Source of the DNA: an uncultured Chloroflexia bacterium
Lineage (GTDB): Bacteria; Chloroflexota; Limnocylindria; Limnocylindrales; CSP1-4
DNA length: 64,000 nt
Direction of reading: 5' to 3'
Assembly (NCBI GenBank): GCA_963732805.1
Contig: CAVTAW010000002.1
Span: 538,463-602,462, forward strand
Shown one piece after another: positions 1 to 64,000 of this stretch. The notes below the pieces were generated by a model. It saw only the letters and a list, made by a program, of their open reading frames with translations, was not told the origin of the DNA and made no database searches. The position numbers and the translations under genes were made by a program. Within the stretch, counting starts at the first letter, position 1. Each line of letters begins with the position of its first letter.

Positions 1-96
1 GCTACGTGGCGCCCTAACGTCCATCCCGGCTGCGCCCCGCGCAGCCTGACGCAGCACCGGAACAGCCCCCGCAGACGCGGGGGCTGTTCTCGTTCC
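1..96 (+). repeat. 3' tail of a further upstream copy of the CWB2 surface-protein repeat unit (last codons ..SYVAP, stop, terminator)
   Basis: Bases 1-96 read the same as 2856-2951. Bases 1-89 read the same as 5534-5622. TAA at 15-17. Confidence 0.9.
60..89 (+). terminator. Hairpin terminator candidate after surface-protein copy 0
   Basis: GAACAGCCCCCGC-AGAC-GCGGGGGCTGTTC: a perfect 13-bp stem with a 4-nt loop, 43 nt after the stop. The T-tract is weak (TCGTTCC). Confidence 0.6.
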
Positions 97-538
97 AGGG
101 CGCACTGATCGTCAGGAAACCACTCGTAGATGTCGTCCCAGCACTCGTCCACGGCTTGGTCGTGGCCCAGGAACTCGGGCCCGTCCTTCGCCGCCCGGCT
201 CTCGCATGGCGTCGACGAGGTCGGGTCGCAGGGCTGCCGTCCTCACGCGGAGCGGCTCACGGTCCAGATCGTGCCAGGTCGTACGTCGGGTCCAGCCCCG
301 CCGAGGCGGGACCAGGCGGCACGGCACAGCTGTCTGACGTCTCCGCCGGGCACCGCCGGGTCGGCGCGGTGATGGTCGATGGGCCCACCTCGAGAATGCG
401 CCCCAGGTGAACCCCCGAGTGGTTGCGAAGACCGTCCGTGCCGGGCTGGGCGATGCTACGATTCCTCCATTCGGCCCACATCTGCAGTGGCCACCAATGG
501 TCATGCGCATGGACCCACACAGGGGAGACGTGGTCAAG

Positions 539-2872
539 ATGCCCATCGCCAGAACTACTCGCAGGCGCCGCTGGGGTGTCGTAGCAGCCTCCGTCAGCGT
601 CATGATGCTCGTCACGCTGTTCGCCCCGCTCACGGTGTCGGCCTCCATCCAGGCTGCCACCACCGGGGCTCAATCGCCGAATCCGGTCACAGCCGGCAAC
701 AGCGCGACCTACTCGATCGCCGTGAGGAGCGGAAACACCTCACACAGAGTCCAGGTCACCAGCATCACCGGGCTCCCCACCGGGGCAGGGTTCAGTTCCA
801 CCTGCGCTCTCGCAAACTCGGTTGGCAATACGTCAATCACACTGACGATCACGACCAACGCGAGCACAACGCCGGCGGGCACGTCACCGTTCACCCCGCA
901 TCTCACGATGTACACCAGCGGCACCTCGTGTACGGGAGGCGTGAATGATACCGGCGACGCGACTGCTGGATCGCTTGTCGTCCAGGCGGCCGGCCCCGTG
1001 GATCAGACGATCACCTTCGACCCGATCGCGGACAAGACCTACGACCCGACCCTGGCGGTGCCGCTGACCGCGACGGCAACCTCCGGGCTGACCGTGACGT
1101 TCAGCTCCCTCACGCTGGGCGTGTGCACCGTGTCGGGTGCGAACGCGATCCTGGGTGACGGCCTCGGAACCTGCACCATCCAGGCCGACCAGGCCGGCAA
1201 TGGGTCCTACAATCCCGCGCCGTCCGTGACCCAGAGCTTCGACATCGGCAAGGCCGATCCGGACTGCACAAACGTTCACGGCTACTCGGACACCTATGAC
1301 GGCGATGCGCATGGCGCGGATGGCGACTGCCTCGGCGTCATGGGCGAGAACCTCGGCCAGATCGGCGGGCTCGACTACGGGGCGTCGTTCACCAACGTCC
1401 CGGGCGGCACGGCCAACTGGACGTACACCGACCAGACCGGCTTCTACAACGACGCGTCGGGCTCGGCAGCCATCACCATCGTCAAGGCCGACCCGATCTG
1501 CACCATCGTCGGCTTCTCGGGCCCCTATGACGGCGACCCGCACGGGGCCAGCGGCTCCTGCCTCGGCGTCAAGGGCGAGACCCTCGCCGGGCTCGATCTC
1601 GGTGACTCGTTCACGAACATCCCCGGCGGCACCGCCGTGTGGACGTTCACCGACGTCACCGGCAACTACAACAACACCGACGGCGAGGCCAACATCGTCA
1701 TCGGCACCGGCGACCAGACGATCACGTTCGGCGCGCTGGCCGACAAGCCCCTGGGCACCGCCCCCTTCGGGGTCAGCGCGACCGCCTCGTCGGGCCTGAC
1801 GGTCACCTTCAGCTCGACCACCACGGGCGTGTGCACGGTGTCGGGCACGACCGTGACCCTCGTCAACGTGGGCACCTGCACGATCAAGGCCGACCAGGCC
1901 GGCAACGGCAACTGGAACGCCGCGCCGTCGGTCAGCCAGAGCTTCACGGTCACGGGCGGTGGCGTGAGCCGGATCGCCGGCCACGACCGCTACGAGACCG
2001 CCGCGATGCTCTCGGCCGCGACGTTCGACCCCGGTGTGCCGGTGGTCTACATCGCGACCGGCCAGACCTTCCCGGATGCGCTGGCCGCTGGGCCGGCTGC
2101 CGGGCATGACGGTGGCCCGATCCTGCTCGTCACCAAGGACTCCATCCCGGCGTCCGTCGCCACCGAGCTGACCCGGCTGAACCCGGGCCGGATCGTGGTC
2201 CTGGGCGGCACGGGCACCATCTCGACTGCCGTCCAGACGGCGCTCGGCACCTACACCAGCGGCTCGGTCACCCGGATCGCCGGCTCCGACCGCTACCAGA
2301 CCGCCTCGATGCTCTCGGCCGCGGTGTTCCCTGTCGACGTTGACATCGTCTACATCGTGACCGGCCAGAACTACCCCGACGCCCTTGCCGGAGGCCCGGC
2401 CGCCACCCATGACGGTGGCCCGATCCTGCTGGTCACGACCAACTCGATCCCGGCGTCGGTCGCCGCGGAGCTCACCCGGCTCAACCCGGCTGACATCGTC
2501 ATCCTGGGTGGCACGGGCACGGTCTCGGCCGGCGTCCAGACCAGCCTCGCCGCGTACACCAGCGGCACGGTGACCCGCATCGCCGGCTCCGACCGCTACG
2601 CCACCGCCGCCGCGCTCTCGAACGCGACGTTCGGCACCGGCCTTCCGGTCGTCTACGTGGCAACCGGGCAGACCTTCCCCGACGCGCTCGCCGCTGGGGC
2701 GGCTGCGTCGGCCGACGGCAGCCCGATCCTGCTCGTGACCAAGACCTCGATCCCGGCGTCGGTCGCCACCGAGCTCACCCGGATCACCCCCGGCCGCATC
2801 GTGGTCCTGGGTGGCACGGGCACCGTGTCGGCCGCCGTGATGACCGCGCTCGGCAGCTACGTGGCGCCCTAA
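539..2872 (+). CDS. Secreted cell-wall-associated surface protein, copy 1. Domains: signal peptide, variable N-terminal Ig-like domain, 2 Ig-like repeats, 2 MBG-like (YDGD) repeats, 3 CWB2 repeats
   Basis: Part of ORF 407..2872. ATG at 539 (MPIARTTRRRRWGVVAASVSVMMLV..SAS) follows GGGGAG. Two DQTITF..CTV..QAGNxxY..SF units and two KADPxCT..YDGDxHGAxGxC units. Three RIAGxDRYxTA..PDALAxGxAA..PILLV..LGGTG units typical of cell-wall-binding repeat 2. Confidence 0.85.
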   Translation: MPIARTTRRRRWGVVAASVSVMMLVTLFAPLTVSASIQAATTGAQSPNPVTAGNSATYSIAVRSGNTSHRVQVTSITGLPTGAGFSSTCALANSVGNTSITLTITTNASTTPAGTSPFTPHLTMYTSGTSCTGGVNDTGDATAGSLVVQAAGPVDQTITFDPIADKTYDPTLAVPLTATATSGLTVTFSSLTLGVCTVSGANAILGDGLGTCTIQADQAGNGSYNPAPSVTQSFDIGKADPDCTNVHGYSDTYDGDAHGADGDCLGVMGENLGQIGGLDYGASFTNVPGGTANWTYTDQTGFYNDASGSAAITIVKADPICTIVGFSGPYDGDPHGASGSCLGVKGETLAGLDLGDSFTNIPGGTAVWTFTDVTGNYNNTDGEANIVIGTGDQTITFGALADKPLGTAPFGVSATASSGLTVTFSSTTTGVCTVSGTTVTLVNVGTCTIKADQAGNGNWNAAPSVSQSFTVTGGGVSRIAGHDRYETAAMLSAATFDPGVPVVYIATGQTFPDALAAGPAAGHDGGPILLVTKDSIPASVATELTRLNPGRIVVLGGTGTISTAVQTALGTYTSGSVTRIAGSDRYQTASMLSAAVFPVDVDIVYIVTGQNYPDALAGGPAATHDGGPILLVTTNSIPASVAAELTRLNPADIVILGGTGTVSAGVQTSLAAYTSGTVTRIAGSDRYATAAALSNATFGTGLPVVYVATGQTFPDALAAGAAASADGSPILLVTKTSIPASVATELTRITPGRIVVLGGTGTVSAAVMTALGSYVAP

Positions 2873-2944
2873 CGTCCATCCCGGCTGCGCCCCGCGCAGC
2901 CTGACGCAGCACCGGAACAGCCCCCGCAGACGCGGGGGCTGTTC
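971..2944 (+). repeat. Tandem direct repeat block, copy 1 (identical to 3649-5622, period 2678 bp)
   Basis: Translations in all three + frames and several - frames are identical between copies (for example 1296..1799 = 3974..4477 and 2371..2580 = 5049..5258). Identity starts abruptly at 971/3649 and ends at 2944/5622. Confidence 0.9.
2915..2944 (+). terminator. Hairpin terminator candidate after copy 1
   Basis: Same 13-bp stem and AGAC loop as at 60-89. Confidence 0.6.
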
Positions 2945-3219
2945 TCGTTCCGTGAACGAGCGGGACATGGGCTCGCAACCGTCAACGACGTGCCTGGGGA
3001 TCACGCATGGCGTGCACGGTGGACCATCCAGCAGCGGGATCAGCGTCGTGATGGTCGAAACGCCGCCGTCGAGAAACGCGCTTCAGATGGACCCGAAAGC
3101 CATTTGCGGAGTCCGTCCGTGCCGGTCGCCCGATGCTACGATTCCTTCAATCAGGCCCACATCTGCAGTGGCCACCTATGGTCACGTGCATGGACCCACA
3201 CAGGGGAGACGTGGTCAAC

Positions 3220-5550
3220 ATGCCCATCGCCAGAACTACTCGCAGGCGCCGCTGGGGTGTCGTAGCAGCCTCCGTCAGCGTCATGATGCTCGTCACGCTG
3301 TTCGCGCCGCTCGCAGTGTCAGCCTCCATCTCGAGTGCCGTGATTGGGGCCCAGTCGCCGAACCCGGTCCCCGCTGGCACCAGCGCGACCTACTCGATCA
3401 CCGTGACCAGCGGCTCTACGTCGCGCGGGGTCCAGGTAGTGAACGTTACCGGCCTTCCGACCGGCGCTGGATGGAGCTCCGACTGCATTGTCGCGAACTC
3501 CAGTGGCACCACGCACATCACCCTGACGATCACGACGAATGCGACCACGACGCCGGTCGGCACGACGACGTTCACCGCGTGGGTGGAGGCGTACAGCAGT
3601 TCGACGGGCTGTACCGGCAGTTTCAACGCCTTGGCCTTTCCCAGCCACTCGCTTGTCGTCCAGGCGGCCGGCCCCGTGGATCAGACGATCACCTTCGACC
3701 CGATCGCGGACAAGACCTACGACCCGACCCTGGCGGTGCCGCTGACCGCGACGGCAACCTCCGGGCTGACCGTGACGTTCAGCTCCCTCACGCTGGGCGT
3801 GTGCACCGTGTCGGGTGCGAACGCGATCCTGGGTGACGGCCTCGGAACCTGCACCATCCAGGCCGACCAGGCCGGCAATGGGTCCTACAATCCCGCGCCG
3901 TCCGTGACCCAGAGCTTCGACATCGGCAAGGCCGATCCGGACTGCACAAACGTTCACGGCTACTCGGACACCTATGACGGCGATGCGCATGGCGCGGATG
4001 GCGACTGCCTCGGCGTCATGGGCGAGAACCTCGGCCAGATCGGCGGGCTCGACTACGGGGCGTCGTTCACCAACGTCCCGGGCGGCACGGCCAACTGGAC
4101 GTACACCGACCAGACCGGCTTCTACAACGACGCGTCGGGCTCGGCAGCCATCACCATCGTCAAGGCCGACCCGATCTGCACCATCGTCGGCTTCTCGGGC
4201 CCCTATGACGGCGACCCGCACGGGGCCAGCGGCTCCTGCCTCGGCGTCAAGGGCGAGACCCTCGCCGGGCTCGATCTCGGTGACTCGTTCACGAACATCC
4301 CCGGCGGCACCGCCGTGTGGACGTTCACCGACGTCACCGGCAACTACAACAACACCGACGGCGAGGCCAACATCGTCATCGGCACCGGCGACCAGACGAT
4401 CACGTTCGGCGCGCTGGCCGACAAGCCCCTGGGCACCGCCCCCTTCGGGGTCAGCGCGACCGCCTCGTCGGGCCTGACGGTCACCTTCAGCTCGACCACC
4501 ACGGGCGTGTGCACGGTGTCGGGCACGACCGTGACCCTCGTCAACGTGGGCACCTGCACGATCAAGGCCGACCAGGCCGGCAACGGCAACTGGAACGCCG
4601 CGCCGTCGGTCAGCCAGAGCTTCACGGTCACGGGCGGTGGCGTGAGCCGGATCGCCGGCCACGACCGCTACGAGACCGCCGCGATGCTCTCGGCCGCGAC
4701 GTTCGACCCCGGTGTGCCGGTGGTCTACATCGCGACCGGCCAGACCTTCCCGGATGCGCTGGCCGCTGGGCCGGCTGCCGGGCATGACGGTGGCCCGATC
4801 CTGCTCGTCACCAAGGACTCCATCCCGGCGTCCGTCGCCACCGAGCTGACCCGGCTGAACCCGGGCCGGATCGTGGTCCTGGGCGGCACGGGCACCATCT
4901 CGACTGCCGTCCAGACGGCGCTCGGCACCTACACCAGCGGCTCGGTCACCCGGATCGCCGGCTCCGACCGCTACCAGACCGCCTCGATGCTCTCGGCCGC
5001 GGTGTTCCCTGTCGACGTTGACATCGTCTACATCGTGACCGGCCAGAACTACCCCGACGCCCTTGCCGGAGGCCCGGCCGCCACCCATGACGGTGGCCCG
5101 ATCCTGCTGGTCACGACCAACTCGATCCCGGCGTCGGTCGCCGCGGAGCTCACCCGGCTCAACCCGGCTGACATCGTCATCCTGGGTGGCACGGGCACGG
5201 TCTCGGCCGGCGTCCAGACCAGCCTCGCCGCGTACACCAGCGGCACGGTGACCCGCATCGCCGGCTCCGACCGCTACGCCACCGCCGCCGCGCTCTCGAA
5301 CGCGACGTTCGGCACCGGCCTTCCGGTCGTCTACGTGGCAACCGGGCAGACCTTCCCCGACGCGCTCGCCGCTGGGGCGGCTGCGTCGGCCGACGGCAGC
5401 CCGATCCTGCTCGTGACCAAGACCTCGATCCCGGCGTCGGTCGCCACCGAGCTCACCCGGATCACCCCCGGCCGCATCGTGGTCCTGGGTGGCACGGGCA
5501 CCGTGTCGGCCGCCGTGATGACCGCGCTCGGCAGCTACGTGGCGCCCTAA
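3220..5550 (+). CDS. Secreted cell-wall-associated surface protein, copy 2 (same architecture, different N-terminal domain)
   Basis: Part of ORF 3133..5550. ATG at 3220 with the same signal peptide as copy 1. Residues after the signal peptide, up to ..SLVVQAAGP, differ from copy 1. The rest is identical. Confidence 0.85.
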   Translation: MPIARTTRRRRWGVVAASVSVMMLVTLFAPLAVSASISSAVIGAQSPNPVPAGTSATYSITVTSGSTSRGVQVVNVTGLPTGAGWSSDCIVANSSGTTHITLTITTNATTTPVGTTTFTAWVEAYSSSTGCTGSFNALAFPSHSLVVQAAGPVDQTITFDPIADKTYDPTLAVPLTATATSGLTVTFSSLTLGVCTVSGANAILGDGLGTCTIQADQAGNGSYNPAPSVTQSFDIGKADPDCTNVHGYSDTYDGDAHGADGDCLGVMGENLGQIGGLDYGASFTNVPGGTANWTYTDQTGFYNDASGSAAITIVKADPICTIVGFSGPYDGDPHGASGSCLGVKGETLAGLDLGDSFTNIPGGTAVWTFTDVTGNYNNTDGEANIVIGTGDQTITFGALADKPLGTAPFGVSATASSGLTVTFSSTTTGVCTVSGTTVTLVNVGTCTIKADQAGNGNWNAAPSVSQSFTVTGGGVSRIAGHDRYETAAMLSAATFDPGVPVVYIATGQTFPDALAAGPAAGHDGGPILLVTKDSIPASVATELTRLNPGRIVVLGGTGTISTAVQTALGTYTSGSVTRIAGSDRYQTASMLSAAVFPVDVDIVYIVTGQNYPDALAGGPAATHDGGPILLVTTNSIPASVAAELTRLNPADIVILGGTGTVSAGVQTSLAAYTSGTVTRIAGSDRYATAAALSNATFGTGLPVVYVATGQTFPDALAAGAAASADGSPILLVTKTSIPASVATELTRITPGRIVVLGGTGTVSAAVMTALGSYVAP

Positions 5551-5622
5551 CGTCCATCCCGGCTGCGCCCCGCGCAGCCTGACGCAGCACCGGAACAGCC
5601 CCCGCAGACGCGGGGGCTGTTC
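3649..5622 (+). repeat. Tandem direct repeat block, copy 2
   Basis: See 971-2944. Confidence 0.9.
5593..5622 (+). terminator. Hairpin terminator candidate after copy 2
   Basis: Same hairpin as at 60-89. Flanking sequence diverges from 5623. Confidence 0.6.
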
Positions 5623-5648
5623 CCTGTCTGATGAACGTGCGGGAGCGT

Positions 5649-6662
5649 TCAGGTGCCCGCCAGGAGACGATGATCGGTGAGATCGCGCCGGATCCGGGCC
5701 TCGGCGCTCACGTCGCCCGGTGCGACGCGGTCAAGTGCCAGGAGCGCGGCACCCAGCACCGGTGGTGCGCGCAGGACCCGGACCGAAGCATTCGGGGCCA
5801 CGGCGCGCACGCGCTGGGCCACCGCGCCGGCCAGCAGCACGTCGGCCCCCCGGGCGACGCCTCCCGACAGGACGACGGGCACCTCCCTTCGTGCCAGCCC
5901 CAGGCGCCGGATCGAGGCGATCGCGAACGCCGCGCACTCGTCGGCCAGGTCACCGATCAGGCCGAGGGCGACCGCATCGCCGGCTGCCGCGGCCTTGACC
6001 GCAACCGATGCCAGCTCGCTCGTGCGCGCCTCCGCGATCCGTCCCGCGTAGATCGCCGCGGTCACGTCGGCCGGCCGCCGGAGCCCGAAATGGGCGGGCA
6101 CGAGGTCGGCCAGGCTCGTTCGGGGTCCCCTGCCGTCCTGCGCCCGTACCGCGGCCCCGAGGGCGCCCATCCCCAGCTCACCACCGCCGCCGCGGTCGCC
6201 GCTGATCGGGCCCAGGCCGGCGAACCGGGCTCGCCGGCCGTCGGGCCCGATCCCGACCGCGTTGATGCCGGCGCCGACGACGATGCCCACGCCCCAGCCG
6301 AGGGGTGATCCGGCGCGCAGCCCCGCGACGGTGTCGTTGTCCAGGATCAGTGTCCCGGCGATTCCCGTTGCTCCGTGAGCACGGGCCAGCGCCCGCCTGT
6401 CGGACGGCAGGTCCATGCCGGCGAGGCACAGGACGCCGATGGTTGCGACGGGCCGCCTGTCGCGCTGACCGAGGTCCAGACCCGCACGGGACGTCGCGCC
6501 GTCCACCTGCCGCCGCAGCCGCCGGGCAGCCTCGTCCAGGCCGACCTGCTGGTGCGACACGGTCGGTCCGCGCGACCCCACCACGACGGCGCCGTCGGCG
6601 GTGAACAGCGCGAGATCGGTCTTCGAGTTCCCGCCGTCGACGGCGAGGAGCAGATCGCTCAC
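5649..6662 (-). CDS. BadF/BadG/BcrA/BcrD-type ATPase, N-acetylglucosamine-kinase-like sugar kinase
   Basis: MSDLLLAVDGGNSKTDLAL.. N-terminal phosphate-1 motif. GxGINAVG and SGGV motifs of the ASKHA fold. Confidence 0.75.
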   Translation of the reverse strand: MSDLLLAVDGGNSKTDLALFTADGAVVVGSRGPTVSHQQVGLDEAARRLRRQVDGATSRAGLDLGQRDRRPVATIGVLCLAGMDLPSDRRALARAHGATGIAGTLILDNDTVAGLRAGSPLGWGVGIVVGAGINAVGIGPDGRRARFAGLGPISGDRGGGGELGMGALGAAVRAQDGRGPRTSLADLVPAHFGLRRPADVTAAIYAGRIAEARTSELASVAVKAAAAGDAVALGLIGDLADECAAFAIASIRRLGLARREVPVVLSGGVARGADVLLAGAVAQRVRAVAPNASVRVLRAPPVLGAALLALDRVAPGDVSAEARIRRDLTDHRLLAGT

Positions 6663-7309
6663 CCGCCGCCCGCCAGACCGGACGACGGACTCCCGGCCGC
6701 CAGCGAGTCGAGCGCATCCACGGTCACGAACGTCGCGCCTTCATCGCGCAGGCGCCGGATCGCCTCCTCGAGGGCGAGGGGGGTCGCGCTCGGCCAGCCG
6801 TGCAGCAGCACGATCGCGCCATCGCCGTGCGCCAGCGTGCCCCGGACCAGCCGGCCCTCGATCCGTCCGGCACTGCCACCGGCCCAGTCGCGCCCATCGA
6901 CGTCCCAGCCGACGTCCACGTAGCCGGCCGCCGCCAGCCGGTCGATCACCCGACGAGACCCGGCGCCGGCACCGAACGGACACCGGAACCACGGTCGCGG
7001 GTCCTGCCCTGTGGCGGCCAGGATCGCAGCCTCGGCCGCACGCACGTCGCGCACGATGCCGGCCCCGGTCAGCATCGTCATCCGCGCATGGTGGTGGGAA
7101 TGGTTGCCCACCAGGTGCCCGTCTTGCGCGATCCGGGCAGCCACGTCGGCCTCCGCCTCGGCCCAGCGTCCCTGGACGAAGAACGTCGCCCGGACACGGG
7201 CTTCGCCCAGCACGTCCAGGATCCGCGTGGTGACGCCGGGCTCCGTGGGCCGGTCGGCGCACTCCGCGTCGATCGTGAGCGCGGCCCGGAACGGCGGATC
7301 GGCGCTCAC
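6659..7309 (-). CDS. Polysaccharide/chitooligosaccharide deacetylase (NodB homology domain)
   Basis: TIDAE..TFFVQG..GNHSHHH..RCPFGAG motifs. 4-nt overlap with the kinase gene. Confidence 0.8.
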   Translation of the reverse strand: MSADPPFRAALTIDAECADRPTEPGVTTRILDVLGEARVRATFFVQGRWAEAEADVAARIAQDGHLVGNHSHHHARMTMLTGAGIVRDVRAAEAAILAATGQDPRPWFRCPFGAGAGSRRVIDRLAAAGYVDVGWDVDGRDWAGGSAGRIEGRLVRGTLAHGDGAIVLLHGWPSATPLALEEAIRRLRDEGATFVTVDALDSLAAGSPSSGLAGGG

Positions 7310-8430
7310 TTCTCGACCCCCGTGATCACGACCCCGCGGATGAACACCCGCTGGAAGATCAGGAACAGGATCACGGGGATCAGCATCGTCATCAGCGTAC
7401 CGGCCTGCACATAGGCCGGGTTGCGGTAGTGGATGCCGTTGAAGCGTTGCAGGCCGACCGCCAGCGGCTGGAGCTCGGGCTTCGTGGACAGGTAGATGAG
7501 GGGCTCAAAGAAGTCGTTCCACGAGTACACGAGGTGGAAGATCGCGACGGCGACGACCACCGGCCACGCCTGCGGCAGGATCACCGATACCAGCGTCCGG
7601 AACGGGCCGGCCCCGTCGATCGACGCCGCCTCGTCCATCTCGCGCGGGATCGTCAGCAGGTACTGGCGCAGCAGGAACACGTCGTACGCGTTGGCGAAGA
7701 AGGTCGGCACGAGCAGGGGCAGCCAGGTGCCGACCCAGCCGATCTTGGCGAAGATCGTGTACGTGGGCACGATCGTCACCGCCGCGGGCAGGAAGATCGT
7801 GGCGATCAGGATCGTGAACAGCAGCGACCGGCCGGGGAACCGGAACCGGGCGAAGCCGTAGGCAACCAGGGTGCACGAGGTGAGCATGCCGACCATGCCG
7901 ATGAGCGAGATCGCGATCGTGTTGAACAGCAGGCGCGGGAAGTCGATGAGGTCCCAGACATCGGCGTAGTTCTGCCACGCGGGGGACAGGGTCCACGCTC
8001 GCTCCAGCGTCCGCCACGAGCCATCCCAGGTGACGAGGCCTGCGCCCGGATCGGCCGGGTCCACGAACTGGCTCTGCGTCCGACCGGGCTTGACCAGGGC
8101 AAGCGTCCGGTCCACGCCGTCGATCGGGACCACGTACACGTCATAGGCCTTGCCCTCGAAGTCGAACGTCTGGGGCACGGAAGGCAGGAAGGGGGCATTC
8201 GTCTCGGACAGCTGGGCGGGTGTCTTGAGCGACACCATGACCGAGCGCAGGATCGGCGACAGGAACGCGGCCAGCACGACCACGATCACGAACGTGACGA
8301 TGAACGATCGACCGGCATCGCGGGCCTGGCGCGGCCTGATCGGCCGGCGCGGCAATCGCCTCACGCGCCTCGCGCGCCGGGTTGCGTCGGCGGTGGCGAG
8401 GTCCTGGAGCTGGCCAGCGCTGGTGTCCAT
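7306..8430 (-). CDS. Carbohydrate ABC transporter permease (MalG-like, with a large extracytoplasmic loop)
   Basis: Multi-TM protein with an EAA-type loop (..EMDEAASIDGAGPFRT..). Confidence 0.8.
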   Translation of the reverse strand: MDTSAGQLQDLATADATRRARRVRRLPRRPIRPRQARDAGRSFIVTFVIVVVLAAFLSPILRSVMVSLKTPAQLSETNAPFLPSVPQTFDFEGKAYDVYVVPIDGVDRTLALVKPGRTQSQFVDPADPGAGLVTWDGSWRTLERAWTLSPAWQNYADVWDLIDFPRLLFNTIAISLIGMVGMLTSCTLVAYGFARFRFPGRSLLFTILIATIFLPAAVTIVPTYTIFAKIGWVGTWLPLLVPTFFANAYDVFLLRQYLLTIPREMDEAASIDGAGPFRTLVSVILPQAWPVVVAVAIFHLVYSWNDFFEPLIYLSTKPELQPLAVGLQRFNGIHYRNPAYVQAGTLMTMLIPVILFLIFQRVFIRGVVITGVEK

Positions 8431-8439
8431 CGACCGGCG

Positions 8440-9405
8440 CTACCGCTCGCCCGCGTAGTACACCCAGCGCCGCGAGGTCCGGAAGACCAGCAGCGACACG
8501 ACCAGGGTCACCGCGAACAGCAGCCAGGCCAGGGTCGCGCCGTACGCCATGTTCTGGTAGGTGAAGAAGTTCTTGTACAGGTAGAGGTTGAAGAACAGGG
8601 TCGTCCCGCCCGGCTCGCCGGTCCCGTTGTTGAGCACCAGTGGGACCAGGAAGTACTGGAGGACCTCCACGATCCCCAGCACCAGGGTGTAGAAGATGAC
8701 CGGCGACATCATCGGCAGGGTCACGTGCCGCAGCGACCCCCACCAGCCCGCCCCGTCGATGCGCGCGGCGTCGTACAGCTCCGACGGGATCCCGCGCAGG
8801 CCGGCCAGGTTGACGATGATCCCGGACCCGATGCCCCAGATGCCGATGAACACGAGGGCGGGGTAGATGAACGCCGTGTCGTTGAGCCAGTTGGGCGGGT
8901 TCTCGACGCCGGTGAAGCGAAGGAACGCGTTCACCCAGCCGGTCTCGAGGTTGAGCATCCCCTGCCAGATCAGCACGCCCGAGACGAACGGGATGACGTA
9001 GGGCATGAAGAACAGGACCCGGAAGATGCCCGGGCCCTTGAGATTCCGGCTGTTGAGGGCCAGCGCCAGGATGAACGGCAGGATCATGGCCACCGGCAGC
9101 TGGAGCAGGGCAAAGCGGAACGTGACGCCCAGCGCGTCCCAGGTCTGCTGGTCGCTGAACAGGGTCTGCCAGTTGTGGAGGCCGACGAGCTGGAGCGGCT
9201 CCTCCTGGGCGAGGTTGATGTTGGTGAACGTGAACACCAGCGACGCCACCATGGGCGCGAGCGTGAACAGGAGGAAGCCGATGATCCACGGCGCGAGGAA
9301 GATGTACCCCCAGCGCGCTTCGCGCCGGGCGAGCGGCGACATCCGCAGGATGGCCGGCCGGCGCACGAACCCGCGGCGACCGGCGGGCGGCGTGGCGGCG
9401 GTCAC
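8440..9405 (-). CDS. Carbohydrate ABC transporter permease (MalF-like)
   Basis: Six TM segments and an EAA loop (..LYDAARIDGAGWWGS..). Confidence 0.8.
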   Translation of the reverse strand: MTAATPPAGRRGFVRRPAILRMSPLARREARWGYIFLAPWIIGFLLFTLAPMVASLVFTFTNINLAQEEPLQLVGLHNWQTLFSDQQTWDALGVTFRFALLQLPVAMILPFILALALNSRNLKGPGIFRVLFFMPYVIPFVSGVLIWQGMLNLETGWVNAFLRFTGVENPPNWLNDTAFIYPALVFIGIWGIGSGIIVNLAGLRGIPSELYDAARIDGAGWWGSLRHVTLPMMSPVIFYTLVLGIVEVLQYFLVPLVLNNGTGEPGGTTLFFNLYLYKNFFTYQNMAYGATLAWLLFAVTLVVSLLVFRTSRRWVYYAGER

Positions 9406-9513
9406 CCTGTCTGCCTCCGGGCGGTCATCGGCTCCTCGTGCGGTGCGCTGTGGCCGCGCCCGCGGTTGTGCGGACGCGGCCGGGAATGGCGGCCGGACCA
9501 GCCAGCCGCGGCG

Positions 9514-10971
9514 CTACGGCTGCTTGTCCCAAATGGCCTGGATCTCGGAGCGAAGCGCCTCGAACTCCTGGTCCATGTTGAGGCCCTGGTCGGTCTGCCA
9601 CTTCGTCGTGTACTTGCCGCCCGATCCCACCAGGCCGAGGGTCTCGTTGTAGGCGGGCATGTACGACTCGAAGTTGGGGTTGTCGGCGAACTGGATGCTG
9701 TCGATCGCGACCTGCCAGTCCGGCTTCTGGGTGAACGTCTCGTCCTGGCCGGCGAAGAAGGCATCCTGGTCGGCCGTGCGGGCGGGCATGCCGCCGTAGG
9801 TGGCGAGCAGCTCCGGTGCGCCGTCACCCAGCAGGTAGGTCAGCACCTGGAACGCCTCGTCGGGATGCTTGGTTCCCTTGAGGATCCGGAACGTGTCGGC
9901 GTTGAACGCGGACGTGACCGTGCCGTTGTAGGCGGGCACGATCCCCATGTCCCAGTCCCCGTTCAGGCCTTCGAGGCCATAGGTGGACCACAGGAAGTTG
10001 AGGCTCATCGCGATCTTGCCCGTGAAGAACGGGTAGTCCTCGGGATTGATGTCGGGGCTGCTGAACACGGGCCCGGTCATGCTGATGTGGTCCGTCCACA
10101 TCCCGTTGTACCAGAACGTCCAGGCGGCCTTCCACGCATCCGGGATCTGGGCCGTCTTGCCATCCGCCCCGCCGGCCAGGGCGCCGGCGCCAAAGTACGC
10201 GCCCATCCCGCGCAGGTCGTCTCGCTGGGGCTCGAAGCCCCACTGGACGATGTTCTTGGGGTCGAAGCCGGCCTGGGTGGCGTCCTTGCCGTTCTTGTCG
10301 ACGGTCAGGATCTTCGCCACCTGGCGGATCGTGTCGTAGTTCCACTCGACCTGGGAGCCGTCGGGCATCGTGTACATGTCGCCGTACTTGTGCGGCGGCT
10401 CGGCCAGGCCCGCCTCCACGAACAGGCTCTTGGCGTAGAACAGCACGGACGGGTAGATCGCGAACGGGATGCCGACCTGGCCCTCGTCCAGCTTGTAGAT
10501 GTTCACGGCGTCCTGCGGGAAGCCCGACAGGTCGTATCCGGTTTGCTGGATCAGGGGCGCCAGGTCCAGCCACTGGCCGTGGAAGGCGTTGGCGCCGCCG
10601 ATGCCGACCGGCCCCACGATGTCGGGGCCGTTGCCGGAGGCGATCTCCGTGGCGAGCGCGTCATTCGCGCCGGCGTAGGGCACGGCCTCGAAGGTGAGCT
10701 TGATGTTGGGATGGCTGGCGTTGAACTCCTCGACGACCTTCTTCTCGACGTCAACCTGTTCGGGTGCGTCACCGCCGCCGAGGCAGCAGTACCAGCGGAT
10801 CTCGACCTGGCCCTCCGCGGGCGTTGCGGCCGGCGTCCCGGGTGCGGCGGACTCCGGGGTGGTCGGTCCGCTCGTGGCCCCGCCGGGTGCGGTGGTCGTC
10901 GTGGTGCCGCCGCACGCGCCGGCGATGATCGCCAGCACTCCTGCTGCGGCGAAGGCTCGGATCGCTCGCAT
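9514..10971 (-). CDS. Extracellular sugar-binding lipoprotein of the ABC transporter
   Basis: ORF 9514..10992. ATG at 10971 follows AGGAGGAG. Lipobox ..LAIIAGAC, then a Thr/Pro-rich linker. Confidence 0.8.
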   Translation of the reverse strand: MRAIRAFAAAGVLAIIAGACGGTTTTTAPGGATSGPTTPESAAPGTPAATPAEGQVEIRWYCCLGGGDAPEQVDVEKKVVEEFNASHPNIKLTFEAVPYAGANDALATEIASGNGPDIVGPVGIGGANAFHGQWLDLAPLIQQTGYDLSGFPQDAVNIYKLDEGQVGIPFAIYPSVLFYAKSLFVEAGLAEPPHKYGDMYTMPDGSQVEWNYDTIRQVAKILTVDKNGKDATQAGFDPKNIVQWGFEPQRDDLRGMGAYFGAGALAGGADGKTAQIPDAWKAAWTFWYNGMWTDHISMTGPVFSSPDINPEDYPFFTGKIAMSLNFLWSTYGLEGLNGDWDMGIVPAYNGTVTSAFNADTFRILKGTKHPDEAFQVLTYLLGDGAPELLATYGGMPARTADQDAFFAGQDETFTQKPDWQVAIDSIQFADNPNFESYMPAYNETLGLVGSGGKYTTKWQTDQGLNMDQEFEALRSEIQAIWDKQP

Positions 10972-11016
10972 CTGCTCCTCCTGCCCGGGCAACGGGCCGC
11001 CGACCGCCGGCGGTCG

Positions 11017-11829
11017 CTAGGGTTGGCGCGACAGTCCGCCGAGCGCGACGTCGACGGGGCCCGGGGCCGCGTCGCCGGATCGGGGACCGGAACGGACGAC
11101 GATCCGTTCCACGTAGTAGCGCGTCCGGTCTCCCCGGACGTACGAACGGGCGAACTCGACCGGCCGGCCGGACCGGTCGAACGCGAGGCCTTCGATCAGG
11201 AGCGCCGGCCGGTACGGCTCGACGCCCAGGAGATGGGCTTCCCTCGCCCGCAACGCGATGGGCTCGAGTGCCTCCCTCGCGCGGACGACGGGCGTGTCAT
11301 AGCGCTCGGTGAGCAGCTCGTACAGCGATCCGCGCTCCAGGTCGCCGGCCAGGAGCCCCGGGAAGCGGGCCTCGGGCAGGAACACCTGCTCGAGCAGGAG
11401 CGGCTCGCCGTCGGCCATGCGCAGCCGCTCGAGGTGGACGACCGACGCGCCGACGGGAATCTCCAGGGCGTCGGCAACGGCAATCTCGGCGCCCAGCGTC
11501 TCTGCCGTCACCACGCGAGTGGCCGGATCGTGGCCCAGGTGCTGCAGCTCCTCGGTGAACGACAGCGTGCCGTCGAGGTCGAGGTCGATGGGCGGGCGGG
11601 TCACGAACGTGCCCCGGCCGCGCGCCCGCTCGAGCCGGCGTTCACGGGCGAGGTCGCCGAGCGCGCGCCGCACGGTGATCAGGCTGCACCCGTATCGCTC
11701 GGCCAGCTGGCGCTCGGGAGGCAGCTGGTCTCCCGGTTTCCACTCACCAGCGTCGAGCGCCGCTCGCAGGTCGAGGTAGACCTGGTGGTGGAGCGGGATC
11801 GGACCGGTCAGGAGTCGGAACCGTGCCAT
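11017..11829 (-). CDS. GntR-family regulator, HutC subfamily (UTRA effector domain)
   Basis: wHTH ..LPPERQLAERYGCSLITVRRALGDLARERRLERARGRGTFV.., then a UTRA-like C-terminus. Confidence 0.8.
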   Translation of the reverse strand: MARFRLLTGPIPLHHQVYLDLRAALDAGEWKPGDQLPPERQLAERYGCSLITVRRALGDLARERRLERARGRGTFVTRPPIDLDLDGTLSFTEELQHLGHDPATRVVTAETLGAEIAVADALEIPVGASVVHLERLRMADGEPLLLEQVFLPEARFPGLLAGDLERGSLYELLTERYDTPVVRAREALEPIALRAREAHLLGVEPYRPALLIEGLAFDRSGRPVEFARSYVRGDRTRYYVERIVVRSGPRSGDAAPGPVDVALGGLSRQP

Positions 11830-11862
11830 GCGCGTCGCGTCGCCCTCTTGCGCTGGACGTGC

Positions 11863-11884
11863 TTGCTGATAAGGTTATAAGCAA
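11863..11884. promoter_or_regulatory. Imperfect 22-bp palindrome, candidate HutC/GntR operator in the gntR / GH4 divergent region
   Basis: TTGCTGATAAG|GTTATAAGCAA, with 9 of 11 positions symmetric. It is the only AT-rich stretch in the 103-bp intergenic region. Confidence 0.55.
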
Positions 11885-11932
11885 TCTGTCAAGGGTCCGT
11901 CACGCACAGACGCCAGCCGAGGGACGGGGTCG

Positions 11933-13267
11933 ATGGGTCTGAAGGTCGCGGTCGTGGGCGGGGGAAGCACCTATACGCCCGAGCTCGTGGAGGGGTTCGC
12001 GCGGCGGGTGACGGTGCTCCCGATCGACGAGCTGGTGCTGCTCGATCCGGATTCGGAGCGACTGGAGATCGTGGGCGGGCTCGCGTCGCGGATCCTCCGT
12101 GCGTCGGGCTGGCCGGGACGGCTGACCCTGACCGGGGATCAGAGCGCGGCACTCGACGGCGCCACCTATACGCTCATCCAGCTGCGGGTCGGCGGGCAGG
12201 CTGCCCGGCTGGTGGACGAGACGCTGCCCCACCGGTTCGGCGCGATCGGGCAGGAGACGACGGGCCCCGGTGGCTTCGCCAAGGCGCTCCGGACGGTCCC
12301 CCTGGTGCTCGACATCGCGGACGAGGCGGCCCGGCGCGGCGCCCCCGGTGGCTGGATCCTCGATTTCACCAACCCGGTCGGGATCGTCACCCAGGCGCTG
12401 TTGGACGCTGGGCACCACGCAATCGGCCTGTGCAACGTCGCGATCGGGTTCCAGCGCCAGTTCGCCCGGCATTTCGGGGTCGATCCCCGGCGCGTGCGGC
12501 TGGACCACGTCGGCCTCAACCACCTGTCATGGATCCGCAGCGTGGTCGTGGACGGCGTGGACCGCCTGCCGGAGCTCCTGGCGGCCGGCGATCCGATCGT
12601 GACCGCCGACGAGCATTTCGACCTGGAGCTCGTCCGGGCGCTGGGCGCCGTTCCCAGCTACTACCTGCGCTACTACTACGCGACCGACGACGTGCTCCGC
12701 GAACAGCGGTCGGGTGCGAACCGCGCGAGCGACGTCATCGCGATCGAGCGCGAGCTGCTCGAGCTCTACCGCGACCCGGCGCTCGATCACAAGCCGGAGC
12801 TGCTCGAGCAGCGCGGCGGCGCCTACTACAGCGAGGCCGCGGCCGCCCTCATCGAGTCGCTCCACACCGGCGACGGTGCGATCCACGCGGTTGACGTCAG
12901 GAACGGCGGGGCCATCCCCGGGATCCCGGACGACGACGTCGTGGAGCTGTGCGCGACGGTCACCCGCGACGGAGCGACTCCGATCCCGACCGAACCCCTT
13001 GCCCACGAGATGCGAGCGCTCGTCCTGCATGCCAAGGAGTACGAGCGCCTGGCGATCGAAGCCGCGCTCACTGGCGACGACACGGTCGTCATGCGCGCCC
13101 TGCTCGCGAACCCGCTCGTGCCCGGCGCGGCCGCAGCCGCGGGGCTGCGTGACGCGCTGATCGAGGCCAACCTGCCGTTCCTGCCCCGATTCATCCGCCC
13201 GCCTGCGACCGGCGCTGCCGCGGCAGTGGGGCTCCCGGCCCGCACCGGGCAGGCATCCTCCCGCTAG
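11933..13267 (+). CDS. Glycoside hydrolase family 4, 6-phospho-beta-glucosidase-like (CelF/ChbF type)
   Basis: N-terminal MGLKVAVVGGGSTYTPELVEG NAD-binding motif and overall GH4 pattern. Confidence 0.8.
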   Translation: MGLKVAVVGGGSTYTPELVEGFARRVTVLPIDELVLLDPDSERLEIVGGLASRILRASGWPGRLTLTGDQSAALDGATYTLIQLRVGGQAARLVDETLPHRFGAIGQETTGPGGFAKALRTVPLVLDIADEAARRGAPGGWILDFTNPVGIVTQALLDAGHHAIGLCNVAIGFQRQFARHFGVDPRRVRLDHVGLNHLSWIRSVVVDGVDRLPELLAAGDPIVTADEHFDLELVRALGAVPSYYLRYYYATDDVLREQRSGANRASDVIAIERELLELYRDPALDHKPELLEQRGGAYYSEAAAALIESLHTGDGAIHAVDVRNGGAIPGIPDDDVVELCATVTRDGATPIPTEPLAHEMRALVLHAKEYERLAIEAALTGDDTVVMRALLANPLVPGAAAAAGLRDALIEANLPFLPRFIRPPATGAAAAVGLPARTGQASSR

Positions 13268-13313
13268 GCACGCTCGCTGGACCGGGCTGCCGCGTCCCGC
13301 CGGTCATGCGACG

Positions 13314-13973
13314 ATGGCCGCGATGACCGAGCCGCGCCCGCCGCGCCCCCGGATCACGGCGGCCGTCGCAGCCTCCGGTCCGCGATTCGTCCTTGCCGCG
13401 ATCCTCGTGGGTCTCGCGACCGGTGCCCTGACGCAGCTCGGGCAGGGTCTCCTGCCGGAGGGCTGGAGCGCCCTCGCCAACGCCTTGTCGCCGTGGCTGC
13501 TGGTTGCCTTCCTCGTGGGGTCTCGGTCGCCGGGTCGCGGTTGGGCGCTCGCGGGTGGGGCGGTCACGCTGCTGTTCGCGCTGCTCGGGTACTACGCAAG
13601 CGTCGCCCTGCGCCTGGGGATCGTGTCGAGCATCCACGGCGCGCTGATCTTCTGGGGGATCGGCGCGGTGGTCGGCGGCCCGGTGTTCGCGCTTGCCGGG
13701 CACGCCTGGCGCGGCGAGCGACCATGGCTCCGTGCCGGCGCCGCGGGCCTGGTCGGGGCGGCTGCCGTGGCCGAGGGAGTCTACCTGGTCGGGATCCTGC
13801 CGAGTCCGGGTGTCGGCGCTGCGGGCATCGCCCTGGGCGTTGCCGCACCCGTGGTACTGGGCAGGTCGGCCGCGGACCGGTGGCGGGGGCTTGGCGCGAT
13901 CATCCCGTGCACGGTCCTGGGGTTCGCGGGCTGGGCGGCGGCGATCGCGCTGTACGGGCTGCTGACAGGCTGA
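13314..13973 (+). CDS. Integral membrane protein, unknown function (about 6 TM)
   Basis: Hydrophobic-segment pattern. 7-nt gap to the next gene. Confidence 0.55.
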   Translation: MAAMTEPRPPRPRITAAVAASGPRFVLAAILVGLATGALTQLGQGLLPEGWSALANALSPWLLVAFLVGSRSPGRGWALAGGAVTLLFALLGYYASVALRLGIVSSIHGALIFWGIGAVVGGPVFALAGHAWRGERPWLRAGAAGLVGAAAVAEGVYLVGILPSPGVGAAGIALGVAAPVVLGRSAADRWRGLGAIIPCTVLGFAGWAAAIALYGLLTG

Positions 13974-13980
13974 TCCCCGG

Positions 13981-15750
13981 ATGGGACGTTTGCCCCGGAC
14001 CACGGGTACCCCGGGGTGGGTACCGCCCGGCTCCGTCCACTCGTACGCTCGTACACCTCCGAGCCCGCATGGGGGTTCATTCGTGGCCATCACTCGCGGC
14101 CGCCTGTCGTTCCAGGTCCCCTGGCAACGACGGAACGACGCATACGGCGCGCCGAATACCGATGCCCTGGTCGCGCCGGCGGCGCCGGCGGGCCAGTCTG
14201 GGCCGGGTGCGCCCGCTGCCGATGCGTCGGCGCGTCCGGCGACGGATGACGCGACGCCGCGGTCGCACTCGCGGGGTCCAGTGCGCGGCCCGGATGGCAG
14301 GTTCATCACCCGCTCCGCGGTCACCGATACCGAGCCAAGGTCCGTGCGGGAGGACGACGAGATGTCCGCGGCCGAGACCCCGGACCGTGCGAGCTCGGCG
14401 ACCGGCGCTTCTGCTCGCGACGCCACCCTGGCAGCCGAGCCCCCCATCGCGGTGGACCCGAACGAGGTCGCGGGCGACCCCGGCGATGCCGGCGGGGCCG
14501 ACGACGACGATGTCGCGGACGACGATCCCCTGCGCGGCGTGCGGGCCCCGCGTTCGGCGCCAGGCACACCAGGTGGACCCAGGGGCCGCGGACCGATCCG
14601 GATCGTGCTCGTGGAGGACGTGCCGGAGGTGGTCGCGCATGTTCGCGAGATGCTCCGGCCACAGTCCAGGTACCGGCTGCTCCAGGTCATCACGCAGGGA
14701 CGGCGCGCGGTCGAGGAGATCACCGAGCTCCAGCCGGACGTCGTGCTCGTCGACACCCTGCTCCAGGGCCGGACCGACGGCCGGTCGGTGATCGAACGCC
14801 TCCGGGCGAGCGGGAACCCGGTGGGCATCGTGGCCCTCACCGTGCGAGATCATCCCCTCGAGCGGGGGGTCTCGCAGCACGTGGACGCGGTGGTGACGCT
14901 GCCGTTCGGGACGCTCGACCTCGGCCACGGCATCGCGGACGCCCACGCGGCGTTCACGATGCGCGACCCGTCCGCGAGCTCGCGGACGGTGGCGATCTTC
15001 TCGGCCAAGGGCGGGGTGGGCAAGACGACGATCGCGCTGAACCTCGCCGTGGCCCTCGCGCAGAGCGGGCTGCGCACGGTGCTCGTGGACGGCAATCTCC
15101 AGTTCGGGGATGTCAGGCGGCTGCTCCGCGCCGATCCGAGCTTGCCGTCGATCTGCGATCTGCCGACCGATGGGGTCCGCGGCGCCGACCTCGTCGATGC
15201 GGTCGTGGGGATCGCGCCAGGGGTGGACGCGCTTCTCGCGCCGCCCCGCCCGGAGCTCGCGGACCTGGTCACGGCGCACGACCTCGAGCGGATCTTCGAT
15301 GTGCTGCGGACGACCTACCAGTGCATCGTCGTCGACACGCCATCAACCCTGGCGGAGCCCACGCTCGGCCTGCTCGATGCGGCGGATCTCGTCATCAATG
15401 TGATGACACCGGACGCCGTGACGCTCGACAGCACGCGCATGATCGCCGCGACGTTCGTGGAGCTCGGGTACCCGGCGGCGAAGGTCCGCTACCTGGTCAA
15501 CCGGTTCGACGCGGTCGGTGCCCTGCCCACGACCCAGGTGGCGAGGATCGTGGAGCACGTGCCTGACTACACGGTGACGTCGGACTGGCAGCTGGTCTCG
15601 TTGAGCAACGCCCAGGGCGTCCCGTTCGTCCTCGCCCGCCCAGAGGCAGGGGTCAGCGCCGATGTGCTGCGAGTGGCCCACGACGTCCGCGCGTTCGCGG
15701 TCGTGCCGGCCGAGCCGGTCCCGGTCCGGCAGCGGGCCCGGGGTCGCTGA
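13981..15750 (+). CDS. Response-regulator receiver fused to a ParA/MinD-type ATPase (CpaE/TadZ-like), with a long low-complexity N-terminus
   Basis: REC: IRIVLVEDVPE..DVVLVDTLL... Deviant Walker A: IFSAKGGVGKTTIALNLA. The true start is uncertain, because the first ~200 codons are Pro/Ala/Asp-rich. Confidence 0.7.
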   Translation: MGRLPRTTGTPGWVPPGSVHSYARTPPSPHGGSFVAITRGRLSFQVPWQRRNDAYGAPNTDALVAPAAPAGQSGPGAPAADASARPATDDATPRSHSRGPVRGPDGRFITRSAVTDTEPRSVREDDEMSAAETPDRASSATGASARDATLAAEPPIAVDPNEVAGDPGDAGGADDDDVADDDPLRGVRAPRSAPGTPGGPRGRGPIRIVLVEDVPEVVAHVREMLRPQSRYRLLQVITQGRRAVEEITELQPDVVLVDTLLQGRTDGRSVIERLRASGNPVGIVALTVRDHPLERGVSQHVDAVVTLPFGTLDLGHGIADAHAAFTMRDPSASSRTVAIFSAKGGVGKTTIALNLAVALAQSGLRTVLVDGNLQFGDVRRLLRADPSLPSICDLPTDGVRGADLVDAVVGIAPGVDALLAPPRPELADLVTAHDLERIFDVLRTTYQCIVVDTPSTLAEPTLGLLDAADLVINVMTPDAVTLDSTRMIAATFVELGYPAAKVRYLVNRFDAVGALPTTQVARIVEHVPDYTVTSDWQLVSLSNAQGVPFVLARPEAGVSADVLRVAHDVRAFAVVPAEPVPVRQRARGR

Positions 15751-15792
15751 CCTGCGCCCCGCCTCGTTCGCGGGCCGTCGCTGATTACCCGG

Positions 15793-16107
15793 TTATCGCT
15801 CCGGGCGCACCGGCTCGGCGTCGATGGCACGCAGCCGGCGTGACGCCCCGGCATCCGTGCGCACGGTCGCGGACGGGATGACCCCCATGCTGAGTGCCGT
15901 GACCGTCGCCAGCTCCCCGGCGTAGAGGCCACCGCCGCCAATCCGGATCCGGTCGCCCACGTCGATGTCCTGGCGGCCCGTGATGGCCTTGGTGTCGATC
16001 GCCGTGGCCGGGGCCCGGTTGCTCCTGGGGTCACCGGGGACCGGCGGGTTCGCGCCGCCCTTCGTTGCCGTCTTGGCCACCGGGTAGTTGACTTTTCGTT
16101 TGCGCAC
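15793..16107 (-). CDS. Small hypothetical protein
   Basis: 104-aa ORF in a gap that no other gene covers. No family recognised. Confidence 0.35.
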   Translation of the reverse strand: MRKRKVNYPVAKTATKGGANPPVPGDPRSNRAPATAIDTKAITGRQDIDVGDRIRIGGGGLYAGELATVTALSMGVIPSATVRTDAGASRRLRAIDAEPVRPER

Positions 16108-16293
16108 TCTGGTCGATGGACCTCGTAGCGGAGCTGGATTGCGCCTCGGGCAGGATACAGGGCGTTGTCACGAATCGTGCGCCGCGAGGCATTGACGGCG
16201 CCGCGAGGGATACTTGCGCCTCGTGCGGCCGATCGGCCCCGGCGGCGGATCGGCATGCTACCGGCGGTCACGCGGCGATCGGAGGAAGGCGCG

Positions 16294-17685
16294 ATGCTCC
16301 ACGACAAGGACCGGGTGCGGCATGCTCTTGAGGACGACGTGTACGCGTCGAGCGACCTGTCGATCGCGATGCCCAAGTACCGGATGCCAGAGCGGGAGCA
16401 CGACCCGCGCCACGTGTACCAGGTGGTGGCGGACGAGCTGATGCTCGATGGCAACTCACGCCAGAACCTGGCGACCTTCTGCCAGACCTGGCTGGAGCCG
16501 GAGGTCCACCGCCTGATGGACCTCACCCTCGACAAGAACATGATCGACAAGGACGAGTACCCGCAGACCGCGGAGCTCGAAGCGCGCTGCGTGCACATGC
16601 TGGCCGACCTGTGGAGCTCGCCGGATGCCGCCAACACCCTGGGCACGTCCACCACGGGGTCGAGCGAGGCAGCGATGCTCGGCGGCCTGGCCATGCTGTG
16701 GCGCTGGCGTGCACGGCAGCGGGCCGCCGGCAGGCCCGTCGATCGGCCGAACCTGGTGACCGGCCCGGTCCAGATCTGCTGGCACAAGTTCGCCCGCTAC
16801 TGGGACATCGAGCACCGGGAGATCCCGATGGACGGTGACCGGCTGCTGATGACGCCCGAGGAGGTACTGGCACGGGTGGACGAGAACACGATCGGGGTGG
16901 TGCCCACGCTGGGCGTGACGTTCACGGGCCAGTACGAGCCGGTGGAGGCGGTGTCGCGTGCACTCGACGCGCTCCAGGCCCGATCCGGGCTGGACGTGCC
17001 GCTGCACGTGGACGGCGCCAGCGGGGGATTCCTGGCGCCGTTCGTGGACCCGGACCTCGCCTGGGACTTCCGCCTGCCCAGGGTCAGGTCGATCAACACC
17101 TCGGGCCACAAGTACGGCCTTGCACCGCTGGGCGTCGGCTGGGTCGTCTGGCGAGATGCATCGGACCTGCCGAGCGAGCTGATCTTCGACGTGAACTACC
17201 TGGGCGGGCATATGCCCACGTTCGCCCTCAACTTCTCACGGCCCGGTGGCCAGATCGCGGCCCAGTACTACGACTTCCTGCGCCTGGGCCGCGAGGGCTA
17301 TCGCAAGATCCACCAGGCCTGCTACGACACAGCCCGATATCTCGCCGACGAGATCGGCGCGATGGGTCCGTTCCAGCTGCTCTATGACGCTCGTGGCGGG
17401 TTGCCGGCGCTGACCTGGCGGCTGCGGGACAGCGTGCAGCCCGCATTCACGCTGTTCGACCTGGCGGACCGGCTGCGGACCGCCGGCTGGCAGGTGCCCG
17501 CCTACACGCTGCCTGCGAACCGCCAGGACCTGCCCGTCCAGCGGATCCTCGTGCGGCACGGCTTCAGCCGGGACCTGGGCACGCTGCTGCTCGACGACCT
17601 GCGGCGCGCCATCGACCACTTCGGCCGCCACCCGGTCTCGAGCCCTCTGACGGAGCGGGAGAGCGGCGGCTTCAAGCACGCCTGA
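16294..17685 (+). CDS. gadB: Glutamate decarboxylase (PLP-dependent)
   Basis: ATG at 16294 follows GGAGGAAGG. ..[44 protein letters not shown] (PLP lysine). Confidence 0.9.
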
Positions 17686-17772
17686 GGCTCAGGGGGCGGG
17701 CCGCCCGGGCACCGTGGTATGACCCGACCGGGGTGACCGGCATCGCGCGGCAGGGTAAATTCGCCCAACGCC

Positions 17773-18786
17773 GTGAACGTAGTCTCTGACGCCTTCCTCA
17801 GCTCCGATACGCAGACCGCCGCGCTCCGCCGCCGCAACGACCGCCTGCTGGTCGCGGGAGTGCTCGCGTACAGCGCGCTGGTCGTGACCCTGATGATCGC
17901 TACCGGCGTGGCGATCACGCCCGACGTGCTGGCGGTGGCGTTCGGGCTCGCCGCCGTCCTGCTCGGGCGAGGCCGCCTGTTCCTTCGCGACTGGCTGCCG
18001 TTCGTGGTGCTGCTGCTCGCGTACGAGCTGATGCGTGGGATCGCCGACGATGCCGGCCTGCCGCTCCATTCCACGGATCTCGCTCGTGCCGACGTCATCG
18101 TCGGATTCGGCCACCTGCCGACGCAGGTGCTCCAGGACGCGCTGCGGCCGGCGTCAGGGATCGACGCGGTGGCGGTCCTGGCGACAGTCGTCTACATGCT
18201 CCACTTCGTGCTGCCGCTCGCGTCCGGCTTCGTGCTCTGGATGTGGCGCCGCCCCCACTACTTCGACTTCGTGGCGGCCCTGATCGTGCTCAGCGTCGCC
18301 GGCTTCGTGACCTACCTGCTGATGCCGGCCGCACCGCCCTGGTACGTCGCCAACCAGGGACTGCTCAACGGGCCCGACGGCCGGCCGCTTATCGCGTACC
18401 TCAAGCCCGGCACGTTCGAAGCGATCGCGACCGCGTTGGGCTTCGATGGCCACTACGCGTATTCGCTCGCGTTCGGGAGTGTCAACCCCAACGTCGTCGC
18501 GGCCTTCCCGTCGCTCCACGTCGCCTACCCGTTCCTGACGTTCCTGGTGCTTCGCCGGGCATTCGGCCGCATCGGATGGATCGCGCTCGGCTACACCGCG
18601 CTGGTGATGTTCTCGGTCGTGTACACGGGGGATCACTGGGTGATCGACGGGCTTGCCGGCATGGCCTACGCGTACCTGGCCTTCTACGCAGTGGTCCACG
18701 CTCCAGCCCACCTCCGGGCGTGGCGCGCCTCGGTGCGGCGCGGCACTGATCGAGGTCCGGCCCCAGCGCCCGGCGGGGGGCGATGA
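17773..18786 (+). CDS. PAP2-superfamily membrane protein (inositol-phosphoceramide-synthase-like subgroup)
   Basis: GTG start. Multi-TM, with ..FPSLHVAYP.. and ..YTGDHWVIDGLAG.. phosphatase motifs. Confidence 0.7.
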   Translation: MNVVSDAFLSSDTQTAALRRRNDRLLVAGVLAYSALVVTLMIATGVAITPDVLAVAFGLAAVLLGRGRLFLRDWLPFVVLLLAYELMRGIADDAGLPLHSTDLARADVIVGFGHLPTQVLQDALRPASGIDAVAVLATVVYMLHFVLPLASGFVLWMWRRPHYFDFVAALIVLSVAGFVTYLLMPAAPPWYVANQGLLNGPDGRPLIAYLKPGTFEAIATALGFDGHYAYSLAFGSVNPNVVAAFPSLHVAYPFLTFLVLRRAFGRIGWIALGYTALVMFSVVYTGDHWVIDGLAGMAYAYLAFYAVVHAPAHLRAWRASVRRGTDRGPAPAPGGGR

Positions 18787-20075
18787 CCAACCCCGGCGGC
18801 TTCCAGCCGCTGCGCATCCTGCACGCGCCCAGGAACATTGCCGGACAACCCGGCGATACGGCTGCCGCCCTGCGGCGGATGGGACATCACGTCGAGCTAT
18901 GGATCGAGACGCCGGACAGGTTCGGGCGCCCCGCGGACCGGGTGCTCGGCTACGACGCGTACGAACCCGCCCTGGTCTTCCGGGCGATCCGGGACGCCAT
19001 CGACGGCTTCGACATCCTGCACTTCCATTTTGCCCGCAGCCTCGTGCCGACCCTTGGCAGCCAGCTGCCGCCGTTGTGGGACCTGCCGCTCTACCGGGCC
19101 CTCGGGCTCCGCGTGTACTTCACGTTCCATGGCTCGGACATCCGGCTGGACCGGCTCCACCGCGAGGTCAACCCGCTGGGCCACCTGTTCCAGACGAAGC
19201 CCGCCGAGGACGATCGCATCGAGAAGTCGGTGCAGATCATCCGGACCTACGCCGACCGGATGTTCGTCGCCTCGATCAACAACCTGGCCTACGTCCCTGA
19301 CGCGGAGTACCTGCCGCGCGTGATCGACCTGTCGCTGTGGCCAGAGGCGCCCGTCGCCCAGCGCGAGCGACCCGTGGTCGTCCATGCGCCAACCCGGCGC
19401 GCCACCAAGGGAACCGACATCCTGCTCGCCGCGCTCGACGAGTTGGCGGCCGAGGGCGTCGAGTTCGACCTCCGGCTGCTCGAGGGCGTGCAGCACGACG
19501 AGGTGCGGCGCGCGATGCTCGAGGCCGACATCCTGCTGGACAACGTGATCGCCGGGTCCTACGGCATCGTGTCGCTGGAGGCGATGGCCTCCAGCCGCGT
19601 GGCCGTCGCGAACCTGTCCGAGGCGCTCCGCGCCGCGCACCCCGACTGCCCCGTCGTCCACGTGGATCCCACGACGGTGCGCGAGCGCATCCGCGCCCTC
19701 ATCCTGGATCTTCCGGAGCGCACGCGGCTCGCGGCGCTCGGGCGACCGTTCGTCACGCGCGTGCACGACGCGGACGGGATCGCCCGCCAGCTGGACCAGG
19801 TCTATCGCGGGCCGCGGAGCGAGGTGCCCGTGAGCTCCATGCCCGACTGGGCTTCGGCCGAGCGCGTGCGCCGGATCGAGCAGCTCGATGCAAGGATCGC
19901 GAGGCTCGAGCTGGACCTGGCCCGCAGCCACCGGCGTGAGTCCGAGCTCCGGATCCGCCTGGGCCTCGATCCGGCGATTCCAGAGCACCAATCCTCGGGG
20001 GTCAGGCGCGTGGTCAGGCGGGTTGTCCCCAGGGGAATCCGCAGGAGGCTGCGCGCCGGCCCACCCGGCGACTGA
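18783..20075 (+). CDS. Glycosyltransferase family 1-like (GT-B) with a C-terminal coiled-coil tail
   Basis: ..VVVHAPTRRATKGTD..GSYGIVSLEAMASSRVAVAN.. ATGA overlap with the PAP2 gene. Confidence 0.65.
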   Translation: MTNPGGFQPLRILHAPRNIAGQPGDTAAALRRMGHHVELWIETPDRFGRPADRVLGYDAYEPALVFRAIRDAIDGFDILHFHFARSLVPTLGSQLPPLWDLPLYRALGLRVYFTFHGSDIRLDRLHREVNPLGHLFQTKPAEDDRIEKSVQIIRTYADRMFVASINNLAYVPDAEYLPRVIDLSLWPEAPVAQRERPVVVHAPTRRATKGTDILLAALDELAAEGVEFDLRLLEGVQHDEVRRAMLEADILLDNVIAGSYGIVSLEAMASSRVAVANLSEALRAAHPDCPVVHVDPTTVRERIRALILDLPERTRLAALGRPFVTRVHDADGIARQLDQVYRGPRSEVPVSSMPDWASAERVRRIEQLDARIARLELDLARSHRRESELRIRLGLDPAIPEHQSSGVRRVVRRVVPRGIRRRLRAGPPGD

Positions 20076-20175
20076 GCGGGCTCGCGGTCAGTCCGGGCCT
20101 GCCACGGGAGCCGCGCATCGGCGATGATGGTGGCGCGCTGGAGACCCACCCAGATGCCCGACGAAGGAACCCACG

Positions 20176-20505
20176 ATGATCGATCCCGAGATCCAGGCGG
20201 AGCAGGACGGACGCAACTTCTACCCCGTTGCCTTCCTCCAGAACCTCATCGACAATGGTGAGGGCTGGCAGTCGGAGGGTGCCCTGAGCATGGCGATCGT
20301 GAAGGCGCTCGAGGACGGCACGTGTGTCCTGGGACCGGTTGCCCACCGCGACTACAACGGCCATGTCGTGCCGGCGAGGGCCGACGTTGCGCCGGGCGCC
20401 AAGGGCAGCCTCGAGTACGCGAACCGCCTGCGCGCGGAGCGGGGAGACCCGCTCCTGGTCGAGGGCGAGAACGGCACCGTCGCAGTCGACAGTCAACCCG
20501 GCTGA
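20176..20505 (+). CDS. Hypothetical protein (109 aa)
   Basis: Protein-like composition. GAAGGA precedes the ATG. No family recognised. Confidence 0.45.
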   Translation: MIDPEIQAEQDGRNFYPVAFLQNLIDNGEGWQSEGALSMAIVKALEDGTCVLGPVAHRDYNGHVVPARADVAPGAKGSLEYANRLRAERGDPLLVEGENGTVAVDSQPG

Positions 20506-20531
20506 CCGCCTGGGCGTGGGGGCGGCCGTCC

Positions 20532-20790
20532 ATGACCGAGGTGATCCGGACCGAAGGGCTGACCAAGTCCTACGGGCGTCGGCGGGGCCTCGCAGGCCTC
20601 GATCAACCTTGGCCCCACGGTCCAAGGCCTGGCCTGGCTGCGAGACATCTCGCCGTTCCACGACTACTCGGGTGGCCTGCCGCTCCACAACGGGCTGCAG
20701 CTCGCCGACCTGGCCGTCCTGCTCGGCGCCAGCCTCGCGCTGGTGGCGGCGGGCGGCCTGCGGTTCAACCGGCGCGACGTCGCCGTGTAG
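20532..20790 (+). pseudogene. Deletion scar: N-terminus of an ABC ATPase joined out of frame to the C-terminus of an ABC-2 permease
   Basis: MTEVIRTEGLTKSYGRRRGLAGLD (ATPase N-terminus) runs into, in another frame, ..LAWLRDISPFHDYSGGLPLHNGLQLADLAVLLGASLALVAAGGLRFNRRDVAV* (permease C-terminus). Confidence 0.7.
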
Positions 20791-20859
20791 GCGCCGGCTG
20801 TCCGGGAGGCCGGCGTCGCAGCGGCGTCCCGCGGAGCCTTGTCGGCCCCCGGATCAACC

Positions 20860-21627
20860 TCAGTGAGCGCCCGCGCCAACGAGCTCCAGCTCAGGCAGGA
20901 CGGCGCGCTCGGCCGGCGGTGTCGCCACGCCTCCCGGCTCGCGGATCTTGCCGTCGCGCATCCGGATGACGCGGTGGCAGGCCGCTGCGACCTCGGGATC
21001 GTGGGTCACCAGGATGAACGTCTGGCCATGCTGCTGGTTGAACCGGTTGAGCATCTCGAGCACTTCTGTCGAGCGCTCCGAGTCGAGGTTGCCGGTCGGT
21101 TCGTCTGCGAGCACGAGCTGGGGTCGATTGACCAGCGCTCGGGCCAGCGCGACACGCTGCTGCTCGCCGCCGGACAGCTCGGCGGGCCGGTGACGGGCAC
21201 GGTCGGCCAGGCCCACGAGGTCGAGTGCACCCATGGCGGCCTTGCGCGCCTCACCGCCCCTGACGCCGGCATAGTCGCTGGCGAGCACGATGTTCTCGAG
21301 CGCGGTCAGGGTCGGCACGAGGTTGAAGTCCTGGAACACGAAACCCATCTGGCGGGCCCGGATCCGGGTGCGTTCGCCCTCGCCGAGCTCGATCATGTCC
21401 CGCCCGCCGAACCGGAGCGTCGGTCGGGGCTCGGTCGCCAGGTCGGGTGCGTGCAGCAGCCCGAGGATGTGCATGAGGGTGCTCTTGCCCGAGCCCGACG
21501 GCCCGATGATCGCGACCACTTCACCGGCCTCGATCTCGACGTCGACGCCCCGCAGGGCCTCGACCAGGTTGTGCCGGCCGAGCCGGTAGGTCTTGCGCAG
21601 GTTGCTGCCTTCGAGGAGTGCCATCAC
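20860..21627 (-). CDS. ABC transporter ATP-binding protein (MacB/LolD/FtsE type)
   Basis: Walker A GPSGSGKST, signature LSGGEQQRVALARAL, Walker B LVLADEPTGNLD. Confidence 0.9.
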   Translation of the reverse strand: MMALLEGSNLRKTYRLGRHNLVEALRGVDVEIEAGEVVAIIGPSGSGKSTLMHILGLLHAPDLATEPRPTLRFGGRDMIELGEGERTRIRARQMGFVFQDFNLVPTLTALENIVLASDYAGVRGGEARKAAMGALDLVGLADRARHRPAELSGGEQQRVALARALVNRPQLVLADEPTGNLDSERSTEVLEMLNRFNQQHGQTFILVTHDPEVAAACHRVIRMRDGKIREPGGVATPPAERAVLPELELVGAGAH

Positions 21628-21655
21628 TCGTTCCCCACGTCTCGTCGCGATCCGG

Positions 21656-22831
21656 TCATTCGTAGCGCAGCGCGGTCACGGGATCGAGCCGGGCCGCATG
21701 CACTGCGGGCACCAGGCCGGCGACGGCGCCCAGGATGGTCGCGAACAGCACGGCGGTGACCGCCGTGCCCACGGTGAGCTCGAACAGGACCGTTCCCGAC
21801 GAGCGTCCGGACTCGTTGGCGACCAGCACCACCACCGTCCCCAGGATCAGGCCAAGCGCACCGCCGATGAACCCGATCAGGCCGGCCTCGGTCACGAGCT
21901 CGCGCACGATGCGGATCCGGCTTCCGCCGATCGCGCGCTTGATGCCGATCTCCCGCGTCCGCTCCGCGATCGACATCGCCATCGTGTTGACCACGGACAG
22001 GCCGCCCACGGCGAGGCTGATCAGGGCGATGCCCACCAAGATCGAGTTGAGGATCGAGGTGGATGAGCCGATCTGCTGGTCGAAGTCCTTGCCCGTCATG
22101 ACGGCGACCCCGGAGACCTGGGTCTCGATCCGGTCGGCAAGCACCTCGTGGTCGACACCCGGAGTCGGGTACACCGTCATCGTGGTGATCAGGTCGGTCG
22201 GGTTGATCCCGTTCCTGACCACCGGGGGCAGCGACTGGTGATACAGCAGCTGCGCGGCCTGGAGCGGCACCGAGGCCGCCTGGTCAGGGGCCGTGAGGGT
22301 CGGTTCGAGGATTCCGACCACCTCGAACTTCCAGCCCCGCAGCTCGATCGTGTCGCCCACCTGCTTGTCGTACTTGCGCGCGATGTCCGAGCCGAGCACC
22401 GCCACCATCTTGCCCTCGTCCGCGGGCGTGAGCGGGCGACCCTGCGCGTAGTGGACCGGGAACTTCTCGCGGCCCTCGTCCGAGCCGGCGACGGCTCCGG
22501 TGATCATGGGTGGAACGCCCATGTTGACCGTCGACGGCTGCTCGTCCATGAGCATCATCACCGCCGGCCGGACGACATCCACGCCCTCGACCGCACGGAC
22601 CTGGTCCGCGGTGGCGAGCGACATCGGGGTGCTCGCGAAGCCGCCCGTCGAACCCGAGCTGTCGCTGACGGTCAGGACGTCGGCGTAGTAGTTGCTGCCG
22701 CCCTCCACGAGGGCACTGATCTTGTTGGCCATCGAACCGAACACGACGAGCGCCCAGATCCCGATGGCGATGCCGAGAATCGTGAGCGTGGTTCGGACCG
22801 GCCTCCGCCGGAGATCACGCAGATACCCCAT
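21656..22831 (-). CDS. ABC transporter permease, FtsX/MacB-like
   Basis: ORF 21656..23176. ATG at 22831 (MGYLRDLRRRPVRT..) follows GGAGGAG. N-terminal TM, periplasmic domain, C-terminal FtsX 3-TM bundle. Confidence 0.8.
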   Translation of the reverse strand: MGYLRDLRRRPVRTTLTILGIAIGIWALVVFGSMANKISALVEGGSNYYADVLTVSDSSGSTGGFASTPMSLATADQVRAVEGVDVVRPAVMMLMDEQPSTVNMGVPPMITGAVAGSDEGREKFPVHYAQGRPLTPADEGKMVAVLGSDIARKYDKQVGDTIELRGWKFEVVGILEPTLTAPDQAASVPLQAAQLLYHQSLPPVVRNGINPTDLITTMTVYPTPGVDHEVLADRIETQVSGVAVMTGKDFDQQIGSSTSILNSILVGIALISLAVGGLSVVNTMAMSIAERTREIGIKRAIGGSRIRIVRELVTEAGLIGFIGGALGLILGTVVVLVANESGRSSGTVLFELTVGTAVTAVLFATILGAVAGLVPAVHAARLDPVTALRYE

Positions 22832-23042
22832 GGCCCAAGCCCCGCCTTCTCCTCCACGCGTCGAATTCTGCGTGGTCTGTGGGTCCCGCCCGTCGGCCAC
22901 CGGCCCTGCCTGGACCGCGTGATCCGACGGGTGGGACCGTAGGCGTGCGGTGTGCTGGAGTGGAGGGCCATGCCGCCCATCGAACCATGCCGAGCGTCCC
23001 GGCGTGCCGCGTCGGGCGGCGCGCCGGGGCCCGGGCCGATGG

Positions 23043-24506
23043 TCAGCGGCGCACGGCCGGATCGTCGATCGGAACGGGGACCGCTTCCAGCGCCAGGATG
23101 GCCGGTCGCGGGAGCGAGATCGCATCCCGGACGGCCGCGACGGTCCGACCGGGGATCGCGACCGCCGCGAGCGCACCCAGCGCCACCGCGACCGCCCCCA
23201 CCCAGACCGCGGGGATCAGCCCGTCGACATAGGCCTGGGGGCTCGTGTACGAGCCGTTGGCAGAGAACACGGATGCGAGCACCGCGACGCCGAACACGCC
23301 GCCGATCTCCCGGATCGTGTTGTTCGCGCCCGAGGCCTTGCCTTCCTCCTCGGGCCGGACGGCCGACAGGACGACGTTGGCTATCGGGGCGAAGAACAGG
23401 CCCATGCCAATGCCGCTCACGATGAATGGCGGGACCAGCGTCGGGTACGCCACCGTCGGCGTGCTGACCGAGGCAATCCAGGCGAGGCCCAGCGCCATCA
23501 GGGCCATGCCGGATGCCAGGATCGGGCGGGATCCGATCCGGCCGGCCAGGCCACCCGCGATGGGGGCGACGACCGCGGGCATCGCGGTCCACGGCAGGAT
23601 CCGCAGGCCGGCGTCAAAGGGGTCGAGCCCCTGGACCACCTGGAAGAACTGGGACAGCAGGAAGATGGAACCGAACATCCCGAACGACATCAGGAGCGAG
23701 ACGCTGTTGGCCGCGGCAAACGCGCGGCTGCGGAACATGTGAAGCGGCAGCATGGGCGTCGCGGCGTGCCGTTCCCATGCCAGGAAGGCGACCAGGAGCG
23801 CGCCACCGACGGCCAGGGCGCCGAGGATCTGGAGATCGGTCCAGCCCCGCTCATTGCCATGGATCAGGCCCCACACCAGGGCGACCAGCCCACCGCTGGC
23901 GAGCCCCAGGCCGGGCAGGTCCAGGCCACCGGCCGGTGCACGGCTCTCGTCGAGCCGGAACAGTGCGAGCGCGATGGCCACGATGCCCACCGGCACGTTC
24001 AGCCAGAAGATCCAATGCCAGCTGAGACCCTGGGCGATGGCTCCGCCCACGAGCGGGCCGATGGCGATCGCGAGACCGCCCACGCCACCCCATGCTCCCA
24101 GCGCGAGTGCCCGGCGCTCGGACGGAACGGACGCCGACAGGATCGTGAGCGTCAGCGGTGTCACGATGGCGCCGCCGACCCCCTGGACGGCCCGCGCCAG
24201 GACGAGCGCTCCGCTGGTCGGCGCGAGCGCCGCGGCCATGGACCCGGCCGTGAACACGAGGAGGCCGATGACGAACAGGCGGCGGCGGCCGAACCGGTCG
24301 CCCAGGGCGGCGCCTGTCAGGAGCAGGACCGCGAAGGTCAGCGTGTAGGCGTTGACCATCCACTCGAGATCCTGGAGCGACGCCCCGAGATCGCGGCGGA
24401 TGACGGGCAGGGCCGTGGTGACGACGAGGTTGTCGAGGGAGACCATGAACAGCGCGATCGCGGTGATCGCGAAGGTCCATGCGGTCGAGGTGCGGGCGTG
24501 CGGCAC
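23043..24506 (-). CDS. MFS transporter, DHA2 (EmrB/QacA, 14-TM) drug-efflux type
   Basis: ..LFMVSLDNLVVTTALPVI..LGDRFGRRRLF.. GTG start after AAAGGAG. Confidence 0.85.
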   Translation of the reverse strand: MPHARTSTAWTFAITAIALFMVSLDNLVVTTALPVIRRDLGASLQDLEWMVNAYTLTFAVLLLTGAALGDRFGRRRLFVIGLLVFTAGSMAAALAPTSGALVLARAVQGVGGAIVTPLTLTILSASVPSERRALALGAWGGVGGLAIAIGPLVGGAIAQGLSWHWIFWLNVPVGIVAIALALFRLDESRAPAGGLDLPGLGLASGGLVALVWGLIHGNERGWTDLQILGALAVGGALLVAFLAWERHAATPMLPLHMFRSRAFAAANSVSLLMSFGMFGSIFLLSQFFQVVQGLDPFDAGLRILPWTAMPAVVAPIAGGLAGRIGSRPILASGMALMALGLAWIASVSTPTVAYPTLVPPFIVSGIGMGLFFAPIANVVLSAVRPEEEGKASGANNTIREIGGVFGVAVLASVFSANGSYTSPQAYVDGLIPAVWVGAVAVALGALAAVAIPGRTVAAVRDAISLPRPAILALEAVPVPIDDPAVRR

Positions 24507-24524
24507 GGGGAGGCTCCTTTCTAG

Positions 24525-24538
24525 TTAGCACTCACTAA
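24525..24538. promoter_or_regulatory. Candidate TetR operator 1 (upstream of the MFS gene)
   Basis: TTAGCACTCACTAA, which is the reverse complement of TTAGTGAGTGCTAA. It matches 13 of 14 positions of the site at 25149-25162. TTAGT-N4-ACTAA dyad. Confidence 0.6.
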
Positions 24539-24569
24539 GTTATTGAGCCAAAAAAGGGGAGCAGCTGGA

Positions 24570-25139
24570 TCATCCAGCGTGGTCCGCAAGGGCATCTCCG
24601 AGCGTGAGCTTGAGGCCGATGGCCGTGTCCAGGTCGCCGATGGAGGCCGCCACGTTGAGCAGCATCCCCTCGGCGAACCAGTGGTGAAGCGAGAGCTCAT
24701 CGGCGCCGGACGCCCTGGCCACCGCTTCGTACAGCCGCGTCCATTCCACCCGCACCACGTCGCGGATCAGGAGGTCGTCGCACGCGGCGTACGCCTGCAG
24801 CTGCATCCGGAGCATCTCGCGGTCCCGGAGCAGGTCGAAGTAGGTGTGGCCCATCGCCTCCAGGATCCGGTCCGGTGACGCGGTGTTCGACCGGGCCTCG
24901 CGGGCGCTCTCCTCGAACCTCGTCCGGATCCGGGCAAAGCAGCCGCGCACCGCCGCGAGGAACAGGTCCCGCTTGGTACCGAACAGTTGGAACAGGTACG
25001 GCTGGGACACGCCCACCCGGTCGGCGATCGCCTGGGTCGATGCGCCGGCGAACCCGCGTGCGGCGAACTCGGTCGTCGCCGCCGCGATGACCTCTGCCCG
25101 TCGCTCGTCGGCCGTGAGCCGGCCTGTCGTGGTGCGCAT
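24570..25139 (-). CDS. TetR-family transcriptional regulator
   Basis: HTH ..FAGASTQAIADRVGVSQPYLFQLFGTKRDLF.. Confidence 0.9.
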   Translation of the reverse strand: MRTTTGRLTADERRAEVIAAATTEFAARGFAGASTQAIADRVGVSQPYLFQLFGTKRDLFLAAVRGCFARIRTRFEESAREARSNTASPDRILEAMGHTYFDLLRDREMLRMQLQAYAACDDLLIRDVVRVEWTRLYEAVARASGADELSLHHWFAEGMLLNVAASIGDLDTAIGLKLTLGDALADHAG

Positions 25140-25148
25140 GCGGCGATG

Positions 25149-25162
25149 TTAGTGAGTACTAA
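25149..25162. promoter_or_regulatory. Candidate TetR operator 2 (autoregulatory, 10 nt upstream of the tetR start)
   Basis: TTAGTGAGTACTAA. There is no SD between it and the ATG, so a leaderless or short-leader transcript is possible. Confidence 0.6.
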
Positions 25163-25252
25163 GTTAGTTGTCAACCCCCGACGTCAGGCCGCGGGTGCAG
25201 CGAGCGCGTGGAAGTCCTTCGCGTGGAAGTCCGTGTGGCCGGGGCGTCCGGC

Positions 25253-25555
25253 TCAGCTCGAAGCGGCGGCCGGCGTCGTCGTTCGCTTGCGGCGTCGCAC
25301 CAGCAGGACGGCCTTGCCTTCCTCGGTCCGGACGTCGATCGTCGCGTCGTCGATCAGGTCGGCGGCACTCGATGCGACGAGCGCGGAGACGCGGCCATCG
25401 TCGACCACTCGGTCACCTGTCTCGGGGCCCTTGGCAAAGGTCAGCCGAAGCCGCCCGGAGCTGCGCACGAACCGCGGGACGAGGTTCGATGCGACCCCCT
25501 TCTCGCGGCGGACGCGGGACAGGTGATCGACGGCCTGGGGCGTGAGTCTGAGCAT
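25253..25555 (-). CDS. Small HesB/IscA-fold-like protein without the conserved cysteines
   Basis: Only the last 100 codons of ORF 25253..26017 look coding. ATG at 25555 (MLRLTPQAVDHL..) follows GGAGGT. Confidence 0.5.
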   Translation of the reverse strand: MLRLTPQAVDHLSRVRREKGVASNLVPRFVRSSGRLRLTFAKGPETGDRVVDDGRVSALVASSAADLIDDATIDVRTEEGKAVLLVRRRKRTTTPAAASS

Positions 25556-25633
25556 TGGGCACCTCCGGTTCGGGCCTGGGTGACGAAGACCGCCTCCGGG
25601 GTGGCAACGGATCACGGACTCGCGGCTGATCAA

Positions 25634-25662
25634 ATAGTAGCCTATAGGCTTGTATTTTGCCA
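25634..25662 (-). promoter_or_regulatory. Sigma-70-type promoter candidate with a 12-bp perfect palindrome in the spacer
   Basis: Minus strand: TGGCAA, 17 nt, TACTAT. The spacer contains AGCCTATAGGCT (25639-25650). Confidence 0.5.
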
Positions 25663-25676
25663 GTCGTGGGCCGGGA

Positions 25677-26732
25677 TCAGGGGAACCGGTTGAACCAGAC
25701 GGCAGCAAGCCCTGCGCCCGAGACCACCAGCAGCAGCGCGGCAGCCGCGAACCACTGGGTGACCTCCTGGGTCTGCTCGGTGTAGCCCACCTTCGACCCC
25801 AGGCTCTGGTAGATCTGGGCCAGGTCAACCGCGCTCGGCGCCTCGTAGAACCGTCCGGACGTCGTCTCGGCGATCGCAGCGAGGGTCTCGGTGTCGGGCG
25901 GCACCGACATCGGCTGCAGCACGCCGAGCTGGTTGGGCACGTCGACGACGCCATCCGCGGTGCCGAGGGCGATCGTGTACACGGGCATCCCCGCGGCGGC
26001 GGCCTCGTGGGCGGCATCGAGCGGCTCCATCGAGCCGGTCGAGTTCGCGCCGTCGGACAGGAGGACCGTGGCGGTCAGGGGCGGCGTGCCGTCCGCGGGC
26101 GACGGGCTCGGGTCGGCCGTGGGGTCGGGGACGATCGTCGCGGCCGGATCAGGGGTCGGCGCGCCGGGGCCGGCATCGGTGGCGGAGGTGCTGCGCGCGG
26201 TGGCCGTCGCCTGCAGCGACAGCGCGATCGCGTCGCCCAGCGCCGTGCCGCCGTCCGCCTGGAGCGAGTCCAGCGCCTGGTGGATCGCGGCCCGATCAGA
26301 TGTCGGGGCAAGCACGAGCCGGGCTTCGGTGGAGAATGCGACCAGACCGACGCGGAAGCCGTCCGGGAGCTGGTCGACGAACGTCGATGCCGCCTCCTTG
26401 GCCGCGACCAACCGGGACGGATCCACGTCGGTTGCCTGCATCGAGCGCGAGACGTCCATCGCCAGCATCACCGTCGCCTCCTGGCGCGGGACGGCAAGCA
26501 CCATGGCGGGCCGGGCGAGGGCGACGGCGAGCGCCGCGATCGCGGCCAGGTACAGGGCCGCCGGCACGTGCCGCCGCCAGCGCGGCTGGTGCGGCACGAG
26601 ATTGGCGAGCAGGTCGACATTCGTGAAGCGCACGACATAGCGCGAGCGGCGGCGCTGGATCAGCAGGTAGGCGCCGAGCGCCAGTGGGACGAGGAGCAGG
26701 CCGAGCAGGAGCTCGGGTGAGGCGAACGTCAT
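25677..26732 (-). CDS. vWA-domain membrane protein (BatA-like)
   Basis: ORF 25677..26975. ATG at 26732 overlaps the DUF58 stop (ATGA). MIDAS DVSRSM..GGTALGDAI. TM segments at both the N- and C-termini. Confidence 0.8.
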   Translation of the reverse strand: MTFASPELLLGLLLVPLALGAYLLIQRRRSRYVVRFTNVDLLANLVPHQPRWRRHVPAALYLAAIAALAVALARPAMVLAVPRQEATVMLAMDVSRSMQATDVDPSRLVAAKEAASTFVDQLPDGFRVGLVAFSTEARLVLAPTSDRAAIHQALDSLQADGGTALGDAIALSLQATATARSTSATDAGPGAPTPDPAATIVPDPTADPSPSPADGTPPLTATVLLSDGANSTGSMEPLDAAHEAAAAGMPVYTIALGTADGVVDVPNQLGVLQPMSVPPDTETLAAIAETTSGRFYEAPSAVDLAQIYQSLGSKVGYTEQTQEVTQWFAAAALLLVVSGAGLAAVWFNRFP

Positions 26733-27667
26733 GAAACCATTCCCTGGACTCGCAGCTGGTCTGCGAGCGATCGCAGCCAGCTCCCTGATGTAGACAGGAC
26801 GACGTGGCGGACGTGCAGCCGACGGAGCTCGCGCTCGACGTGCTCGCGGTCGCGGGCGGCGGCCGCCGCGAAGCGGGATCGGAGCGCCGCCGAGGACGTG
26901 TCCACCCGGACCTCGCGCCCGGTCTCGGCGTCGACGAGCGTGAGATCGCCCACGTCGGGCAGCGCGTCCTCGCACGGGTCACGGATCTCGACCACGAGGA
27001 CGCCGTGTCGTCGCGCGACGGCACCGAGCCGGTGCATCCAGTCCAGCGGCCCCCGGAGATCGCTGACCAGGACCACGAGCCCACCAGGCGCGGCACCATG
27101 CGTGACGAACCGCAGTGCCCAGTCCGGAGACCGGTCCTCGATCGGCACGTCCGTTCGGTCAGGCTCGGCCGCGACGTCGTGGTCCACGAGCGTCGCCATC
27201 AGCCCGGCGCGTCCGGCCCGGGCAGGCGTCCGCCAATTCCGGGCGCCACCGAACGTGAGCACACCCAGACGGTTGCCGCGCTGGCTGGACAGGTGCGCGA
27301 TCGCGATCGCGACCCCCTCGGCGACGTCAGCCTTTCGGCGATCGGCGGTGCCGAACGCCATTGATGGCGAGACATCGAGCAGCAGCCACGAGGTCAGGGC
27401 TCGCTCGGGCACGTCGACGCGAACATGGGGAACGAGCATCCGGGCGGTGACGTTCCAGTCGATGCGCCGGACGTCGTCGCCGGGCTCGTACGGCCGGACC
27501 TGCGCAAGCTCGGTTCCGCCGCCCAGGTCGAGTGCCCTGAACTCGCCCGTGACCAGGCCGCGGATCCGGCGAGCGATCGTCAGGTCCAGCGCCCGGAGCA
27601 GGGCCTCCGGCGTGGGTCCGGGACCGGGCGCGGCGGCCGTGCGGACCCGGTGCGGGATGAGCGTCAT
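26729..27667 (-). CDS. DUF58-family protein (MoxR-associated)
   Basis: ..GDDVRRIDWNVTAR.. motif. ATGA overlap with the moxR stop. Confidence 0.8.
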   Translation of the reverse strand: MTLIPHRVRTAAAPGPGPTPEALLRALDLTIARRIRGLVTGEFRALDLGGGTELAQVRPYEPGDDVRRIDWNVTARMLVPHVRVDVPERALTSWLLLDVSPSMAFGTADRRKADVAEGVAIAIAHLSSQRGNRLGVLTFGGARNWRTPARAGRAGLMATLVDHDVAAEPDRTDVPIEDRSPDWALRFVTHGAAPGGLVVLVSDLRGPLDWMHRLGAVARRHGVLVVEIRDPCEDALPDVGDLTLVDAETGREVRVDTSSAALRSRFAAAAARDREHVERELRRLHVRHVVLSTSGSWLRSLADQLRVQGMVS

Positions 27668-28710
27668 GCGCTCCGTTCCTCGGTGACCAGGCGCGGTGCC
27701 GGTACCGCCGGCAGGATCCGGGCGAGCACCGCGTCAGGCGTGACCTCTTCCGCGAGGGCCGCGAAGCTGGGCACGATGCGGTGGCGCAGGACGTCCGGGG
27801 CGAGGTCCGCGATGTCGGCCGGGATCACGTACCGGCGGCCGCGCAGGAGCGCCAGCGCCCGGGCAGCGTGGACGAGGTTGATCGAGCCGCGCGGGCTGGC
27901 GCCGAACGCGATGTAGGGCTTGAGCTCGGCCTGGCCGACCCGCTCCGGCTGGCGCGTCGCTGCGACGATCGCCACGGCGTACGCAACGATCGCCGGATCG
28001 ACGTAGATCTCGGGAGTCGCCGCCTGGAGCACGGCCAGGCTGCTCGCATCAAGCACGGTGCGGACGGTCGCGGCCGGCCGGAGCGAACGCTCCACGACCG
28101 CCGCCTCCTCGGCCGTGGTCGGGTAGCCGACGACGACCTTCATCATGAACCGGTCCACCTGGGCCTCGGGCAGGGGATAGGTGCCTTCCGATTCGATGGG
28201 GTTCTGGGTGGCCATCACTAGGAACGGGCTGGGGACCGGATGGGTCTCGCGGCCGATCGTGACCTGTCGCTCCTGCATCACCTCGAGCAGCGCCGACTGG
28301 ACCTTCGCGGGGGCGCGGTTGATCTCGTCGGCGAGCAGGAAGTTGCAGAACACGGGCCCGAGCTCGGTGTCGAACGAGCCGGTCGAGGGCCGGTAGATGC
28401 GCGTCCCCACGAGGTCGGCGGGGACCAGGTCGGGCGTGAACTGGATGCGCCGGAACGACGCGTCGAGCGCCTCCGCGAGCGTCCGGATCGTCAGCGTCTT
28501 GGCCAGGCCGGGCACGCCCTCCAGCAGCAGGTGCCCGCCGGCGAGCAGCGCGACGAGGACCCGCTCGAGCATCGCGTCCTGGCCCACGATCACCCGCCGG
28601 ATCTCGAACAGGACGGCTTCCGCCGCCACGCGGGGATCGAGCGGGTCGGGCGCGGGATGCGGCGCGGCGCGGGATGCGGCGCGGGCGCCGGGCGAACGGG
28701 ATCGAGTCAT
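27664..28710 (-). CDS. moxR: MoxR-family AAA+ ATPase
   Basis: ATG at 28710 follows GGAGG. Walker [12 protein letters not shown]. ..[17 protein letters not shown].. ..[19 protein letters not shown].. Confidence 0.9.
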
Positions 28711-28977
28711 GGGAACCTCCGGGACCCGCGGGCGCGGGCGATGCGGATGCATGGACTCGCGGCCCGGGCACGTGGCCCCGCAGCGGCGACCGGGTGCGTG
28801 AGCGGTCGCCCACGGGGTGGATGGTTCCGGTCGTGGCTGAGAGTTCCCTGACAGGCGACGACCGTGAGGAGATCGACAGCGGATCTCAACCCGACCGCAA
28901 CACCGCGCGGACCCGGATGGCTCGAGCCCGGCTCCGTGCGCGGGAGCCGGCCCCGCGGTGTTCGGGGCCCGGCCGGT

Positions 28978-29697
28978 TCAGCTGCCCTGGGCCATGCTCC
29001 AGATCGTCCAGAACTGGGTCCGGAGCCGTCGCGGCTGCTCGAGCACGGTGCGTACCGCGAACGCGATGTCCTCGGGCCGCAGGAAGGTCTGCAGCTCGGG
29101 CATGTCCTCGGTGCGCCCGGTCCCGATCGCGAACTCGGTGGAGGTGCCGGCCGGGCCGATCGTCGTGACCCGGATCCCCTTCTCACGCAGCTCGCGGTCG
29201 AGGGCTCCAGCGAGGCCCACCTGGGCGAACTTGGTCGCCGCGTAGACGGCCTCGTCCGCGCCCCCACGGAACCCGGCCACCGACGCGATGATCACGATGT
29301 CGCCGTGGCCCGCCGCCTCCATCGCGGGCACGACGGCGCGGATCGGCCACACCGTCCCGGCGACGTTGGTGTCCAGCATCGTGGTGATGGCCTCGTCGGT
29401 GTGATCGAGGATCCCGCCGTAGAGCCCGATGCCGGCGTTGGCGATGAGGCTGTCCACGCGGCCGAAGCGATCCAGCGCGGTCGCCACCAGGCGGTGGCAA
29501 TCGCCGGGCGACCGGACGTCCATCTCCACCGCCACCGCTCGCTCGGGGTACGCCTGCTCGATCTCGACCAGGCGCTCGCGGCGACGCGCGCCCAGCACCA
29601 CGCGTGCCCCGGCGCCCAGCAGCTCGTGCGCGGTCGCGCGCCCGATGCCGGCGCTGCCACCGGTGACGACGGCAACCGTGTCAGTGAGCGATGCCAT
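28978..29697 (-). CDS. Short-chain dehydrogenase/reductase
   Basis: Real part of ORF 28978..30087. ATG at 29697 follows GGAGGT. TGGSAGIG, NAG, YAATK motifs. Confidence 0.85.
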   Translation of the reverse strand: MASLTDTVAVVTGGSAGIGRATAHELLGAGARVVLGARRRERLVEIEQAYPERAVAVEMDVRSPGDCHRLVATALDRFGRVDSLIANAGIGLYGGILDHTDEAITTMLDTNVAGTVWPIRAVVPAMEAAGHGDIVIIASVAGFRGGADEAVYAATKFAQVGLAGALDRELREKGIRVTTIGPAGTSTEFAIGTGRTEDMPELQTFLRPEDIAFAVRTVLEQPRRLRTQFWTIWSMAQGS

Positions 29698-29857
29698 GGG
29701 CGGACCTCCGGAGCTCGTTTGCACGATGTCCATGATCGGCGCAATCGAGCTCGTGCGCACCTCCGTTCGGCAAGATTCGCCGTCATCCGCCTGAACGGTG
29801 CGGCTGCGACGATCCGGGCGAACAGGACGGCGCGTCCCCCCAACGATCGGAGACCAG

Positions 29858-30538
29858 ATGTCGACCCGCCTGCCCGCCGCCATCGTCCTCGTTGCTGCCA
29901 TGAGCGTGGCGTTCGCTGCGTGCGGCGACGCCTCGAGCACCAGCCCGGCGCTCTCGACCGCTGCCGCGACCGTTCCAGCTGCCGGCGCCGAGCCATCGGC
30001 CACAGCGGGCGCACCCTCGACGGCGAGCGCCGCGGGGGCAACCAATTCCGCGGCGCTCTCGTGCACGGCTCCCGCAGCGGCGACCATCGCCGAGACCGAG
30101 GGACCGTACTACCGCCCCGGTGCCCCAGAGACCGCCAACCTGGTCACGGACGGGATGGCGGGCACGCGACTGACCCTGACCGGGTACGTGGTCACCACGG
30201 ACTGCGACCCGATCGCGAACGCGAAGGTGGAGACCTGGCAGGCCGACTCGACCGGGACCTACGACAACAGCGGATACACGCTGCGGGGCTACGTGCTGAC
30301 CGACGCCGACGGCCGGTTCACCATCCTGACCATCGTCCCGGGCGAGTACCCGGGCCGTACCGAGCACATCCACGTCAAGGTCACGCCGCCGGGTGGCAGC
30401 ACCCTCACCACCCAGGTCTACTTCCCGGGTACGGCGGCCAACGACGCCGACGGGATCTATGACCCGAGCCTGCTGCTCGACATCGCGACGACCGGCGACG
30501 GTCTGGTCGGTACCTACACGTTCGTCGTCGCGGCCTGA
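29858..30538 (+). CDS. Intradiol-dioxygenase-family lipoprotein (exported)
   Basis: Lipobox ..MSVAFAAC. ..TEGPYYRPG..VETWQADSTGTY..GRTEHIHVKV.. (intradiol Fe ligand region). Confidence 0.7.
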   Translation: MSTRLPAAIVLVAAMSVAFAACGDASSTSPALSTAAATVPAAGAEPSATAGAPSTASAAGATNSAALSCTAPAAATIAETEGPYYRPGAPETANLVTDGMAGTRLTLTGYVVTTDCDPIANAKVETWQADSTGTYDNSGYTLRGYVLTDADGRFTILTIVPGEYPGRTEHIHVKVTPPGGSTLTTQVYFPGTAANDADGIYDPSLLLDIATTGDGLVGTYTFVVAA

Positions 30539-30556
30539 GCGGGAGCCAGACCGGCC

Positions 30557-31573
30557 TCAGCCGTCCGCATTGGACGCCAGCCGGCGCCACACATCGTCAT
30601 CCCGCAAGGCGTCGAGTGCCGCGCGGAACCGACCCTGCAGCTCCACCCAGGCACGGCGCGCCTCCGTCGCCGGCAGGCCGACGAGGGTCAGCGGCTGGCC
30701 CGGCCGGACCTGGCCGACCCTCGGCAGCTCGAAGCGGGGGATCACGCCGACGACCGGATAGCCCCCAATCGTCGGTCCATCGACCCCGAGCACGATCAGC
30801 CGTCCGTCGGCCGGAAGCTGGATGCTCCCCGGGATCACCGGGTGCGACAGGATCTCCCTCCCGGCCGGAAGGGCGGTTCCGTCGAGCCGGATCCCCATCC
30901 GGTCCGTCTCGCTGCTCGCGTGCCATCGGGTCGCGACGAGGCGTTCGATCGTGTCGTCGGGAAGGTCCCGGAGATCCGGTCCGGGCACGAACGCCACGGG
31001 CGTCCGGAGCGTCGCGGGGTGCGGAGCGAGCGTCGTTGGCCAGCGGCGCCCGGCGCCGCCGAGGTCGCCGCGCCGAATGGGCCGCAACCGGTCTCCCCGC
31101 TGCAGGGCTCGACCCTCCAGGCCGCCAAGGTGCGCGACGGCGAGCGTGGAGGCGGAACCCAGGACGCGCGGCACATCCACGCCGCCCGCGAGACCGATGT
31201 AGGCGCGCATCCCGCGGGCGGACCCGTTGGAAGCGCCGGACCCGGTGGACGCGCCGGACCCGGCGAACCGGACGCGCGACCCGGACGGCAACCGGTGCGC
31301 GGCGTCCGTCGCCAGCTGCATGCCGTCGTCGCGCTCGGCGTCCAGGTCCGCGCCGGCCAAGGCGATCGTGCAGGTCTCCACCGCCAGCAGCTCCGCGCCC
31401 CCCAGCGTCACCTCGATCGCGGCGCCGTCGGGCGGCGCCTCGGCCAGCGCGTTCGCCACGCCAAGCCCCCACCAATCGGCGGCGCCGGAAGGTGGGACGC
31501 CGATCTGGGCCAGACCGGTCCGGCCGGGATCCTGGACGCTCAGCAGGTATCCCTGGTCGATCACCTCGAGCAC
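30557..31573 (-). CDS. pxpC: 5-oxoprolinase subunit C (biotin-independent carboxyltransferase-like, KipA family)
   Basis: MLEVIDQGYLLSVQDPGRTGLAQIGVPPSGAAD.. Follows pxpB. Confidence 0.8.
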   Translation of the reverse strand: MLEVIDQGYLLSVQDPGRTGLAQIGVPPSGAADWWGLGVANALAEAPPDGAAIEVTLGGAELLAVETCTIALAGADLDAERDDGMQLATDAAHRLPSGSRVRFAGSGASTGSGASNGSARGMRAYIGLAGGVDVPRVLGSASTLAVAHLGGLEGRALQRGDRLRPIRRGDLGGAGRRWPTTLAPHPATLRTPVAFVPGPDLRDLPDDTIERLVATRWHASSETDRMGIRLDGTALPAGREILSHPVIPGSIQLPADGRLIVLGVDGPTIGGYPVVGVIPRFELPRVGQVRPGQPLTLVGLPATEARRAWVELQGRFRAALDALRDDDVWRRLASNADG

Positions 31574-31577
31574 GGGG

Positions 31578-32267
31578 TCACCCGGGCACGAATCGCACCC
31601 GATCGCCGGGCGCCAGCAACGTCGGTCGTTCGCGCGCCGGGTCCCAGAGCACGACCGTCGTGCGGCCCAGGATGTGCCAGCCGCCGGGCGTCTCGAACGG
31701 GTAGATGCCGGTCTGGCGGCCGGCGATCGCCACGCTGCCGGGCGGCACCTGGACCCGAGGCGTGGCGCGCCGGGGCAGCTCGAGTGTGGGCGGCAGGATG
31801 CCCAGGTAGGGAAACCCGGGGACGAATCCCAGCGCGAGCACGCGGTGCTCGATGCTCGCGTGCAGCCGGACCACCTCGGTCTCGGTCAGCCCGGTCCGCC
31901 GGGCGACATCCACCAGATCCGGACCGTGCTCGCCGCCGTAGACGACCGGGATCTCGCGAACGAGCGTGTCCGCGGACTGTGCGGCATCGGCCCATCGGTG
32001 GGCGGCCGCCTCCCGCACGACCGACGCCAGGAGGTCCCGGACCACGTGCTCGGTGACCCGGTCCGGATCGAACGGGACGAGCACCGACGCATGGCCGGGG
32101 ACGGGCCGGCCGACACCCGGCGTGGACGCCCGGCGCAGCTCGAGGGTCGCCGCGATCCGGTGGGCCAGCGCATTGGCGGTAACGTCGAGCGCGTCGCCGA
32201 TGGTCACCAGGAGCGCGGCATCACCCAGCGGCTCGATCCGCGGATCGTTGGCACCCGCATCAGCCAC
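31578..32267 (-). CDS. pxpB: 5-oxoprolinase subunit B (KipI family)
   Basis: ..EIPVVYGGEHGPDL.. ..FVPGFPYLG.. ..GSVAIAGRQTGIYP.. Confidence 0.8.
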   Translation of the reverse strand: MADAGANDPRIEPLGDAALLVTIGDALDVTANALAHRIAATLELRRASTPGVGRPVPGHASVLVPFDPDRVTEHVVRDLLASVVREAAAHRWADAAQSADTLVREIPVVYGGEHGPDLVDVARRTGLTETEVVRLHASIEHRVLALGFVPGFPYLGILPPTLELPRRATPRVQVPPGSVAIAGRQTGIYPFETPGGWHILGRTTVVLWDPARERPTLLAPGDRVRFVPG

Positions 32268-33024
32268 CGGGTGCCCGGACCTCGACCCCCGCCTCCGCCA
32301 GCCTGCGCCGGATCACGGCCGCCATGGCCTCTGCCCCAGGCGTGTCGCCGTGGATGCACAGCGTGTCCACGCGGAGGGTCAGCTCCGAGCCGTCACTCGC
32401 GACGACCCGGCCGTCCCGCACGATGGACACCGCCTGCCGGGCCGCCGCCTCCGGATCGTCGTGGAGCGCCCCCGCAAGCTCGCGAGCCCGGAGCCGGCCA
32501 TCGGGCTCGTAGACCCGATCGGCGAAGCCCTCGACCAGCGTCGGGAGGCCCGCGGTGTCGGCCGCCTCGAGCAGCACGGACCCGGGGGAGGTGACCACGC
32601 GCAGGGCCGGATCGAGGCGGAGCACGGCCTGGGCGAGCGCATCGGCGGCCGCGCGGTCGGCCGCAACGCGATGGTAGAGGGCGCCGTGGGCCTTCACATG
32701 CGTCAGCCGACTGCCGTCCGCCCGCGCGATTCCCGCGAGTGCCGCCACCTGGTACAGGACGGCGGCCTCGAGCTCATCGGGCGCCATGGCCATCGCACGG
32801 CGCCCGAACCCGACCAGGTCCGGGTACCCGGGATGCGCCCCGATCGCCACGCCGGCCTCGACGGCGAGCCTGACCGTGCGACGCATCGTGCGCGGGTCTC
32901 CGGCGTGGAAGCCGCACGCGACGTTGACCGAGCTGACGAGCGGGATGAGGGCCGCGTCGGCGCCCATCGACCACGGCCCAAGGCTCTCACCAACATCCGC
33001 GTTGAGGTCGATCGTGGCACCCAC
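32260..33024 (-). CDS. pxpA: 5-oxoprolinase subunit A (LamB/YcsF family)
   Basis: IDLNADVGES..NVACGFHAGDP.. Confidence 0.85.
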   Translation of the reverse strand: MGATIDLNADVGESLGPWSMGADAALIPLVSSVNVACGFHAGDPRTMRRTVRLAVEAGVAIGAHPGYPDLVGFGRRAMAMAPDELEAAVLYQVAALAGIARADGSRLTHVKAHGALYHRVAADRAAADALAQAVLRLDPALRVVTSPGSVLLEAADTAGLPTLVEGFADRVYEPDGRLRARELAGALHDDPEAAARQAVSIVRDGRVVASDGSELTLRVDTLCIHGDTPGAEAMAAVIRRRLAEAGVEVRAPGG

Positions 33025-33069
33025 CTCGCCATCCTACGCGTCGCGTGCACCTGACGGCAGACGCACCGT

Positions 33070-33765
33070 GTGTTCGATGCGCCGAACCCCGCGCAGGTAC
33101 CTTCGTGCAATTCCGCGGGCAGCCCGGGCCTCGTAGCATCGCGCTCGATGCAGCCCGATTCGTCAGACAGCCGCCTGCACTTCGTGCTCCAGCGGACGCC
33201 CGAGGAGATCTTCGAGCCGGATGTCGTCCCGGAGGCTCCCCTGGTGCGGTTCGTCGCCTACGCGCGACACCACCGGGTGTTCGGATGGGTCCGGCTCCAC
33301 GAGGAGCGCCTGACCGACCTCATCAACGCGCACCAGGAGCTGCTGCTCACGGACGTCGAGATCGAGAACCTCGAGGACGGCGAGACGCACTCCGCAGACC
33401 GGGTGGTCATCGACGCCGGGGAGCTGGTCGCGGTCCACGCCAGCGGCCCGCGCGGCGACGCGTCGCTGCGCCATCGGACGCGCCTCTATCCGATCGCGTT
33501 CCAGAGCGGCCACTACCTGGTGGGCGGGCATCTCCACGTGGAGCCCGGCGTGGACCCGTCGCTGGGCCTGCGCGACCGTCCACGGATGGTGCCGCTCACC
33601 GACGCGTGGATCGAGTACTGGTCGGGCGAACGGCGGGTGAAGCATGCGATCGGCATCATCATCGTGAACCGGGACGTGGCGGACTCGATCCGCATCGTGA
33701 GCGACGAGGAGCTGCTGGACGGGATGTTGCGGCCGGCTCCGGACCAGGCGTCAGCTTCCGCCTGA
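33070..33765 (+). CDS. Hypothetical protein
   Basis: Protein-like composition over ~200 aa. Start uncertain (33070 or ATG 33148). No family recognised. Confidence 0.45.
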   Translation: MFDAPNPAQVPSCNSAGSPGLVASRSMQPDSSDSRLHFVLQRTPEEIFEPDVVPEAPLVRFVAYARHHRVFGWVRLHEERLTDLINAHQELLLTDVEIENLEDGETHSADRVVIDAGELVAVHASGPRGDASLRHRTRLYPIAFQSGHYLVGGHLHVEPGVDPSLGLRDRPRMVPLTDAWIEYWSGERRVKHAIGIIIVNRDVADSIRIVSDEELLDGMLRPAPDQASASA

Positions 33766-33802
33766 CGCCCCGGCGAGGCTGGCGGTGCGTGATGGCCGCG
33801 GC

Positions 33803-34630
33803 TCAGCCCTGCTCGACGACGCGTTCGCGCAGCAGGCGCTGGGCCGCCGGGTCGATGCCGAGGCCGTCCGCGAAGTACCCGGCGATGGATCCGAAGGAGG
33901 TCCGGACGGTGTCCAGTGACGCGGCCAGGTACTCGGGACGCACCCCGATCATCGGCTCGAGCAGCGCCGGGTCGCCGCCGTTCGCGGCGAAGGCCATCAG
34001 GTGCGGCTCGAACTGCGCCCGCAGCGCGGGGTCCATGCGCAGGTAGTCGGCCAGCACCGCGTCTTCGGACACGCCCACCAGGAGCAGCAGGGCGGCCGCG
34101 GCCCAGCCGGTGCGGTCCTTGCCCGTCGCACAGTGGAACAGGGATGGCCGTGAGGGATCGGCGATGATCCCCTCGAACAGCCGCCGATAGGCCCGCAGGG
34201 CGCTGGGGAGCGTGACGAACTCGCGGTACTTGGCGGTGAAGATCCGCTCGGCACCGCCGTCTCCGAGGGCCGTCGCGGCAATGCGCGGATCGCTCAGCAG
34301 CACCGCAAGCCCGCTGGGCGACGTTGCCTCGGACGCGTCCTCGAGGACATCCGCGATCACGTACGCGACGGTGGACGGGACATGATCGGGCCGGGTGGTC
34401 CGCTCCGCTGCGGTCCGCAGGTCGTACACGGTGCGGACACCGAGGTCCGTCACGCAGGCCGCGGTGGCGTTATACGGGCCGCCCAGGTCGCCGGAGCGAA
34501 ACAGGAGCCCGGATCTCACCCGGCCGCCGCTGGATGTGCGATGGCCGCCGAGATCGCGCAGGTTGACCACCGACCGCGTCGGCGGGGACATCGGGGAGGG
34601 GCCGACCGGGTCGGGCGAGGCAGATGCCAT
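33803..34630 (-). CDS. Protein tyrosine/serine phosphatase (Y_phosphatase3-like)
   Basis: CX5R P-loop HCATGKDRTG. Confidence 0.8.
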   Translation of the reverse strand: MASASPDPVGPSPMSPPTRSVVNLRDLGGHRTSSGGRVRSGLLFRSGDLGGPYNATAACVTDLGVRTVYDLRTAAERTTRPDHVPSTVAYVIADVLEDASEATSPSGLAVLLSDPRIAATALGDGGAERIFTAKYREFVTLPSALRAYRRLFEGIIADPSRPSLFHCATGKDRTGWAAAALLLLVGVSEDAVLADYLRMDPALRAQFEPHLMAFAANGGDPALLEPMIGVRPEYLAASLDTVRTSFGSIAGYFADGLGIDPAAQRLLRERVVEQG

Positions 34631-34753
34631 CTCAGCCCTGGCCTGCGTCGCGCCGTCTCGGCCGGCCTTGAATCGTCGAGCGCGCCGGGATCGGCATGAC
34701 CCCGACGCGCTCGTGTGGCTGCATCCGGCCCGATGGACCTGGAGCAGCGGTGC

Positions 34754-35350
34754 TCAGGCGGGCGCCGCGTGATGCTCCTGCTGCGACTTGGCCACGGGTC
34801 GCGGGAACATGATCACGATGTTGAACCAGCCCAGGAATGCTCCGAGCATCCCGGCCAGGATCGCCGGGACCGCGGTGAGCAACGGGAGCAGGTAGTTGAA
34901 GTCGGCCGAGACGGAGAAGCCGCCGTAGGTCACGTACAGGCCCGTGAAGAAGGTCGCGAGGCCCATCGAGATGCCATTGAAGAACGGCAGCCCGCCCTGG
35001 CCGTCGGTCACGGGCAGGTACTTCATCGCGTAGATGACGGGGCAGAACGCGAGGAACAGGCCGATGAACCAGGCCACGTCGCCGGTGCTCACGAGGCTGG
35101 CATCGGTCACCTTGGCCACGAGCAGCGAGAACACGAGGACGATCGTGGCGCCGATGACGCCCAGGATGTAGGCCGGGATCATGATCTTGAGCGCGGACGG
35201 CTTCGCCCCCAGGGCGAAGTACTCGGCCCACACGATGAACGCGGTCCACAGGGGCAGGCTCCAGACGTCCAGCCACAGGCCGAACGGCAGGCTCACGACG
35301 ACCGTGATCGCGACCGCGAGCCACAAGGGAATAGTGTTCTTGACTTCCAC
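34754..35350 (-). CDS. DUF1097-like inner-membrane protein
   Basis: ORF 34754..35455. GTG at 35350 follows GGAGGT. 5-6 TM segments. Confidence 0.55.
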   Translation of the reverse strand: MEVKNTIPLWLAVAITVVVSLPFGLWLDVWSLPLWTAFIVWAEYFALGAKPSALKIMIPAYILGVIGATIVLVFSLLVAKVTDASLVSTGDVAWFIGLFLAFCPVIYAMKYLPVTDGQGGLPFFNGISMGLATFFTGLYVTYGGFSVSADFNYLLPLLTAVPAILAGMLGAFLGWFNIVIMFPRPVAKSQQEHHAAPA

Positions 35351-35472
35351 CGCGTACCTCCATGACCGACCGGGGGGTCCGGACGCCGGGGCTTGCGGTG
35401 CGATGGACAGGTTTCGCTTCCCGTCCCGGGACGCGTCACTCGGGGTGGCGCCCATGGTGAAGTGGTCGGCTG

Positions 35473-35493
35473 ATTATCGATTATAGATTATCG
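35473..35493. promoter_or_regulatory. ATCGAT-core operator, site a. On the minus strand a TATAAT box directly abuts CGATAATC
   Basis: ATTATCGATTATAGATTATCG in the divergent region between DUF1097 and C_GCAxxG_C_C. Confidence 0.6.
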
Positions 35494-35540
35494 TTCAACC
35501 CTCGGTACGGGGTTTTCGACACGGCACGGGAGTCGAGGTC

Positions 35541-36065
35541 ATGCGAGACCGGCAGGCAGGCGACCCGGCAACGGATGAGGCGATCCAGCGGGCCCGCGAC
35601 GCGTTCCTGGACGACCGTCACGTGTACGGATGCGCAGAGACGGCGTTCGTCGTCCTCAAGCGGCGCTTCGGGCTGCCCGATCCGGACGACTCCGCGGCGG
35701 CGATGGCGCTCAACGGCGGTGTCGCCTGGACGGGCGGTCCGTGCGGCGCCGTGACCGGGGCCGCGCTCGCGATCGGGCTGCTCGCCGCGGACCGGATCCT
35801 CGACCATGCGCTCGCCAAGCGTGTCGCACGCGAGCTGGTTGCCGGCCTGATGGACGAGTTCACGGCGCGGTACGGCTCGCTGGACTGTCGCGACCTCGTC
35901 GGCATGGACCTCCGGGGCCCGGGGGCGCATGCCGCGTTCATCGAGCACGGTGGCTGGCGTGTCACGTGCATGGAACAGATCGAGTGGGTCGTCAGTTCCG
36001 CGTCGCGACTGGCCGACCCGGATACCTGGGATGCCACCGTCGACGGGATCGGGCGCGACGACTGA
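35541..36065 (+). CDS. C_GCAxxG_C_C-family putative redox protein
   Basis: ..YGCAETAFVVL.. ..GGPCGAVTGAALAIG.. ..LDCRDLVG.. ..VTCMEQI.. cysteine pattern. Confidence 0.75.
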   Translation: MRDRQAGDPATDEAIQRARDAFLDDRHVYGCAETAFVVLKRRFGLPDPDDSAAAMALNGGVAWTGGPCGAVTGAALAIGLLAADRILDHALAKRVARELVAGLMDEFTARYGSLDCRDLVGMDLRGPGAHAAFIEHGGWRVTCMEQIEWVVSSASRLADPDTWDATVDGIGRDD

Positions 36066-36117
36066 CGGCGCGACCCTGGCGGCGCGACCCCGGCGGCGCG
36101 ACCCCGGCGGCGCGGCG
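36064..36117. repeat. Short GC-rich tandem repeat (14-bp unit GGCGGCGCGACCCC, 2 perfect and 2 partial copies)
   Basis: Read directly from the sequence. Begins within the stop codon (TGA 36063-36065) of the C_GCAxxG_C_C gene. Confidence 0.7.
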
Positions 36118-36176
36118 TCCGCACGGCCGGGGCGGGCGCGGCGCTAGACTTCATGTCGCCCACGCCAGGAGCACAG

Positions 36177-36884
36177 ATGTCTCCGGACAGCACGATCTCG
36201 CGCAGCGTCCTCGCCGAACAGGTGAGGGACCATCTTCTCGAGGACATCCTCGCGGGGCGCTACCCGCCGCACACGCGGATCGTGGAGACGCGAATCGCGC
36301 GTGACCTCGGCACGAGCCAGGCGCCGGTCCGGGAGGCGCTCCGGGGCCTCGAGGCGCTGGGCGTGGTGGAGATCCTCCCGTTCCGCGGCGCACGGGTCCG
36401 CCGTCCGACAGCCGAGGAGCTGCTCGGCGCGTACGAGGTGCGGGCCGAGCTCGAAGCCCTCGGCGCCAGGCTGGGTGTGCCCAGGATGACCGACGCCGAC
36501 CTGGCCGAGCTCGAGGACCTGCTCGCAGCGATGGAGGAGGCCGCCAACTCCGGGGACCGCCACGAGGTCGCGATGCGCGACGCCGCGTTCCACGCGCGCC
36601 TGCTGCGCCTGGCGGGGAACGCCACGCTGGAGCGCGTGTGGGGCGGCCTGGAGCCCTTCTCCCGGACCTACCTCACGCTCGTCGCCCCGGGCGCGGACAT
36701 GCACTGGACGGCGGGCCTGCACCCCCCGATCATCGAGGCGCTCCGGCGCCGTGACGCGGCGGCCGTCGAGGCCGCATTGCGCCACCACTTCGAGCAGGCG
36801 AGCCGGCACCTGATCGAAGGGTGGCAACCCGCCGGTGAGGGCGAGCGACGCGCTGTCGGCGGGCGGGACGCGGCAGCCCCGTAG
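36177..36884 (+). CDS. GntR-family regulator, FadR subfamily (FCD domain), paralog 1
   Basis: ATG at 36177 follows AGGAG. wHTH ..RIVETRIARDLGTSQAPVREALRGLEALGVVE.., then a helical FCD domain. Confidence 0.85.
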   Translation: MSPDSTISRSVLAEQVRDHLLEDILAGRYPPHTRIVETRIARDLGTSQAPVREALRGLEALGVVEILPFRGARVRRPTAEELLGAYEVRAELEALGARLGVPRMTDADLAELEDLLAAMEEAANSGDRHEVAMRDAAFHARLLRLAGNATLERVWGGLEPFSRTYLTLVAPGADMHWTAGLHPPIIEALRRRDAAAVEAALRHHFEQASRHLIEGWQPAGEGERRAVGGRDAAAP

Positions 36885-36897
36885 ACCCGGCGCGCGA

Positions 36898-37842
36898 TCA
36901 GGACGGGGCGAGCGTCGCCCGCACCTGCTCCGCGACCCGTGATGCCGACAGTCCGTAGATGTCCAGCAGCGCGTCGTTGGGGCCCGACTGCGGGTAGACG
37001 TCCCGCAGCCCGATGCGGTGGACCGGGGTCGGCAGGAGCTCGCCCAGCGTCTCCGCAACCAGCCCGCCGAGCCCACCCAGGATCGTGTGCTCCTCGACGG
37101 TGATCACGCGGCCCGTTCGGCCCGCCGCGGCAACGATCGACGCCGAGTCCACCGGCTTGATCGTCGGCAGGTGGACGACGTGGGCATCGATGCCGTCGGC
37201 CGCGAGCAGCTCGGCCGCATCGACCACGCGTGGCGTCTGGGATCCCGTGCTGATCAGGGTCACGTCCGTGCCCTCCCGGATCGTGACGGCACGCCCGAGC
37301 TCGAACTGGTAGCTGGCGTCGAACAGGCGCTGGGTCGCGTCGCGGACAAGCCGCACGTAGACCGGTCCCGGGTAGCCGGCTGCCCAGCGCAGGACCTGGG
37401 CGGCCTCCACGTCATCGGCGGGGGCGACGCTGACCATGCCCGGCATCGCCCGCATGATCGAGAGGTCGTCCACGATGATGTGGCTCATTCCCGTCATGCC
37501 CGTGAACAGGCCGGCGTAGCTGGGCGTGATCTTGACGTTCAGCCCCGTCTGGGCGATCAGCACCCGGATCTGGTCGAGCGGCCGAACGACCGCGAACGAG
37601 ACGAAGGTGCTGATGAACGGCACCAGGCCCATCGTGGCCAGGCCGGCCGCCACCCCGAGCATGTTCTGCTCGGCGATCCCCATCTGCAGGTACCGGTCCG
37701 GGTGGGCCTTCTCGAAGATGTCGCCCTTGGTCGAGCTGCCGACGTCCCCGTCGAGCATCACGATCCGTGGGTCATCGACCGCCAGCGACGCGACGGTCTC
37801 GCCGAAGATCTCGCGCATCGGCCGGCCCATGGGCAGCGTCAT
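36898..37842 (-). CDS. Transketolase, C-terminal (pyrimidine-binding) subunit
   Basis: ORF 36898..38094. ATG at 37842 overlaps the upstream stop. ..YLQMGIAEQNMLGVAAGLA.. Confidence 0.85.
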   Translation of the reverse strand: MTLPMGRPMREIFGETVASLAVDDPRIVMLDGDVGSSTKGDIFEKAHPDRYLQMGIAEQNMLGVAAGLATMGLVPFISTFVSFAVVRPLDQIRVLIAQTGLNVKITPSYAGLFTGMTGMSHIIVDDLSIMRAMPGMVSVAPADDVEAAQVLRWAAGYPGPVYVRLVRDATQRLFDASYQFELGRAVTIREGTDVTLISTGSQTPRVVDAAELLAADGIDAHVVHLPTIKPVDSASIVAAAGRTGRVITVEEHTILGGLGGLVAETLGELLPTPVHRIGLRDVYPQSGPNDALLDIYGLSASRVAEQVRATLAPS

Positions 37843-38741
37843 CGCGCACCTCCGCCGGCCGACGGCGAGGGCTCGCCCAGCTCGGCCATCGCCGTGGCCA
37901 TCTCCTCGGGCGTGAGGATCCGCGTGTGCCAGAAGTAGTGGCCCTCCATGAACGAGACGCCCTTGCCCTTCACGGTGTGGGCGATGATGACGGTCGGGCG
38001 TCCGTCGCCTTGGGTCGCCTGCTCGAGCACATCCACGATGTCGGCCATGTCGTGGCCGTCCGCCTCCAGCACCCGCCAGCCGAACGCCGCCCACTTGCCG
38101 GCGAGCTCACCTGGAACCTGCGGCGGCAGGCGGCCGTCGGGGCCGTCGCCACGCCAGCCGAACTGCTGGAGCTTGTTGTGGTCGACGATCGCCACCAGGT
38201 TGTCCAGCCCGTAGTGACTGGCTACCATCGCGGCCTCCCAGACCTCGCCCTCCTGGCACTCCCCGTCACCAAGCATCACGAACGCGCGCACGTCGCAGCC
38301 GGTCAGCCGGGCTCCCAGCGCCATGCCGGTGGCTGCCGAGATGCCCATGCCCAGCGAGCCTGTTGACATGTCGAGCCCGGGCAGGCGGGTCATGTCGGGA
38401 TGACCCTGGAGGCGCGAGTTGGCCGCGTCGAAGGTCAGCAGCTCCTCCACCGGGAAGTAGCCGCGGAGCGCCATCGTCGCGTACAGGCCGATCGATGCGT
38501 GGCCCTTGGACAGCACGAACCGGTCGCGGTCCGGCCAGCCCGGCTCCTCTGGGCGGATCCGGAGCACGTGGAAGTACAGCGCCGCGAGCAGGTCGGCGGC
38601 CGACAGGGGTCCGCCCAGGTGACCGCCCTTGGCGTGGTCGACGGTCCGGACCACCTCCACCCGGATCCGGCGGGCCATCTCGCGCAGCCGGTCGAGCTCC
38701 GCCTCGTCCACCGAGGCGCTCGAGGCCGCACCCGTGCTCAC
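37839..38741 (-). CDS. Transketolase, N-terminal (TPP-binding) subunit
   Basis: GTG at 38741 overlaps the cupin stop (GTGA). ..GGHLGGPLSAADLL..SKGHAS..GDGECQEGEVWEA.. Confidence 0.85.
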   Translation of the reverse strand: MSTGAASSASVDEAELDRLREMARRIRVEVVRTVDHAKGGHLGGPLSAADLLAALYFHVLRIRPEEPGWPDRDRFVLSKGHASIGLYATMALRGYFPVEELLTFDAANSRLQGHPDMTRLPGLDMSTGSLGMGISAATGMALGARLTGCDVRAFVMLGDGECQEGEVWEAAMVASHYGLDNLVAIVDHNKLQQFGWRGDGPDGRLPPQVPGELAGKWAAFGWRVLEADGHDMADIVDVLEQATQGDGRPTVIIAHTVKGKGVSFMEGHYFWHTRILTPEEMATAMAELGEPSPSAGGGAR

Positions 38742-39106
38742 GATGGCTCCCGGTTCTCGTACGAGCCGGACACGACCGGCGGCGAGAACAGGCACACGAG
38801 CTCGAGGGGCTCCTGGTCGTCCGCCTCGGTCGCGTGGAACGTGCCGGGCGACACGTGGACCACGACGCCGGGTTCGACCTCGGCGATCCCGTCCGGCGTC
38901 ACGATCCGCCCGTGGCCCGCCGTGCAGTAGATGGTCTCCTCCTCGGCAGGGTGGACGTGGCCGGCCGGCCTGGATCCGGGCGGAAACACGGAGACGCCCA
39001 TCGACACCTGTCGGGCGGCGCTGTTGTGCGGCCCGAGATACGAGTACCAGTTGCGACCGGGGAGCGGCACGACCTCCGCCTCGGCTCGGGCGACCCGTTT
39101 GATCAT
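38738..39106 (-). CDS. Cupin-domain protein
   Basis: ..GHVHPAEEETIYCTAGHG.. ..GTFHAT.. (two cupin motifs). Confidence 0.75.
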   Translation of the reverse strand: MIKRVARAEAEVVPLPGRNWYSYLGPHNSAARQVSMGVSVFPPGSRPAGHVHPAEEETIYCTAGHGRIVTPDGIAEVEPGVVVHVSPGTFHATEADDQEPLELVCLFSPPVVSGSYENREPS

Positions 39107-39172
39107 CCCGCCACCTCTCGTCGGCAGTGAGCCACCCTGCGCGCCGGGACGGGCGACGGTGGATGGACAAAC

Positions 39173-39213
39173 AATCGATTATCGAGAATACGGCGGGAGG
39201 ACAGGGCGGTCAA
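39173..39213 (-). promoter_or_regulatory. Promoter plus ATCGAT-core operator, site b (cupin-transketolase operon)
   Basis: Minus strand: TTGACC (39208-39213), 17 nt, TATTCT (39185-39190), directly followed by CGATAATCGATTG. Confidence 0.65.
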
Positions 39214-39276
39214 GGGTCCTCAGTCGCTCCCGCACATGTGCGGCTCGGGGCGCGTGCGCCGCTCAGGCGTGCCGCG

Positions 39277-40374
39277 TCAGGCGCGCCGCGCGTCGGGGTC
39301 CGGCAGCACCAGGTCCCGGACCGCGCCCTGGAGATCGTGATAGGACTTGATGAACGCCCGCAGGGTTCGGGCGCTGGCGCCGTAGGACTCGAACTCGTCC
39401 GGTGCCATCCCGTCGGGATCGTAGGCACGCCGGAAGTCTGGGATCCGCTGGTACAGATCGGCGATCAGCGCCGGGTCGGCCGGGACGTCGATCCGCGGGG
39501 TCGGGTCGATCCCGCTGGCGTTGAACCGGACCTGCCAGGGGTAGGGAATGGTCATGCTGACGTCTCCGCCGACAAGCTCCGTCCAATGGAGCCGATGGCG
39601 ATAGGCGGCGGCCAGCAGCCGCGACCGGTAGCCGCGCTCGACGAACAGCCCGTAGGTCCGCTTGAACGCGGCGATGCCGGCCCAGTTGGGGGCATCCGGA
39701 TGGACGGCAAGGTCGTCGCGTTCGATGAGGACCTTCATCCAGTCGTCCAGCCGCCCGATCATGAGCACCACGATCGGGCTCATCGAGTCGACGTCCTCGC
39801 CGGCCGCCGCCCGGAGTGCCAGCCCGCGCTCCACCGCCTCGGCCGCCGCCAGCGCCTGGGGCACCGTGAAGCTCACCGTGGCGGTGATGTTCACGCCGCG
39901 CGCCGTCGCCTCCTCGATCGCCTCCAGGCCGGCCGCGGTCACCGGGAACTTCACCTGGAGATTGGGGGCCAGACCCGCGAACCGGACCGCCTGGTCGACC
40001 ATGCGCACCGGATCACGATGGTTGGCGGGGTTGGTCTGCACGGACAGCCGGCCCGCGCGACCACCCGTGCGCTCGAACACCGGCTCGAGGATGGCGGCGC
40101 CGCGGACGACCATCTCCTCGGCGACGGCCCAGGCGAGCTCGACCTCCGTCCAGGCCGGATGCTCCAGCGCCAGCTCCCGCACGCGCGGCTCCCACCGTGT
40201 CCGTTCCTTGCGCATGACCTCGAGCACGATGCTCGGGTTGGAGGTCGCCCCGGTCGCTCCGCGCTCGACCGCGTAGGTCAGCTCATCGACGGCGCACGAG
40301 TCGTTCCAGTACTGGGTTGGTGTCTCCCTGGTCATCCGCAGCAGGGGGCTGGCAGCTGACGTGGCAACGGTCAT
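39277..40374 (-). CDS. Transaldolase-family protein
   Basis: ..GATGATSNPSI.. ..LQVKFPVTAAGLEAIE.. (Schiff-base Lys). The start is uncertain: ATG 40374 is preferred, and ATG 40503 lies inside operator site c1. Confidence 0.8.
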   Translation of the reverse strand: MTVATSAASPLLRMTRETPTQYWNDSCAVDELTYAVERGATGATSNPSIVLEVMRKERTRWEPRVRELALEHPAWTEVELAWAVAEEMVVRGAAILEPVFERTGGRAGRLSVQTNPANHRDPVRMVDQAVRFAGLAPNLQVKFPVTAAGLEAIEEATARGVNITATVSFTVPQALAAAEAVERGLALRAAAGEDVDSMSPIVVLMIGRLDDWMKVLIERDDLAVHPDAPNWAGIAAFKRTYGLFVERGYRSRLLAAAYRHRLHWTELVGGDVSMTIPYPWQVRFNASGIDPTPRIDVPADPALIADLYQRIPDFRRAYDPDGMAPDEFESYGASARTLRAFIKSYHDLQGAVRDLVLPDPDARRA

Positions 40375-40491
40375 CGCACGGACCTCGGCACTTCGCGGGT
40401 CGTCGGCCTGGTCGCTCCCGTCGTCCGGCTGGCTCCACGGGACCGCGTCGAGCCACCCGGGAGCGCCGGTTCCGCCCGCCTCGTCTACGGT

Positions 40492-40509
40492 ATCATCGAT
40501 CATCGATTG
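40492..40509. promoter_or_regulatory. ATCGAT-core operator, site c1
   Basis: ATCATCGATCATCGATTG. Confidence 0.55.
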
Positions 40510-40534
40510 TGATGCGGAATCGCGTTGTCGGCGC

Positions 40535-40585
40535 TTGACTGGGGCGCCGGAACGCGCCTACAGTTATCGACAATCGATTATCGAT
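40535..40585 (+). promoter_or_regulatory. Promoter plus ATCGAT-core operator, site c2 (long plus-strand operon)
   Basis: TTGACT (40535-40540), 18 nt, TACAGT (40559-40564), directly followed by TATCGACAATCGATTATCGAT. Confidence 0.65.
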
Positions 40586-40734
40586 CCCACCACATGCGCA
40601 ACCGCGACGAAGCCCGGCGACAACCTTCCGTCCCCGACATCGGCGAAGGTCCGGTGCCGGCCGCCGCCGCGCCTGTCGACAGGGCGTGTCCCACTCGGCG
40701 CGTCCGGGCGGAACGCGCGTAGGAGAAGGTGCGA

Positions 40735-41985
40735 ATGGCGACGGTCGTGGTCCTCGGCACGCTCGACACCAAGGGTGCCGAGCACGAGTTCCTCCGCGAC
40801 CGGATCCAGGACCTTGGGTGCGATGTCGTCCTCGTCGACGCGGGCGTCACCGGCTCGACCTCGCCGGCCGACGTGACCGCCGACGAGGTTGCGGCGGCGG
40901 CGGGCGCGGACCGGGCGGCCCTGGTGGCCGCGGGCGACCGCGGTCCGGCGGTGTCGGCGATGACCCGCGGGGCGATCGCGGTGGTTGGCCGCCTGCACGC
41001 GGACGGCCGACTGGACGGGATCCTGGGGCTTGGCGGGTCCGGGGGCTCGTCGTTGATCGCGGCGGCCATGCGGGCGCTCCCGGTCGGGGTGCCCAAGCTG
41101 CTGGTCTCGACCATGGCGTCCGGCGACACTCGCCCGTACGTCGGGACCTCCGACATCGCGATGATGTACTCGGTCGTCGACATCGCCGGGATCAACGGCA
41201 TCTCGGAGAAGATCCTGGCCAACGCAGCCGCGGCCATGGCGGGCATGGCCCGGGCCTCGGCGTCCTTCGTGTCCGGGATCGAGCGCAAGCCGCTGATCGG
41301 CGCCACGATGTTCGGTGTCACCACCCCGTGCGTGACCGCCGCACGCGAGATCCTCGAATCCCGGGGCTACGAGGTGCTCGTGTTCCACGCCACCGGCTCC
41401 GGGGGCCGCTCGATGGAGGCGCTGATCGAGGCGGGCTTCATCACGGGATCGCTGGACATCACCACCACGGAGCTTGCCGACGAGCTGGTCGGAGGCGTCC
41501 TGTCCGCCGGCCCCGATCGGCTGGAGGCGGCCGGTCGTCTCGGCATCCCCCAGGTGGTCTCGCTGGGTGCCCTGGACATGGTCAACTTCGGGCCCCTGGA
41601 CACGGTGCCCGCCGCATTTCGCGAGCGCAACCTGTACCAGCACAACGAGACCGTGACCCTGATGCGCACAACCGAGCCGGAGTGCGCCGAGCTCGGCCGG
41701 ATCATCGCCCGCAAGCTCAACGCCGCGACCGGACCGCTGACCCTGTTCATCCCGGCCGCCGGCGTGTCGATGATCGACGTGCCGGGTGCGCCGTTCCATG
41801 ACCCGGCCGCGGATGCGGCGCTGATCCGCGAGCTCAAGGCCGGGCTCGATGCGCGCGTGGACGTGGTCGAGATGGCCACCGACATCAACGATCCCGCCTT
41901 CTCGCGCGCAATGGCCGAGCGCCTCGACGAGCTGTACCGCCAGTGGACCGCCTCGACGGTGGCCGCGGCAGGAGGACCCGCATGA
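40735..41985 (+). CDS. UPF0261-family protein (homolog of the N-terminal half of plant Tm-1)
   Basis: ATG at 40735 follows [33 protein letters not shown].. Confidence 0.75.
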
Positions 41986-42821
41986 CCGGTCAGGAGGCGC
42001 TGGGGCGCCTGCGCAGGACGCTCGCACAGGGCGGCGTGATCATGGGCGCCGGCGCCGGGACCGGCCTGTCGGCGAAATGCGCCGAGGCCGGCGGAGCGGA
42101 CCTGATCATCATCTACAACTCCGGCCGTTACCGGATGGCCGGCCGGGGCTCGCTGGCGGGCATGATGCCCTACGGGGACGCGAACGCGATCGTCATGGAC
42201 ATGGCCGGCGAGGTGCTCCCGGTGGTCCGGGAGACACCCGTCCTCGCCGGCGTGTGCGGGACCGACCCGTTCCGCCTGATGGCGGTGTTCCTGGAGGAGG
42301 TCAAGCGCGTCGGCTTCTCCGGGGTCCAGAACTTCCCCACCGTCGGGCTGTGCGACGGGAAGTTCCGCCAGAACCTCGAGGAGACCGGCATGGGCTACGG
42401 GCTCGAGGTGGACATGATCCGGACCGCCCACGAGGCGGGCCTGCTCACCACGCCGTACGTGTTCGACGAGGAGCAGGCCCGGGCAATGGCCGAGGCCGGC
42501 GCCGACGTCATCGTCGCGCACATGGGGCTCACGACCAAGGGTGCCATCGGGGCCACCACGGCCCTCACCCTCGAGGCATCGGCCGAGCGCGTCCAGGCCA
42601 TTCGCGACGCCGCCGCCGGCGTCAAGCCCGACATCATCGCCCTGTGCCACGGCGGTCCCATCGCGGAGCCGGACGACGCGCAGTACATCCTGGAGCACAC
42701 CACGGGCGTCGCCGGCTTCTTCGGCGCGTCGAGCATGGAGCGACTCCCGACGGAGGTGGCGATCACCGAGAACATGCAGCGCTTCAAGCGAATCACGCGC
42801 GCAGCGGCCCCCGCGCACTGA
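41982..42821 (+). CDS. PEP-hydrolase-like TIM-barrel protein (homolog of the C-terminal half of Tm-1)
   Basis: ATGA overlap with the previous gene. ..[31 protein letters not shown].. ..VQNFPTVGL.. ..[10 protein letters not shown].. Confidence 0.75.
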
Positions 42822-42881
42822 GCAACGGCACGGATCCAGTCGCCACCGGCGACACGAGCCATCGCACAGGAGGAAGCAACG

Positions 42882-44658
42882 GTGCCCTTGAAGGAAGAAG
42901 TCCTCGGCCAGTTCCTGGGGGACGAGAAGTTCCCGGTCACATGGACGTCGGAGACCGAGAAGCTCCTGTTCTGGGTCTACGACGACCTGCACTGCCCGCA
43001 CCCGCTCAGCCCGATGTACGAGGACATCGGCGGCTGGTGGCTGAGCTGCGACCACATGTTCCGCCGGTTCGGCACGCCGTTCGCGACGGACTGGATCTAC
43101 AAGAACGTCAACGGCTACCTGCTATACGGCCGCGATCCCGGCCGAAGCCGGGCCTCGACGGTCGACACGCAGGAGTACAACTACCGGACCAAGCCGGTGG
43201 TGCCCGAGGATCCGGACTACGCGGCCAAGATCGGCGCCTACCTGGGCGCCGTCCTGCCGACGTACGGCCTCCAGTTCGTGAACTGGTGGCGCGAGCGCCT
43301 CGGTTCCCGAGATGGATCGCAACTTCCAGTATCTGGAGGGGATGCTCGACAAGCAGGACGAGCTCAATCTCATGGAGCTTGCGTGCCTGTTCGAGGACGC
43401 GATCGACATCCACGATCGCCACTGGAAGATCCACTGGATGCTCAACTTCGCCCAGCTGTCCGCGACCCTGAACCTGCGGGCGGTGATGGAGAAGACCCAC
43501 GGCAAGATCGACGAGGTGCTCCTCGGCCGGCTCCAGAACTCGGCCAAGGACCGCAACTGGGACTCGATCGATGCGCTGTGGAAGATGAAGGAGGAGGCCA
43601 AGGCCGACCCGGAGCTGGCCCCCATCTTCAAGGCCGAGACCGCCGGCGAGATCATCGAGGGCCTCAAGGCAAGCGAGCGCGGCCGGCGCTTCATCGACGA
43701 GCGCGTGGTCCCGTACCAGCAGGAGTTCGGCTGGCACGCGGTCTGGAGCCACGAGTTCATCTTCCCCAACGTCGTCGAGCAGATGGAGCCGGTGATCGAG
43801 CTGGTCCGCGGCTACATCGAGACCAACTACGACTACCCCAAGACCATTGCCGCCCTCGCCGCGGACATCGACGCCGCGGCCAAGGAGATCCTCGAGGGCC
43901 TCGAGGGCGAGGCGCTCGAGGAGATGCGGGCCGCCAACGAGATCAACCTCCGGATGGCCCCGCTGACGCCGGACCACCACTTCTACATCGACCAGGGCGC
44001 CAACGCGCACGTGCGCCAGGTGCTGATGGCGATCGGCCGGAAGCTCGTGGCGCAGGGCGTCCTCGACGCCCCCGACGACGTCGTGTACTTCCGCTACAAC
44101 GAGCTGCGCGTGTTCATGGGCGACCCGTCCGCGATGGACGGTCGCGCGGTCGTGGCCAAGGCCAAGGCCGCCCGCGAGAAGGCGTACACGTTCCGGCCCA
44201 AGGAGTGGGTCGGAACGGTGACCGCGACCCAGCTCGCGTTCCCGTACCTGAACCTGTGGGGCTTCCCAGACAAGTTCTATCGCAAGACCGCCACGGTGGC
44301 CGGCCAGATCACGGGCATCGGCGGATCGCCGGGCGTGGTCGAGGGCATCGCCCGTGTCGTGCTCCGGGAGGACCAGTTCGACGACGTTCGGGCGGGCGAC
44401 ATCCTGGTGTGCCAGATGACCAACCCGGCCTGGGTGGTCCTGTTCACCAAGATCGTCGGCCTGGTGACCGACGCGGGCGGCACCGTGTCGCATCCGGCCG
44501 TGCTGTCGCGCGAGTTCGGGATCCCGGCCGTCGTCGGGTCGTCCGTGGGCACCGAGCAGATCAAGAACGGCGACCGGATCCGGATCAACGGCACCACCGG
44601 TCTCGTCGAGATCCTCAGCACCGAGCCCAGCCGGCCGCTCGTCGGCGTCGGCTCCTAG
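42882..44658 (+). pseudogene. PEP-utilising-enzyme family protein (novel N-terminal region plus C-terminal phosphohistidine swivel domain), interrupted by a +1 frameshift
   Basis: GTG at 42882 follows AGGAGGAAG. Frame 0 is protein-like up to ..NWWRERL (43299). Frame +1 continues VPEMDRNFQYLE.. to 44658. The 1777-nt length is 592 codons plus 1 nt. Swivel motif ..TDAGGTVSHPAVLSREFGIPAVVG.. Confidence 0.75.
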
Positions 44659-44668
44659 CCCCCTCCCG

Positions 44669-45433
44669 ATGGCCCCGAACGCATCGATCTCGCGCAGCGT
44701 CCTGAGCGACCAGGTCAAGGATCACCTCCTGCAGGCGATCCTCGCGGGTCGCTACCCACCGGGGGCCCGGATCGTCGAGACCCGGGTCGCCCGGGAGCTC
44801 GGCACCAGCCAGGCTCCCGTCCGGGAAGCGTTGCGCGACCTCGAGGCGCTCGGGGTCGTCGAAACCACGGCCTTCCGGGGAGCCCGCGTCCGCCGACCCT
44901 CGGCGGCCGAGCTCCTGGAGGCCTTCGTCATCCGCACCGAGCTCGAATCGCTCGGCGCCCGCCTGGCCATCCCGCGTCTCCGCGAGGCGGACTTCGAGGA
45001 GCTGGAAGCCCTGCTCGCGGCGATGCGGGCGGCCGCAGAGGCAGGCGATGCCCACGCCGAGGCCGCGGCCGACGCCAGGTTCCATGGACGGGTCGTCGAC
45101 CTGTCCGGCAACACGACGCTCCAGCGCGTGTGGCGGACGCTGGAGCCCTACTCGCGCACGTTCATCACGCTCGCCGTGCCCGGTGTCGACCGCCGAATGG
45201 TCGCGGAGGAGCACCAACCGATCCTGGACGCGTTGCGACGGCGCGACCCGGCGCTGGCCGCCGCGACCTACGGGGAGCACTTCGCAGCCACGGCCGCCCG
45301 GCTCGGCTCGGCCTGGGACCGCGTTCCGCCCATCCCCGATGATGCGAGTGCCGGTCGCCAGCGCCCACGTCGCGCGCGCCGGACCCGGGCGAGCGCACGG
45401 CAGGTCGAGTCCACGCCCGCCGCCCGAACCTGA
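44669..45433 (+). CDS. GntR-family regulator, FadR subfamily (FCD), paralog 2
   Basis: wHTH ..RIVETRVARELGTSQAPVREALRDLEALGVVE.., nearly identical to paralog 1. Confidence 0.85.
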   Translation: MAPNASISRSVLSDQVKDHLLQAILAGRYPPGARIVETRVARELGTSQAPVREALRDLEALGVVETTAFRGARVRRPSAAELLEAFVIRTELESLGARLAIPRLREADFEELEALLAAMRAAAEAGDAHAEAAADARFHGRVVDLSGNTTLQRVWRTLEPYSRTFITLAVPGVDRRMVAEEHQPILDALRRRDPALAAATYGEHFAATAARLGSAWDRVPPIPDDASAGRQRPRRARRTRASARQVESTPAART

Positions 45434-45455
45434 CCCCAATCCGCGAAAGGACCAC

Positions 45456-46345
45456 ATGAACGACCAGCTGCAACTTTACGGAGGAGTTCTCGGCGGGCGC
45501 CGCCCGCCTGCGCGCGGACGTCTACGGCGGCGAGCCTCGCGAGCACGTGCTCGACGACCTCACGTTCCTCAACTACCGCCTCGCCGATGTCCGCATCTCC
45601 CCCGAGGTCACGCTGGCGGGGCCGGACATCGTCTGGCACCGGGACGGCGAGAAGCAGGTCTCCTTTGACGGCCGGGTGGTGACCTTCATCGGGCGACTGG
45701 CCTGCCGGCCCGATCCAGAAGGTGATCGTGGCCGTGCTCGCGCTGCGCATGGAGGCCGTCGGACTCCACCCGTCACACAGTGCCGCCGTGCACTACCGTG
45801 GCCGGACGATCCTGTTCCTGGGCGGTGAATCGAACCACGGCAAGAGCATGGGGCTGATCGAGGCGGGCGTTCGCGGCGCCCTCCAGGTCGCGTCGGAGAC
45901 CACCGTCATCGACGAGCAGGGCCGGGCCGTGATGGGCTCGGTGGACACCTTCCTGCGCAAGCGGACGGAAGGCACGGAGCGGTCCGACAAGGCCGCGCCC
46001 AACAAGGGCGTGGAGAAGTTCTGGGGCGAGATGCCGTCCTGGGGCATGTACGAGGGCACGCCCAACATCGACCTCGTCATCGTCCCGGCGATCGACGGCA
46101 ACTTCGACCCCGCCACCAACGAGCTCATCCCGTTCGAGCGCCAGTTCCAGTTCCTCCACTCGCTCCAGAACTACTTCCTGACCAACGAGCTGCTCGCGCC
46201 CGGGCACGTCATGCCGATGCTCGACACAGATCCGCTCCGCCGGAAGCGCGCCGGCTTCGTGGCCAGCTTCTGCGAGCGGCCGTTCTACTTCGTCCGTGCG
46301 GCCACCCCCCAGGTGCTGATGGACGAGGTGGACCGGATCCTGTAG
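45456..46345 (+). pseudogene. HPr-kinase-like P-loop protein, with two apparent +1 frameshifts
   Basis: ATG at 45456 follows AAAGGA. Segments: MNDQLQL (frame 0), TEEFSAGAARL..VVTFIGRLA (frame 1), and GPIQKVIVAVL..HYRGRTILFLGGESNHGKSMGLIE..VDRIL* (frame 2). 890 nt is 296 codons plus 2 nt. Confidence 0.55.
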
Positions 46346-46358
46346 CGGGACCGGGACG

Positions 46359-47224
46359 ATGCGTGCGTTCGCCTACGCGAGGCCCGCGACACTGGCCGAC
46401 GCCGTCGCGCTGCTGGCCGAGCACGGGCCCGACGCCCGCCTGCTGGCCGGCGGCACCGACCTGGTGATCCGCCTGCGTGACGGGTCGGCGCGGCCGTCCA
46501 TCGTGGTTGACGTCAAGCGGATCGCGGAGCTCGACCCGGCGATCCGCGAGGTCGACGGACGCCTCGTCATCGGGGCGACCACGGCCATGACCGAGATCGC
46601 CGCGGACGAGCGGATCCGGCACCGGTTCACGGCGCTCGCCGAGGCAGCCGCCATGGTGGGCTCGGTCCAGATCCGGAACCGGGCGACCCTGGCCGGCAAC
46701 CTCTGCAACGCGTCGCCCGCGGCCGACACGGCGCCGGCGCTCCTGGTGTACGGCGCGGTGGTGGTGGCGGTCGGACCCGACGGGACGCGGCGCATCCCGA
46801 TCGACGAGCTGTTCGTTCGGTCCGGGGTGACCACGCTGCGCACCGGGCGAGCTGGTCACCGCGATCGAGCTTCCCCTGCGTGCGCCCGCGGTCGGATCCG
46901 CGCACGAGCGCCGGACACGCAGCAGGGGGCATGACCTGGCCTCGGTCACGCTCGCCTGCGCCGTGGATCGTGCCGGCTCGACGCGGCTCGCCTACGGCAG
47001 CGTCGGACCGCGGCCCGGTGCTCGTCGCGGACGACACCGGGGTCCTGGCCGATCCGTCGGCGCCGGATGCGGCACGATCCGCGATCCTTGAGCGCATGTT
47101 CGCCGACGCCAGCCCATCCCCGCGCTCGATGCGGGCGAGCCCGGACTACCGGCTCGCCATGCTCCGCGTGCTCGGCAGGCGGGCGCTTGCCACGGCCATC
47201 GAGCGGCTGGCGGCGGTGGAGTGA
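46359..47224 (+). pseudogene. Molybdenum-hydroxylase FAD-binding (medium, CoxM-like) subunit, with two +1 frameshifts
   Basis: MRAFAYARP..LLAGGTDL..NRATLAGNL.. (frame 0 to ~46845), GELVTAIELP..LAYGSVGPRP (frame 1), VLVADD..RASPDYRLAML..* (frame 2). 866 nt is 288 codons plus 2 nt. Confidence 0.75.
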
Positions 47225-47228
47225 CGTG

Positions 47229-47714
47229 ATGACCGAGCTGATCCCGATCCAGGTGACCGTGAACGGCCGGCTGCGCTCGATCGAGGTGGCCGCCCATCAC
47301 ACGCTGCTGGACGTGCTCCGCGACGAGCTCGAGCTGACCGGAACCAAGGAGTGCTGCCTGGTCGGCGAGTGCGGTGCGTGCACGGTGCGCCTCGACGGCC
47401 GGATCGTGGACTCGTGCCTGGTGCTGGCGGTGGAGGCCGACGGGGGAACGGTCACCACGGTCGAGGGCCTGGCAGGCGAAGGACCGCTCAGCGCCCTCCA
47501 GCAGGCGTTCCTCGACTACGGCGCGGCGCAGTGCGGCTTCTGCATCCCGGGCCAGCTGATGGCGGCCAGCGATCTGCTGGGTCGTGTCCCGCATCCCTCG
47601 ATCGCAGAGATCCAGGAGGGGCTGGCCGGCAACCTGTGCCGCTGCGGCGGCTACGAGCAGATCACCGAGGCGATCCACGCGGTCGCCGAGGGGCCCGAAG
47701 GATCCGGACGGTGA
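47229..47714 (+). CDS. Molybdenum-hydroxylase [2Fe-2S] small subunit (CoxS-like)
   Basis: ..CLVGECGACTV.. and ..CGFCIPG..NLCRCGGY.. cysteine clusters. Confidence 0.9.
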   Translation: MTELIPIQVTVNGRLRSIEVAAHHTLLDVLRDELELTGTKECCLVGECGACTVRLDGRIVDSCLVLAVEADGGTVTTVEGLAGEGPLSALQQAFLDYGAAQCGFCIPGQLMAASDLLGRVPHPSIAEIQEGLAGNLCRCGGYEQITEAIHAVAEGPEGSGR

Positions 47715-49975
47715 GCGCCATCGTCGGGAGCTCCCCCAACCGGGTCGGTGGCATCGGCCGGGTGACCGGCAGCCAGGAGTACGTCGCCGACATCCGCCTG
47801 CCGGGCGTGCTCGAGGCAAGGCTCGTCACCCTCGAGTGCGCCCATGCCCGGATCATCGCGATCGACACCGCCGACGCGAATAACGTGCCCGGCGTGCGGG
47901 CGATCCTGACGGCGGCGGACCTCCCCCAACCCGTCCCCCGCTTCGGCCCTCAGTACCGGGACCGCCCGGTGATCGCCGTCGGCGAGACGAAGTACCACGG
48001 CGAGCCCGTCGCGATCGTCGTCGCCGAGACCAGGGACGCTGCCGAGCAGGCGACGGCGCTCGTCCACGTCGAGTACGAGGAGCTGCCCGCTGCGGTCACC
48101 ATCGCCGCCGCTCTCGACCCCGGAGCGCCACTGGTCCAGGATCCCGCCCTGCGCCCGGACGACCCGCTGTCGTCCACGAACGTCCTGCGCGAGCATCGCG
48201 TGGGGTGGGGCGACGTGGACACGGCGTCGGCCGACGTCGTCATCGAGCACAGCTACACGTTCCCGATGGTGACCCAGTTCGCCATCGAGCCCCACGCGTT
48301 CATGGTTGCGCCGGACGGGGACGGGATCGCCTGCTGGAGCTCCATTCAGCACCCCAACTGGCTCCAGAAGATCCTCGCCGAGGTGCTCAAGCTGCCCCTG
48401 TCCAGGGTGCGGGTGTTCGCGCCCGATCCGGGCGGCGGGTTCGGCGGCAAGCAGCACGCGAAGCTGGAGCCGTTGGTGGCGTTCGCCGCCCTGCGCACGG
48501 GCCGACCCGTGCGCCTGGTCCTGACCCTGGAGCAGACGTTCCAGGCGGTGCGGCGCGCGGCCAGCGACATCCGGGTCCGGACCGGCTTCCGGCGTGACGG
48601 CATGCTGGCGTTCCAGGACATCGCGGCCGACTACCTCATCGGCGCCTATGCCGACATCGCGGACCGCGTGGTGGGCAAGGGCAGCTACCCGGCGTGCGGG
48701 CCGTACAACGTGCCCGCGGCCCGGATCCTCGCGCGCAGCGTCCTGTCCCACACCACGCCGTCCACGGCGTTCCGCGGGTTCGGCTATCCGCAGGTGAACT
48801 GGGCCGTGGAGTCCAACCTGGACGAGGGCGCGCGGGCGCTCGGCATCGACCGGCTCGAGATCCGGCTGCGCAACCTCGCCCGCAAGGGCGACGCGTTCAT
48901 CCCGTTCGACACGCCCGCCGATGGCGAGTGGGAGCAGAGCGTTCGCAGGGCCGCCGAGCTGATCGGCTGGGATACGCCCCTGCCCGCGGGCCGGGGGCGG
49001 GGGATCGCCGTGGGCATCAAGTCCGGCCCGACGACCGGACTGTCGTACTCGACCGTGCGCCTGTTGGCGGACGGCAGCGTCGTGGTGTTCGCCGGGACGT
49101 CGGACATGGGCCAGGGCGCCCGGACGGTCCTCGCCCAGATCGCCGCCCAGGAGCTGGGCGCCCCGCTCGAGTGGGTCACGGTGGTGATGGGCGACACGGC
49201 CGTGGTGCCGTACGACCAGCAGACGTCCGCCAGCCGGTCCACCGTGCTGATGGGCAACGCGGTCCTGGCGGCGTGCCGCTCGATCCAGGCGCAGCTGCGC
49301 TCGATGGCCGCCCGGCTCCACGGGTTGGAGGAGGCGCAGGTCACGGTGGACCGCGGCGTCGTGCGCCTGCCCGACCGGGAGCTTGCGGTGATCGACGTGC
49401 TCAAGCCCGGGCTGGGGCGCCTGGGCGGCGAGCTCGTCGGCAACGGCGAGGCGCGCAAGGAGGCAGAGCCCGGCCACCCCCTCGGCGGCGCGCCCGCGTT
49501 CTTCGAGTTCAATTGCACGGCGATCGAGGCCGAGGTCGATCGGGATACCGGCGACGTGACGCTGGTCCGGCACGTGACCGTGTCCGACGTGGGCAAGGCC
49601 ATCAACCCGCTCCAGGTCCGGATGCAGGACGAAGGCGCGGCGATCATGGGTCTCGGCCACACGCTGATGGAGCACTACATCTACGACGAGGCCGGCAGGA
49701 TCCGGAACCTGGGCGCGATCGACTACCGGATCCCGACCAGCATGGACCTGCCGCTCGAGCTGGTGAGCGACATGGTGGAGAACGCCGATGGCCCGGGCCC
49801 GTTCGGCGCCAAGGGCATGAGCGAGGGCGCGCTGCTGTGCACCGCGCCGGCGGTGGCCGCCGCGGTTCGCGAGGCATCAGGCGCGGTCATCCGCGACCTG
49901 CCGCTCACCCCGGAACGCGTCTGGCGCGCGATCCACGAAGGTGCCGCCGCGGCCGGCGAGGAAGGTGCGAGATGA
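47711..49975 (+). CDS. Molybdenum-hydroxylase large (molybdopterin-binding, CoxL / xanthine-dehydrogenase-family) subunit
   Basis: GTG at 47711 overlaps the small-subunit stop. ..GGGFGGK.. ..FRGFG.. ..GQG..  ..KGMSEGA.. motifs. Confidence 0.85.
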   Translation: MSAIVGSSPNRVGGIGRVTGSQEYVADIRLPGVLEARLVTLECAHARIIAIDTADANNVPGVRAILTAADLPQPVPRFGPQYRDRPVIAVGETKYHGEPVAIVVAETRDAAEQATALVHVEYEELPAAVTIAAALDPGAPLVQDPALRPDDPLSSTNVLREHRVGWGDVDTASADVVIEHSYTFPMVTQFAIEPHAFMVAPDGDGIACWSSIQHPNWLQKILAEVLKLPLSRVRVFAPDPGGGFGGKQHAKLEPLVAFAALRTGRPVRLVLTLEQTFQAVRRAASDIRVRTGFRRDGMLAFQDIAADYLIGAYADIADRVVGKGSYPACGPYNVPAARILARSVLSHTTPSTAFRGFGYPQVNWAVESNLDEGARALGIDRLEIRLRNLARKGDAFIPFDTPADGEWEQSVRRAAELIGWDTPLPAGRGRGIAVGIKSGPTTGLSYSTVRLLADGSVVVFAGTSDMGQGARTVLAQIAAQELGAPLEWVTVVMGDTAVVPYDQQTSASRSTVLMGNAVLAACRSIQAQLRSMAARLHGLEEAQVTVDRGVVRLPDRELAVIDVLKPGLGRLGGELVGNGEARKEAEPGHPLGGAPAFFEFNCTAIEAEVDRDTGDVTLVRHVTVSDVGKAINPLQVRMQDEGAAIMGLGHTLMEHYIYDEAGRIRNLGAIDYRIPTSMDLPLELVSDMVENADGPGPFGAKGMSEGALLCTAPAVAAAVREASGAVIRDLPLTPERVWRAIHEGAAAAGEEGAR

Positions 49976-50862
49976 CGTCAACGACGGATATCGGTCCCAT
50001 CGCTTCGCTGCCCGCGGACCAGGTCGTCCGGGCGGCCGGCCTCGTTCGCGAAGGCCGGATGATCTCGCTCGCGGCGGTCCGCTTCCCGGGCATGCCGCTG
50101 TTCCCGGGACACCCGCCGTTCCAGGTGCTCAACTACCGGACTCCGCGCGGCATCCGGGTCACGGGCGCCCAGCCGTGGGGACCGGTCAACGATGCTGGTC
50201 TCGGGTACATGGCCGAGTACGTGATGGCGACATCCCACTCCGGCGCGCACATGGACGGGCTGGCTCACATGACCGTGGGCGACGACATGGCGTGGTATGG
50301 CGGCGGGCGGGCCGACGACCACCTCACCGACTTCGGCCCGACGCACCTCGACGCCTCGACCATGCCGCCGTTCTTCACTCGTGGCGTCCTGCTCGACGCG
50401 GCCGGTCACCGGGGCGTGGCGTGCCTGGACAAGGGAGCGCCGATCGACGCCGCGGAGTTGGATGCGATGTGCGCGGCCGAGGGGGTCGAGGTCAGGCCAT
50501 GGGACGTGGTCCTGATCCGCACGGGGTACATGGGGCTGTGGCCCGATGCCGACCGGATGGCGGCGCACAAGACTCCCGGCCCCGACATCTCGGCGGCACG
50601 CTGGCTGCTGGACCGGGGGGTGGTCGCCACGGGGACCGACACCGAGACCTACGAGGTCCAGCCGGCGCCGGACCCCGGGCCCGCGGGCAACCCTCAGCCC
50701 GTGCACACGTTGCTGCTGATCCAGAACGCCATCTACCTGATGGAGAGCCTCGACCTCGAGGAGCTCGCCCGACAGCGGGTGTACGAGTTCCTGTTCGTCG
50801 CGCTGCCGGTCAAGATCCGCGGCGCCACCGGGTCGATGGTCGATCCCGTCGCCGTCATCTAG
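49972..50862 (+). CDS. Cyclase-family protein (kynurenine-formamidase / isatin-hydrolase-like fold)
   Basis: ATGA overlap with the previous gene. ..SHSGAHMDGLAH.. metal motif. Confidence 0.7.
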   Translation: MTSTTDIGPIASLPADQVVRAAGLVREGRMISLAAVRFPGMPLFPGHPPFQVLNYRTPRGIRVTGAQPWGPVNDAGLGYMAEYVMATSHSGAHMDGLAHMTVGDDMAWYGGGRADDHLTDFGPTHLDASTMPPFFTRGVLLDAAGHRGVACLDKGAPIDAAELDAMCAAEGVEVRPWDVVLIRTGYMGLWPDADRMAAHKTPGPDISAARWLLDRGVVATGTDTETYEVQPAPDPGPAGNPQPVHTLLLIQNAIYLMESLDLEELARQRVYEFLFVALPVKIRGATGSMVDPVAVI

Positions 50863-50885
50863 CTGCGTCCCAGGGGAGGATCCCC

Positions 50886-52004
50886 ATGCCGGAGATCATG
50901 TCCGCGCCAGTCATGGAGCCCAGCCGCCGCGAACCGCTCGAGCCGGTGCCCGAGACCATGCAGGCGCTCGTCGTCGTCGAGCCCAACCGGCTCGAGATCC
51001 ACGAGGTGCCGGTCCCGGTGCCCGGCCCCAACGAGGTCCTGGCACGGGTCCGCGCGGTGTCGATCTGCGGCACCGACGCCCACCTCATCCGGGGCGACTA
51101 CCCGGGCTTCTGGCCGCCCTCGTTCCCGTTCATCCCCGGGCACGAGTGGGCGGGCGAGGTCGTCGCCCTGGGCCCGGGCGCCGAGCGCTTCGGGTTCGCG
51201 CCCGGCGACCGGGTGGCGGGCACCAGCCACGACGCCTGCGGCGTGTGCCAGAAGTGCGTCGAGGGCCGCTACAACCTGTGCGAGAACTACGGCAAGCCGG
51301 GACTCCACCGCCAGTACGGCCACAACGTCCAGGGCGCCGACGCCACGTACGTCGTCCACGGCGTCAAGTGCGTGTTCCCGCTGCCCGCGGGCCTGGGCTT
51401 CGACGAGGGCGCCCTGATCGACCCCGCGTCGATCGCGCTCCACGTCGCCAACCGGGGCGCCATCGCCCCCGGCGACACGGTCGCGATCACGGGTGCCGGG
51501 GCGATCGGCCTGCTCGCGGGCGATGCCGCCCGGATCCGCGGTGCGGCCCGGGTGATCGTGGTGGAGCGCAACCCGCTCCGCCTTGCCAAGGCCGCCGAGA
51601 TGGGGTTCGAAGCCGTTGACTCGAGTGACGGCGATCCGGCCGCCGTGGTTCGCGCCCTCACCGGCGGCTTCGGCGCCGACGTCGTGCTCGAGTGCGCGGG
51701 GGTGCCCGCGACCGTGGAGTGGGCGCTCGAGATGCTCCGCCGGGGCGGCCGCTGCGCGGCCGTGGGGATCCCCACCGCCGGGGTCGAGATCGCGATGCAG
51801 CGCCTGGTGCTCGACGAGCTCGAGCTGGTGGGCTCCCGCGCCTCAGCGGGCGAGATGCGCCGGGTCATGCCCCTCGTGGAGCAGGGCCGGATGCGGGTGC
51901 GCGACATCATGACCCACTCGTTCACGCTCGCCGACTACCCCCGGGCGATCGATGCCCTCAACGACCCCGGCAGCGGCGCGATCAAGATCATCATCCGGCC
52001 GTGA
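50886..52004 (+). CDS. Zn-dependent medium-chain alcohol/polyol dehydrogenase, copy A
   Basis: ATG at 50886 follows GGGGAGGA. ..ICGTDAH..GHEWAGEV.. ..CGVCQKCVEGRYNLC.. ..GAGAIGLL..VIVVERN.. Confidence 0.85.
   Translation: MPEIMSAPVMEPSRREPLEPVPETMQALVVVEPNRLEIHEVPVPVPGPNEVLARVRAVSICGTDAHLIRGDYPGFWPPSFPFIPGHEWAGEVVALGPGAERFGFAPGDRVAGTSHDACGVCQKCVEGRYNLCENYGKPGLHRQYGHNVQGADATYVVHGVKCVFPLPAGLGFDEGALIDPASIALHVANRGAIAPGDTVAITGAGAIGLLAGDAARIRGAARVIVVERNPLRLAKAAEMGFEAVDSSDGDPAAVVRALTGGFGADVVLECAGVPATVEWALEMLRRGGRCAAVGIPTAGVEIAMQRLVLDELELVGSRASAGEMRRVMPLVEQGRMRVRDIMTHSFTLADYPRAIDALNDPGSGAIKIIIRP
50940..51907 (+). repeat. Inverted-repeat arm A (matches 54371-55336 on the opposite strand)
   Basis: 50940-51562 and 51648-51907 read identically to the reverse complement of arm B, apart from one extra base in B. 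An 85-bp patch (51563-51647) has diverged. Confidence 0.85.
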
Positions 52005-52080
52005 CCCGGGTTCCCGTCGCGCCGGGGACCCCCTGTCCTGCCCGACGGGAACCGTCCCCACCTCCCGAGGAGCTCCTTCC

Positions 52081-54249
52081 GTGACCTACGTGTTCGATTG
52101 CGACGACCGCCTCGATGGCCTGACCTTCGCCCAGGTCAAGCGACAGCTGGGCGGCAAGGCAGCGAACCTGTCCGTGATGGCCGCCGACCTCGGGCTGCCG
52201 GTCCCGCCCGCGTTCACGATCTCCACCGATGCCTGCCACGCGTACCTGGCCCATGGCTGGCCGTCCGGTCTGGACGAGGAGCTCCGGACCCACATGGCGC
52301 GCATGGAGCAGGTGGCCGGCACCCGGTTCGGCGATCCGTCGGACCCGCTCCTGGTCAGCGTCCGGTCGGGTGCACCCGTCTCGATGCCCGGGATGATGGA
52401 CACGATCCTCAACCTCGGCCTCAACGATGCCACGACCGCGGGCCTGGCGGAGCGCGCCGGCAGCCCGAAGTTCGCCGCCAACTGCCGCACCCGGTTCGAG
52501 GCCATGTTCCGCGACATCGTGGGCACCGACACGGTCCCGCGGGATCCATGGCACCAGCTGCGCGCCGCGATCGAGGCCGTGTTCCGGTCGTGGAACAGCG
52601 ACCGCGCCCGGACCTACCGCCGGCGTGAGGGAATCCCCGATGACCTGGGCACGGCCGTCACCGTCCAGGCCATGGTCTTCGGGAACCGCAGCGTCGACTC
52701 CGGCACCGGCGTGCTGTTCACCCGCAACCCGGCCACGGGCGAGGCTGTGCTCTACGGCGACATGATGTTCAACGCGCAGGGCGAGGACGTGGTCGCCGGG
52801 ACACACCGCACCGAGCCGCTGTCGGTGCTCGATGAGCGATTGCCCGCCGTGGCGTCCGAGCTGCGCGAGTACGCGGCGCGCCTCGAGCGTCACCACGCCG
52901 ACCTGTGCGACATCGAGTTCACCATCGAGCACGGCCGGTTGTGGATGCTCCAATGCCGGGTCGGCAAGCGGAGTCCGCAGGCGGCGCTCCGGATCGCGCT
53001 CGAGATGGCGCAGGATCCGACCTTCCCGCTGTCACGGGCGGATGCCGTTCGCCGCGTGGCCGCGATCCTCGCGGACCCGCCCCTGGCGGCATTCGAGCGC
53101 GGCGATGCGGGCGAGCCGCTGACGACCGGCCTGCCGGCCTCGCCGGGGGTCGCCGCGGGTGAGATTGCGACGTCGCCGCAGGCCGCGATAGCGGCCGCCG
53201 ATGCCGGCCGGACCGTGATCCTGGTGCGTGCCGAGACCTCGCCCGACGACGTCCACGGCATGGCCCGTGCCGCCGGCATCCTCACCGCCACCGGCGGCCT
53301 TGCCAGCCATGCCGCGGTGGTCGCCCGCGGGTGGGGCATCCCCGCGGTCGTGGGCGCGGCCGACGTCGTCGTGCACGATGGCGCGGTGGACATCGCCGGG
53401 CGCAGCCTGGCAGCCGGCGACCTGGTCACGATCGACGGTGCCACCGGCGAGGTGTTCGCGGGCGCCGTCGTCGGTCGAAGCGAGGTGGTGCCCGAGGCAG
53501 CCGTCCTGCTCGGCTGGGCGCGGGAGCTGGGGATCGAGATCGGCGAGGCCGGAACCACCGTCGACCGGGATGCCTCTGACGCCCCTGGTGCCCCTGACGC
53601 TGTCGACGTCTCCGGAGCGGTGCCGTCCACCGACCCGGCCGGCGCGGCCACGCGGGCGCTCGCGGTGAAGGGCTATGCGACACCGGAGGTGCTGGCGCCG
53701 GCGATCCCGGCCCCCGTCGACGACACGAGCGCGATCCTGGACGGCCTGGTTGCCGATGGCACGGCCGAGCTCGCCGCGGGGTCGTACCGCCTGACGGAGC
53801 GGGGCAAGGCGCTGGCGGCGGAGCTGCTCGCGGCGGATGCCGGCGCCTGGGGTGCCGACCGCGCCACGGCGGCGCTCGACGAGTTCCTCGCCCTCGACCA
53901 GCGGATGAAGGCAACGGTGACCGCGTGGCAGATGCGAGAGGTCGACGGGGCGCAGGCGTTCAACGACCACTCGGACACGGCGTACGACGCGGGTGTGCTG
54001 GCCGATCTGGATGCCCTCCACGCGGACGCGAAGGCCTGGCTCGACGCGCTGGTCGGCGGGCTGCCGCGCCTGGCCGTGTACGCCGAGCGGCTCGACCGGG
54101 CGAATGCCGCGGCGCAGGGCGGCGACGGACGGTACGTGGCCTCGCCGCGCGTGGACAGCTACCACAGCACGTGGTTCGAGCTGCACGAGGACCTGATCCG
54201 CCTGGCCGGCCGCAACCGGGCCGACGAGACCGCCGCGGGGCGTGCCTGA
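52081..54249 (+). CDS. Pyruvate-phosphate-dikinase-like protein: ATP-grasp nucleotide domain plus phosphohistidine swivel domain. The PEP/pyruvate TIM barrel is replaced by an unrelated ~230-aa C-terminal region
   Basis: GTG at 52081 follows GAGGAG. ..GGKAANLSVM.. ..LLVSVRSGAPVSMPGMMDTILNLGLND.. ..TATGGLASHAAVVARGWGIPAVVG.. The C-terminus is helical and Ala-rich, with a wHTH-like ..ILDGLVADGTAELAAGSYRLTERGKAL.. Confidence 0.8.
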   Translation: MTYVFDCDDRLDGLTFAQVKRQLGGKAANLSVMAADLGLPVPPAFTISTDACHAYLAHGWPSGLDEELRTHMARMEQVAGTRFGDPSDPLLVSVRSGAPVSMPGMMDTILNLGLNDATTAGLAERAGSPKFAANCRTRFEAMFRDIVGTDTVPRDPWHQLRAAIEAVFRSWNSDRARTYRRREGIPDDLGTAVTVQAMVFGNRSVDSGTGVLFTRNPATGEAVLYGDMMFNAQGEDVVAGTHRTEPLSVLDERLPAVASELREYAARLERHHADLCDIEFTIEHGRLWMLQCRVGKRSPQAALRIALEMAQDPTFPLSRADAVRRVAAILADPPLAAFERGDAGEPLTTGLPASPGVAAGEIATSPQAAIAAADAGRTVILVRAETSPDDVHGMARAAGILTATGGLASHAAVVARGWGIPAVVGAADVVVHDGAVDIAGRSLAAGDLVTIDGATGEVFAGAVVGRSEVVPEAAVLLGWARELGIEIGEAGTTVDRDASDAPGAPDAVDVSGAVPSTDPAGAATRALAVKGYATPEVLAPAIPAPVDDTSAILDGLVADGTAELAAGSYRLTERGKALAAELLAADAGAWGADRATAALDEFLALDQRMKATVTAWQMREVDGAQAFNDHSDTAYDAGVLADLDALHADAKAWLDALVGGLPRLAVYAERLDRANAAAQGGDGRYVASPRVDSYHSTWFELHEDLIRLAGRNRADETAAGRA

Positions 54250-54273
54250 GCAGCGCCGCCGGCCGGCCGCGCC

Positions 54274-55318
54274 TCAGGGCGCGATGACGATCTTGATCGC
54301 GCCGCTGGAACGGTCGTTGAACATGGCCAGGGCATCCGGGTAATCGGACAGCGGGAACCGGTGCGTGATCATGTCGCGCACCCGCATCCGGCCCTGCTCC
54401 ACGAGGGGCATGACCCGGCGCATCTCGCCCGCTGAGGCGCGGGAGCCCACCAGCTCGAGCTCGTCGAGCACCAGGCGCTGCATCGCGATCTCGACCCCGG
54501 CGGTGGGGATCCCCACGGCCGCGCAGCGGCCGCCCCGGCGGAGCATCTCGAGCGCCCACTCCACGGTCGCGGGCACCCCCGCGCACTCGAGCACGACGTC
54601 GGCGCCGAAGCCGCCGGTGAGGGCGCGAACGGCTCCCACGGGGTCGCCAGCCGCGGTGTCGACGACCTCATAGCCGAGCGCCGCAGCGCGGGCCAGCCGC
54701 GACCCCCGGCCGACCACGATCACCCGGGCCGCACCGCGGATCCGGGCGGCATCGCCCGCGAGCAGGCCGATCGCCCCGGCACCCGTGATCGCGACCGTGT
54801 CGCCGGGGGCGATGGCGCCCCGGTTGGCGACGTGGAGCGCGATCGACGCGGGGTCGATCAGGGCGCCCTCGTCGAAGCCCAGGCCCGCGGGCAGCGGGAA
54901 CACGCACTTGACGCCGTGGACGACGTACGTGGCGTCGGCGCCCTGGACGTTGTGGCCGTACTGGCGGTGGAGTCCCGGCTTGCCGTAGTTCTCGCACAGG
55001 TTGTAGCGGCCCTCGACGCACTTCTGGCACACGCCGCAGGCGTCGTGGCTGGTGCCCGCCACCCGGTCGCCGGGCGCGAACCCGAAGCGCTCGGCGCCCG
55101 GGCCCAGGGCGACGACCTCGCCCGCCCACTCGTGGCCCGGGGATGAACGGGAACGAGGGCGGCCAGAAGCCCGGGTAGTCGCCCCGGATGAGGTGGGCGT
55201 CGGTGCCGCAGATCGACACCGCGCGGACCCGTGCCAGGACCTCGTTGGGGCCGGGCACCGGGACCGGCACCTCGTGGATCTCGAGCCGGTTGGGCTCGAC
55301 GACGACGAGCGCCTGCAT
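54274..55318 (-). pseudogene. Zn-dependent alcohol/polyol dehydrogenase, copy B (inverted paralog), with a 1-bp insertion
   Basis: The reverse complement reads ..ATCCCCGGGCCACGAG.. where copy A has ..ATCCCCGGGCACGAG.. The extra G/C lies at 55134-55135. 1045 nt is 348 codons plus 1 nt. Confidence 0.8.
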
Positions 55319-55336
55319 GGTCTCGGGCACCGGCTC
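54371..55336 (-). repeat. Inverted-repeat arm B
   Basis: See arm A. The diverged patch is at 54631-54712. Confidence 0.85.
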
Positions 55337-55402
55337 ACTCCTGCGATCCGATCTGCGGACGAGGCGCGGCGGGCGCGCCGCGGGATCGTGCACGGGCCGC
55401 CG

Positions 55403-56320
55403 TCAGGCTCCGTCCACGGCGCCCGTGAGCTTGTCGTACAGCGACGCGGCGTTGAGGGTCTGGATGTGATCCATCATGTAGCCCTGCCCGATGTCCACCG
55501 GTCCGAACCGGTCGCGGAAGTGCACCCGCTCGATCGTCTCCTCGCGGCTCCAGCCCTTGGCGATCGCGGTCGCGACGGCGGTCTTCCACTCCATCAGGAC
55601 CGATCGCTGGACGTCCAGGTAGGCCTTCGTCACGACGGGCCCGTGCCCGGGCACGATGGTCTCGACGTCGAGCGTCCGGATCCGCTCCAGGGCGTCCAGC
55701 CACTGGGCGACGTTGGACGTCATGAGCCACGTCTGGCAGCCCGAGAAGATCGTGTCGCCGGTGAACACGACGCCCTCCTCGGGCACGTGCACGGCGAGCT
55801 GGCCGGGCGTGTGGCCGGGCGTATGGAGCAGGTTGAAGGTGTGGTCGCCGACATGCAGCGTCAGGTCCCCGGTGAACACGATCGTGCCCTTGTTCGGGTC
55901 GCGGTAGTACTCGTCGCGGTCCGGCCACAGGGCGACGCCAGCAGGATCGTCGAGATCGGTGCCGCGCGGGTTGTCGCCGGGGACGGATTCGTAGGCATAG
56001 GCGAACGGATCGAGGTCGGGGAACACGACCATGAACCGGTCGTACAGCGCCTGGTGGTTGACCACCGCCCCGGCGCCCTTGAAGTAGTAGTTGCCGAAGA
56101 TGTGGTCGACGTGGTGCTCGGTGTTGACGAGGTACCGGATCGGGCCGCGCGACTCCGCCTCGTGGCGCATCGCGACGGCCTTGGACGGCAGCTGCGGCGT
56201 GTCGATCACCACGACACCGTCCGACGTCGTCACGAAGCTCGGGTTGCACCCCCGCAGCTTCGTGGTGGTGAACACGTTCCCGGTGACCCGTTCCATGTCC
56301 AGGGCCGCGTGCGTTTGCAT
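55403..56320 (-). CDS. MBL-fold metallo-hydrolase
   Basis: ATG at 56320 follows GGAGGG. ..NTEHHVDH.. ..HTPGHTPG.. ..VPGHG.. Confidence 0.8.
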   Translation of the reverse strand: MQTHAALDMERVTGNVFTTTKLRGCNPSFVTTSDGVVVIDTPQLPSKAVAMRHEAESRGPIRYLVNTEHHVDHIFGNYYFKGAGAVVNHQALYDRFMVVFPDLDPFAYAYESVPGDNPRGTDLDDPAGVALWPDRDEYYRDPNKGTIVFTGDLTLHVGDHTFNLLHTPGHTPGQLAVHVPEEGVVFTGDTIFSGCQTWLMTSNVAQWLDALERIRTLDVETIVPGHGPVVTKAYLDVQRSVLMEWKTAVATAIAKGWSREETIERVHFRDRFGPVDIGQGYMMDHIQTLNAASLYDKLTGAVDGA

Positions 56321-56372
56321 CTGTTCCCTCCGAGTGCCGAGGCATCGCACGCGCGACCCATCGGCGCGAGGA

Positions 56373-57158
56373 CTACTGGGTCGCCGTGAGACCGCCGTCG
56401 ATGCCCAGGATCTGGCCGGTGATGAACGACGCGGCGTCCGAGCACAGGAACAGGGCCGCACCTGTCAGGTCGTCGGTGGTGCCGACGCGGCCGATCGGGA
56501 TGCGGTTGACGATGCCGGCCTTGAACGCCGGGTCGCCGAGCAGCATCGCGACCTGTGGGGTGTCCACGAAGGTGGGGGAGATCGCGTTGACCGTGATGCC
56601 GTGCTTCGCCCATTCGGTCGCCCATTGGCGGGTGAGCGAGCTGATCGCGCCCTTGGCCGCCACGTAGGCGGAGTAGCCGGCGTTGATGCCCAGCGACGCG
56701 CGGACCGACGAGATGTTGAGCACCCGACCGCCGTTGCCGGCCTGGATCATCGCGCGGACCGCGAACTGGGTCGCCACGAGGGTGCTGCGGACGTTGAGGT
56801 CGTAGATCCAGTCCCAGGCGTCGCGGGGGTACACCTCGGCATCGAACAGCACCTTGCCCGCGCCGCCGCCGACAGCGTTGACGATGATGTCCAGCCGCCC
56901 GTAGGCGTCCAGCGCCTGCCGGACGATCCGCTCCGCGTCGCCCTCGTCGGTGACGTCGGCAACGACGCCCATGCAGATCCCGCCCGCCTCGCACACCCGG
57001 TCCGCGGAGCTGGTGGCCCGGTCCTCGGTGCGGTCCACCACCACGACGCGCGCGCCGGCGCTCGCGAGACCCGCGCCGATCGCGGAGCCGATGGCGCCGC
57101 CCCCGCCGGCGATGATGGCAACCCGCCCATCGAGCCTGAACGTGTCGAGCAGCGGCAC
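56373..57158 (-). CDS. Short-chain dehydrogenase/reductase (gluconate-5-dehydrogenase-like)
   Basis: GTG at 57158 lies 7 nt after GGAGGG. The alternative ATG at 57179 sits inside operator site d. ..AGGGGAIG.. ..YSAYVAAK.. Confidence 0.8.
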   Translation of the reverse strand: MPLLDTFRLDGRVAIIAGGGGAIGSAIGAGLASAGARVVVVDRTEDRATSSADRVCEAGGICMGVVADVTDEGDAERIVRQALDAYGRLDIIVNAVGGGAGKVLFDAEVYPRDAWDWIYDLNVRSTLVATQFAVRAMIQAGNGGRVLNISSVRASLGINAGYSAYVAAKGAISSLTRQWATEWAKHGITVNAISPTFVDTPQVAMLLGDPAFKAGIVNRIPIGRVGTTDDLTGAALFLCSDAASFITGQILGIDGGLTATQ

Positions 57159-57173
57159 TGTGGTCCCTCCGTT

Positions 57174-57217
57174 GATCATCGATTATCGAGAATAGGTCAT
57201 GCGGGGTGCCCGGTCAA
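57174..57217 (-). promoter_or_regulatory. Promoter plus ATCGAT-core operator, site d (SDR-MBL-ADH operon)
   Basis: Minus strand: TTGACC (57212-57217), 17 nt, TATTCT (57189-57194), directly followed by CGATAATCGATGATC. Same hexamers and spacing as site b. Confidence 0.65.
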
Positions 57218-57263
57218 CGACAGGGGGCTCGCGCGTCGCCTGCCACCGTGGCACGATCGGCGC

Positions 57264-58235
57264 ATGGATGCGCGATCGTTCCGTGCCGCGCTCGACGCGG
57301 AGGGCGTGCTGCTCCTGGACGGCGGCCTGGCCACCCAGCTCGAGGCGCAGGGCGCCGACCTGTCCGACCGGCTGTGGTCCGCCCGGCTGCTGGTCGAGGA
57401 CCCCGAGGAGATCATCGCGGCCCACCTTGCCTATTTCCGCGCCGGTGCGCGGGTCGCCACGACGGCGAGCTACCAGGCGACGTTCGAGGGACTCGCGGCG
57501 CGGGGGATCGGCCACGGTGCGGCGGCCGGGATCCTCCGGCGCAGCGTGGCGCTGGCATCGACGGCGCGGGAGCGATATCGCTCCGAGACCGTGACCGCGG
57601 ACGGGCACCCAGCAGCCCCGCTGTTCGTCGCTGCCTCGATCGGACCCTACGGCGCGATGCTCGCCGACGGCTCCGAGTACCGGGGGCGGTACGGCACCCC
57701 GGTCGCGCAGCTGGCGGCATTCCACCGCGAGCGCCTGGCCGTCCTCGCGGCCACCGACGCGGATGTGCTGGCGGTCGAGACGATCCCGGACCTGGACGAA
57801 GCGGCGGCCATCGTGCGCCTGCTGGACGAGGTCCCGGCGGCCGCCGGGTGGATCAGCTTCGCGTGCGCCGATGGCGGGCACCTGCGCAGCGGCGCGCCCA
57901 TCGAGGAGGCCGTCGCCGTCGTGGCCGGGAGTCCGGCCGTCATCGCGGTCGGGGTCAACTGCACGGCGCCGGAGCACGTCGACGAGCTCGTCGGGCGGGT
58001 TCGCTCGGTCACCGATCTGCCGATCGTCGCGTATCCCAACAGCGGCGAAGGCTGGGACGCCGTCGCGCGCCGGTGGACGGGTGCGGCCGGGGCACGGGTC
58101 GATGCACCAGCCGCGCGCCGGTGGCGCGCCGCCGGTGCCGCCCTGATCGGCGGCTGTTGCCGGGTGACGCCCGAGCAGATCGCAGGCCTGGCCATCGCGC
58201 TCCGGCCGGCCGGCCCGCGCGCGATGGGTCAGTGA
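57264..58235 (+). CDS. mmuM: Homocysteine S-methyltransferase
   Basis: ..LLLDGGLATQLE.. ..VAYPNSGE.. ..GGCCRVTP.. (Zn-binding cysteines). Confidence 0.85.
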   Translation: MDARSFRAALDAEGVLLLDGGLATQLEAQGADLSDRLWSARLLVEDPEEIIAAHLAYFRAGARVATTASYQATFEGLAARGIGHGAAAGILRRSVALASTARERYRSETVTADGHPAAPLFVAASIGPYGAMLADGSEYRGRYGTPVAQLAAFHRERLAVLAATDADVLAVETIPDLDEAAAIVRLLDEVPAAAGWISFACADGGHLRSGAPIEEAVAVVAGSPAVIAVGVNCTAPEHVDELVGRVRSVTDLPIVAYPNSGEGWDAVARRWTGAAGARVDAPAARRWRAAGAALIGGCCRVTPEQIAGLAIALRPAGPRAMGQ

Positions 58236-59815
58236 ACGCGGGACTCGTAGCCCTTCCAGAACGGCTCGCGGAGCTCGGTCTTCAGGACCTTGCCCGTCCC
58301 GCCCTTGGGCAGCGAATCGCGGAAGTGGAACTCGCGCGGAACCTTGAACCGGGCAAGGTTCGCCCGGCAGTGGGCGCGCAGCTGGGCCACGGTCACGTTG
58401 GCCCCGGGCTTGAGCACGACGAGTGCAACCGGCGCCTCGCCGAAGCTCTTGTCCGGCGCCGCCACGACGGCGACCTCGAGCACGGCCGGATGCGCGGCGA
58501 TCGCATTCTCGACCTCGACCGATGACAGGTTCTCGCCGCCCCGGATGATCACGTCCTTGGACCGGTCCTTGATCAGGACGTAACCGGCCTCGTCGATGGT
58601 GGCCATGTCGCCGGTGTGGAGCCAGCCGTCACGCAGGGCCTGGGCCGTCGTGTCCGGATCTCGGTAGTAGCCCTGCATCACGCCGTGGCCGCGCACCACG
58701 ATCTCGCCGATCTGCTCCCCGTCCGCGCGCACGTCCGCGCCATCCGCGGTCACCACGCGAATGGACGTGCCGGGCAGGGCCCAGCCGGTCATCGCCTGGC
58801 GATCGCTGCGTCGCTCGGGCGGTTCGGCACCGGTGACGACGTCGCGCGGCGAGGCGAGGGTGATGATCGGCGAGGTCTCGGACAGGCCGTAGCCGACGAT
58901 CGCCTGGACCCCGAACGACTCCTCCAGGCCCCGGACGAGCGAGGGTGACGCCGGTGCCCCGCCGATGATCAGCTGGCGCAGGCTGGACAGGTCGTGCTTC
59001 GGCCGTTCGCTGCTGTGGAGGACGGCGTTGAAGATCGCCGGAACGCCCAGCAGCCGGGTCACCCGGTGGCGCTCCACGTGCTCGATCAGGGCGACCGGAT
59101 CGAACTTGCGCAGCATCACGTGCCGGCCGCCGACCATGGTCAGGAAGTGCGGCACGCCCCAGCCGTTGACGTGGAACAGCGGCACCACGTGGAGCACCAC
59201 GTCGTCCTCGCCGAACCCGAGCGCGATCTCGGCGTTGAGGGCGTGCAGGTACAGCTGTCGGTGGGTCAGGGCGACGCCCTTCGGCAACCCCGTCGTTCCG
59301 CTGGTGTAGAACAGCTCGGCCACCGCTGTCTCGTCGACCTGCGGATGCCGCGGCTCGGGCGAGCCGCCCGCGATCAGGGACTCGTAGTCGTCGCTCGCGA
59401 TCCCGAGGGCCTCGCCCTCGATGATCACGAGCCGCGGTCGCGCCGACAGCCGGGGCACGATCGACTCGACCAGCGGCAGGAAGTCGCGGTGGAAGGCGAC
59501 GACCTTCGATCCGGCATGGTCGAGGATGTACGCGATCTCGTGGGGTGCCAGGCGGATGTTCACGGGGTTGAGGACGGCCCCGGCCTCGAGCACCCCGTAG
59601 TAGGCCTCGAGCAGCTGGTGGGTGTTGTAGGTCAGGAACGACACCCGGTCACCCGGCTCGATCCCCAGCCCGACAAGCGCATTCGCCAGGCGATGGGTCC
59701 GCTCGGCATAGGTCCGGTAGCTGAACTCGGACTCGCCGTCGACCACGCCGACCTTGTCGCCGAAGAACGTGGCGGCACGGTCGCGGAACTCGAGCACGGA
59801 CATGGGGATGAACAC
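58229..59815 (-). CDS. AMP-dependent acyl-CoA synthetase/ligase
   Basis: ..LFYTSGTTGLPKGV.. ..YGLSETS.. ..TGDMA.. ..GKVLK.. Start is GTG 59815 (after GGAGGAGG) or ATG 59803. Confidence 0.85.
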   Translation of the reverse strand: MFIPMSVLEFRDRAATFFGDKVGVVDGESEFSYRTYAERTHRLANALVGLGIEPGDRVSFLTYNTHQLLEAYYGVLEAGAVLNPVNIRLAPHEIAYILDHAGSKVVAFHRDFLPLVESIVPRLSARPRLVIIEGEALGIASDDYESLIAGGSPEPRHPQVDETAVAELFYTSGTTGLPKGVALTHRQLYLHALNAEIALGFGEDDVVLHVVPLFHVNGWGVPHFLTMVGGRHVMLRKFDPVALIEHVERHRVTRLLGVPAIFNAVLHSSERPKHDLSSLRQLIIGGAPASPSLVRGLEESFGVQAIVGYGLSETSPIITLASPRDVVTGAEPPERRSDRQAMTGWALPGTSIRVVTADGADVRADGEQIGEIVVRGHGVMQGYYRDPDTTAQALRDGWLHTGDMATIDEAGYVLIKDRSKDVIIRGGENLSSVEVENAIAAHPAVLEVAVVAAPDKSFGEAPVALVVLKPGANVTVAQLRAHCRANLARFKVPREFHFRDSLPKGGTGKVLKTELREPFWKGYESRVH

Positions 59816-59931
59816 GACGTGACCTCCTCCGCTGGCAGCATCCGTGAGTTTGCACCCGCCGCAGGCGCGATGCCGTGCGCTTGGGCACAATGCACCGGCG
59901 TCCGTGAGCCGACTGTTGGAAGGGACCCAGC

Positions 59932-60591
59932 GTGCGTCGTGGCCTCCTGATCCTGGCGATGACCCTCGCTGTCGCCGCGTGCGGGTCGGGGGAGATCGCC
60001 TCACCCACGGCTCCACCCGAGTCTCCGCTGGCCGCCGGGACGCATACGTCGGCGGCATTCGAGCCGGCCGTTACGTTCACGGTGCCCGACGGCTGGGTCC
60101 TCGCCACGGACTCCGCGGGATACCTTCAGCTCCGGCCGGCCGATCAGCAGCTGCTCGGGATCCACCTGTTCCGGGGTGTCGCCGCCGCGTCGCAGGACCC
60201 GGCCTGCCCCGCCGATCCCGAGCCCAACGTCGGCGCCTCCTCGATCGAGCTGGTGAGCTGGATCCGCGGGCTCCAGGGGCTGACCGTGAGCAGCCCGGCA
60301 TTGGTCACCGTCGGCGGCCTGCGCGGCAGCTCGATCGACATCGGGATCGCGGACGGCTGGACCCAGTCCTGCTCGTTTGCCAACGGCATCCCGACGGTTC
60401 CGCTGCTCGTCGAGCAGGGGATCGGGCTGCGCTGGGTGATCGCGGGCGGGGAGCGGCTGCGGCTGTACCTCCTGGACCTGCCCGACGGCGGCACCCTGAT
60501 CGTGGATGTCGACGACTTCGAGGGCAGCCAGTTCACGGCGTTCCTGGGTGTCACCGCGCCGATCGTGAAGTCGCTGCAGTTCGCGACCTGA
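59932..60591 (+). CDS. Hypothetical lipoprotein
   Basis: GTG start after GGAAGGGA. Lipobox ..LAVAAC. Confidence 0.55.
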   Translation: MRRGLLILAMTLAVAACGSGEIASPTAPPESPLAAGTHTSAAFEPAVTFTVPDGWVLATDSAGYLQLRPADQQLLGIHLFRGVAAASQDPACPADPEPNVGASSIELVSWIRGLQGLTVSSPALVTVGGLRGSSIDIGIADGWTQSCSFANGIPTVPLLVEQGIGLRWVIAGGERLRLYLLDLPDGGTLIVDVDDFEGSQFTAFLGVTAPIVKSLQFAT

Positions 60592-60626
60592 CGCGCGATG
60601 GTTGGTCGCAAGCCGGTGTCCGCGTG

Positions 60627-61337
60627 ATGGATCCAGCGGGGCGCCCGTCGGTACGGGTGCTCGCCCTGGTTCCCGGCTACGAGGAGGGCCCCCGGATCGC
60701 CGCTGTCGTCGCGGCCGCCCGACGCCACCTCCCGGTGCTGGTGGTGGATGACGGCTCGACCGACGACACGGCGCCCAACGCCGAGGCGGCGGGCGCCGAG
60801 GTCATCCGGCAACGGCCCAACCAGGGCAAGGGAGCCGCGCTGCGGGCCGGGTTCCGGCGGGCGCTCGACGAGGGGTGGGACGCGGTCGTGACCCTCGACG
60901 CCGACGGCCAGCACGACCCGGCGGAGATCCCGCGCTTCGTCGCCTCGCTCGCGGCGCCGGGAGCATCCGGGGCGCGCCCGGAGCTGGTGATCGGCCGTCG
61001 CGACTTCTCCCGCATGCCGCCGGTGCGGCGCCTTTCGAACACCCTGGGCACCGCGGTGTTCTCGTGGGCGGTGGGCCAGCCCATCGCCGACAACCAATCC
61101 GGGTATCGCCTGCTCGGACGGCGGCTGATGGCCGCGATGCTCGACAGCCGGGAGACCGGGTTCGAGTTCGAGGTGGAGATGATCGCGGTCTGCCTGCGCC
61201 GGGGCTGGACGCTCGACTGGGTCCCGATCTCCACGATCTACGCCGGTGAGCCGAGCCACGTGCGGTCGCTCGCTCACCTGCGGCACTTCGTCCGTGCCAC
61301 GCGCGCGGCTCGGCGACTCGTCCGCGAGGGCCGCTGA
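60627..61337 (+). CDS. Glycosyltransferase family 2
   Basis: ..VVDDGSTDDT.. ..LDADGQHDP.. ..NQSGYR.. Confidence 0.8.
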   Translation: MDPAGRPSVRVLALVPGYEEGPRIAAVVAAARRHLPVLVVDDGSTDDTAPNAEAAGAEVIRQRPNQGKGAALRAGFRRALDEGWDAVVTLDADGQHDPAEIPRFVASLAAPGASGARPELVIGRRDFSRMPPVRRLSNTLGTAVFSWAVGQPIADNQSGYRLLGRRLMAAMLDSRETGFEFEVEMIAVCLRRGWTLDWVPISTIYAGEPSHVRSLAHLRHFVRATRAARRLVREGR

Positions 61338-61538
61338 GGCCGCGGCAGCGGGGCATCGCCGGCGCACGGGCGCTCGACGCGACACCCCCGGAGGGCTCCG
61401 GCCGGGCACCACCGTCATTCGTCGCAGGTCCGGTATGACGCGCGTCCATGCCCGGTCATGGGCGTGCGTCCGATGGCGTCCATCACCGGGCACCGCACGA
61501 TGGGTCGGCCGTCACCACCCGACAAGGAGCCTCCCGCG

Positions 61539-62990
61539 ATGCCCACGCCCGCCGCCGCCCCTGCAGCGCTCCCGACCCCGGCACCGATCCCCGTGCGCCG
61601 GATGGCCTCCGGCTCCGTCCAGGACCACTACCTGGAGCCGCGGGAGCTGCGCGCACTGCGCTCCGTCGTGCGGGGCAAGGTGCTGGTCGAGGGCGACTTC
61701 GGCTACGACGCGGCACGCGGGATCCAGAACACCATCTACGACCGCAGGCCGGCCGTCATCGTGCGCCCCGTGGACGCGCTCGACGTGTCGCGCGCGGTCA
61801 TCACCGCCCGGGACCTGGGTCTCGAGATTGCGGTCAAGGGCGGTGGTCACAGCCTGGCGGGACACTCCGCGATCGAGGGCGGCATGCTGATCGACCTGGG
61901 CGCGATGCGCGGCGTGGACATCGATCCAGTTCGCCGCGTTGGGTGCGCCGAGGGCGGGGTGACGGCGGGTGCCTACACGCTGGCCGCCCACCAGCACGGG
62001 CTGGCCACGCCGTTCGGTGACAGCACGACCGTGGGCCTGGGTGGCCTGACCCTGGGCGGCGGCCTGGGCTGGCTGGTCCGACGACACGGGCTCACGCTCG
62101 ACAGCCTGCTCGAGGCCGAGCTGGTCATGGCCGACGGCCAGGTCGTGACCGTGAACGAGGACAGCGATCCGGACCTGTTCTGGGCGATCCGCGGCGGGGG
62201 CGGCAACTTCGGGATCGCGACCCGCTTCCGGTTCCGGCTTCACCCGGTGGGGACGGTCACCGGGGGCGCGCTCGCCCTGCCGCTGACACGGTCCGTCCTG
62301 CGCAACCTGATCGAGGTGTCGCTGGCGGCCCCCGAGTCGCTCAGCCAGATCACCTCGGTGATCAGCCTCCCGGCCGCGCCCTTCGTGCCCGCTGACGTCG
62401 TCGGGACGCCGGCCGTGGTAGTGATGCCGGTTCATGTAGGCGACCCGACGGCGGGAGCGGCCGCGATGGCCCCGTTCCGGTCGCTGGCCACGCCGATCGC
62501 CGACCTGGTCGGCCCGATCCCGTACCCGGCGATGTACGCGTTCACCCGGGGCGGCGAGCAGCCGGGGCCGGGCGTGCTCCGATCGGCGTTCCTGCCATCC
62601 CTGGACGACGCCGCGATCGACGCCATCGTGGAGCGCCATTCGAGCCCGGCAGGCGCAGCGGCGATGACCCAGCTGCGTGTGCTGGGCGGAGCCATGGCAC
62701 GTGTCGCGAACGATGCGACTGCGTTCGCCCACCGCGATGCGCCGGTGCTCGCGGCGATCATCAGCCACGTCATCGGGTCGCTCGAGGACTCCACCGCCTG
62801 GACCGACCGGTATCTCGCGGACCTCGCCGTCCGGGGCACCGGCGTGTATGCCAACTACCTGGGCGACGAGGGCGAGGCGCGGGTTCGCCAGGCCTATCCG
62901 GCCGCGACGTATGAGCGGCTCGCCATCGTCAAGGGGCGGGTCGATCCCGACAACGTGTTCCACGCGAACCACAACATCCGGCCTGCCTGA
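61539..62990 (+). CDS. FAD-linked oxidase (FAD_binding_4 plus a berberine-bridge-like C-terminus)
   Basis: ATG at 61539 follows AAGGAG. ..IAVKGGGHSLAGHS.. C-terminal ..DPDNVFHANHNIRPA. Confidence 0.8.
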   Translation: MPTPAAAPAALPTPAPIPVRRMASGSVQDHYLEPRELRALRSVVRGKVLVEGDFGYDAARGIQNTIYDRRPAVIVRPVDALDVSRAVITARDLGLEIAVKGGGHSLAGHSAIEGGMLIDLGAMRGVDIDPVRRVGCAEGGVTAGAYTLAAHQHGLATPFGDSTTVGLGGLTLGGGLGWLVRRHGLTLDSLLEAELVMADGQVVTVNEDSDPDLFWAIRGGGGNFGIATRFRFRLHPVGTVTGGALALPLTRSVLRNLIEVSLAAPESLSQITSVISLPAAPFVPADVVGTPAVVVMPVHVGDPTAGAAAMAPFRSLATPIADLVGPIPYPAMYAFTRGGEQPGPGVLRSAFLPSLDDAAIDAIVERHSSPAGAAAMTQLRVLGGAMARVANDATAFAHRDAPVLAAIISHVIGSLEDSTAWTDRYLADLAVRGTGVYANYLGDEGEARVRQAYPAATYERLAIVKGRVDPDNVFHANHNIRPA

Positions 62991-63148
62991 CAGGATCGGT
63001 CGGGGAGCGCCTTGCGTGCCGTCGCCGGACGCTCCGAAGCGCGCGCGGGTAAGGCAACTTCACCCGTCCGCTACCCGTGATGAAGCCTGAGGCGTCATGC
63101 TGGACCGCGCCCGCCCCCTGTCCCGGCGTGCCCGTAGCCCTGAGACGC

Positions 63149-64000
63149 ATGATCGAACCGAACGAACCGGCTGCCGGCTCACCCGAGCCCGCCAGCAGCC
63201 AGGCACGCGAAACCGAGACCCGGATCACCGCAGCGGCGACCCCCGGACCCGACTCCGGCACCATGCCTCCGCCCGGTGCTCCGCCCGCCCCGCCGGTCTT
63301 CAGTGGGCCGGAGCCCCCGCCGCCGCCCCTGCCGATGCCGCCAGGGCGGTCCCGTCGCGACGGCGCATCCCGCTGGCTGATCGCGGTCATGGTGCCCGTC
63401 CTGGCCGTCGTGCTGTTCGCCGGCGGGATGGTGGCCGGGCAGTCGGGCCTCGCCGGCGCGGTCTCGTCCGCCACTGCCACGCCCGCGGCGAGCTCGGCCG
63501 ACGCCGAGCTCGCCCTGATCGAGGAAGCCTGGAACACGATCCACGAGCACTACGTCGATGCCCCGAACCTCGACAACCAGGCGATGGCATATGCCGCGAT
63601 CGGGGGCATGACCGACGCGGTCGGCGACGAGGGCCACACCTCGTTCCTGACCGCCGCCGAGGCGAACGCGGTGGACGAGTCGCTGTCCGGGACGTTCGTC
63701 GGAATTGGCGTCCAGGTCGACACCAATGACAGCAATGGTCCGGTGATCAACACGGTCATCCCCAACACGCCGGCCCAGGAGGCCGGGCTCCAGCGAGGGG
63801 ACAAGATCGTCGCCGTTGACGGGACGCCAACCGATGGCGAGTCGATCGACATGGTCGTATCGAGGATCCGCGGACCGGAAGGGCAGGCGGTGACCCTGAC
63901 CATCTCGCGAGCCGGACGCGCCAACTTCGATGTCACGATCGTCCGCCGCAAGTTCGACCTGCCGCTGGTCAGCTGGACCATGGTGCCCGGTCGGACGGTC
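63149..64000 (+). CDS. S41-family C-terminal processing peptidase with a PDZ domain (3' end outside the window)
   Basis: Pro-rich cytoplasmic tail, one TM (WLIAVMVPVLAVVLFAGGMVA), then ..FVGIGVQV.. ..PAQEAGLQRGDKIVAVDG.. Confidence 0.75.
   Translation, partial: MIEPNEPAAGSPEPASSQARETETRITAAATPGPDSGTMPPPGAPPAPPVFSGPEPPPPPLPMPPGRSRRDGASRWLIAVMVPVLAVVLFAGGMVAGQSGLAGAVSSATATPAASSADAELALIEEAWNTIHEHYVDAPNLDNQAMAYAAIGGMTDAVGDEGHTSFLTAAEANAVDESLSGTFVGIGVQVDTNDSNGPVINTVIPNTPAQEAGLQRGDKIVAVDGTPTDGESIDMVVSRIRGPEGQAVTLTISRAGRANFDVTIVRRKFDLPLVSWTMVPGRTV

Follow-up and report, generated by a model that had tools for sequence, protein, structure and literature searches.

Three tandem genes for CWB2-anchored surface proteins, found in an uncultured soil or freshwater member of the Limnocylindria (Chloroflexota), a lineage without cultured members, are identical at the DNA level over their stalk, wall anchor and terminator and carry strongly diverged N-terminal tips. 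This mosaic is probably the product of RecA-type gene conversion, which would homogenise stalk and anchor while old tips are kept and sometimes swapped between conserved flanks. The genome (G000) is a metagenome assembly of two contigs with an estimated completeness of 73%, and the copy number and identities given here are those of this assembly. Searches of the whole genome, with blastn of the repeat unit and with the CWB2 family PF04122, returned exactly three co-oriented tandem genes (c0, c1 and c2), which hold all nine CWB2 units; G000 has no CWB2 gene elsewhere. The preliminary description had claimed at least three tandem copies, of which the tandem array stands and the number becomes exactly three in the assembly. 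It had also placed the start of the window (the whole stretch of 64,000 nucleotides that was analysed) in the last 96 bp of a copy, and positions 1-96 do match 2856-2951 at 100% (and 5534-5629 at 96%); a search of the upstream contig, which it had proposed, recovered the rest of that copy, c0. The period of 2678 bp is right for the identical blocks and wrong for the parts upstream of them, where the spacing is 2681. The features are as follows, in window positions.

-2304 to 17 (G000 C2:536158-538479), + strand: c0 coding sequence, 773 aa; type-A Ig-like tip, stalk and anchor as in c1 and c2
1 to 17, + strand: last 17 nt of c0, including the stop codon
18 to 96, + strand: c0 3' tail with two GC-rich hairpins, the second at 63-89 and followed by UGUUCUCGUU; terminator-like, within the identical block
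97 to 451, no strand: c0-c1 spacer, its first part unrelated to the c1-c2 spacer
452 to 538, + strand: c1 leader, with GATGCTACGAT at 452-462 (extended -10-like, putative promoter), short palindromes and then the ribosome-binding site GGGGAGA
539 to 2872, + strand: c1 coding sequence, 777 aa
539 to 649, + strand: c1 signal peptide MPIARTTRRRRWGVVAASVSVMMLVTLFAPLTVSASI, as read by eye; DNA 95.5% identical to c2, dS 0.10
650 to 970, + strand: c1 tip, type-B Ig-like beta-sandwich with two Cys
971 to 2944, + strand: c1 block identical to c2 3649-5622, 1974 bp; c0 joins the identity from 1004 on
1004 to 1963, + strand: c1 stalk of four domains, by resemblance Big-like, MBG-like, MBG-like and Big-like
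1964 to 2869, + strand: c1 wall anchor, three CWB2 repeats of 303 nt each, mutually 75-82% identical
2873 to 2951, + strand: c1 3' tail with terminator-like hairpins, end of the identical block
2952 to 3131, no strand: c1-c2 spacer, specific to c1-c2
3132 to 3219, + strand: c2 leader, conserved, with GATGCTACGAT at 3132-3142
3220 to 5550, + strand: c2 coding sequence, 776 aa
3220 to 3330, 3331 to 3648, 3682 to 4641 and 4642 to 5547, + strand: c2 signal peptide, type-B tip, stalk and three CWB2 repeats, respectively
3649 to 5622, + strand: c2 block identical to c1 971-2944
5551 to 5629, + strand: c2 3' tail with terminator-like hairpins; the array ends here, with unique sequence from 5623

The encoded proteins are composed, in this order, of a putative signal peptide, an Ig-like tip, a beta-rich Big/MBG/MBG/Big-type stalk and three CWB2 wall-binding repeats. 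PF04122 scores 196.7 bits (cut-off 24.9) and matches three stretches in each of c0, c1 and c2, in agreement with the original reading of the array as CWB2 genes for surface proteins in tandem. By eye the N-terminus, with MPIARTTRRRRWG, a hydrophobic stretch and SAS/ALA, is signal-peptide-like. In the stalk DNA the Big-like pair shares 75-81% identity and the MBG-like pair 78%, these names resting on sequence similarity and on precomputed Pfam annotations of homologues (PF16640, PF18676); a local copy of Pfam run on tips and stalk gave no significant family. The GC3 of the shared block lies at the top of the genome range; this and the lack of CWB2 proteins elsewhere in G000 are two slight hints at a possible S-layer protein. 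By analogy with the Cwp proteins of Clostridioides difficile, the CWB2 anchor would bind a secondary wall polymer (PSII-type) non-covalently and the tip would be the outward-facing part, furthest from the wall, where it may have a role in adhesion or phage recognition. No wall-polymer genes were found by Pfam among the ORFs of the flanks; a related protein (P0057) sits within a glycan-synthesis cluster of another Limnocylindria contig.

Each copy contains a full-length intact ORF (~775 codons) with its own leader motif, ribosome-binding site, start codon and terminator, and every copy looks independently expressible. The leader and signal-peptide DNA is conserved, as had been noticed, being 93-96% identical between c1 and c2, and c0 differs from both by a dS of about 0.2 in this region. 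The GATGCTACGAT motif of the leader, a candidate promoter element, was found by alignment and the hairpins by folding (2873-2955: -50.4 kcal/mol, z = -5.7), a scan for consensus promoters and terminators having made no calls. An Rfam scan of array and leaders produced just three sub-threshold chance matches, all within the repeat, and RNAalifold on four leaders detected no supported covariation; a leader hairpin drawn by hand shows one compensatory change only.

The identity of the shared block is complete. As first described, the repeat of 1974 bp between c1 and c2, terminator included (971-2944 and 3649-5622, spacing 2678 bp), has 0 mismatches, and the perfect block extends over 1948 bp between c0 and c1 (c0 -1851 to 96, c1 1004 to 2951) and 1941 bp between c0 and c2, so that between the tip/stalk junction and a point just beyond the terminator hairpin no copy differs from another (100% identity over 1941-1974 bp). 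This amounts to 0 differences in 622 codons, with about 509 synonymous sites (Nei-Gojobori). The breakpoints lie at 971/1004 on the left and at 2944/2951 on the right, the latter just beyond the terminator hairpin. At the left boundary, in steps of 50 nt, identity goes from 21/50 to 50/50 in a single step, and the switch of c0 to identity coincides exactly with the onset of the first stalk domain (QTITF). Along the gene, dS between c1 and c2 starts at 0.10 (signal peptide), rises to 0.78 (tip) and drops to 0 for all that follows. The CWB2 units within one G000 gene, unlike those of its relatives, are just 75-82% identical, which weighs somewhat against conversion and suggests that here it acts only in register.

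The tips of c1 and c2, whose identity had been put at about 60% by eye, share 65% of their DNA and 63.6% of their protein sequence (75/118 residues), with a dS of 0.78 and a dN of 0.31 (Nei-Gojobori). The c0 tip is more distant (dS > 1.2 and 22-26% protein identity to c1 or c2) and belongs to a different Ig-like family, called here type A, the c1 and c2 tips being type B. Type A has 25 matches at 46-68% identity in several phyla, at times in tandem, and type B forms 40 representative clusters, mostly at residues ~36-152, straight after the signal peptide. Models of both types are confident beta-sandwiches (pLDDT 82-94 and 89.7), for which Foldseek against the PDB found generic Ig-like or FN3-like folds only, without functional clue. 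A profile-profile comparison of the two types was not significant (probability 7.7%), although their two Cys align. The c1 tip has a GC3 of 76.5%, under the genome range of about 87 +/- 4.6. The proposal that the exposed tip diversifies is not supported in that wording: synonymous sites of the tips are near saturation and dN/dS is 0.25-0.4, which is not the pattern of tips that evolve rapidly in place, and the c0 tip is of another family altogether. As the c0 family occurs in several phyla and the c1/c2 type has relatives of its own, the tips are, on this sequence evidence, old pre-existing modules on one homogenised chassis: a type-A module in c0 and, in c1 and c2, two type-B alleles that diverged long ago.

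Homogenisation of CWB2 anchors within a genome is also seen in four other species of the genus. Three of them (G019, G004 and G008) contain a syntenic pair of CWB2 genes whose products, about 785 and 1170 aa long, are unrelated to each other in their N-terminal parts; the six CWB2 units of such a pair share 97-100% identity inside one genome and 62-75% across genomes. In the fourth, G020, the CWB2 units are homogenised only within each gene. Identity is thus higher within than between genomes, the mark by which the CWB2 anchors of this genus are judged to undergo concerted evolution; in G000 the mosaic of dS with sharp breakpoints is a second such mark.

The comparison with a sister strain is that with one 3-kb contig from an independent assembly (L024), which contains one unit with this architecture and breaks off at the edges of the repeat. 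It occupies the position of c1, with a spacer (141-478) 98.8% identical and a leader 100% identical, and its tip is only 74.7% identical to that of c1 (dS 0.72, dN/dS 0.25). Its stalk and anchor are 91% and 93.6% identical to those of G000, against 100% among the G000 copies. A tip that differs by 25% at a fixed position beside a 99% identical spacer indicates that tips are replaceable, and tip differences between strains look like recombinational replacement. Further relatives were sought: the signal-peptide DNA had 0 matches in JGI metagenomes, protein patterns retrieved only distant relatives from metagenome and genome collections, the leader DNA matched solely G000 itself across 70 genomes of the genus, and exact look-ups of the flanking proteins and of L024 fragments returned nothing further.

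The abrupt change from diverged to identical sequence had been attributed to gene conversion, which is still its best explanation, given a dS of 0 over 622 codons beside a tip dS of 0.78. Homologous recombination between adjacent copies (gene conversion, possibly with unequal crossing-over) would keep overwriting stalk, anchor and terminator, so that within the genome these parts would change together as a single sequence. Conversion would halt at the tip/stalk junction, where homology falls to about 40% identity, and selection may hold this boundary because overwriting a tip would lose a distinct function. Between strains the tip would be replaced by recombination, with the signal peptide and leader as one homology arm and the stalk as the second.

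The principal alternative, which we consider unlikely though deserving of serious attention, supposes that a whole gene was duplicated in tandem very recently and that tips were afterwards swapped in from diverged alleles or other genes, the identity then reflecting youth. The mosaic pattern by itself has no direction, and recent whole-gene duplication with later import of foreign tips fits it equally. The nearest species that retain the conserved downstream operon (G011 and G001) lack an array at the corresponding position, so that of G000 could be young; the leader and signal-peptide DNA occurs in no other species of the genus, the low GC3 of the c1 tip fits a foreign origin, and the L024 tip described above is likewise expected from swapping. 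However, leaders and signal peptides differ from copy to copy (dS 0.10 between c1 and c2, about 0.2 for c0) and the spacers are largely unrelated, from which it follows that the units are older than the identical block. A recent duplication would also need three separate imports ending near one junction, and the conserved gene pairs of the relatives are certainly old, yet their anchors are still identical. Conversion rather than re-duplication is therefore inferred as the source of the identity in this array.

A more ambitious form of the conversion reading, which at present we regard as doubtful, makes the locus a platform for tip exchange in which anchor homogenisation is adaptive: strains would trade, through the homology arms, a population-wide library of Ig-like tips (phage receptors or adhesins), and conversion would carry any new anchor variant into all paralogues together, so that all displayed proteins stay matched to a wall glycan that changes from species to species. 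If true, the CWB2 display of Limnocylindria would be a co-evolving anchor-glycan pair with exchangeable heads.

It is quite improbable that the pattern arises from assembly or polishing, with a wrong copy number or diverged repeats given one consensus. A two-contig metagenome assembly with 73% estimated completeness invites the suspicion, but a collapse would not yield three different tips and three different spacers in one contig, all three ORFs of about 775 codons are intact, and L024, from an independent assembly, shows the same unit architecture and breaks off at the repeat edges. Furthermore, assemblies of relatives (G004 and G019) separate near-identical CWB2 copies at 97-99.6%, so such assemblies do not always flatten small differences. 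Repeat handling or polishing may have made the identity look slightly more perfect than it is. Least credible of all is that the tips were driven apart in place after a recent duplication, by positive selection or a targeted mutator such as a diversity-generating retroelement. The variable part is indeed the predicted outermost domain and its dN is high (0.31 between c1 and c2), but tip dS (0.72-0.78) is as diverged as measurable with a dN/dS of 0.25-0.4, the c0 tip is of another family with relatives in other phyla, and the neighbourhood has neither reverse transcriptase nor template repeat.

Specific diversification devices were also considered and rejected. Pfam detected no reverse transcriptase or recombinase in the ten longest ORFs of the 10 kb upstream and the four ORFs of the 4 kb downstream, and a repeat search and blastn of the unit found no extra tip repeat that could serve as template; together with the saturated synonymous change of the tips, this argues against a diversity-generating retroelement target. 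In-place hypermutation of the tips is contradicted by their dS. Switching by silent cassettes or promoter inversion is discarded because the three copies are full-length and co-oriented, each with leader and terminator, and no recombinase lies nearby.

With 0 differences over 1.94 kb in three copies beside saturated tips, the array would be an unusually clean bacterial case of domain-bounded gene conversion, and CWB2 anchors throughout a genus of uncultured Chloroflexota appear to undergo the same process. The pattern separates the part that can vary freely, the Ig-like tip at the N-terminus, from the parts in which uniformity seems to be required, the stalk and wall anchor, and thereby hints at what an uncultured lineage displays towards phages and surfaces. 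About mechanism it reveals nothing new, being probably a fairly ordinary gene conversion that spares the exposed tip only. It is also a warning for genome bins built from short reads, in which such arrays are likely to be missing or collapsed; the absence of a match in fragmented relatives may be due to this.

Among known systems, the closest resemblance is to the Cwp/SlpA proteins of C. difficile, which likewise combine a triple CWB2 anchor with a variable outward-facing part and include several clustered paralogues. The host here, however, belongs to the Chloroflexota and not to the Firmicutes, and the anchor here sits at the C-terminus, following a stalk of Ig-type repeats. Among the Cwp paralogues of C. 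difficile the anchors have diverged, whereas the anchors and stalks of the present paralogues are identical in DNA. The variable outer domain of C. difficile SlpA, a phage receptor, is swapped between strains by homologous recombination (PMC7677006, PMC10100898, PMC12680318). The strain variation of the exposed part described here similarly resembles recombinational replacement between conserved flanks, although no S-layer, cleavage site or wall-polymer locus is seen with this array.

Partial gene conversion between paralogous genes for outer-surface adhesins occurs in Helicobacter pylori babA/babB and Neisseria opa. Ectopic recombination has been described among the FLO cell-surface genes of yeast (PMC3512402). 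In these systems, as in the present array, near-identical segments adjoin a diverged part, which in them binds ligand, and recombination between copies shuffles or homogenises segments, but they have documented chimaeras that change the phenotype; here no chimaeric or switched variant was observed and the copies look constitutively complete. Campylobacter fetus sap, pilE/pilS and vlsE use one promoter or expression site with silent copies, through inversion or unidirectional conversion. They share with this array clustered homologues in which an identical anchor-encoding block lies beside variable parts, and differ from it in that every copy here has its own leader, start codon and terminator, in a co-oriented arrangement with no recombinase nearby. 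Concerted evolution of prokaryotic paralogues has been surveyed (PMC6053082), and the CWB2 units of five genomes of one genus follow the same rule, resembling each other more within one genome than orthologues of different species do. Unlike whole-gene concerted evolution, the process described here would affect only part of the gene, with a boundary at domain level, in surface proteins.

The window lies at 538463-602462 of contig C2 in the source genome (G000, 3.94 Mb in two contigs, C1 and C2), and the upstream copy of the surface-protein gene could thus be read. A blastn search with one unit detected exactly three copies genome-wide, and a PF04122 search of the genome found nine CWB2 units, all within the three tandem genes c0, c1 and c2, so that the "at least three" tandem copies of the preliminary description can be narrowed to three in this assembly. 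The array contains the following features (window positions unless stated, negative values being upstream; gene starts taken at MPIART):

-2304 to 17 (C2:536158-538479): c0, 773 aa
539-2872: c1, 777 aa
3220-5550: c2, 776 aa
452-538, 3132-3219 and about 10075-10158 of L013 (the upstream array locus): 5' leaders of c1, c2 and c0, with GATGCTACGAT, the palindrome GTGGCCAC and the imperfect hairpin TGGTCATGCGCATGGACCA
452-462 (c1) and 3132-3142 (c2): leader motif GATGCTACGAT, extended -10-like

The identical block of 1974 bp and the period of 2678 bp, also claimed previously, proved exact: both repeat finding and a gap-free comparison of the copies starting at their stop codons gave 971-2944 equal to 3649-5622, with 0 mismatches. 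The repeat finder also matched 1-96 to 2856-2951 without differences. The perfect block extends over 1948 bp between c0 and c1 and 1941 bp between c0 and c2, and the last 622 residues are the same in the three proteins.

Each protein is composed of a signal-peptide-like N-terminus, an Ig-like tip of about 115 residues, a four-domain stalk (Big-like, MBG-like, MBG-like, Big-like, with internal repeats of 75-81% DNA identity) and an anchor of three CWB2 repeats that match PF04122 at 196.7 bits. The stalk names reflect resemblance and the precomputed Pfam labels of homologues (PF16640, PF18676), the stalk domains having no match in the local Pfam copy. On the second contig, a large ORF contains four tandem units (C1:769765-770812), each about 250 nt long, which share 66-67% DNA identity with the second Big-like domain. 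The intergenic spacers of the array are mostly unrelated to one another. A conserved leader of about 90 nt lies upstream of each gene and, in addition to short palindromes, includes the GGGGAGA ribosome-binding site; GATGCTACGCT is the c0 counterpart of GATGCTACGAT, and one paired position of the leader hairpin changes from T-A to C-G in c0. RNAalifold gave no supported covariation in the leaders, whose hairpin or palindrome could act as an operator or as a stem that stabilises the mRNA. Two strong hairpins follow each gene, and the second ends in a U-rich tail; the 83-nt stretch folds at -50.4 kcal/mol (z = -5.7). Judged from sequence, the leader motif is a putative promoter and the 3' hairpins a putative terminator, although a simple consensus scan called neither at the array.

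Within the genes, divergence is highest in the tips, which are of type A in c0 and type B in c1 and c2.

Synonymous and non-synonymous divergence by segment (Nei-Gojobori counts)
Signal peptide, c1/c2: dS 0.10, dN 0.013, dN/dS 0.12
Tip, c1/c2: dS 0.78, dN 0.31, dN/dS 0.40
Tip, c0 vs c1 and c2: dS 1.2-1.45, dN 1.0-1.1, dN/dS about 0.8
Remaining 622 codons, all pairs: dS 0, dN 0, dN/dS not applicable

Synonymous change is near saturation in the tips and absent from the 509 adjoining synonymous sites, and the histories of the two parts must therefore differ. The tips are old modules rather than a fast-evolving patch, and the earlier suggestion that the exposed tip diversifies is contradicted, as far as change in place is concerned, by the dS values (0.78 for the c1/c2 tips). 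GC3 of the shared block (971-2869) is 93.7%, at the upper end of the genome range (proxy 87 +/- 4.6), and that of the tips is 76.5% in c1 (650-970), 84.9% in c2 and 89.1% in c0, a pattern compatible with high expression or expression-linked codon use, GC-biased conversion, or a foreign c1 tip.

The c0 tip shares only 22-26% protein identity with the other two. A region-restricted search recovered 25 proteins with type A tips at 46-68% identity, including Candidatus Staskawiczbacteria, Gallionella, Georgfuchsia and Dehalococcoidia records, and in some of them the tip is repeated two or three times in tandem; in the proteins P0013, P0129 and P0057 it is joined to a similar Big/MBG stalk, whether or not CWB2 is also present. 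P0057 (L040, ENA ERZ25039495 contig_1576, 8001-9728) is a shorter relative with a type-A-like tip, one Big-like domain and three CWB2 repeats, encoded in another Limnocylindria contig inside a glycan-synthesis cluster (Bac_transf, several glycosyltransferases, DegT aminotransferase and a FemAB-like gene), and this cluster is a candidate for making the CWB2-bound wall polymer. Relatives of the type B tip were sought exhaustively with HMMER among 1.84 billion representatives, which yielded 40 clusters (11 with E <= 1e-10; the best identity was 53%). In most of these clusters the domain occupies residues about 36-152, directly behind the signal peptide. It aligns to the common "TGLPxG...STLTxTT...GTY" Ig-like repeat, relative to which it has an insertion holding one of its two Cys. 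A 711-aa protein of the congener G020 (L030, C14:32000-43000, at 4931-7066) has the same head with a different tail: from its signal peptide through the type-B tip to the first Big-like domain it shares 53% identity with c1 residues 1-240, and it has no CWB2 match. AlphaFold models of both tips are confident beta-sandwiches (pLDDT 82-94 for type B, 89.7 for type A) for which Foldseek returned only generic Ig-like or FN3-like folds; a profile-profile comparison of the two types was not significant (probability 7.7%), with both Cys aligned.

Many CWB2 genes, often in adjacent pairs, were found in the 41 related genomes searched, and four pairs were compared: L014 (G019 C3:380000-395000; units at 5201-6073 and 8941-9813), L015 (G004 C31), L016 (G008 C3) and L017 (G020 C4). 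In each case the two genes encode proteins of about 785 and 1170 aa whose N-terminal parts are unrelated, and the pair is kept in synteny across four congeneric species. Within each of the genomes G019, G004 and G008, identity among the six CWB2 units of 303 nt is 97-100% (100% in G008); between genomes it falls to 62-75%. This is concerted evolution of the anchors, and it indicates that gene conversion of CWB2 modules is routine in this lineage; in G020, identity is 98.5-100% within each gene and about 70% between the two. The three units inside one G000 gene are 75-82% identical, and G000 would differ from these relatives in that conversion acts in register between genes and reaches through the stalk. 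The closest named matches to the anchor query were "Candidatus Limnocylindria bacterium" records.

A single foreign sequence joins c0 in its 90% cluster: a fragment of 53 aa encoded on a contig of 3072 bp (L024, ENA ERZ25039495 contig_7693), which carries one unit of an array closely related to that of G000. The unit spans window-equivalent 141 to 2941, so the contig breaks at the repeat borders. It has one more Big-like domain in its stalk, along with several frameshifts of the sort common in long-read contigs of low coverage, and L024 looks like a sparsely covered strain variant kept separate. Identity to c1 is 98.8% in the c1-specific spacer, 100% in the leader, 98% in the signal peptide, 74.7% in the tip, 91% in the stalk and 93.6% in the anchor, and dS from codon counts is 0, 0.72 (dN/dS 0.25) and 0.12-0.14 in signal peptide, tip and stalk, respectively. 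Two close strains therefore carry deeply diverged type-B tips at one chromosomal position. The stalks differ by 9% between G000 and L024 and by zero among the three G000 copies. Within-genome homogenisation plus recombinational tip replacement would give this pattern, as read from one short, error-prone contig.

The genes around the array are ordinary: upstream, those for a molybdenum hydroxylase, a TauE exporter, a luciferase-like oxidoreductase, an MFS transporter and a DUF1801 protein, and downstream, those for a BadF-type kinase, a polysaccharide deacetylase and ABC permeases. Among these neighbours there was neither a recombinase nor a reverse transcriptase nor a wall-polymer gene. Synteny of the downstream operon extends to G011, G001 and G014, none of which has a CWB2 gene next to it, and the leader and signal-peptide DNA is absent from the other genomes among 70 of the genus, so the array is specific to the G000 species.

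Taken together, homologous recombination among the tandem copies probably evens out stalk, anchor and terminator, with conversion tracts that would stop at the tip, where homology collapses; old tip modules would be retained and now and then swapped between strains via their conserved flanks. A recent whole-gene duplication followed by tip import, for which the species-specific, perhaps young, array leaves room, is the main alternative and is less likely. It is opposed by the differences between the copies in leader and signal peptide (dS 0.1-0.25), by the lack of relatedness among the spacers, and by the gene pairs of relatives, which are provably old and yet show the same anchor identity. 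That the identity is an assembly artefact is improbable, since three distinct tips and spacers lie in a single contig with intact ORFs, the same unit occurs on an independent contig (L024), and related assemblies do resolve copies of 97-99.6% identity. Hypermutation or positive selection acting on the tips in place is very improbable, since the dS values contradict it.

Paralogous surface-protein genes that undergo partial gene conversion, such as bab and opa, are an already known kind. Yeast FLO is a further example (PMC3512402), and prokaryotic paralogues that evolve in concert have been surveyed (PMC6053082). A full-text literature search returned no paper combining CWB2 and gene conversion, and only passing mentions of CWB2 together with Chloroflexi. 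In C. difficile, recombination exchanges the exposed variable part of Cwp/SlpA, which phages use (PMC7677006, PMC10100898, PMC12680318); the G000 proteins resemble that system in their CWB2 triplet and presumably exposed variable part, and the array is a real, tidy and well-bounded example of probable partial conversion.

Follow-up and report, generated by a model that had tools for sequence, protein, structure and literature searches.

An A/T-rich ATCGAT-N-ATCGAT palindrome, set in DNA of ~71% GC, recurs at five promoter regions of a catabolic gene cluster spanning 22 kb; it is very probably the operator of the cluster's two FCD-type GntR paralogs, and this would make the cluster an autoregulated repressor regulon. 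The cluster lies in a window of 64 kb, the whole stretch of DNA analyzed here. An earlier note on the window had proposed that the element is an operator, that the flanking operons form one regulon, and that the GntR paralogs are candidate binders. Comparative evidence favors all three proposals: the cluster is conserved, and dozens of genomes have the motif ahead of the corresponding operons; GntR and motif co-occur without exception; and more distantly related regulators are accompanied by the motif in other phyla and gene contexts.

Sequence and distribution of the palindrome

All five sites quoted earlier are present in the window, and the 17-mer ATCGATTATCGAGAATA is indeed identical at 39174-39190 and 57178-57194. 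The proposed TCGAT-N-ATCGA dyad stands as the core, with site 1 carrying an imperfect version (TCGAT-T-ATAGA). The suggested consensus, close to ACAATCGATTGT, is replaced by a 19-bp palindrome, AT[A/C]ATCGAT-N-ATCGAT[G/T]AT, obtained from a symmetrized matrix, in which the center base is free and flank symmetry reaches ±9. The 7-bp phase of the units follows from the self-complementarity of ATCGAT, and heptad arrays of three are two overlapping dyads. Sites 1 and 4 contain such triple heptads, while the majority of sites comprise just two units.

The pattern search proposed in the earlier note (ATCGATNATCGA, ≤1 mismatch) returned 18 matches in the window against 1.00 expected (sd 1.24, largest 6; 100 dinucleotide shuffles), and every copy of TTATCGA (n = 5) and ATCGATT (n = 7) in the 64 kb falls inside the five regions. 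A 21-bp weight matrix was trained on other genomes only and then run on the window, giving the scores in Table 1; no further site of ≥19 bits was retrieved from the rest of the window, and none of 30 block shuffles of the window reached that value. The concern that the motif might be equally frequent in coding regions is answered by the high-scoring sites, all of which are intergenic in a window that is ~86% coding. In-gene near-matches (20173, 41766, 50833, and 52829) score ≤12 bits or fall below 10.

Placement at promoters and mode of regulation

Table 1. Features of the cluster in the 64-kb window, with putative operator sites and predicted promoters
Feature	Position	Strand	Content and basis
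DUF1097-like integral membrane protein	34754..35350	-	weak Pfam match; putative transporter, putative regulon member
Operator site 1	35472..35493	.	GATTATCGATTATAGATTATCG; imperfect dyad plus third heptad; 28.5 bits
C_GCAxxG_C_C protein	35541..36065	+	Pfam; first gene of site-1 + strand unit with GntR1
GntR1	36177..36884	+	Pfam GntR wHTH and FCD; helix GTSQAPVREAL; downstream of C_GCAxxG_C_C gene
Cupin / transketolase N-part / transketolase C-part operon	36898..39106	-	Pfam; gene order conserved
Operator site 2	39170..39190	.	AACAATCGATTATCGAGAATA; 5' of cupin-transketolase operon; 31.6 bits
Promoter, cupin-transketolase operon	39185..39213	-	TTGACC-N17-TATTCT; conserved across loci
Transaldolase-family gene	39277..40374	-	Pfam; start inferred from aligned conserved ATG and Shine-Dalgarno
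Operator site 3	40491..40511	.	TATCATCGATCATCGATTGTG; perfect 13-bp palindrome; 33.2 bits
Promoter, long + strand operon	40535..40564	+	TTGACT-N18-TACAGT; -35/-10 conserved in 8 species
Operator site 4	40562..40589	.	TTATCGACAATCGATTATCGAT; two overlapping dyads, 7-bp offset; 22.9 and 28.3 bits
Main operon	40735..54249	+	Pfam, NCBIfam, synteny
GntR2	44669..45433	+	Pfam GntR wHTH and FCD; helix GTSQAPVREAL; inside main operon
SDR / metallo-beta-lactamase-fold / Zn-ADH operon	54274..57158	-	Pfam; alignment
Operator site 5	57167..57194	.	GATCATCGATTATCGAGAATA plus weak flanking dyad; 32.5 and 16.8 bits
Promoter, SDR operon	57189..57217	-	TTGACC-N17-TATTCT

The comparison set comprised about 90 other genome loci, and the gene cluster recurs in 80 loci, mostly from Chloroflexota. 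Footprinting in these relatives, which the earlier note had recommended, found the dyad conserved together with -35 and -10 hexamers; these are the only conserved blocks in the cupin promoter alignment and the transaldolase/UPF0261 intergenic alignment. Aligned cupin promoters from 13 species read TTGAC-N17-TAnnnT followed by CGATAATCGATT, and the -10 of the predicted window promoter overlaps an operator arm. The divergent transaldolase/UPF0261 alignment retains just two conserved blocks, and site 3, the one nearer the transaldolase gene, is among them. Site 4 begins at the last base of the predicted -10, and its triple-heptad form is kept before the main operon in many loci. Site 5 is upstream of the SDR operon, with a homocysteine S-methyltransferase gene on its other side, and the same arrangement before SDR is found in five other loci. 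Site 1 separates the DUF1097-like gene from the C_GCAxxG_C_C/GntR1 operon; its TATAGA variant is kept in four related genomes, and the motif precedes a C_GCAxxG_C_C homologue in three loci. At the three promoters predicted in the window from consensus matches, the site overlaps the -10 or the transcription start, whereas site 1 has no clear sigma-70 promoter and site 3 no convincing -35/-10 pair. Among 150 intergenic sites of ≥22 bits from the 80 loci plus the window, 69 have the dyad center 5-16 bp past the last base of a predicted TTGACN-N16-18-TAnnnT promoter. The same cluster guided selection of both the matrix and the 80 loci, and the independence of these results rests on nine distant loci described below.

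This arrangement suggests a repressor. A regulator dimer would set one winged-helix domain on each ATCGAT half-site in a FadR-like manner, with centers 7 bp apart. Judged by their positions relative to predicted promoters, the sites would lie across the -10 or the start point of transcription in six units, such that bound regulator would block RNA polymerase until a pathway substrate or intermediate bound the FCD domain and released it. Because both regulator genes lie in units with a putative operator, the system would be autoregulated. Sites 1 and 4 do not fit this scheme simply: two dimers in standard geometry could not fill both 7-bp-offset dyads, since one half-site is common to both.

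It is improbable, though still the strongest competing reading, that the GntRs bind the dyad as activators or dual regulators, or as higher oligomers reading tandem (ATCGAnn)2-3 in the manner of NanR, a FadR-subfamily precedent for a direct-repeat operator (PMC4494728). Direct and inverted readings are inseparable by sequence because ATCGAT is self-complementary, the triple-heptad arrays at the main operon and site 1 are conserved, and no clear promoter overlaps site 1 or site 3. However, the free center base, the flank symmetry to ±9, and the single dyads at most sites weigh against this reading. Wherever a promoter is predicted, the operator spans -10 to +15, the classic position of a repressor.

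The GntR paralogs as candidate binders

Both paralogs match the GntR winged helix-turn-helix (PF00392; E = 4e-14 for GntR1 and 6.1e-14 for GntR2, both above the gathering score) and a C-terminal FCD domain (PF07729; E = 1.5e-26 and 2e-27), and their closest solved structures are FCD regulators. The earlier observation of near-identical recognition helices is borne out (Table 1). The proteins are 61% identical overall, with 77% identity in the DNA-reading domain and 52% in the effector domain, values that suggest the paralogs probably carry two signals to the same operators. They are not distinguishable as binders, and either could be the sole one. The position of the GntR2 gene is the same in most loci.

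FadR-subfamily operators are A/T-rich palindromes in which 2-3 nt separate the inner dinucleotides and the half-site centers lie 7 bp apart; they follow the consensus TKGT-N3-ACMA, and commonly have extra half-site boxes 7-12 nt from the center (PMC4494728). The cluster resembles the systems of FadR, PdhR, LldR, and DgoR (Suvorova et al. 2015, PMC4494728) in pairing a GntR winged helix with an FCD effector domain. It also shares with FadR-subfamily repressors an A/T-rich palindromic operator with 3 nt between inner dinucleotides, sites in divergent intergenic regions that are sometimes double or accompanied by an extra half-site box, and a regulator gene inside the regulated catabolic cluster (PMC4494728). 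The difference lies in the half-site. The TKGT/ACMA boxes (GT...AC) are absent from the dyad, and the hallmark GT/AC pair becomes GA/TC because TCGA(T) replaces TKGT. The earlier statement that the motif does not resemble GT-N-AC is thus right for the dinucleotide, but the geometry (GA-TNA-TC, 3 nt between inner dinucleotides, 7 bp between half-site centers) is usual for the FadR subfamily (PMC4494728). Within the TCGA/TCGA box, C stands at -4 and A at -2, while -5 (T) and -3 (G) agree with TKGT. The best reading is that the operator is a variant of the FadR type, TCGA-N3-TCGA in place of TKGT-N3-ACMA.

A further difference is seen in the recognition helix. All 83 GntR copies in related loci read G[T/V/I]SQ[A/G]PVREAL (SQAP in 79, SQGP in 4), and S-Q-x-P recurs in ~125 of the 150 top-ranked representatives of 50%-identity clusters. 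Both paralogs and 83 of 83 copies thereby place Gln where FadR has Arg-45 and AraR Arg-63, the residues of a conserved Arg-G contact (PMC4494728 Table 1), and Arg occupies this position in five of five aligned PDB homologues. At odds with a simple match of residue to base, the G of the canonical TKGT box is kept in the operator although the G-reading Arg of FadR is replaced. Neither the ATCGAT dyad nor an SQAPVREAL regulator is found in part of the supplement of Suvorova et al. 2015 (PMC4494728). BioR (TTATMKATAA) and NanR (repeated TGGTATAW) are exceptions to TKGT/ACMA within the subfamily (cited in PMC4494728). The likeness of these off-consensus systems to the present one is of kind only, as sequence, spacing, and regulated functions differ, but sites 1 and 4 resemble the NanR operator in being arrays of three short units.

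Binding of the dyad by a regulator from outside the cluster, such as a global or nucleoid-associated factor, with the GntRs reading something else, is quite unlikely. In its favor, the motif breaks the GT...AC rule that holds for GntR regulators (PMC4494728), and the compared loci span only ~21 kb, which leaves distal genes unseen. Against it, loci with ≥5 kb upstream and ≥1.5 kb downstream contain GntR and motif together in 45 cases and neither in 6, with 0 discordant (Fisher 5.6e-8), although these loci are not phylogenetically independent and the six negatives represent perhaps three lineages. GntR-less Actinomycetota clusters have a different conserved intergenic sequence, without the dyad. 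Pfam and NCBIfam searches of the cluster ORFs identified no DNA-binding protein besides the GntRs, and the intergenic alignments contain no further conserved block.

Moreover, the motif accompanies distant SQxP GntRs into five phyla and unrelated neighborhoods that have no gene in common except the regulator. Nine of nine loci with such regulators (38-46% identical where measured) have the dyad at 24-33 bits, adjoining the regulator gene or at its operon's promoter. Block shuffles of eight of the nine yielded 0-0.05 sites of ≥20 bits per locus, and a single canonical S-R type GntR served as negative control. Five of the loci have unrelated gene contexts: three Alphaproteobacteria with a Tct/DctP-ADH-DHDPS operon, Thermogemmatispora, and Anaerolineales with malic enzyme and a 2-oxoacid dehydrogenase. 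One further locus, from Bacillota, has unrelated neighbors. Related clusters are found in the other three, Peribacillus, a Clostridia MAG, and Thermomicrobium roseum DSM 5159 (regulator TRD_RS09625), the last reading TTGACA-N17-TATGAT-AATCGATAATCG.

That the element is instead a promoter feature, a restriction or methylation target (ATCGAT is the ClaI site), a small repeat, or an RNA structure is highly improbable: the sites are AT-rich and located at promoters, but separate -35 and -10 hexamers stand beside the dyad, a free-center palindrome is no sigma-factor element, ATCGAT away from the sites is near its expected frequency (5 observed vs ~3.6 from window composition), Rfam returned no matches and a stem of 6 bp closed by a 1-nt loop could not form, and a tie to one regulator clade across phyla would be unexpected for any of these.

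Gene content and wider significance of the putative regulon

The putative regulon encodes a membrane protein or transporters, a UPF0261 kinase, a two-part dikinase, a molybdenum hydroxylase, a cyclase, dehydrogenases, transketolase, and transaldolase. The main operon runs from UPF0261 kinase-like, PEP-hydrolase-like, and PEP-utilizer/Rph-like genes through GntR2 and an uncharacterized protein of ~295 aa to the FAD, 2Fe-2S, and MoCo subunits of the Mo-hydroxylase, cyclase, Zn-ADH, and PPDK-like genes. Its apparent gaps were ruled out as intergenic DNA, being assembly frameshifts; the PEP-utilizer/Rph-like gene really occupies 42882-44658 and is frameshifted. The SDR gene starts at a GTG at 57158 with GGAGG ahead of it. 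The DUF1097 gene reported beside site 1 is there, but its Pfam score is below the cutoff (21.7 vs 24.6 bits); in many loci, the operator is followed first by a DUF1097-like gene, with the PEP-utilizer gene behind it. Copies of the motif in other species are also located in front of an ABC-permease operon and an EamA transporter, which fits a catabolic regulon.

By gene content the regulon is a catabolic system. Its Mo-hydroxylase subunits, PEP-utilizer mobile-domain protein, and PPDK-like protein (identified by Pfam) recall the 3hpd cluster for 3-hydroxypyridine catabolism in Ensifer adhaerens HP1, in which the PEP-utilizing mobile-domain and pyruvate-phosphate-dikinase-like proteins are essential for the molybdenum hydroxylase, and which includes a GntR-family regulator together with an inducible ABC transporter (bioRxiv 10.1101/2020.01.08.898148). 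Unlike 3hpd, the window has a cyclase, Zn-ADHs, SDR, MBL, cupin, split transketolase, and transaldolase, and Pfam families for an SRPBCC/CoxG subunit or the maleamate pathway (hpdBCDE) were not found among the cluster ORFs; a COXG gene was seen only in the Peribacillus version. Because gene content differs, the substrate probably differs as well. UPF0261 proteins and PEP-utilizer plus PPDK_N pairs, both encoded in the regulon, are two enzyme types known to phosphorylate phenolic hydroxyls as a first catabolic step, as in the aromatic kinases MarK (UPF0261), the two-subunit dikinases AcvAB/HpeHI, CreHI, and phenylphosphate synthase (PMC12624787; bioRxiv 10.1101/2020.01.08.898148). Unlike the acetovanillone pathway, the cluster has no biotin carboxylase or phosphatase partners, and an acv-like cluster found on a Rhizobium plasmid is accompanied by different regulators and shows no connection with the ATCGAT dyad.

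A broader reading, which we advance tentatively, is that the dyad may be the clade-wide operator of a large, multiphylum, undescribed branch of FCD-type GntRs and may also delimit a complete, uncharacterized catabolic pathway. If so, Gln would replace the principal base-reading Arg throughout that branch, with the half-site changing from TKGT to TCGAT. The pathway of the window would be very highly conserved in abundant soil Chloroflexota, with a kinase/dikinase-assisted molybdenum hydroxylase feeding a cyclase, dehydrogenases, transketolase, and transaldolase.

The palindromic element and its promoter context

A recurrent ATCGAT-centred element, far above chance, is confirmed in the window (71% GC). 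The five strings quoted in an earlier note were all found at their positions, with the 17-mer ATCGATTATCGAGAATA common to 39174-39190 and 57178-57194, and a search of the window for ATCGATNATCGA with up to one mismatch returned 18 matches against the 1.0 expected from 100 dinucleotide shuffles, whose largest count was 6. The heptamer TTATCGA has five copies in 64 kb and is confined to these five sites. When the window was scanned with a 21-bp weight matrix derived solely from sites in other genomes, the five scored as listed in the table; the next-best score in 64 kb was below 17 bits, and none of 30 block shuffles reached 19. Every strong site is intergenic even though ~86% of the window is coding by a GC3-based gene call.

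Alignment of 136 perfect TCGAT-N-ATCGA cores yielded a 19-bp palindrome, AT[A/C]ATCGAT-N-ATCGAT[G/T]AT, with a free centre base and symmetric flanks extending to +/-9. The 7-bp phase that the earlier note listed beside the dyad is nothing separate: ATCGAT is self-complementary, and the phase is therefore the dyad itself. The three-heptad arrays at site 4 (TTATCGACAATCGATTATCGAT) and site 1 amount to two dyads offset by 7 bp. An RNA element was dismissed, as the window lacks any Rfam match and the dyad is unable to form a hairpin. Near-matches within coding sequence, TCGATGGTCGA of the cyclase gene among them, were also rejected as operators: they score low, have GC-rich flanks, and represent conserved runs of codons. 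The cyclase genes of many species (for example at 17502 and 17460 in the related loci L001 and L006) carry a conserved coding string, GTCGATGGTCGATCC, that mimics the dyad core; with its low score and GC-rich flanks, this string reflects coding constraint and is no operator.

Consensus scans of the regions concerned predicted three sigma-70-like promoters, all of which overlap or abut a dyad site, and returned no convincing -35/-10 pair at sites 1 and 3. Across the window and 80 related loci, the dyad centre lies 5-16 bp past the last base of TTGACN-N16-18-TAnnnT in 69 of 150 strong intergenic sites. A repressor site would be expected at this position relative to the predicted promoters.

Gene content and assembly of the cluster

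Gene identities were assigned with Pfam and NCBIfam, which revealed no DNA-binding proteins encoded in the cluster other than the FCD-type GntR paralogs GntR1 and GntR2. In gene order, the main operon encodes UPF0261, PEP-hydrolase-like, PEP-utilizer/Rph-like, GntR2, and unknown proteins, then the FAD, 2Fe-2S, and MoCo subunits of a Mo hydroxylase, a cyclase, a Zn-ADH, and a PPDK-like protein.

Table. Genes, predicted promoters, and dyad sites in and around the cluster (window positions; bits are weight-matrix scores)
Feature	Position	Strand	Basis or detail
LamB/YcsF and carboxyltransferase C/D-domain genes	30557-33024	-	5-oxoprolinase-like set
DUF1097-like membrane protein	34754-35350	-	Pfam/NCBIfam
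Site 1	~35472-35493		28.5 bits
C_GCAxxG_C_C protein	35541-36065	+	Pfam/NCBIfam
GntR1 (GntR + FCD)	36177-36884	+	Pfam/NCBIfam
Cupin, transketolase N part, transketolase C part	36898-39106	-	Pfam/NCBIfam
Site 2	~39170-39190		31.6 bits
Predicted promoter TTGACC-N17-TATTCT	39213-39185	-	Consensus scan
Transaldolase family	39277-40374	-	Pfam/NCBIfam
Site 3	~40491-40511		33.2 bits
Predicted promoter TTGACT-N18-TACAGT	40535-40564	+	Consensus scan
Site 4	~40562-40589		22.9/28.3 bits
Main operon	40735-54249	+	Pfam/NCBIfam
PEP-utilizer gene, true extent	42882-44658		Three frame changes (intact homologues)
GntR2	44669-45433
Unknown gene	<=45475 to 46345		~295 aa judged by L030; one frame change
Mo-hydroxylase FAD subunit gene	46359-47224		Two frame changes (intact homologues)
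SDR, metallo-beta-lactamase fold, Zn-ADH	54274-57158	-	Pfam/NCBIfam
Site 5	~57167-57194		32.5 bits
Predicted promoter TTGACC-N17-TATTCT	57217-57189	-	Consensus scan
Homocysteine S-methyltransferase	57306-58235	+

Judged against homologues, the apparent 490-bp and 288-bp gaps in the main operon are frameshift artefacts, and the three frameshifted genes represent either long-read assembly indel errors or early pseudogenisation. Site 5 lies in the intergenic region that separates the SDR operon from the divergently oriented homocysteine S-methyltransferase gene. The 5-oxoprolinase-like set just upstream of the cluster has no dyad and appears to lie outside the regulon. Elsewhere, positions 1-5630 hold a ~2.68-kb tandem duplication with internal 303-nt repeats, yielding two gene copies for a ~630-aa repeat-domain protein. 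Stretches of it are 100% identical (e.g., 971-1270 with 3649-3948 and 2045-2344 with 4723-5022), and the duplication may be genuine or an error of assembly.

Conservation of the dyad and its proposed pairing with a GntR clade

The 80 related loci were retrieved from species-representative genomes with the 448-aa PEP-utilizer protein (window 43312-44658) and stem mostly from Limnocylindria-type Chloroflexota MAGs, the rest being labelled Actinomycetota, Dormibacterota, or otherwise. This protein is 71-94% identical across the 80 species-level genomes, unusually high for a catabolic enzyme and pointing to strong constraint, to recent horizontal spread, or to both. The unknown protein beside it reaches 95% identity across loci. 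The full gene set is syntenic in related loci, and the dyad is present in most of the 80 at equivalent places, namely the divergent region between the transaldolase gene and the main operon and upstream of the cupin-transketolase, SDR-metallo-beta-lactamase, GCAxxG, and GntR1 genes; some species carry a further dyad in the interval that separates an EamA transporter gene from an ABC-permease operon. Phylogenetic footprinting covered the cupin promoter in 13 species where this gene has a promoter of its own, and the transaldolase/UPF0261 region in 8 species; in both, conserved blocks were confined to the dyad and the -35 and -10 hexamers. Where the cupin gene is fused behind the transaldolase gene, neither promoter nor dyad is found.

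Of the loci flanked by sufficient DNA, 45 carried both a GntR homologue and the motif, six carried neither, and none was discordant (Fisher, 5.6e-8, over loci that are not phylogenetically independent). The six GntR-less loci are from Actinomycetota (L030, L035, L039, and L045) and from genomes annotated as Chloroflexia/Limnocylindria (L063 and L080). In Actinomycetota MAG loci (the same four plus L050), the enzymes are kept while GntR and dyad are absent, and the transaldolase/DUF1097 intergenic region displays other conserved blocks such as GCTATCTGACGGGGCA, AGGGACC, and GGTCnTTCGGCCCT. No substitute regulator was found within 21 kb in the motif-less Actinomycetota loci; the sole repressor-like ORF, a BlaI-type gene that is unrelated and lies at the edge of one locus, was discounted. 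These GntR-less Actinomycetota clusters seem to be under a different control system. Downstream of its Zn-ADH gene, L030 has genes for 2-oxoacid dehydrogenase E2 and E3, and L035 and L045 have ORFs of ~444-460 aa at the equivalent positions.

The recognition helix G[T/V/I]SQ[A/G]PVREAL is common to both window paralogs and to all 83 copies from the related loci (SQAP in 79, SQGP in 4). A search space of 1.84 billion cluster representatives was used to delimit the clade: S-Q-x-P occurs in ~125 of the nearest 150 50%-identity cluster representatives, at identities down to roughly 35-40%. The predicted SQxP regulators are accordingly a broad clade and no peculiarity of the window cluster. GntR1 and GntR2 share 77% identity across the wHTH and 52% across the FCD domain, and the two are found together in 18 loci; two sensors acting on one operator set are therefore a reasonable guess.

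Transfer of the pairing beyond the cluster was assessed in nine loci (L081-L089) around distant SQxP clade members. In three Alphaproteobacteria (Marivita, Nitratireductor, and Roseibium-like; L081-L083), the regulator gene is divergent from a TctABC/DctP-ADH-DHDPS operon, and 3, 1, and 6 sites of at least 20 bits were found versus 0-0.01 in shuffles. Thermogemmatispora carboxidivorans (L084) presents TTGACG-N17-TATACT-AATCAATAATCGATTGT just upstream of the regulator gene in an unrelated context. Sites of 31.0 and 29.0 bits accompany a malic enzyme and 2-oxoacid dehydrogenase operon in an Anaerolineales MAG (L088), and one of 27.8 bits lies among unrelated neighbours in a Bacillota genome (L086). 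Related dikinase/Mo-hydroxylase clusters in Peribacillus and a Clostridia MAG (L085 and L087) scored 25-33 bits. The ninth locus, on the megaplasmid of Thermomicrobium roseum DSM 5159 (L089; NC_011961.1, 45303-74619), carries the same module as one operon, with TTGACA-N17-TATGAT-AATCGATAATCG at its start and the dyad at its promoter. It encodes an ABC transporter, Tm-1-like/UPF0261, a PEP hydrolase family protein, the GntR TRD_RS09625 (helix GVSQTPVREAL), and a cyclase, followed by a PPDK_N-type protein, a hypothetical protein, an FAD subunit, an FAA hydrolase, ABM, a PEP-utilizing enzyme, and XDH MoCo and 2Fe-2S subunits. In five of the nine loci the regulator is the only gene in common with the window, which is the strongest evidence here for the proposed regulator-operator pairing. 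Canonical S-R type GntR in all examined locus DNA amounted to n=1, too few for a negative control.

The comparison of loci shows the predicted operator to associate exclusively with one regulator clade and places both regulator genes in units under its putative control. The earlier note's reading of the dyad as the operator of a regulon, with the GntR paralogs as candidate binders, is supported by this comparative evidence, which points to a conserved, putatively autoregulated GntR regulon, a known kind of system with a non-canonical predicted operator. A dimer would bind with one wHTH per ATCGAT half-site and repress through promoter occlusion, effector binding in the FCD domain would bring about release, and the regulators would control their own genes.

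Relation to known systems and significance

As proteins, GntR1 and GntR2 are typical of the GntR/FCD subfamily, and the dyad resembles the operators of that subfamily in being an A/T-rich palindrome whose inner dinucleotides lie 3 nt apart. The dyad departs, as the earlier note had remarked, from the GT...AC rule, with TCGA...TCGA in place of the hallmark TKGT/ACMA box. The helix Gln presumably aligns with Arg-45 of FadR, and Arg occupies the equivalent position in five of five solved FCD homologues compared. In FadR and AraR, the Arg-45 position makes a conserved base-specific Arg-G contact (PMC4494728, Table 1). A simple swap of Arg-G for Gln-A was rejected as an account of the change, since the dyad still has the G of the canonical box. 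BioR and NanR are known exceptions to TKGT/ACMA, and additional half-site boxes at a distance of 7-12 nt from the centre are common in the GntR family (PMC4494728). No description of the motif or the clade turned up in the searchable literature, itself incomplete, where the only matches to operator strings were primers and CpG oligonucleotides; the available portion of the supplement to a 2015 GntR motif survey likewise lists neither such a motif nor such a regulator (PMC4494728).

Ensifer adhaerens HP1 offers a close enzyme precedent in its 3-hydroxypyridine cluster, whose Mo hydroxylase needs PEP-utilizer and PPDK-like proteins and is encoded alongside an inducible ABC transporter and a regulator of the GntR family (bioRxiv 10.1101/2020.01.08.898148). 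Its maleamate-pathway genes and SRPBCC subunit are absent from the window, and the substrate of the window pathway therefore probably differs from 3-hydroxypyridine. The aromatic kinases MarK (UPF0261) and AcvAB/HpeHI provide a second close enzyme precedent (PMC12624787). A link to acetovanillone clusters was discarded, as the matching Rhizobium plasmid has other regulators and no tie to the dyad.

The value of the finding is practical, lying in a specificity rule and a regulon-based definition of the cluster. Pairing of the S-Q-x-P-V-R-E-A-L helix with an ATCGAT-N-ATCGAT operator is a testable rule for many unannotated GntR/FCD regulators, for which T. roseum, a cultured carrier, offers a convenient experimental system, as it does for the cluster. 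With Gln replacing the Arg that FadR has at position 45, the clade would be a naturally occurring case of re-specification within the GntR fold. The rule would let regulons be read straight off the genomes and MAGs of five or more phyla, and shared regulation would delimit the full gene set of a conserved, uncharacterised catabolic system.
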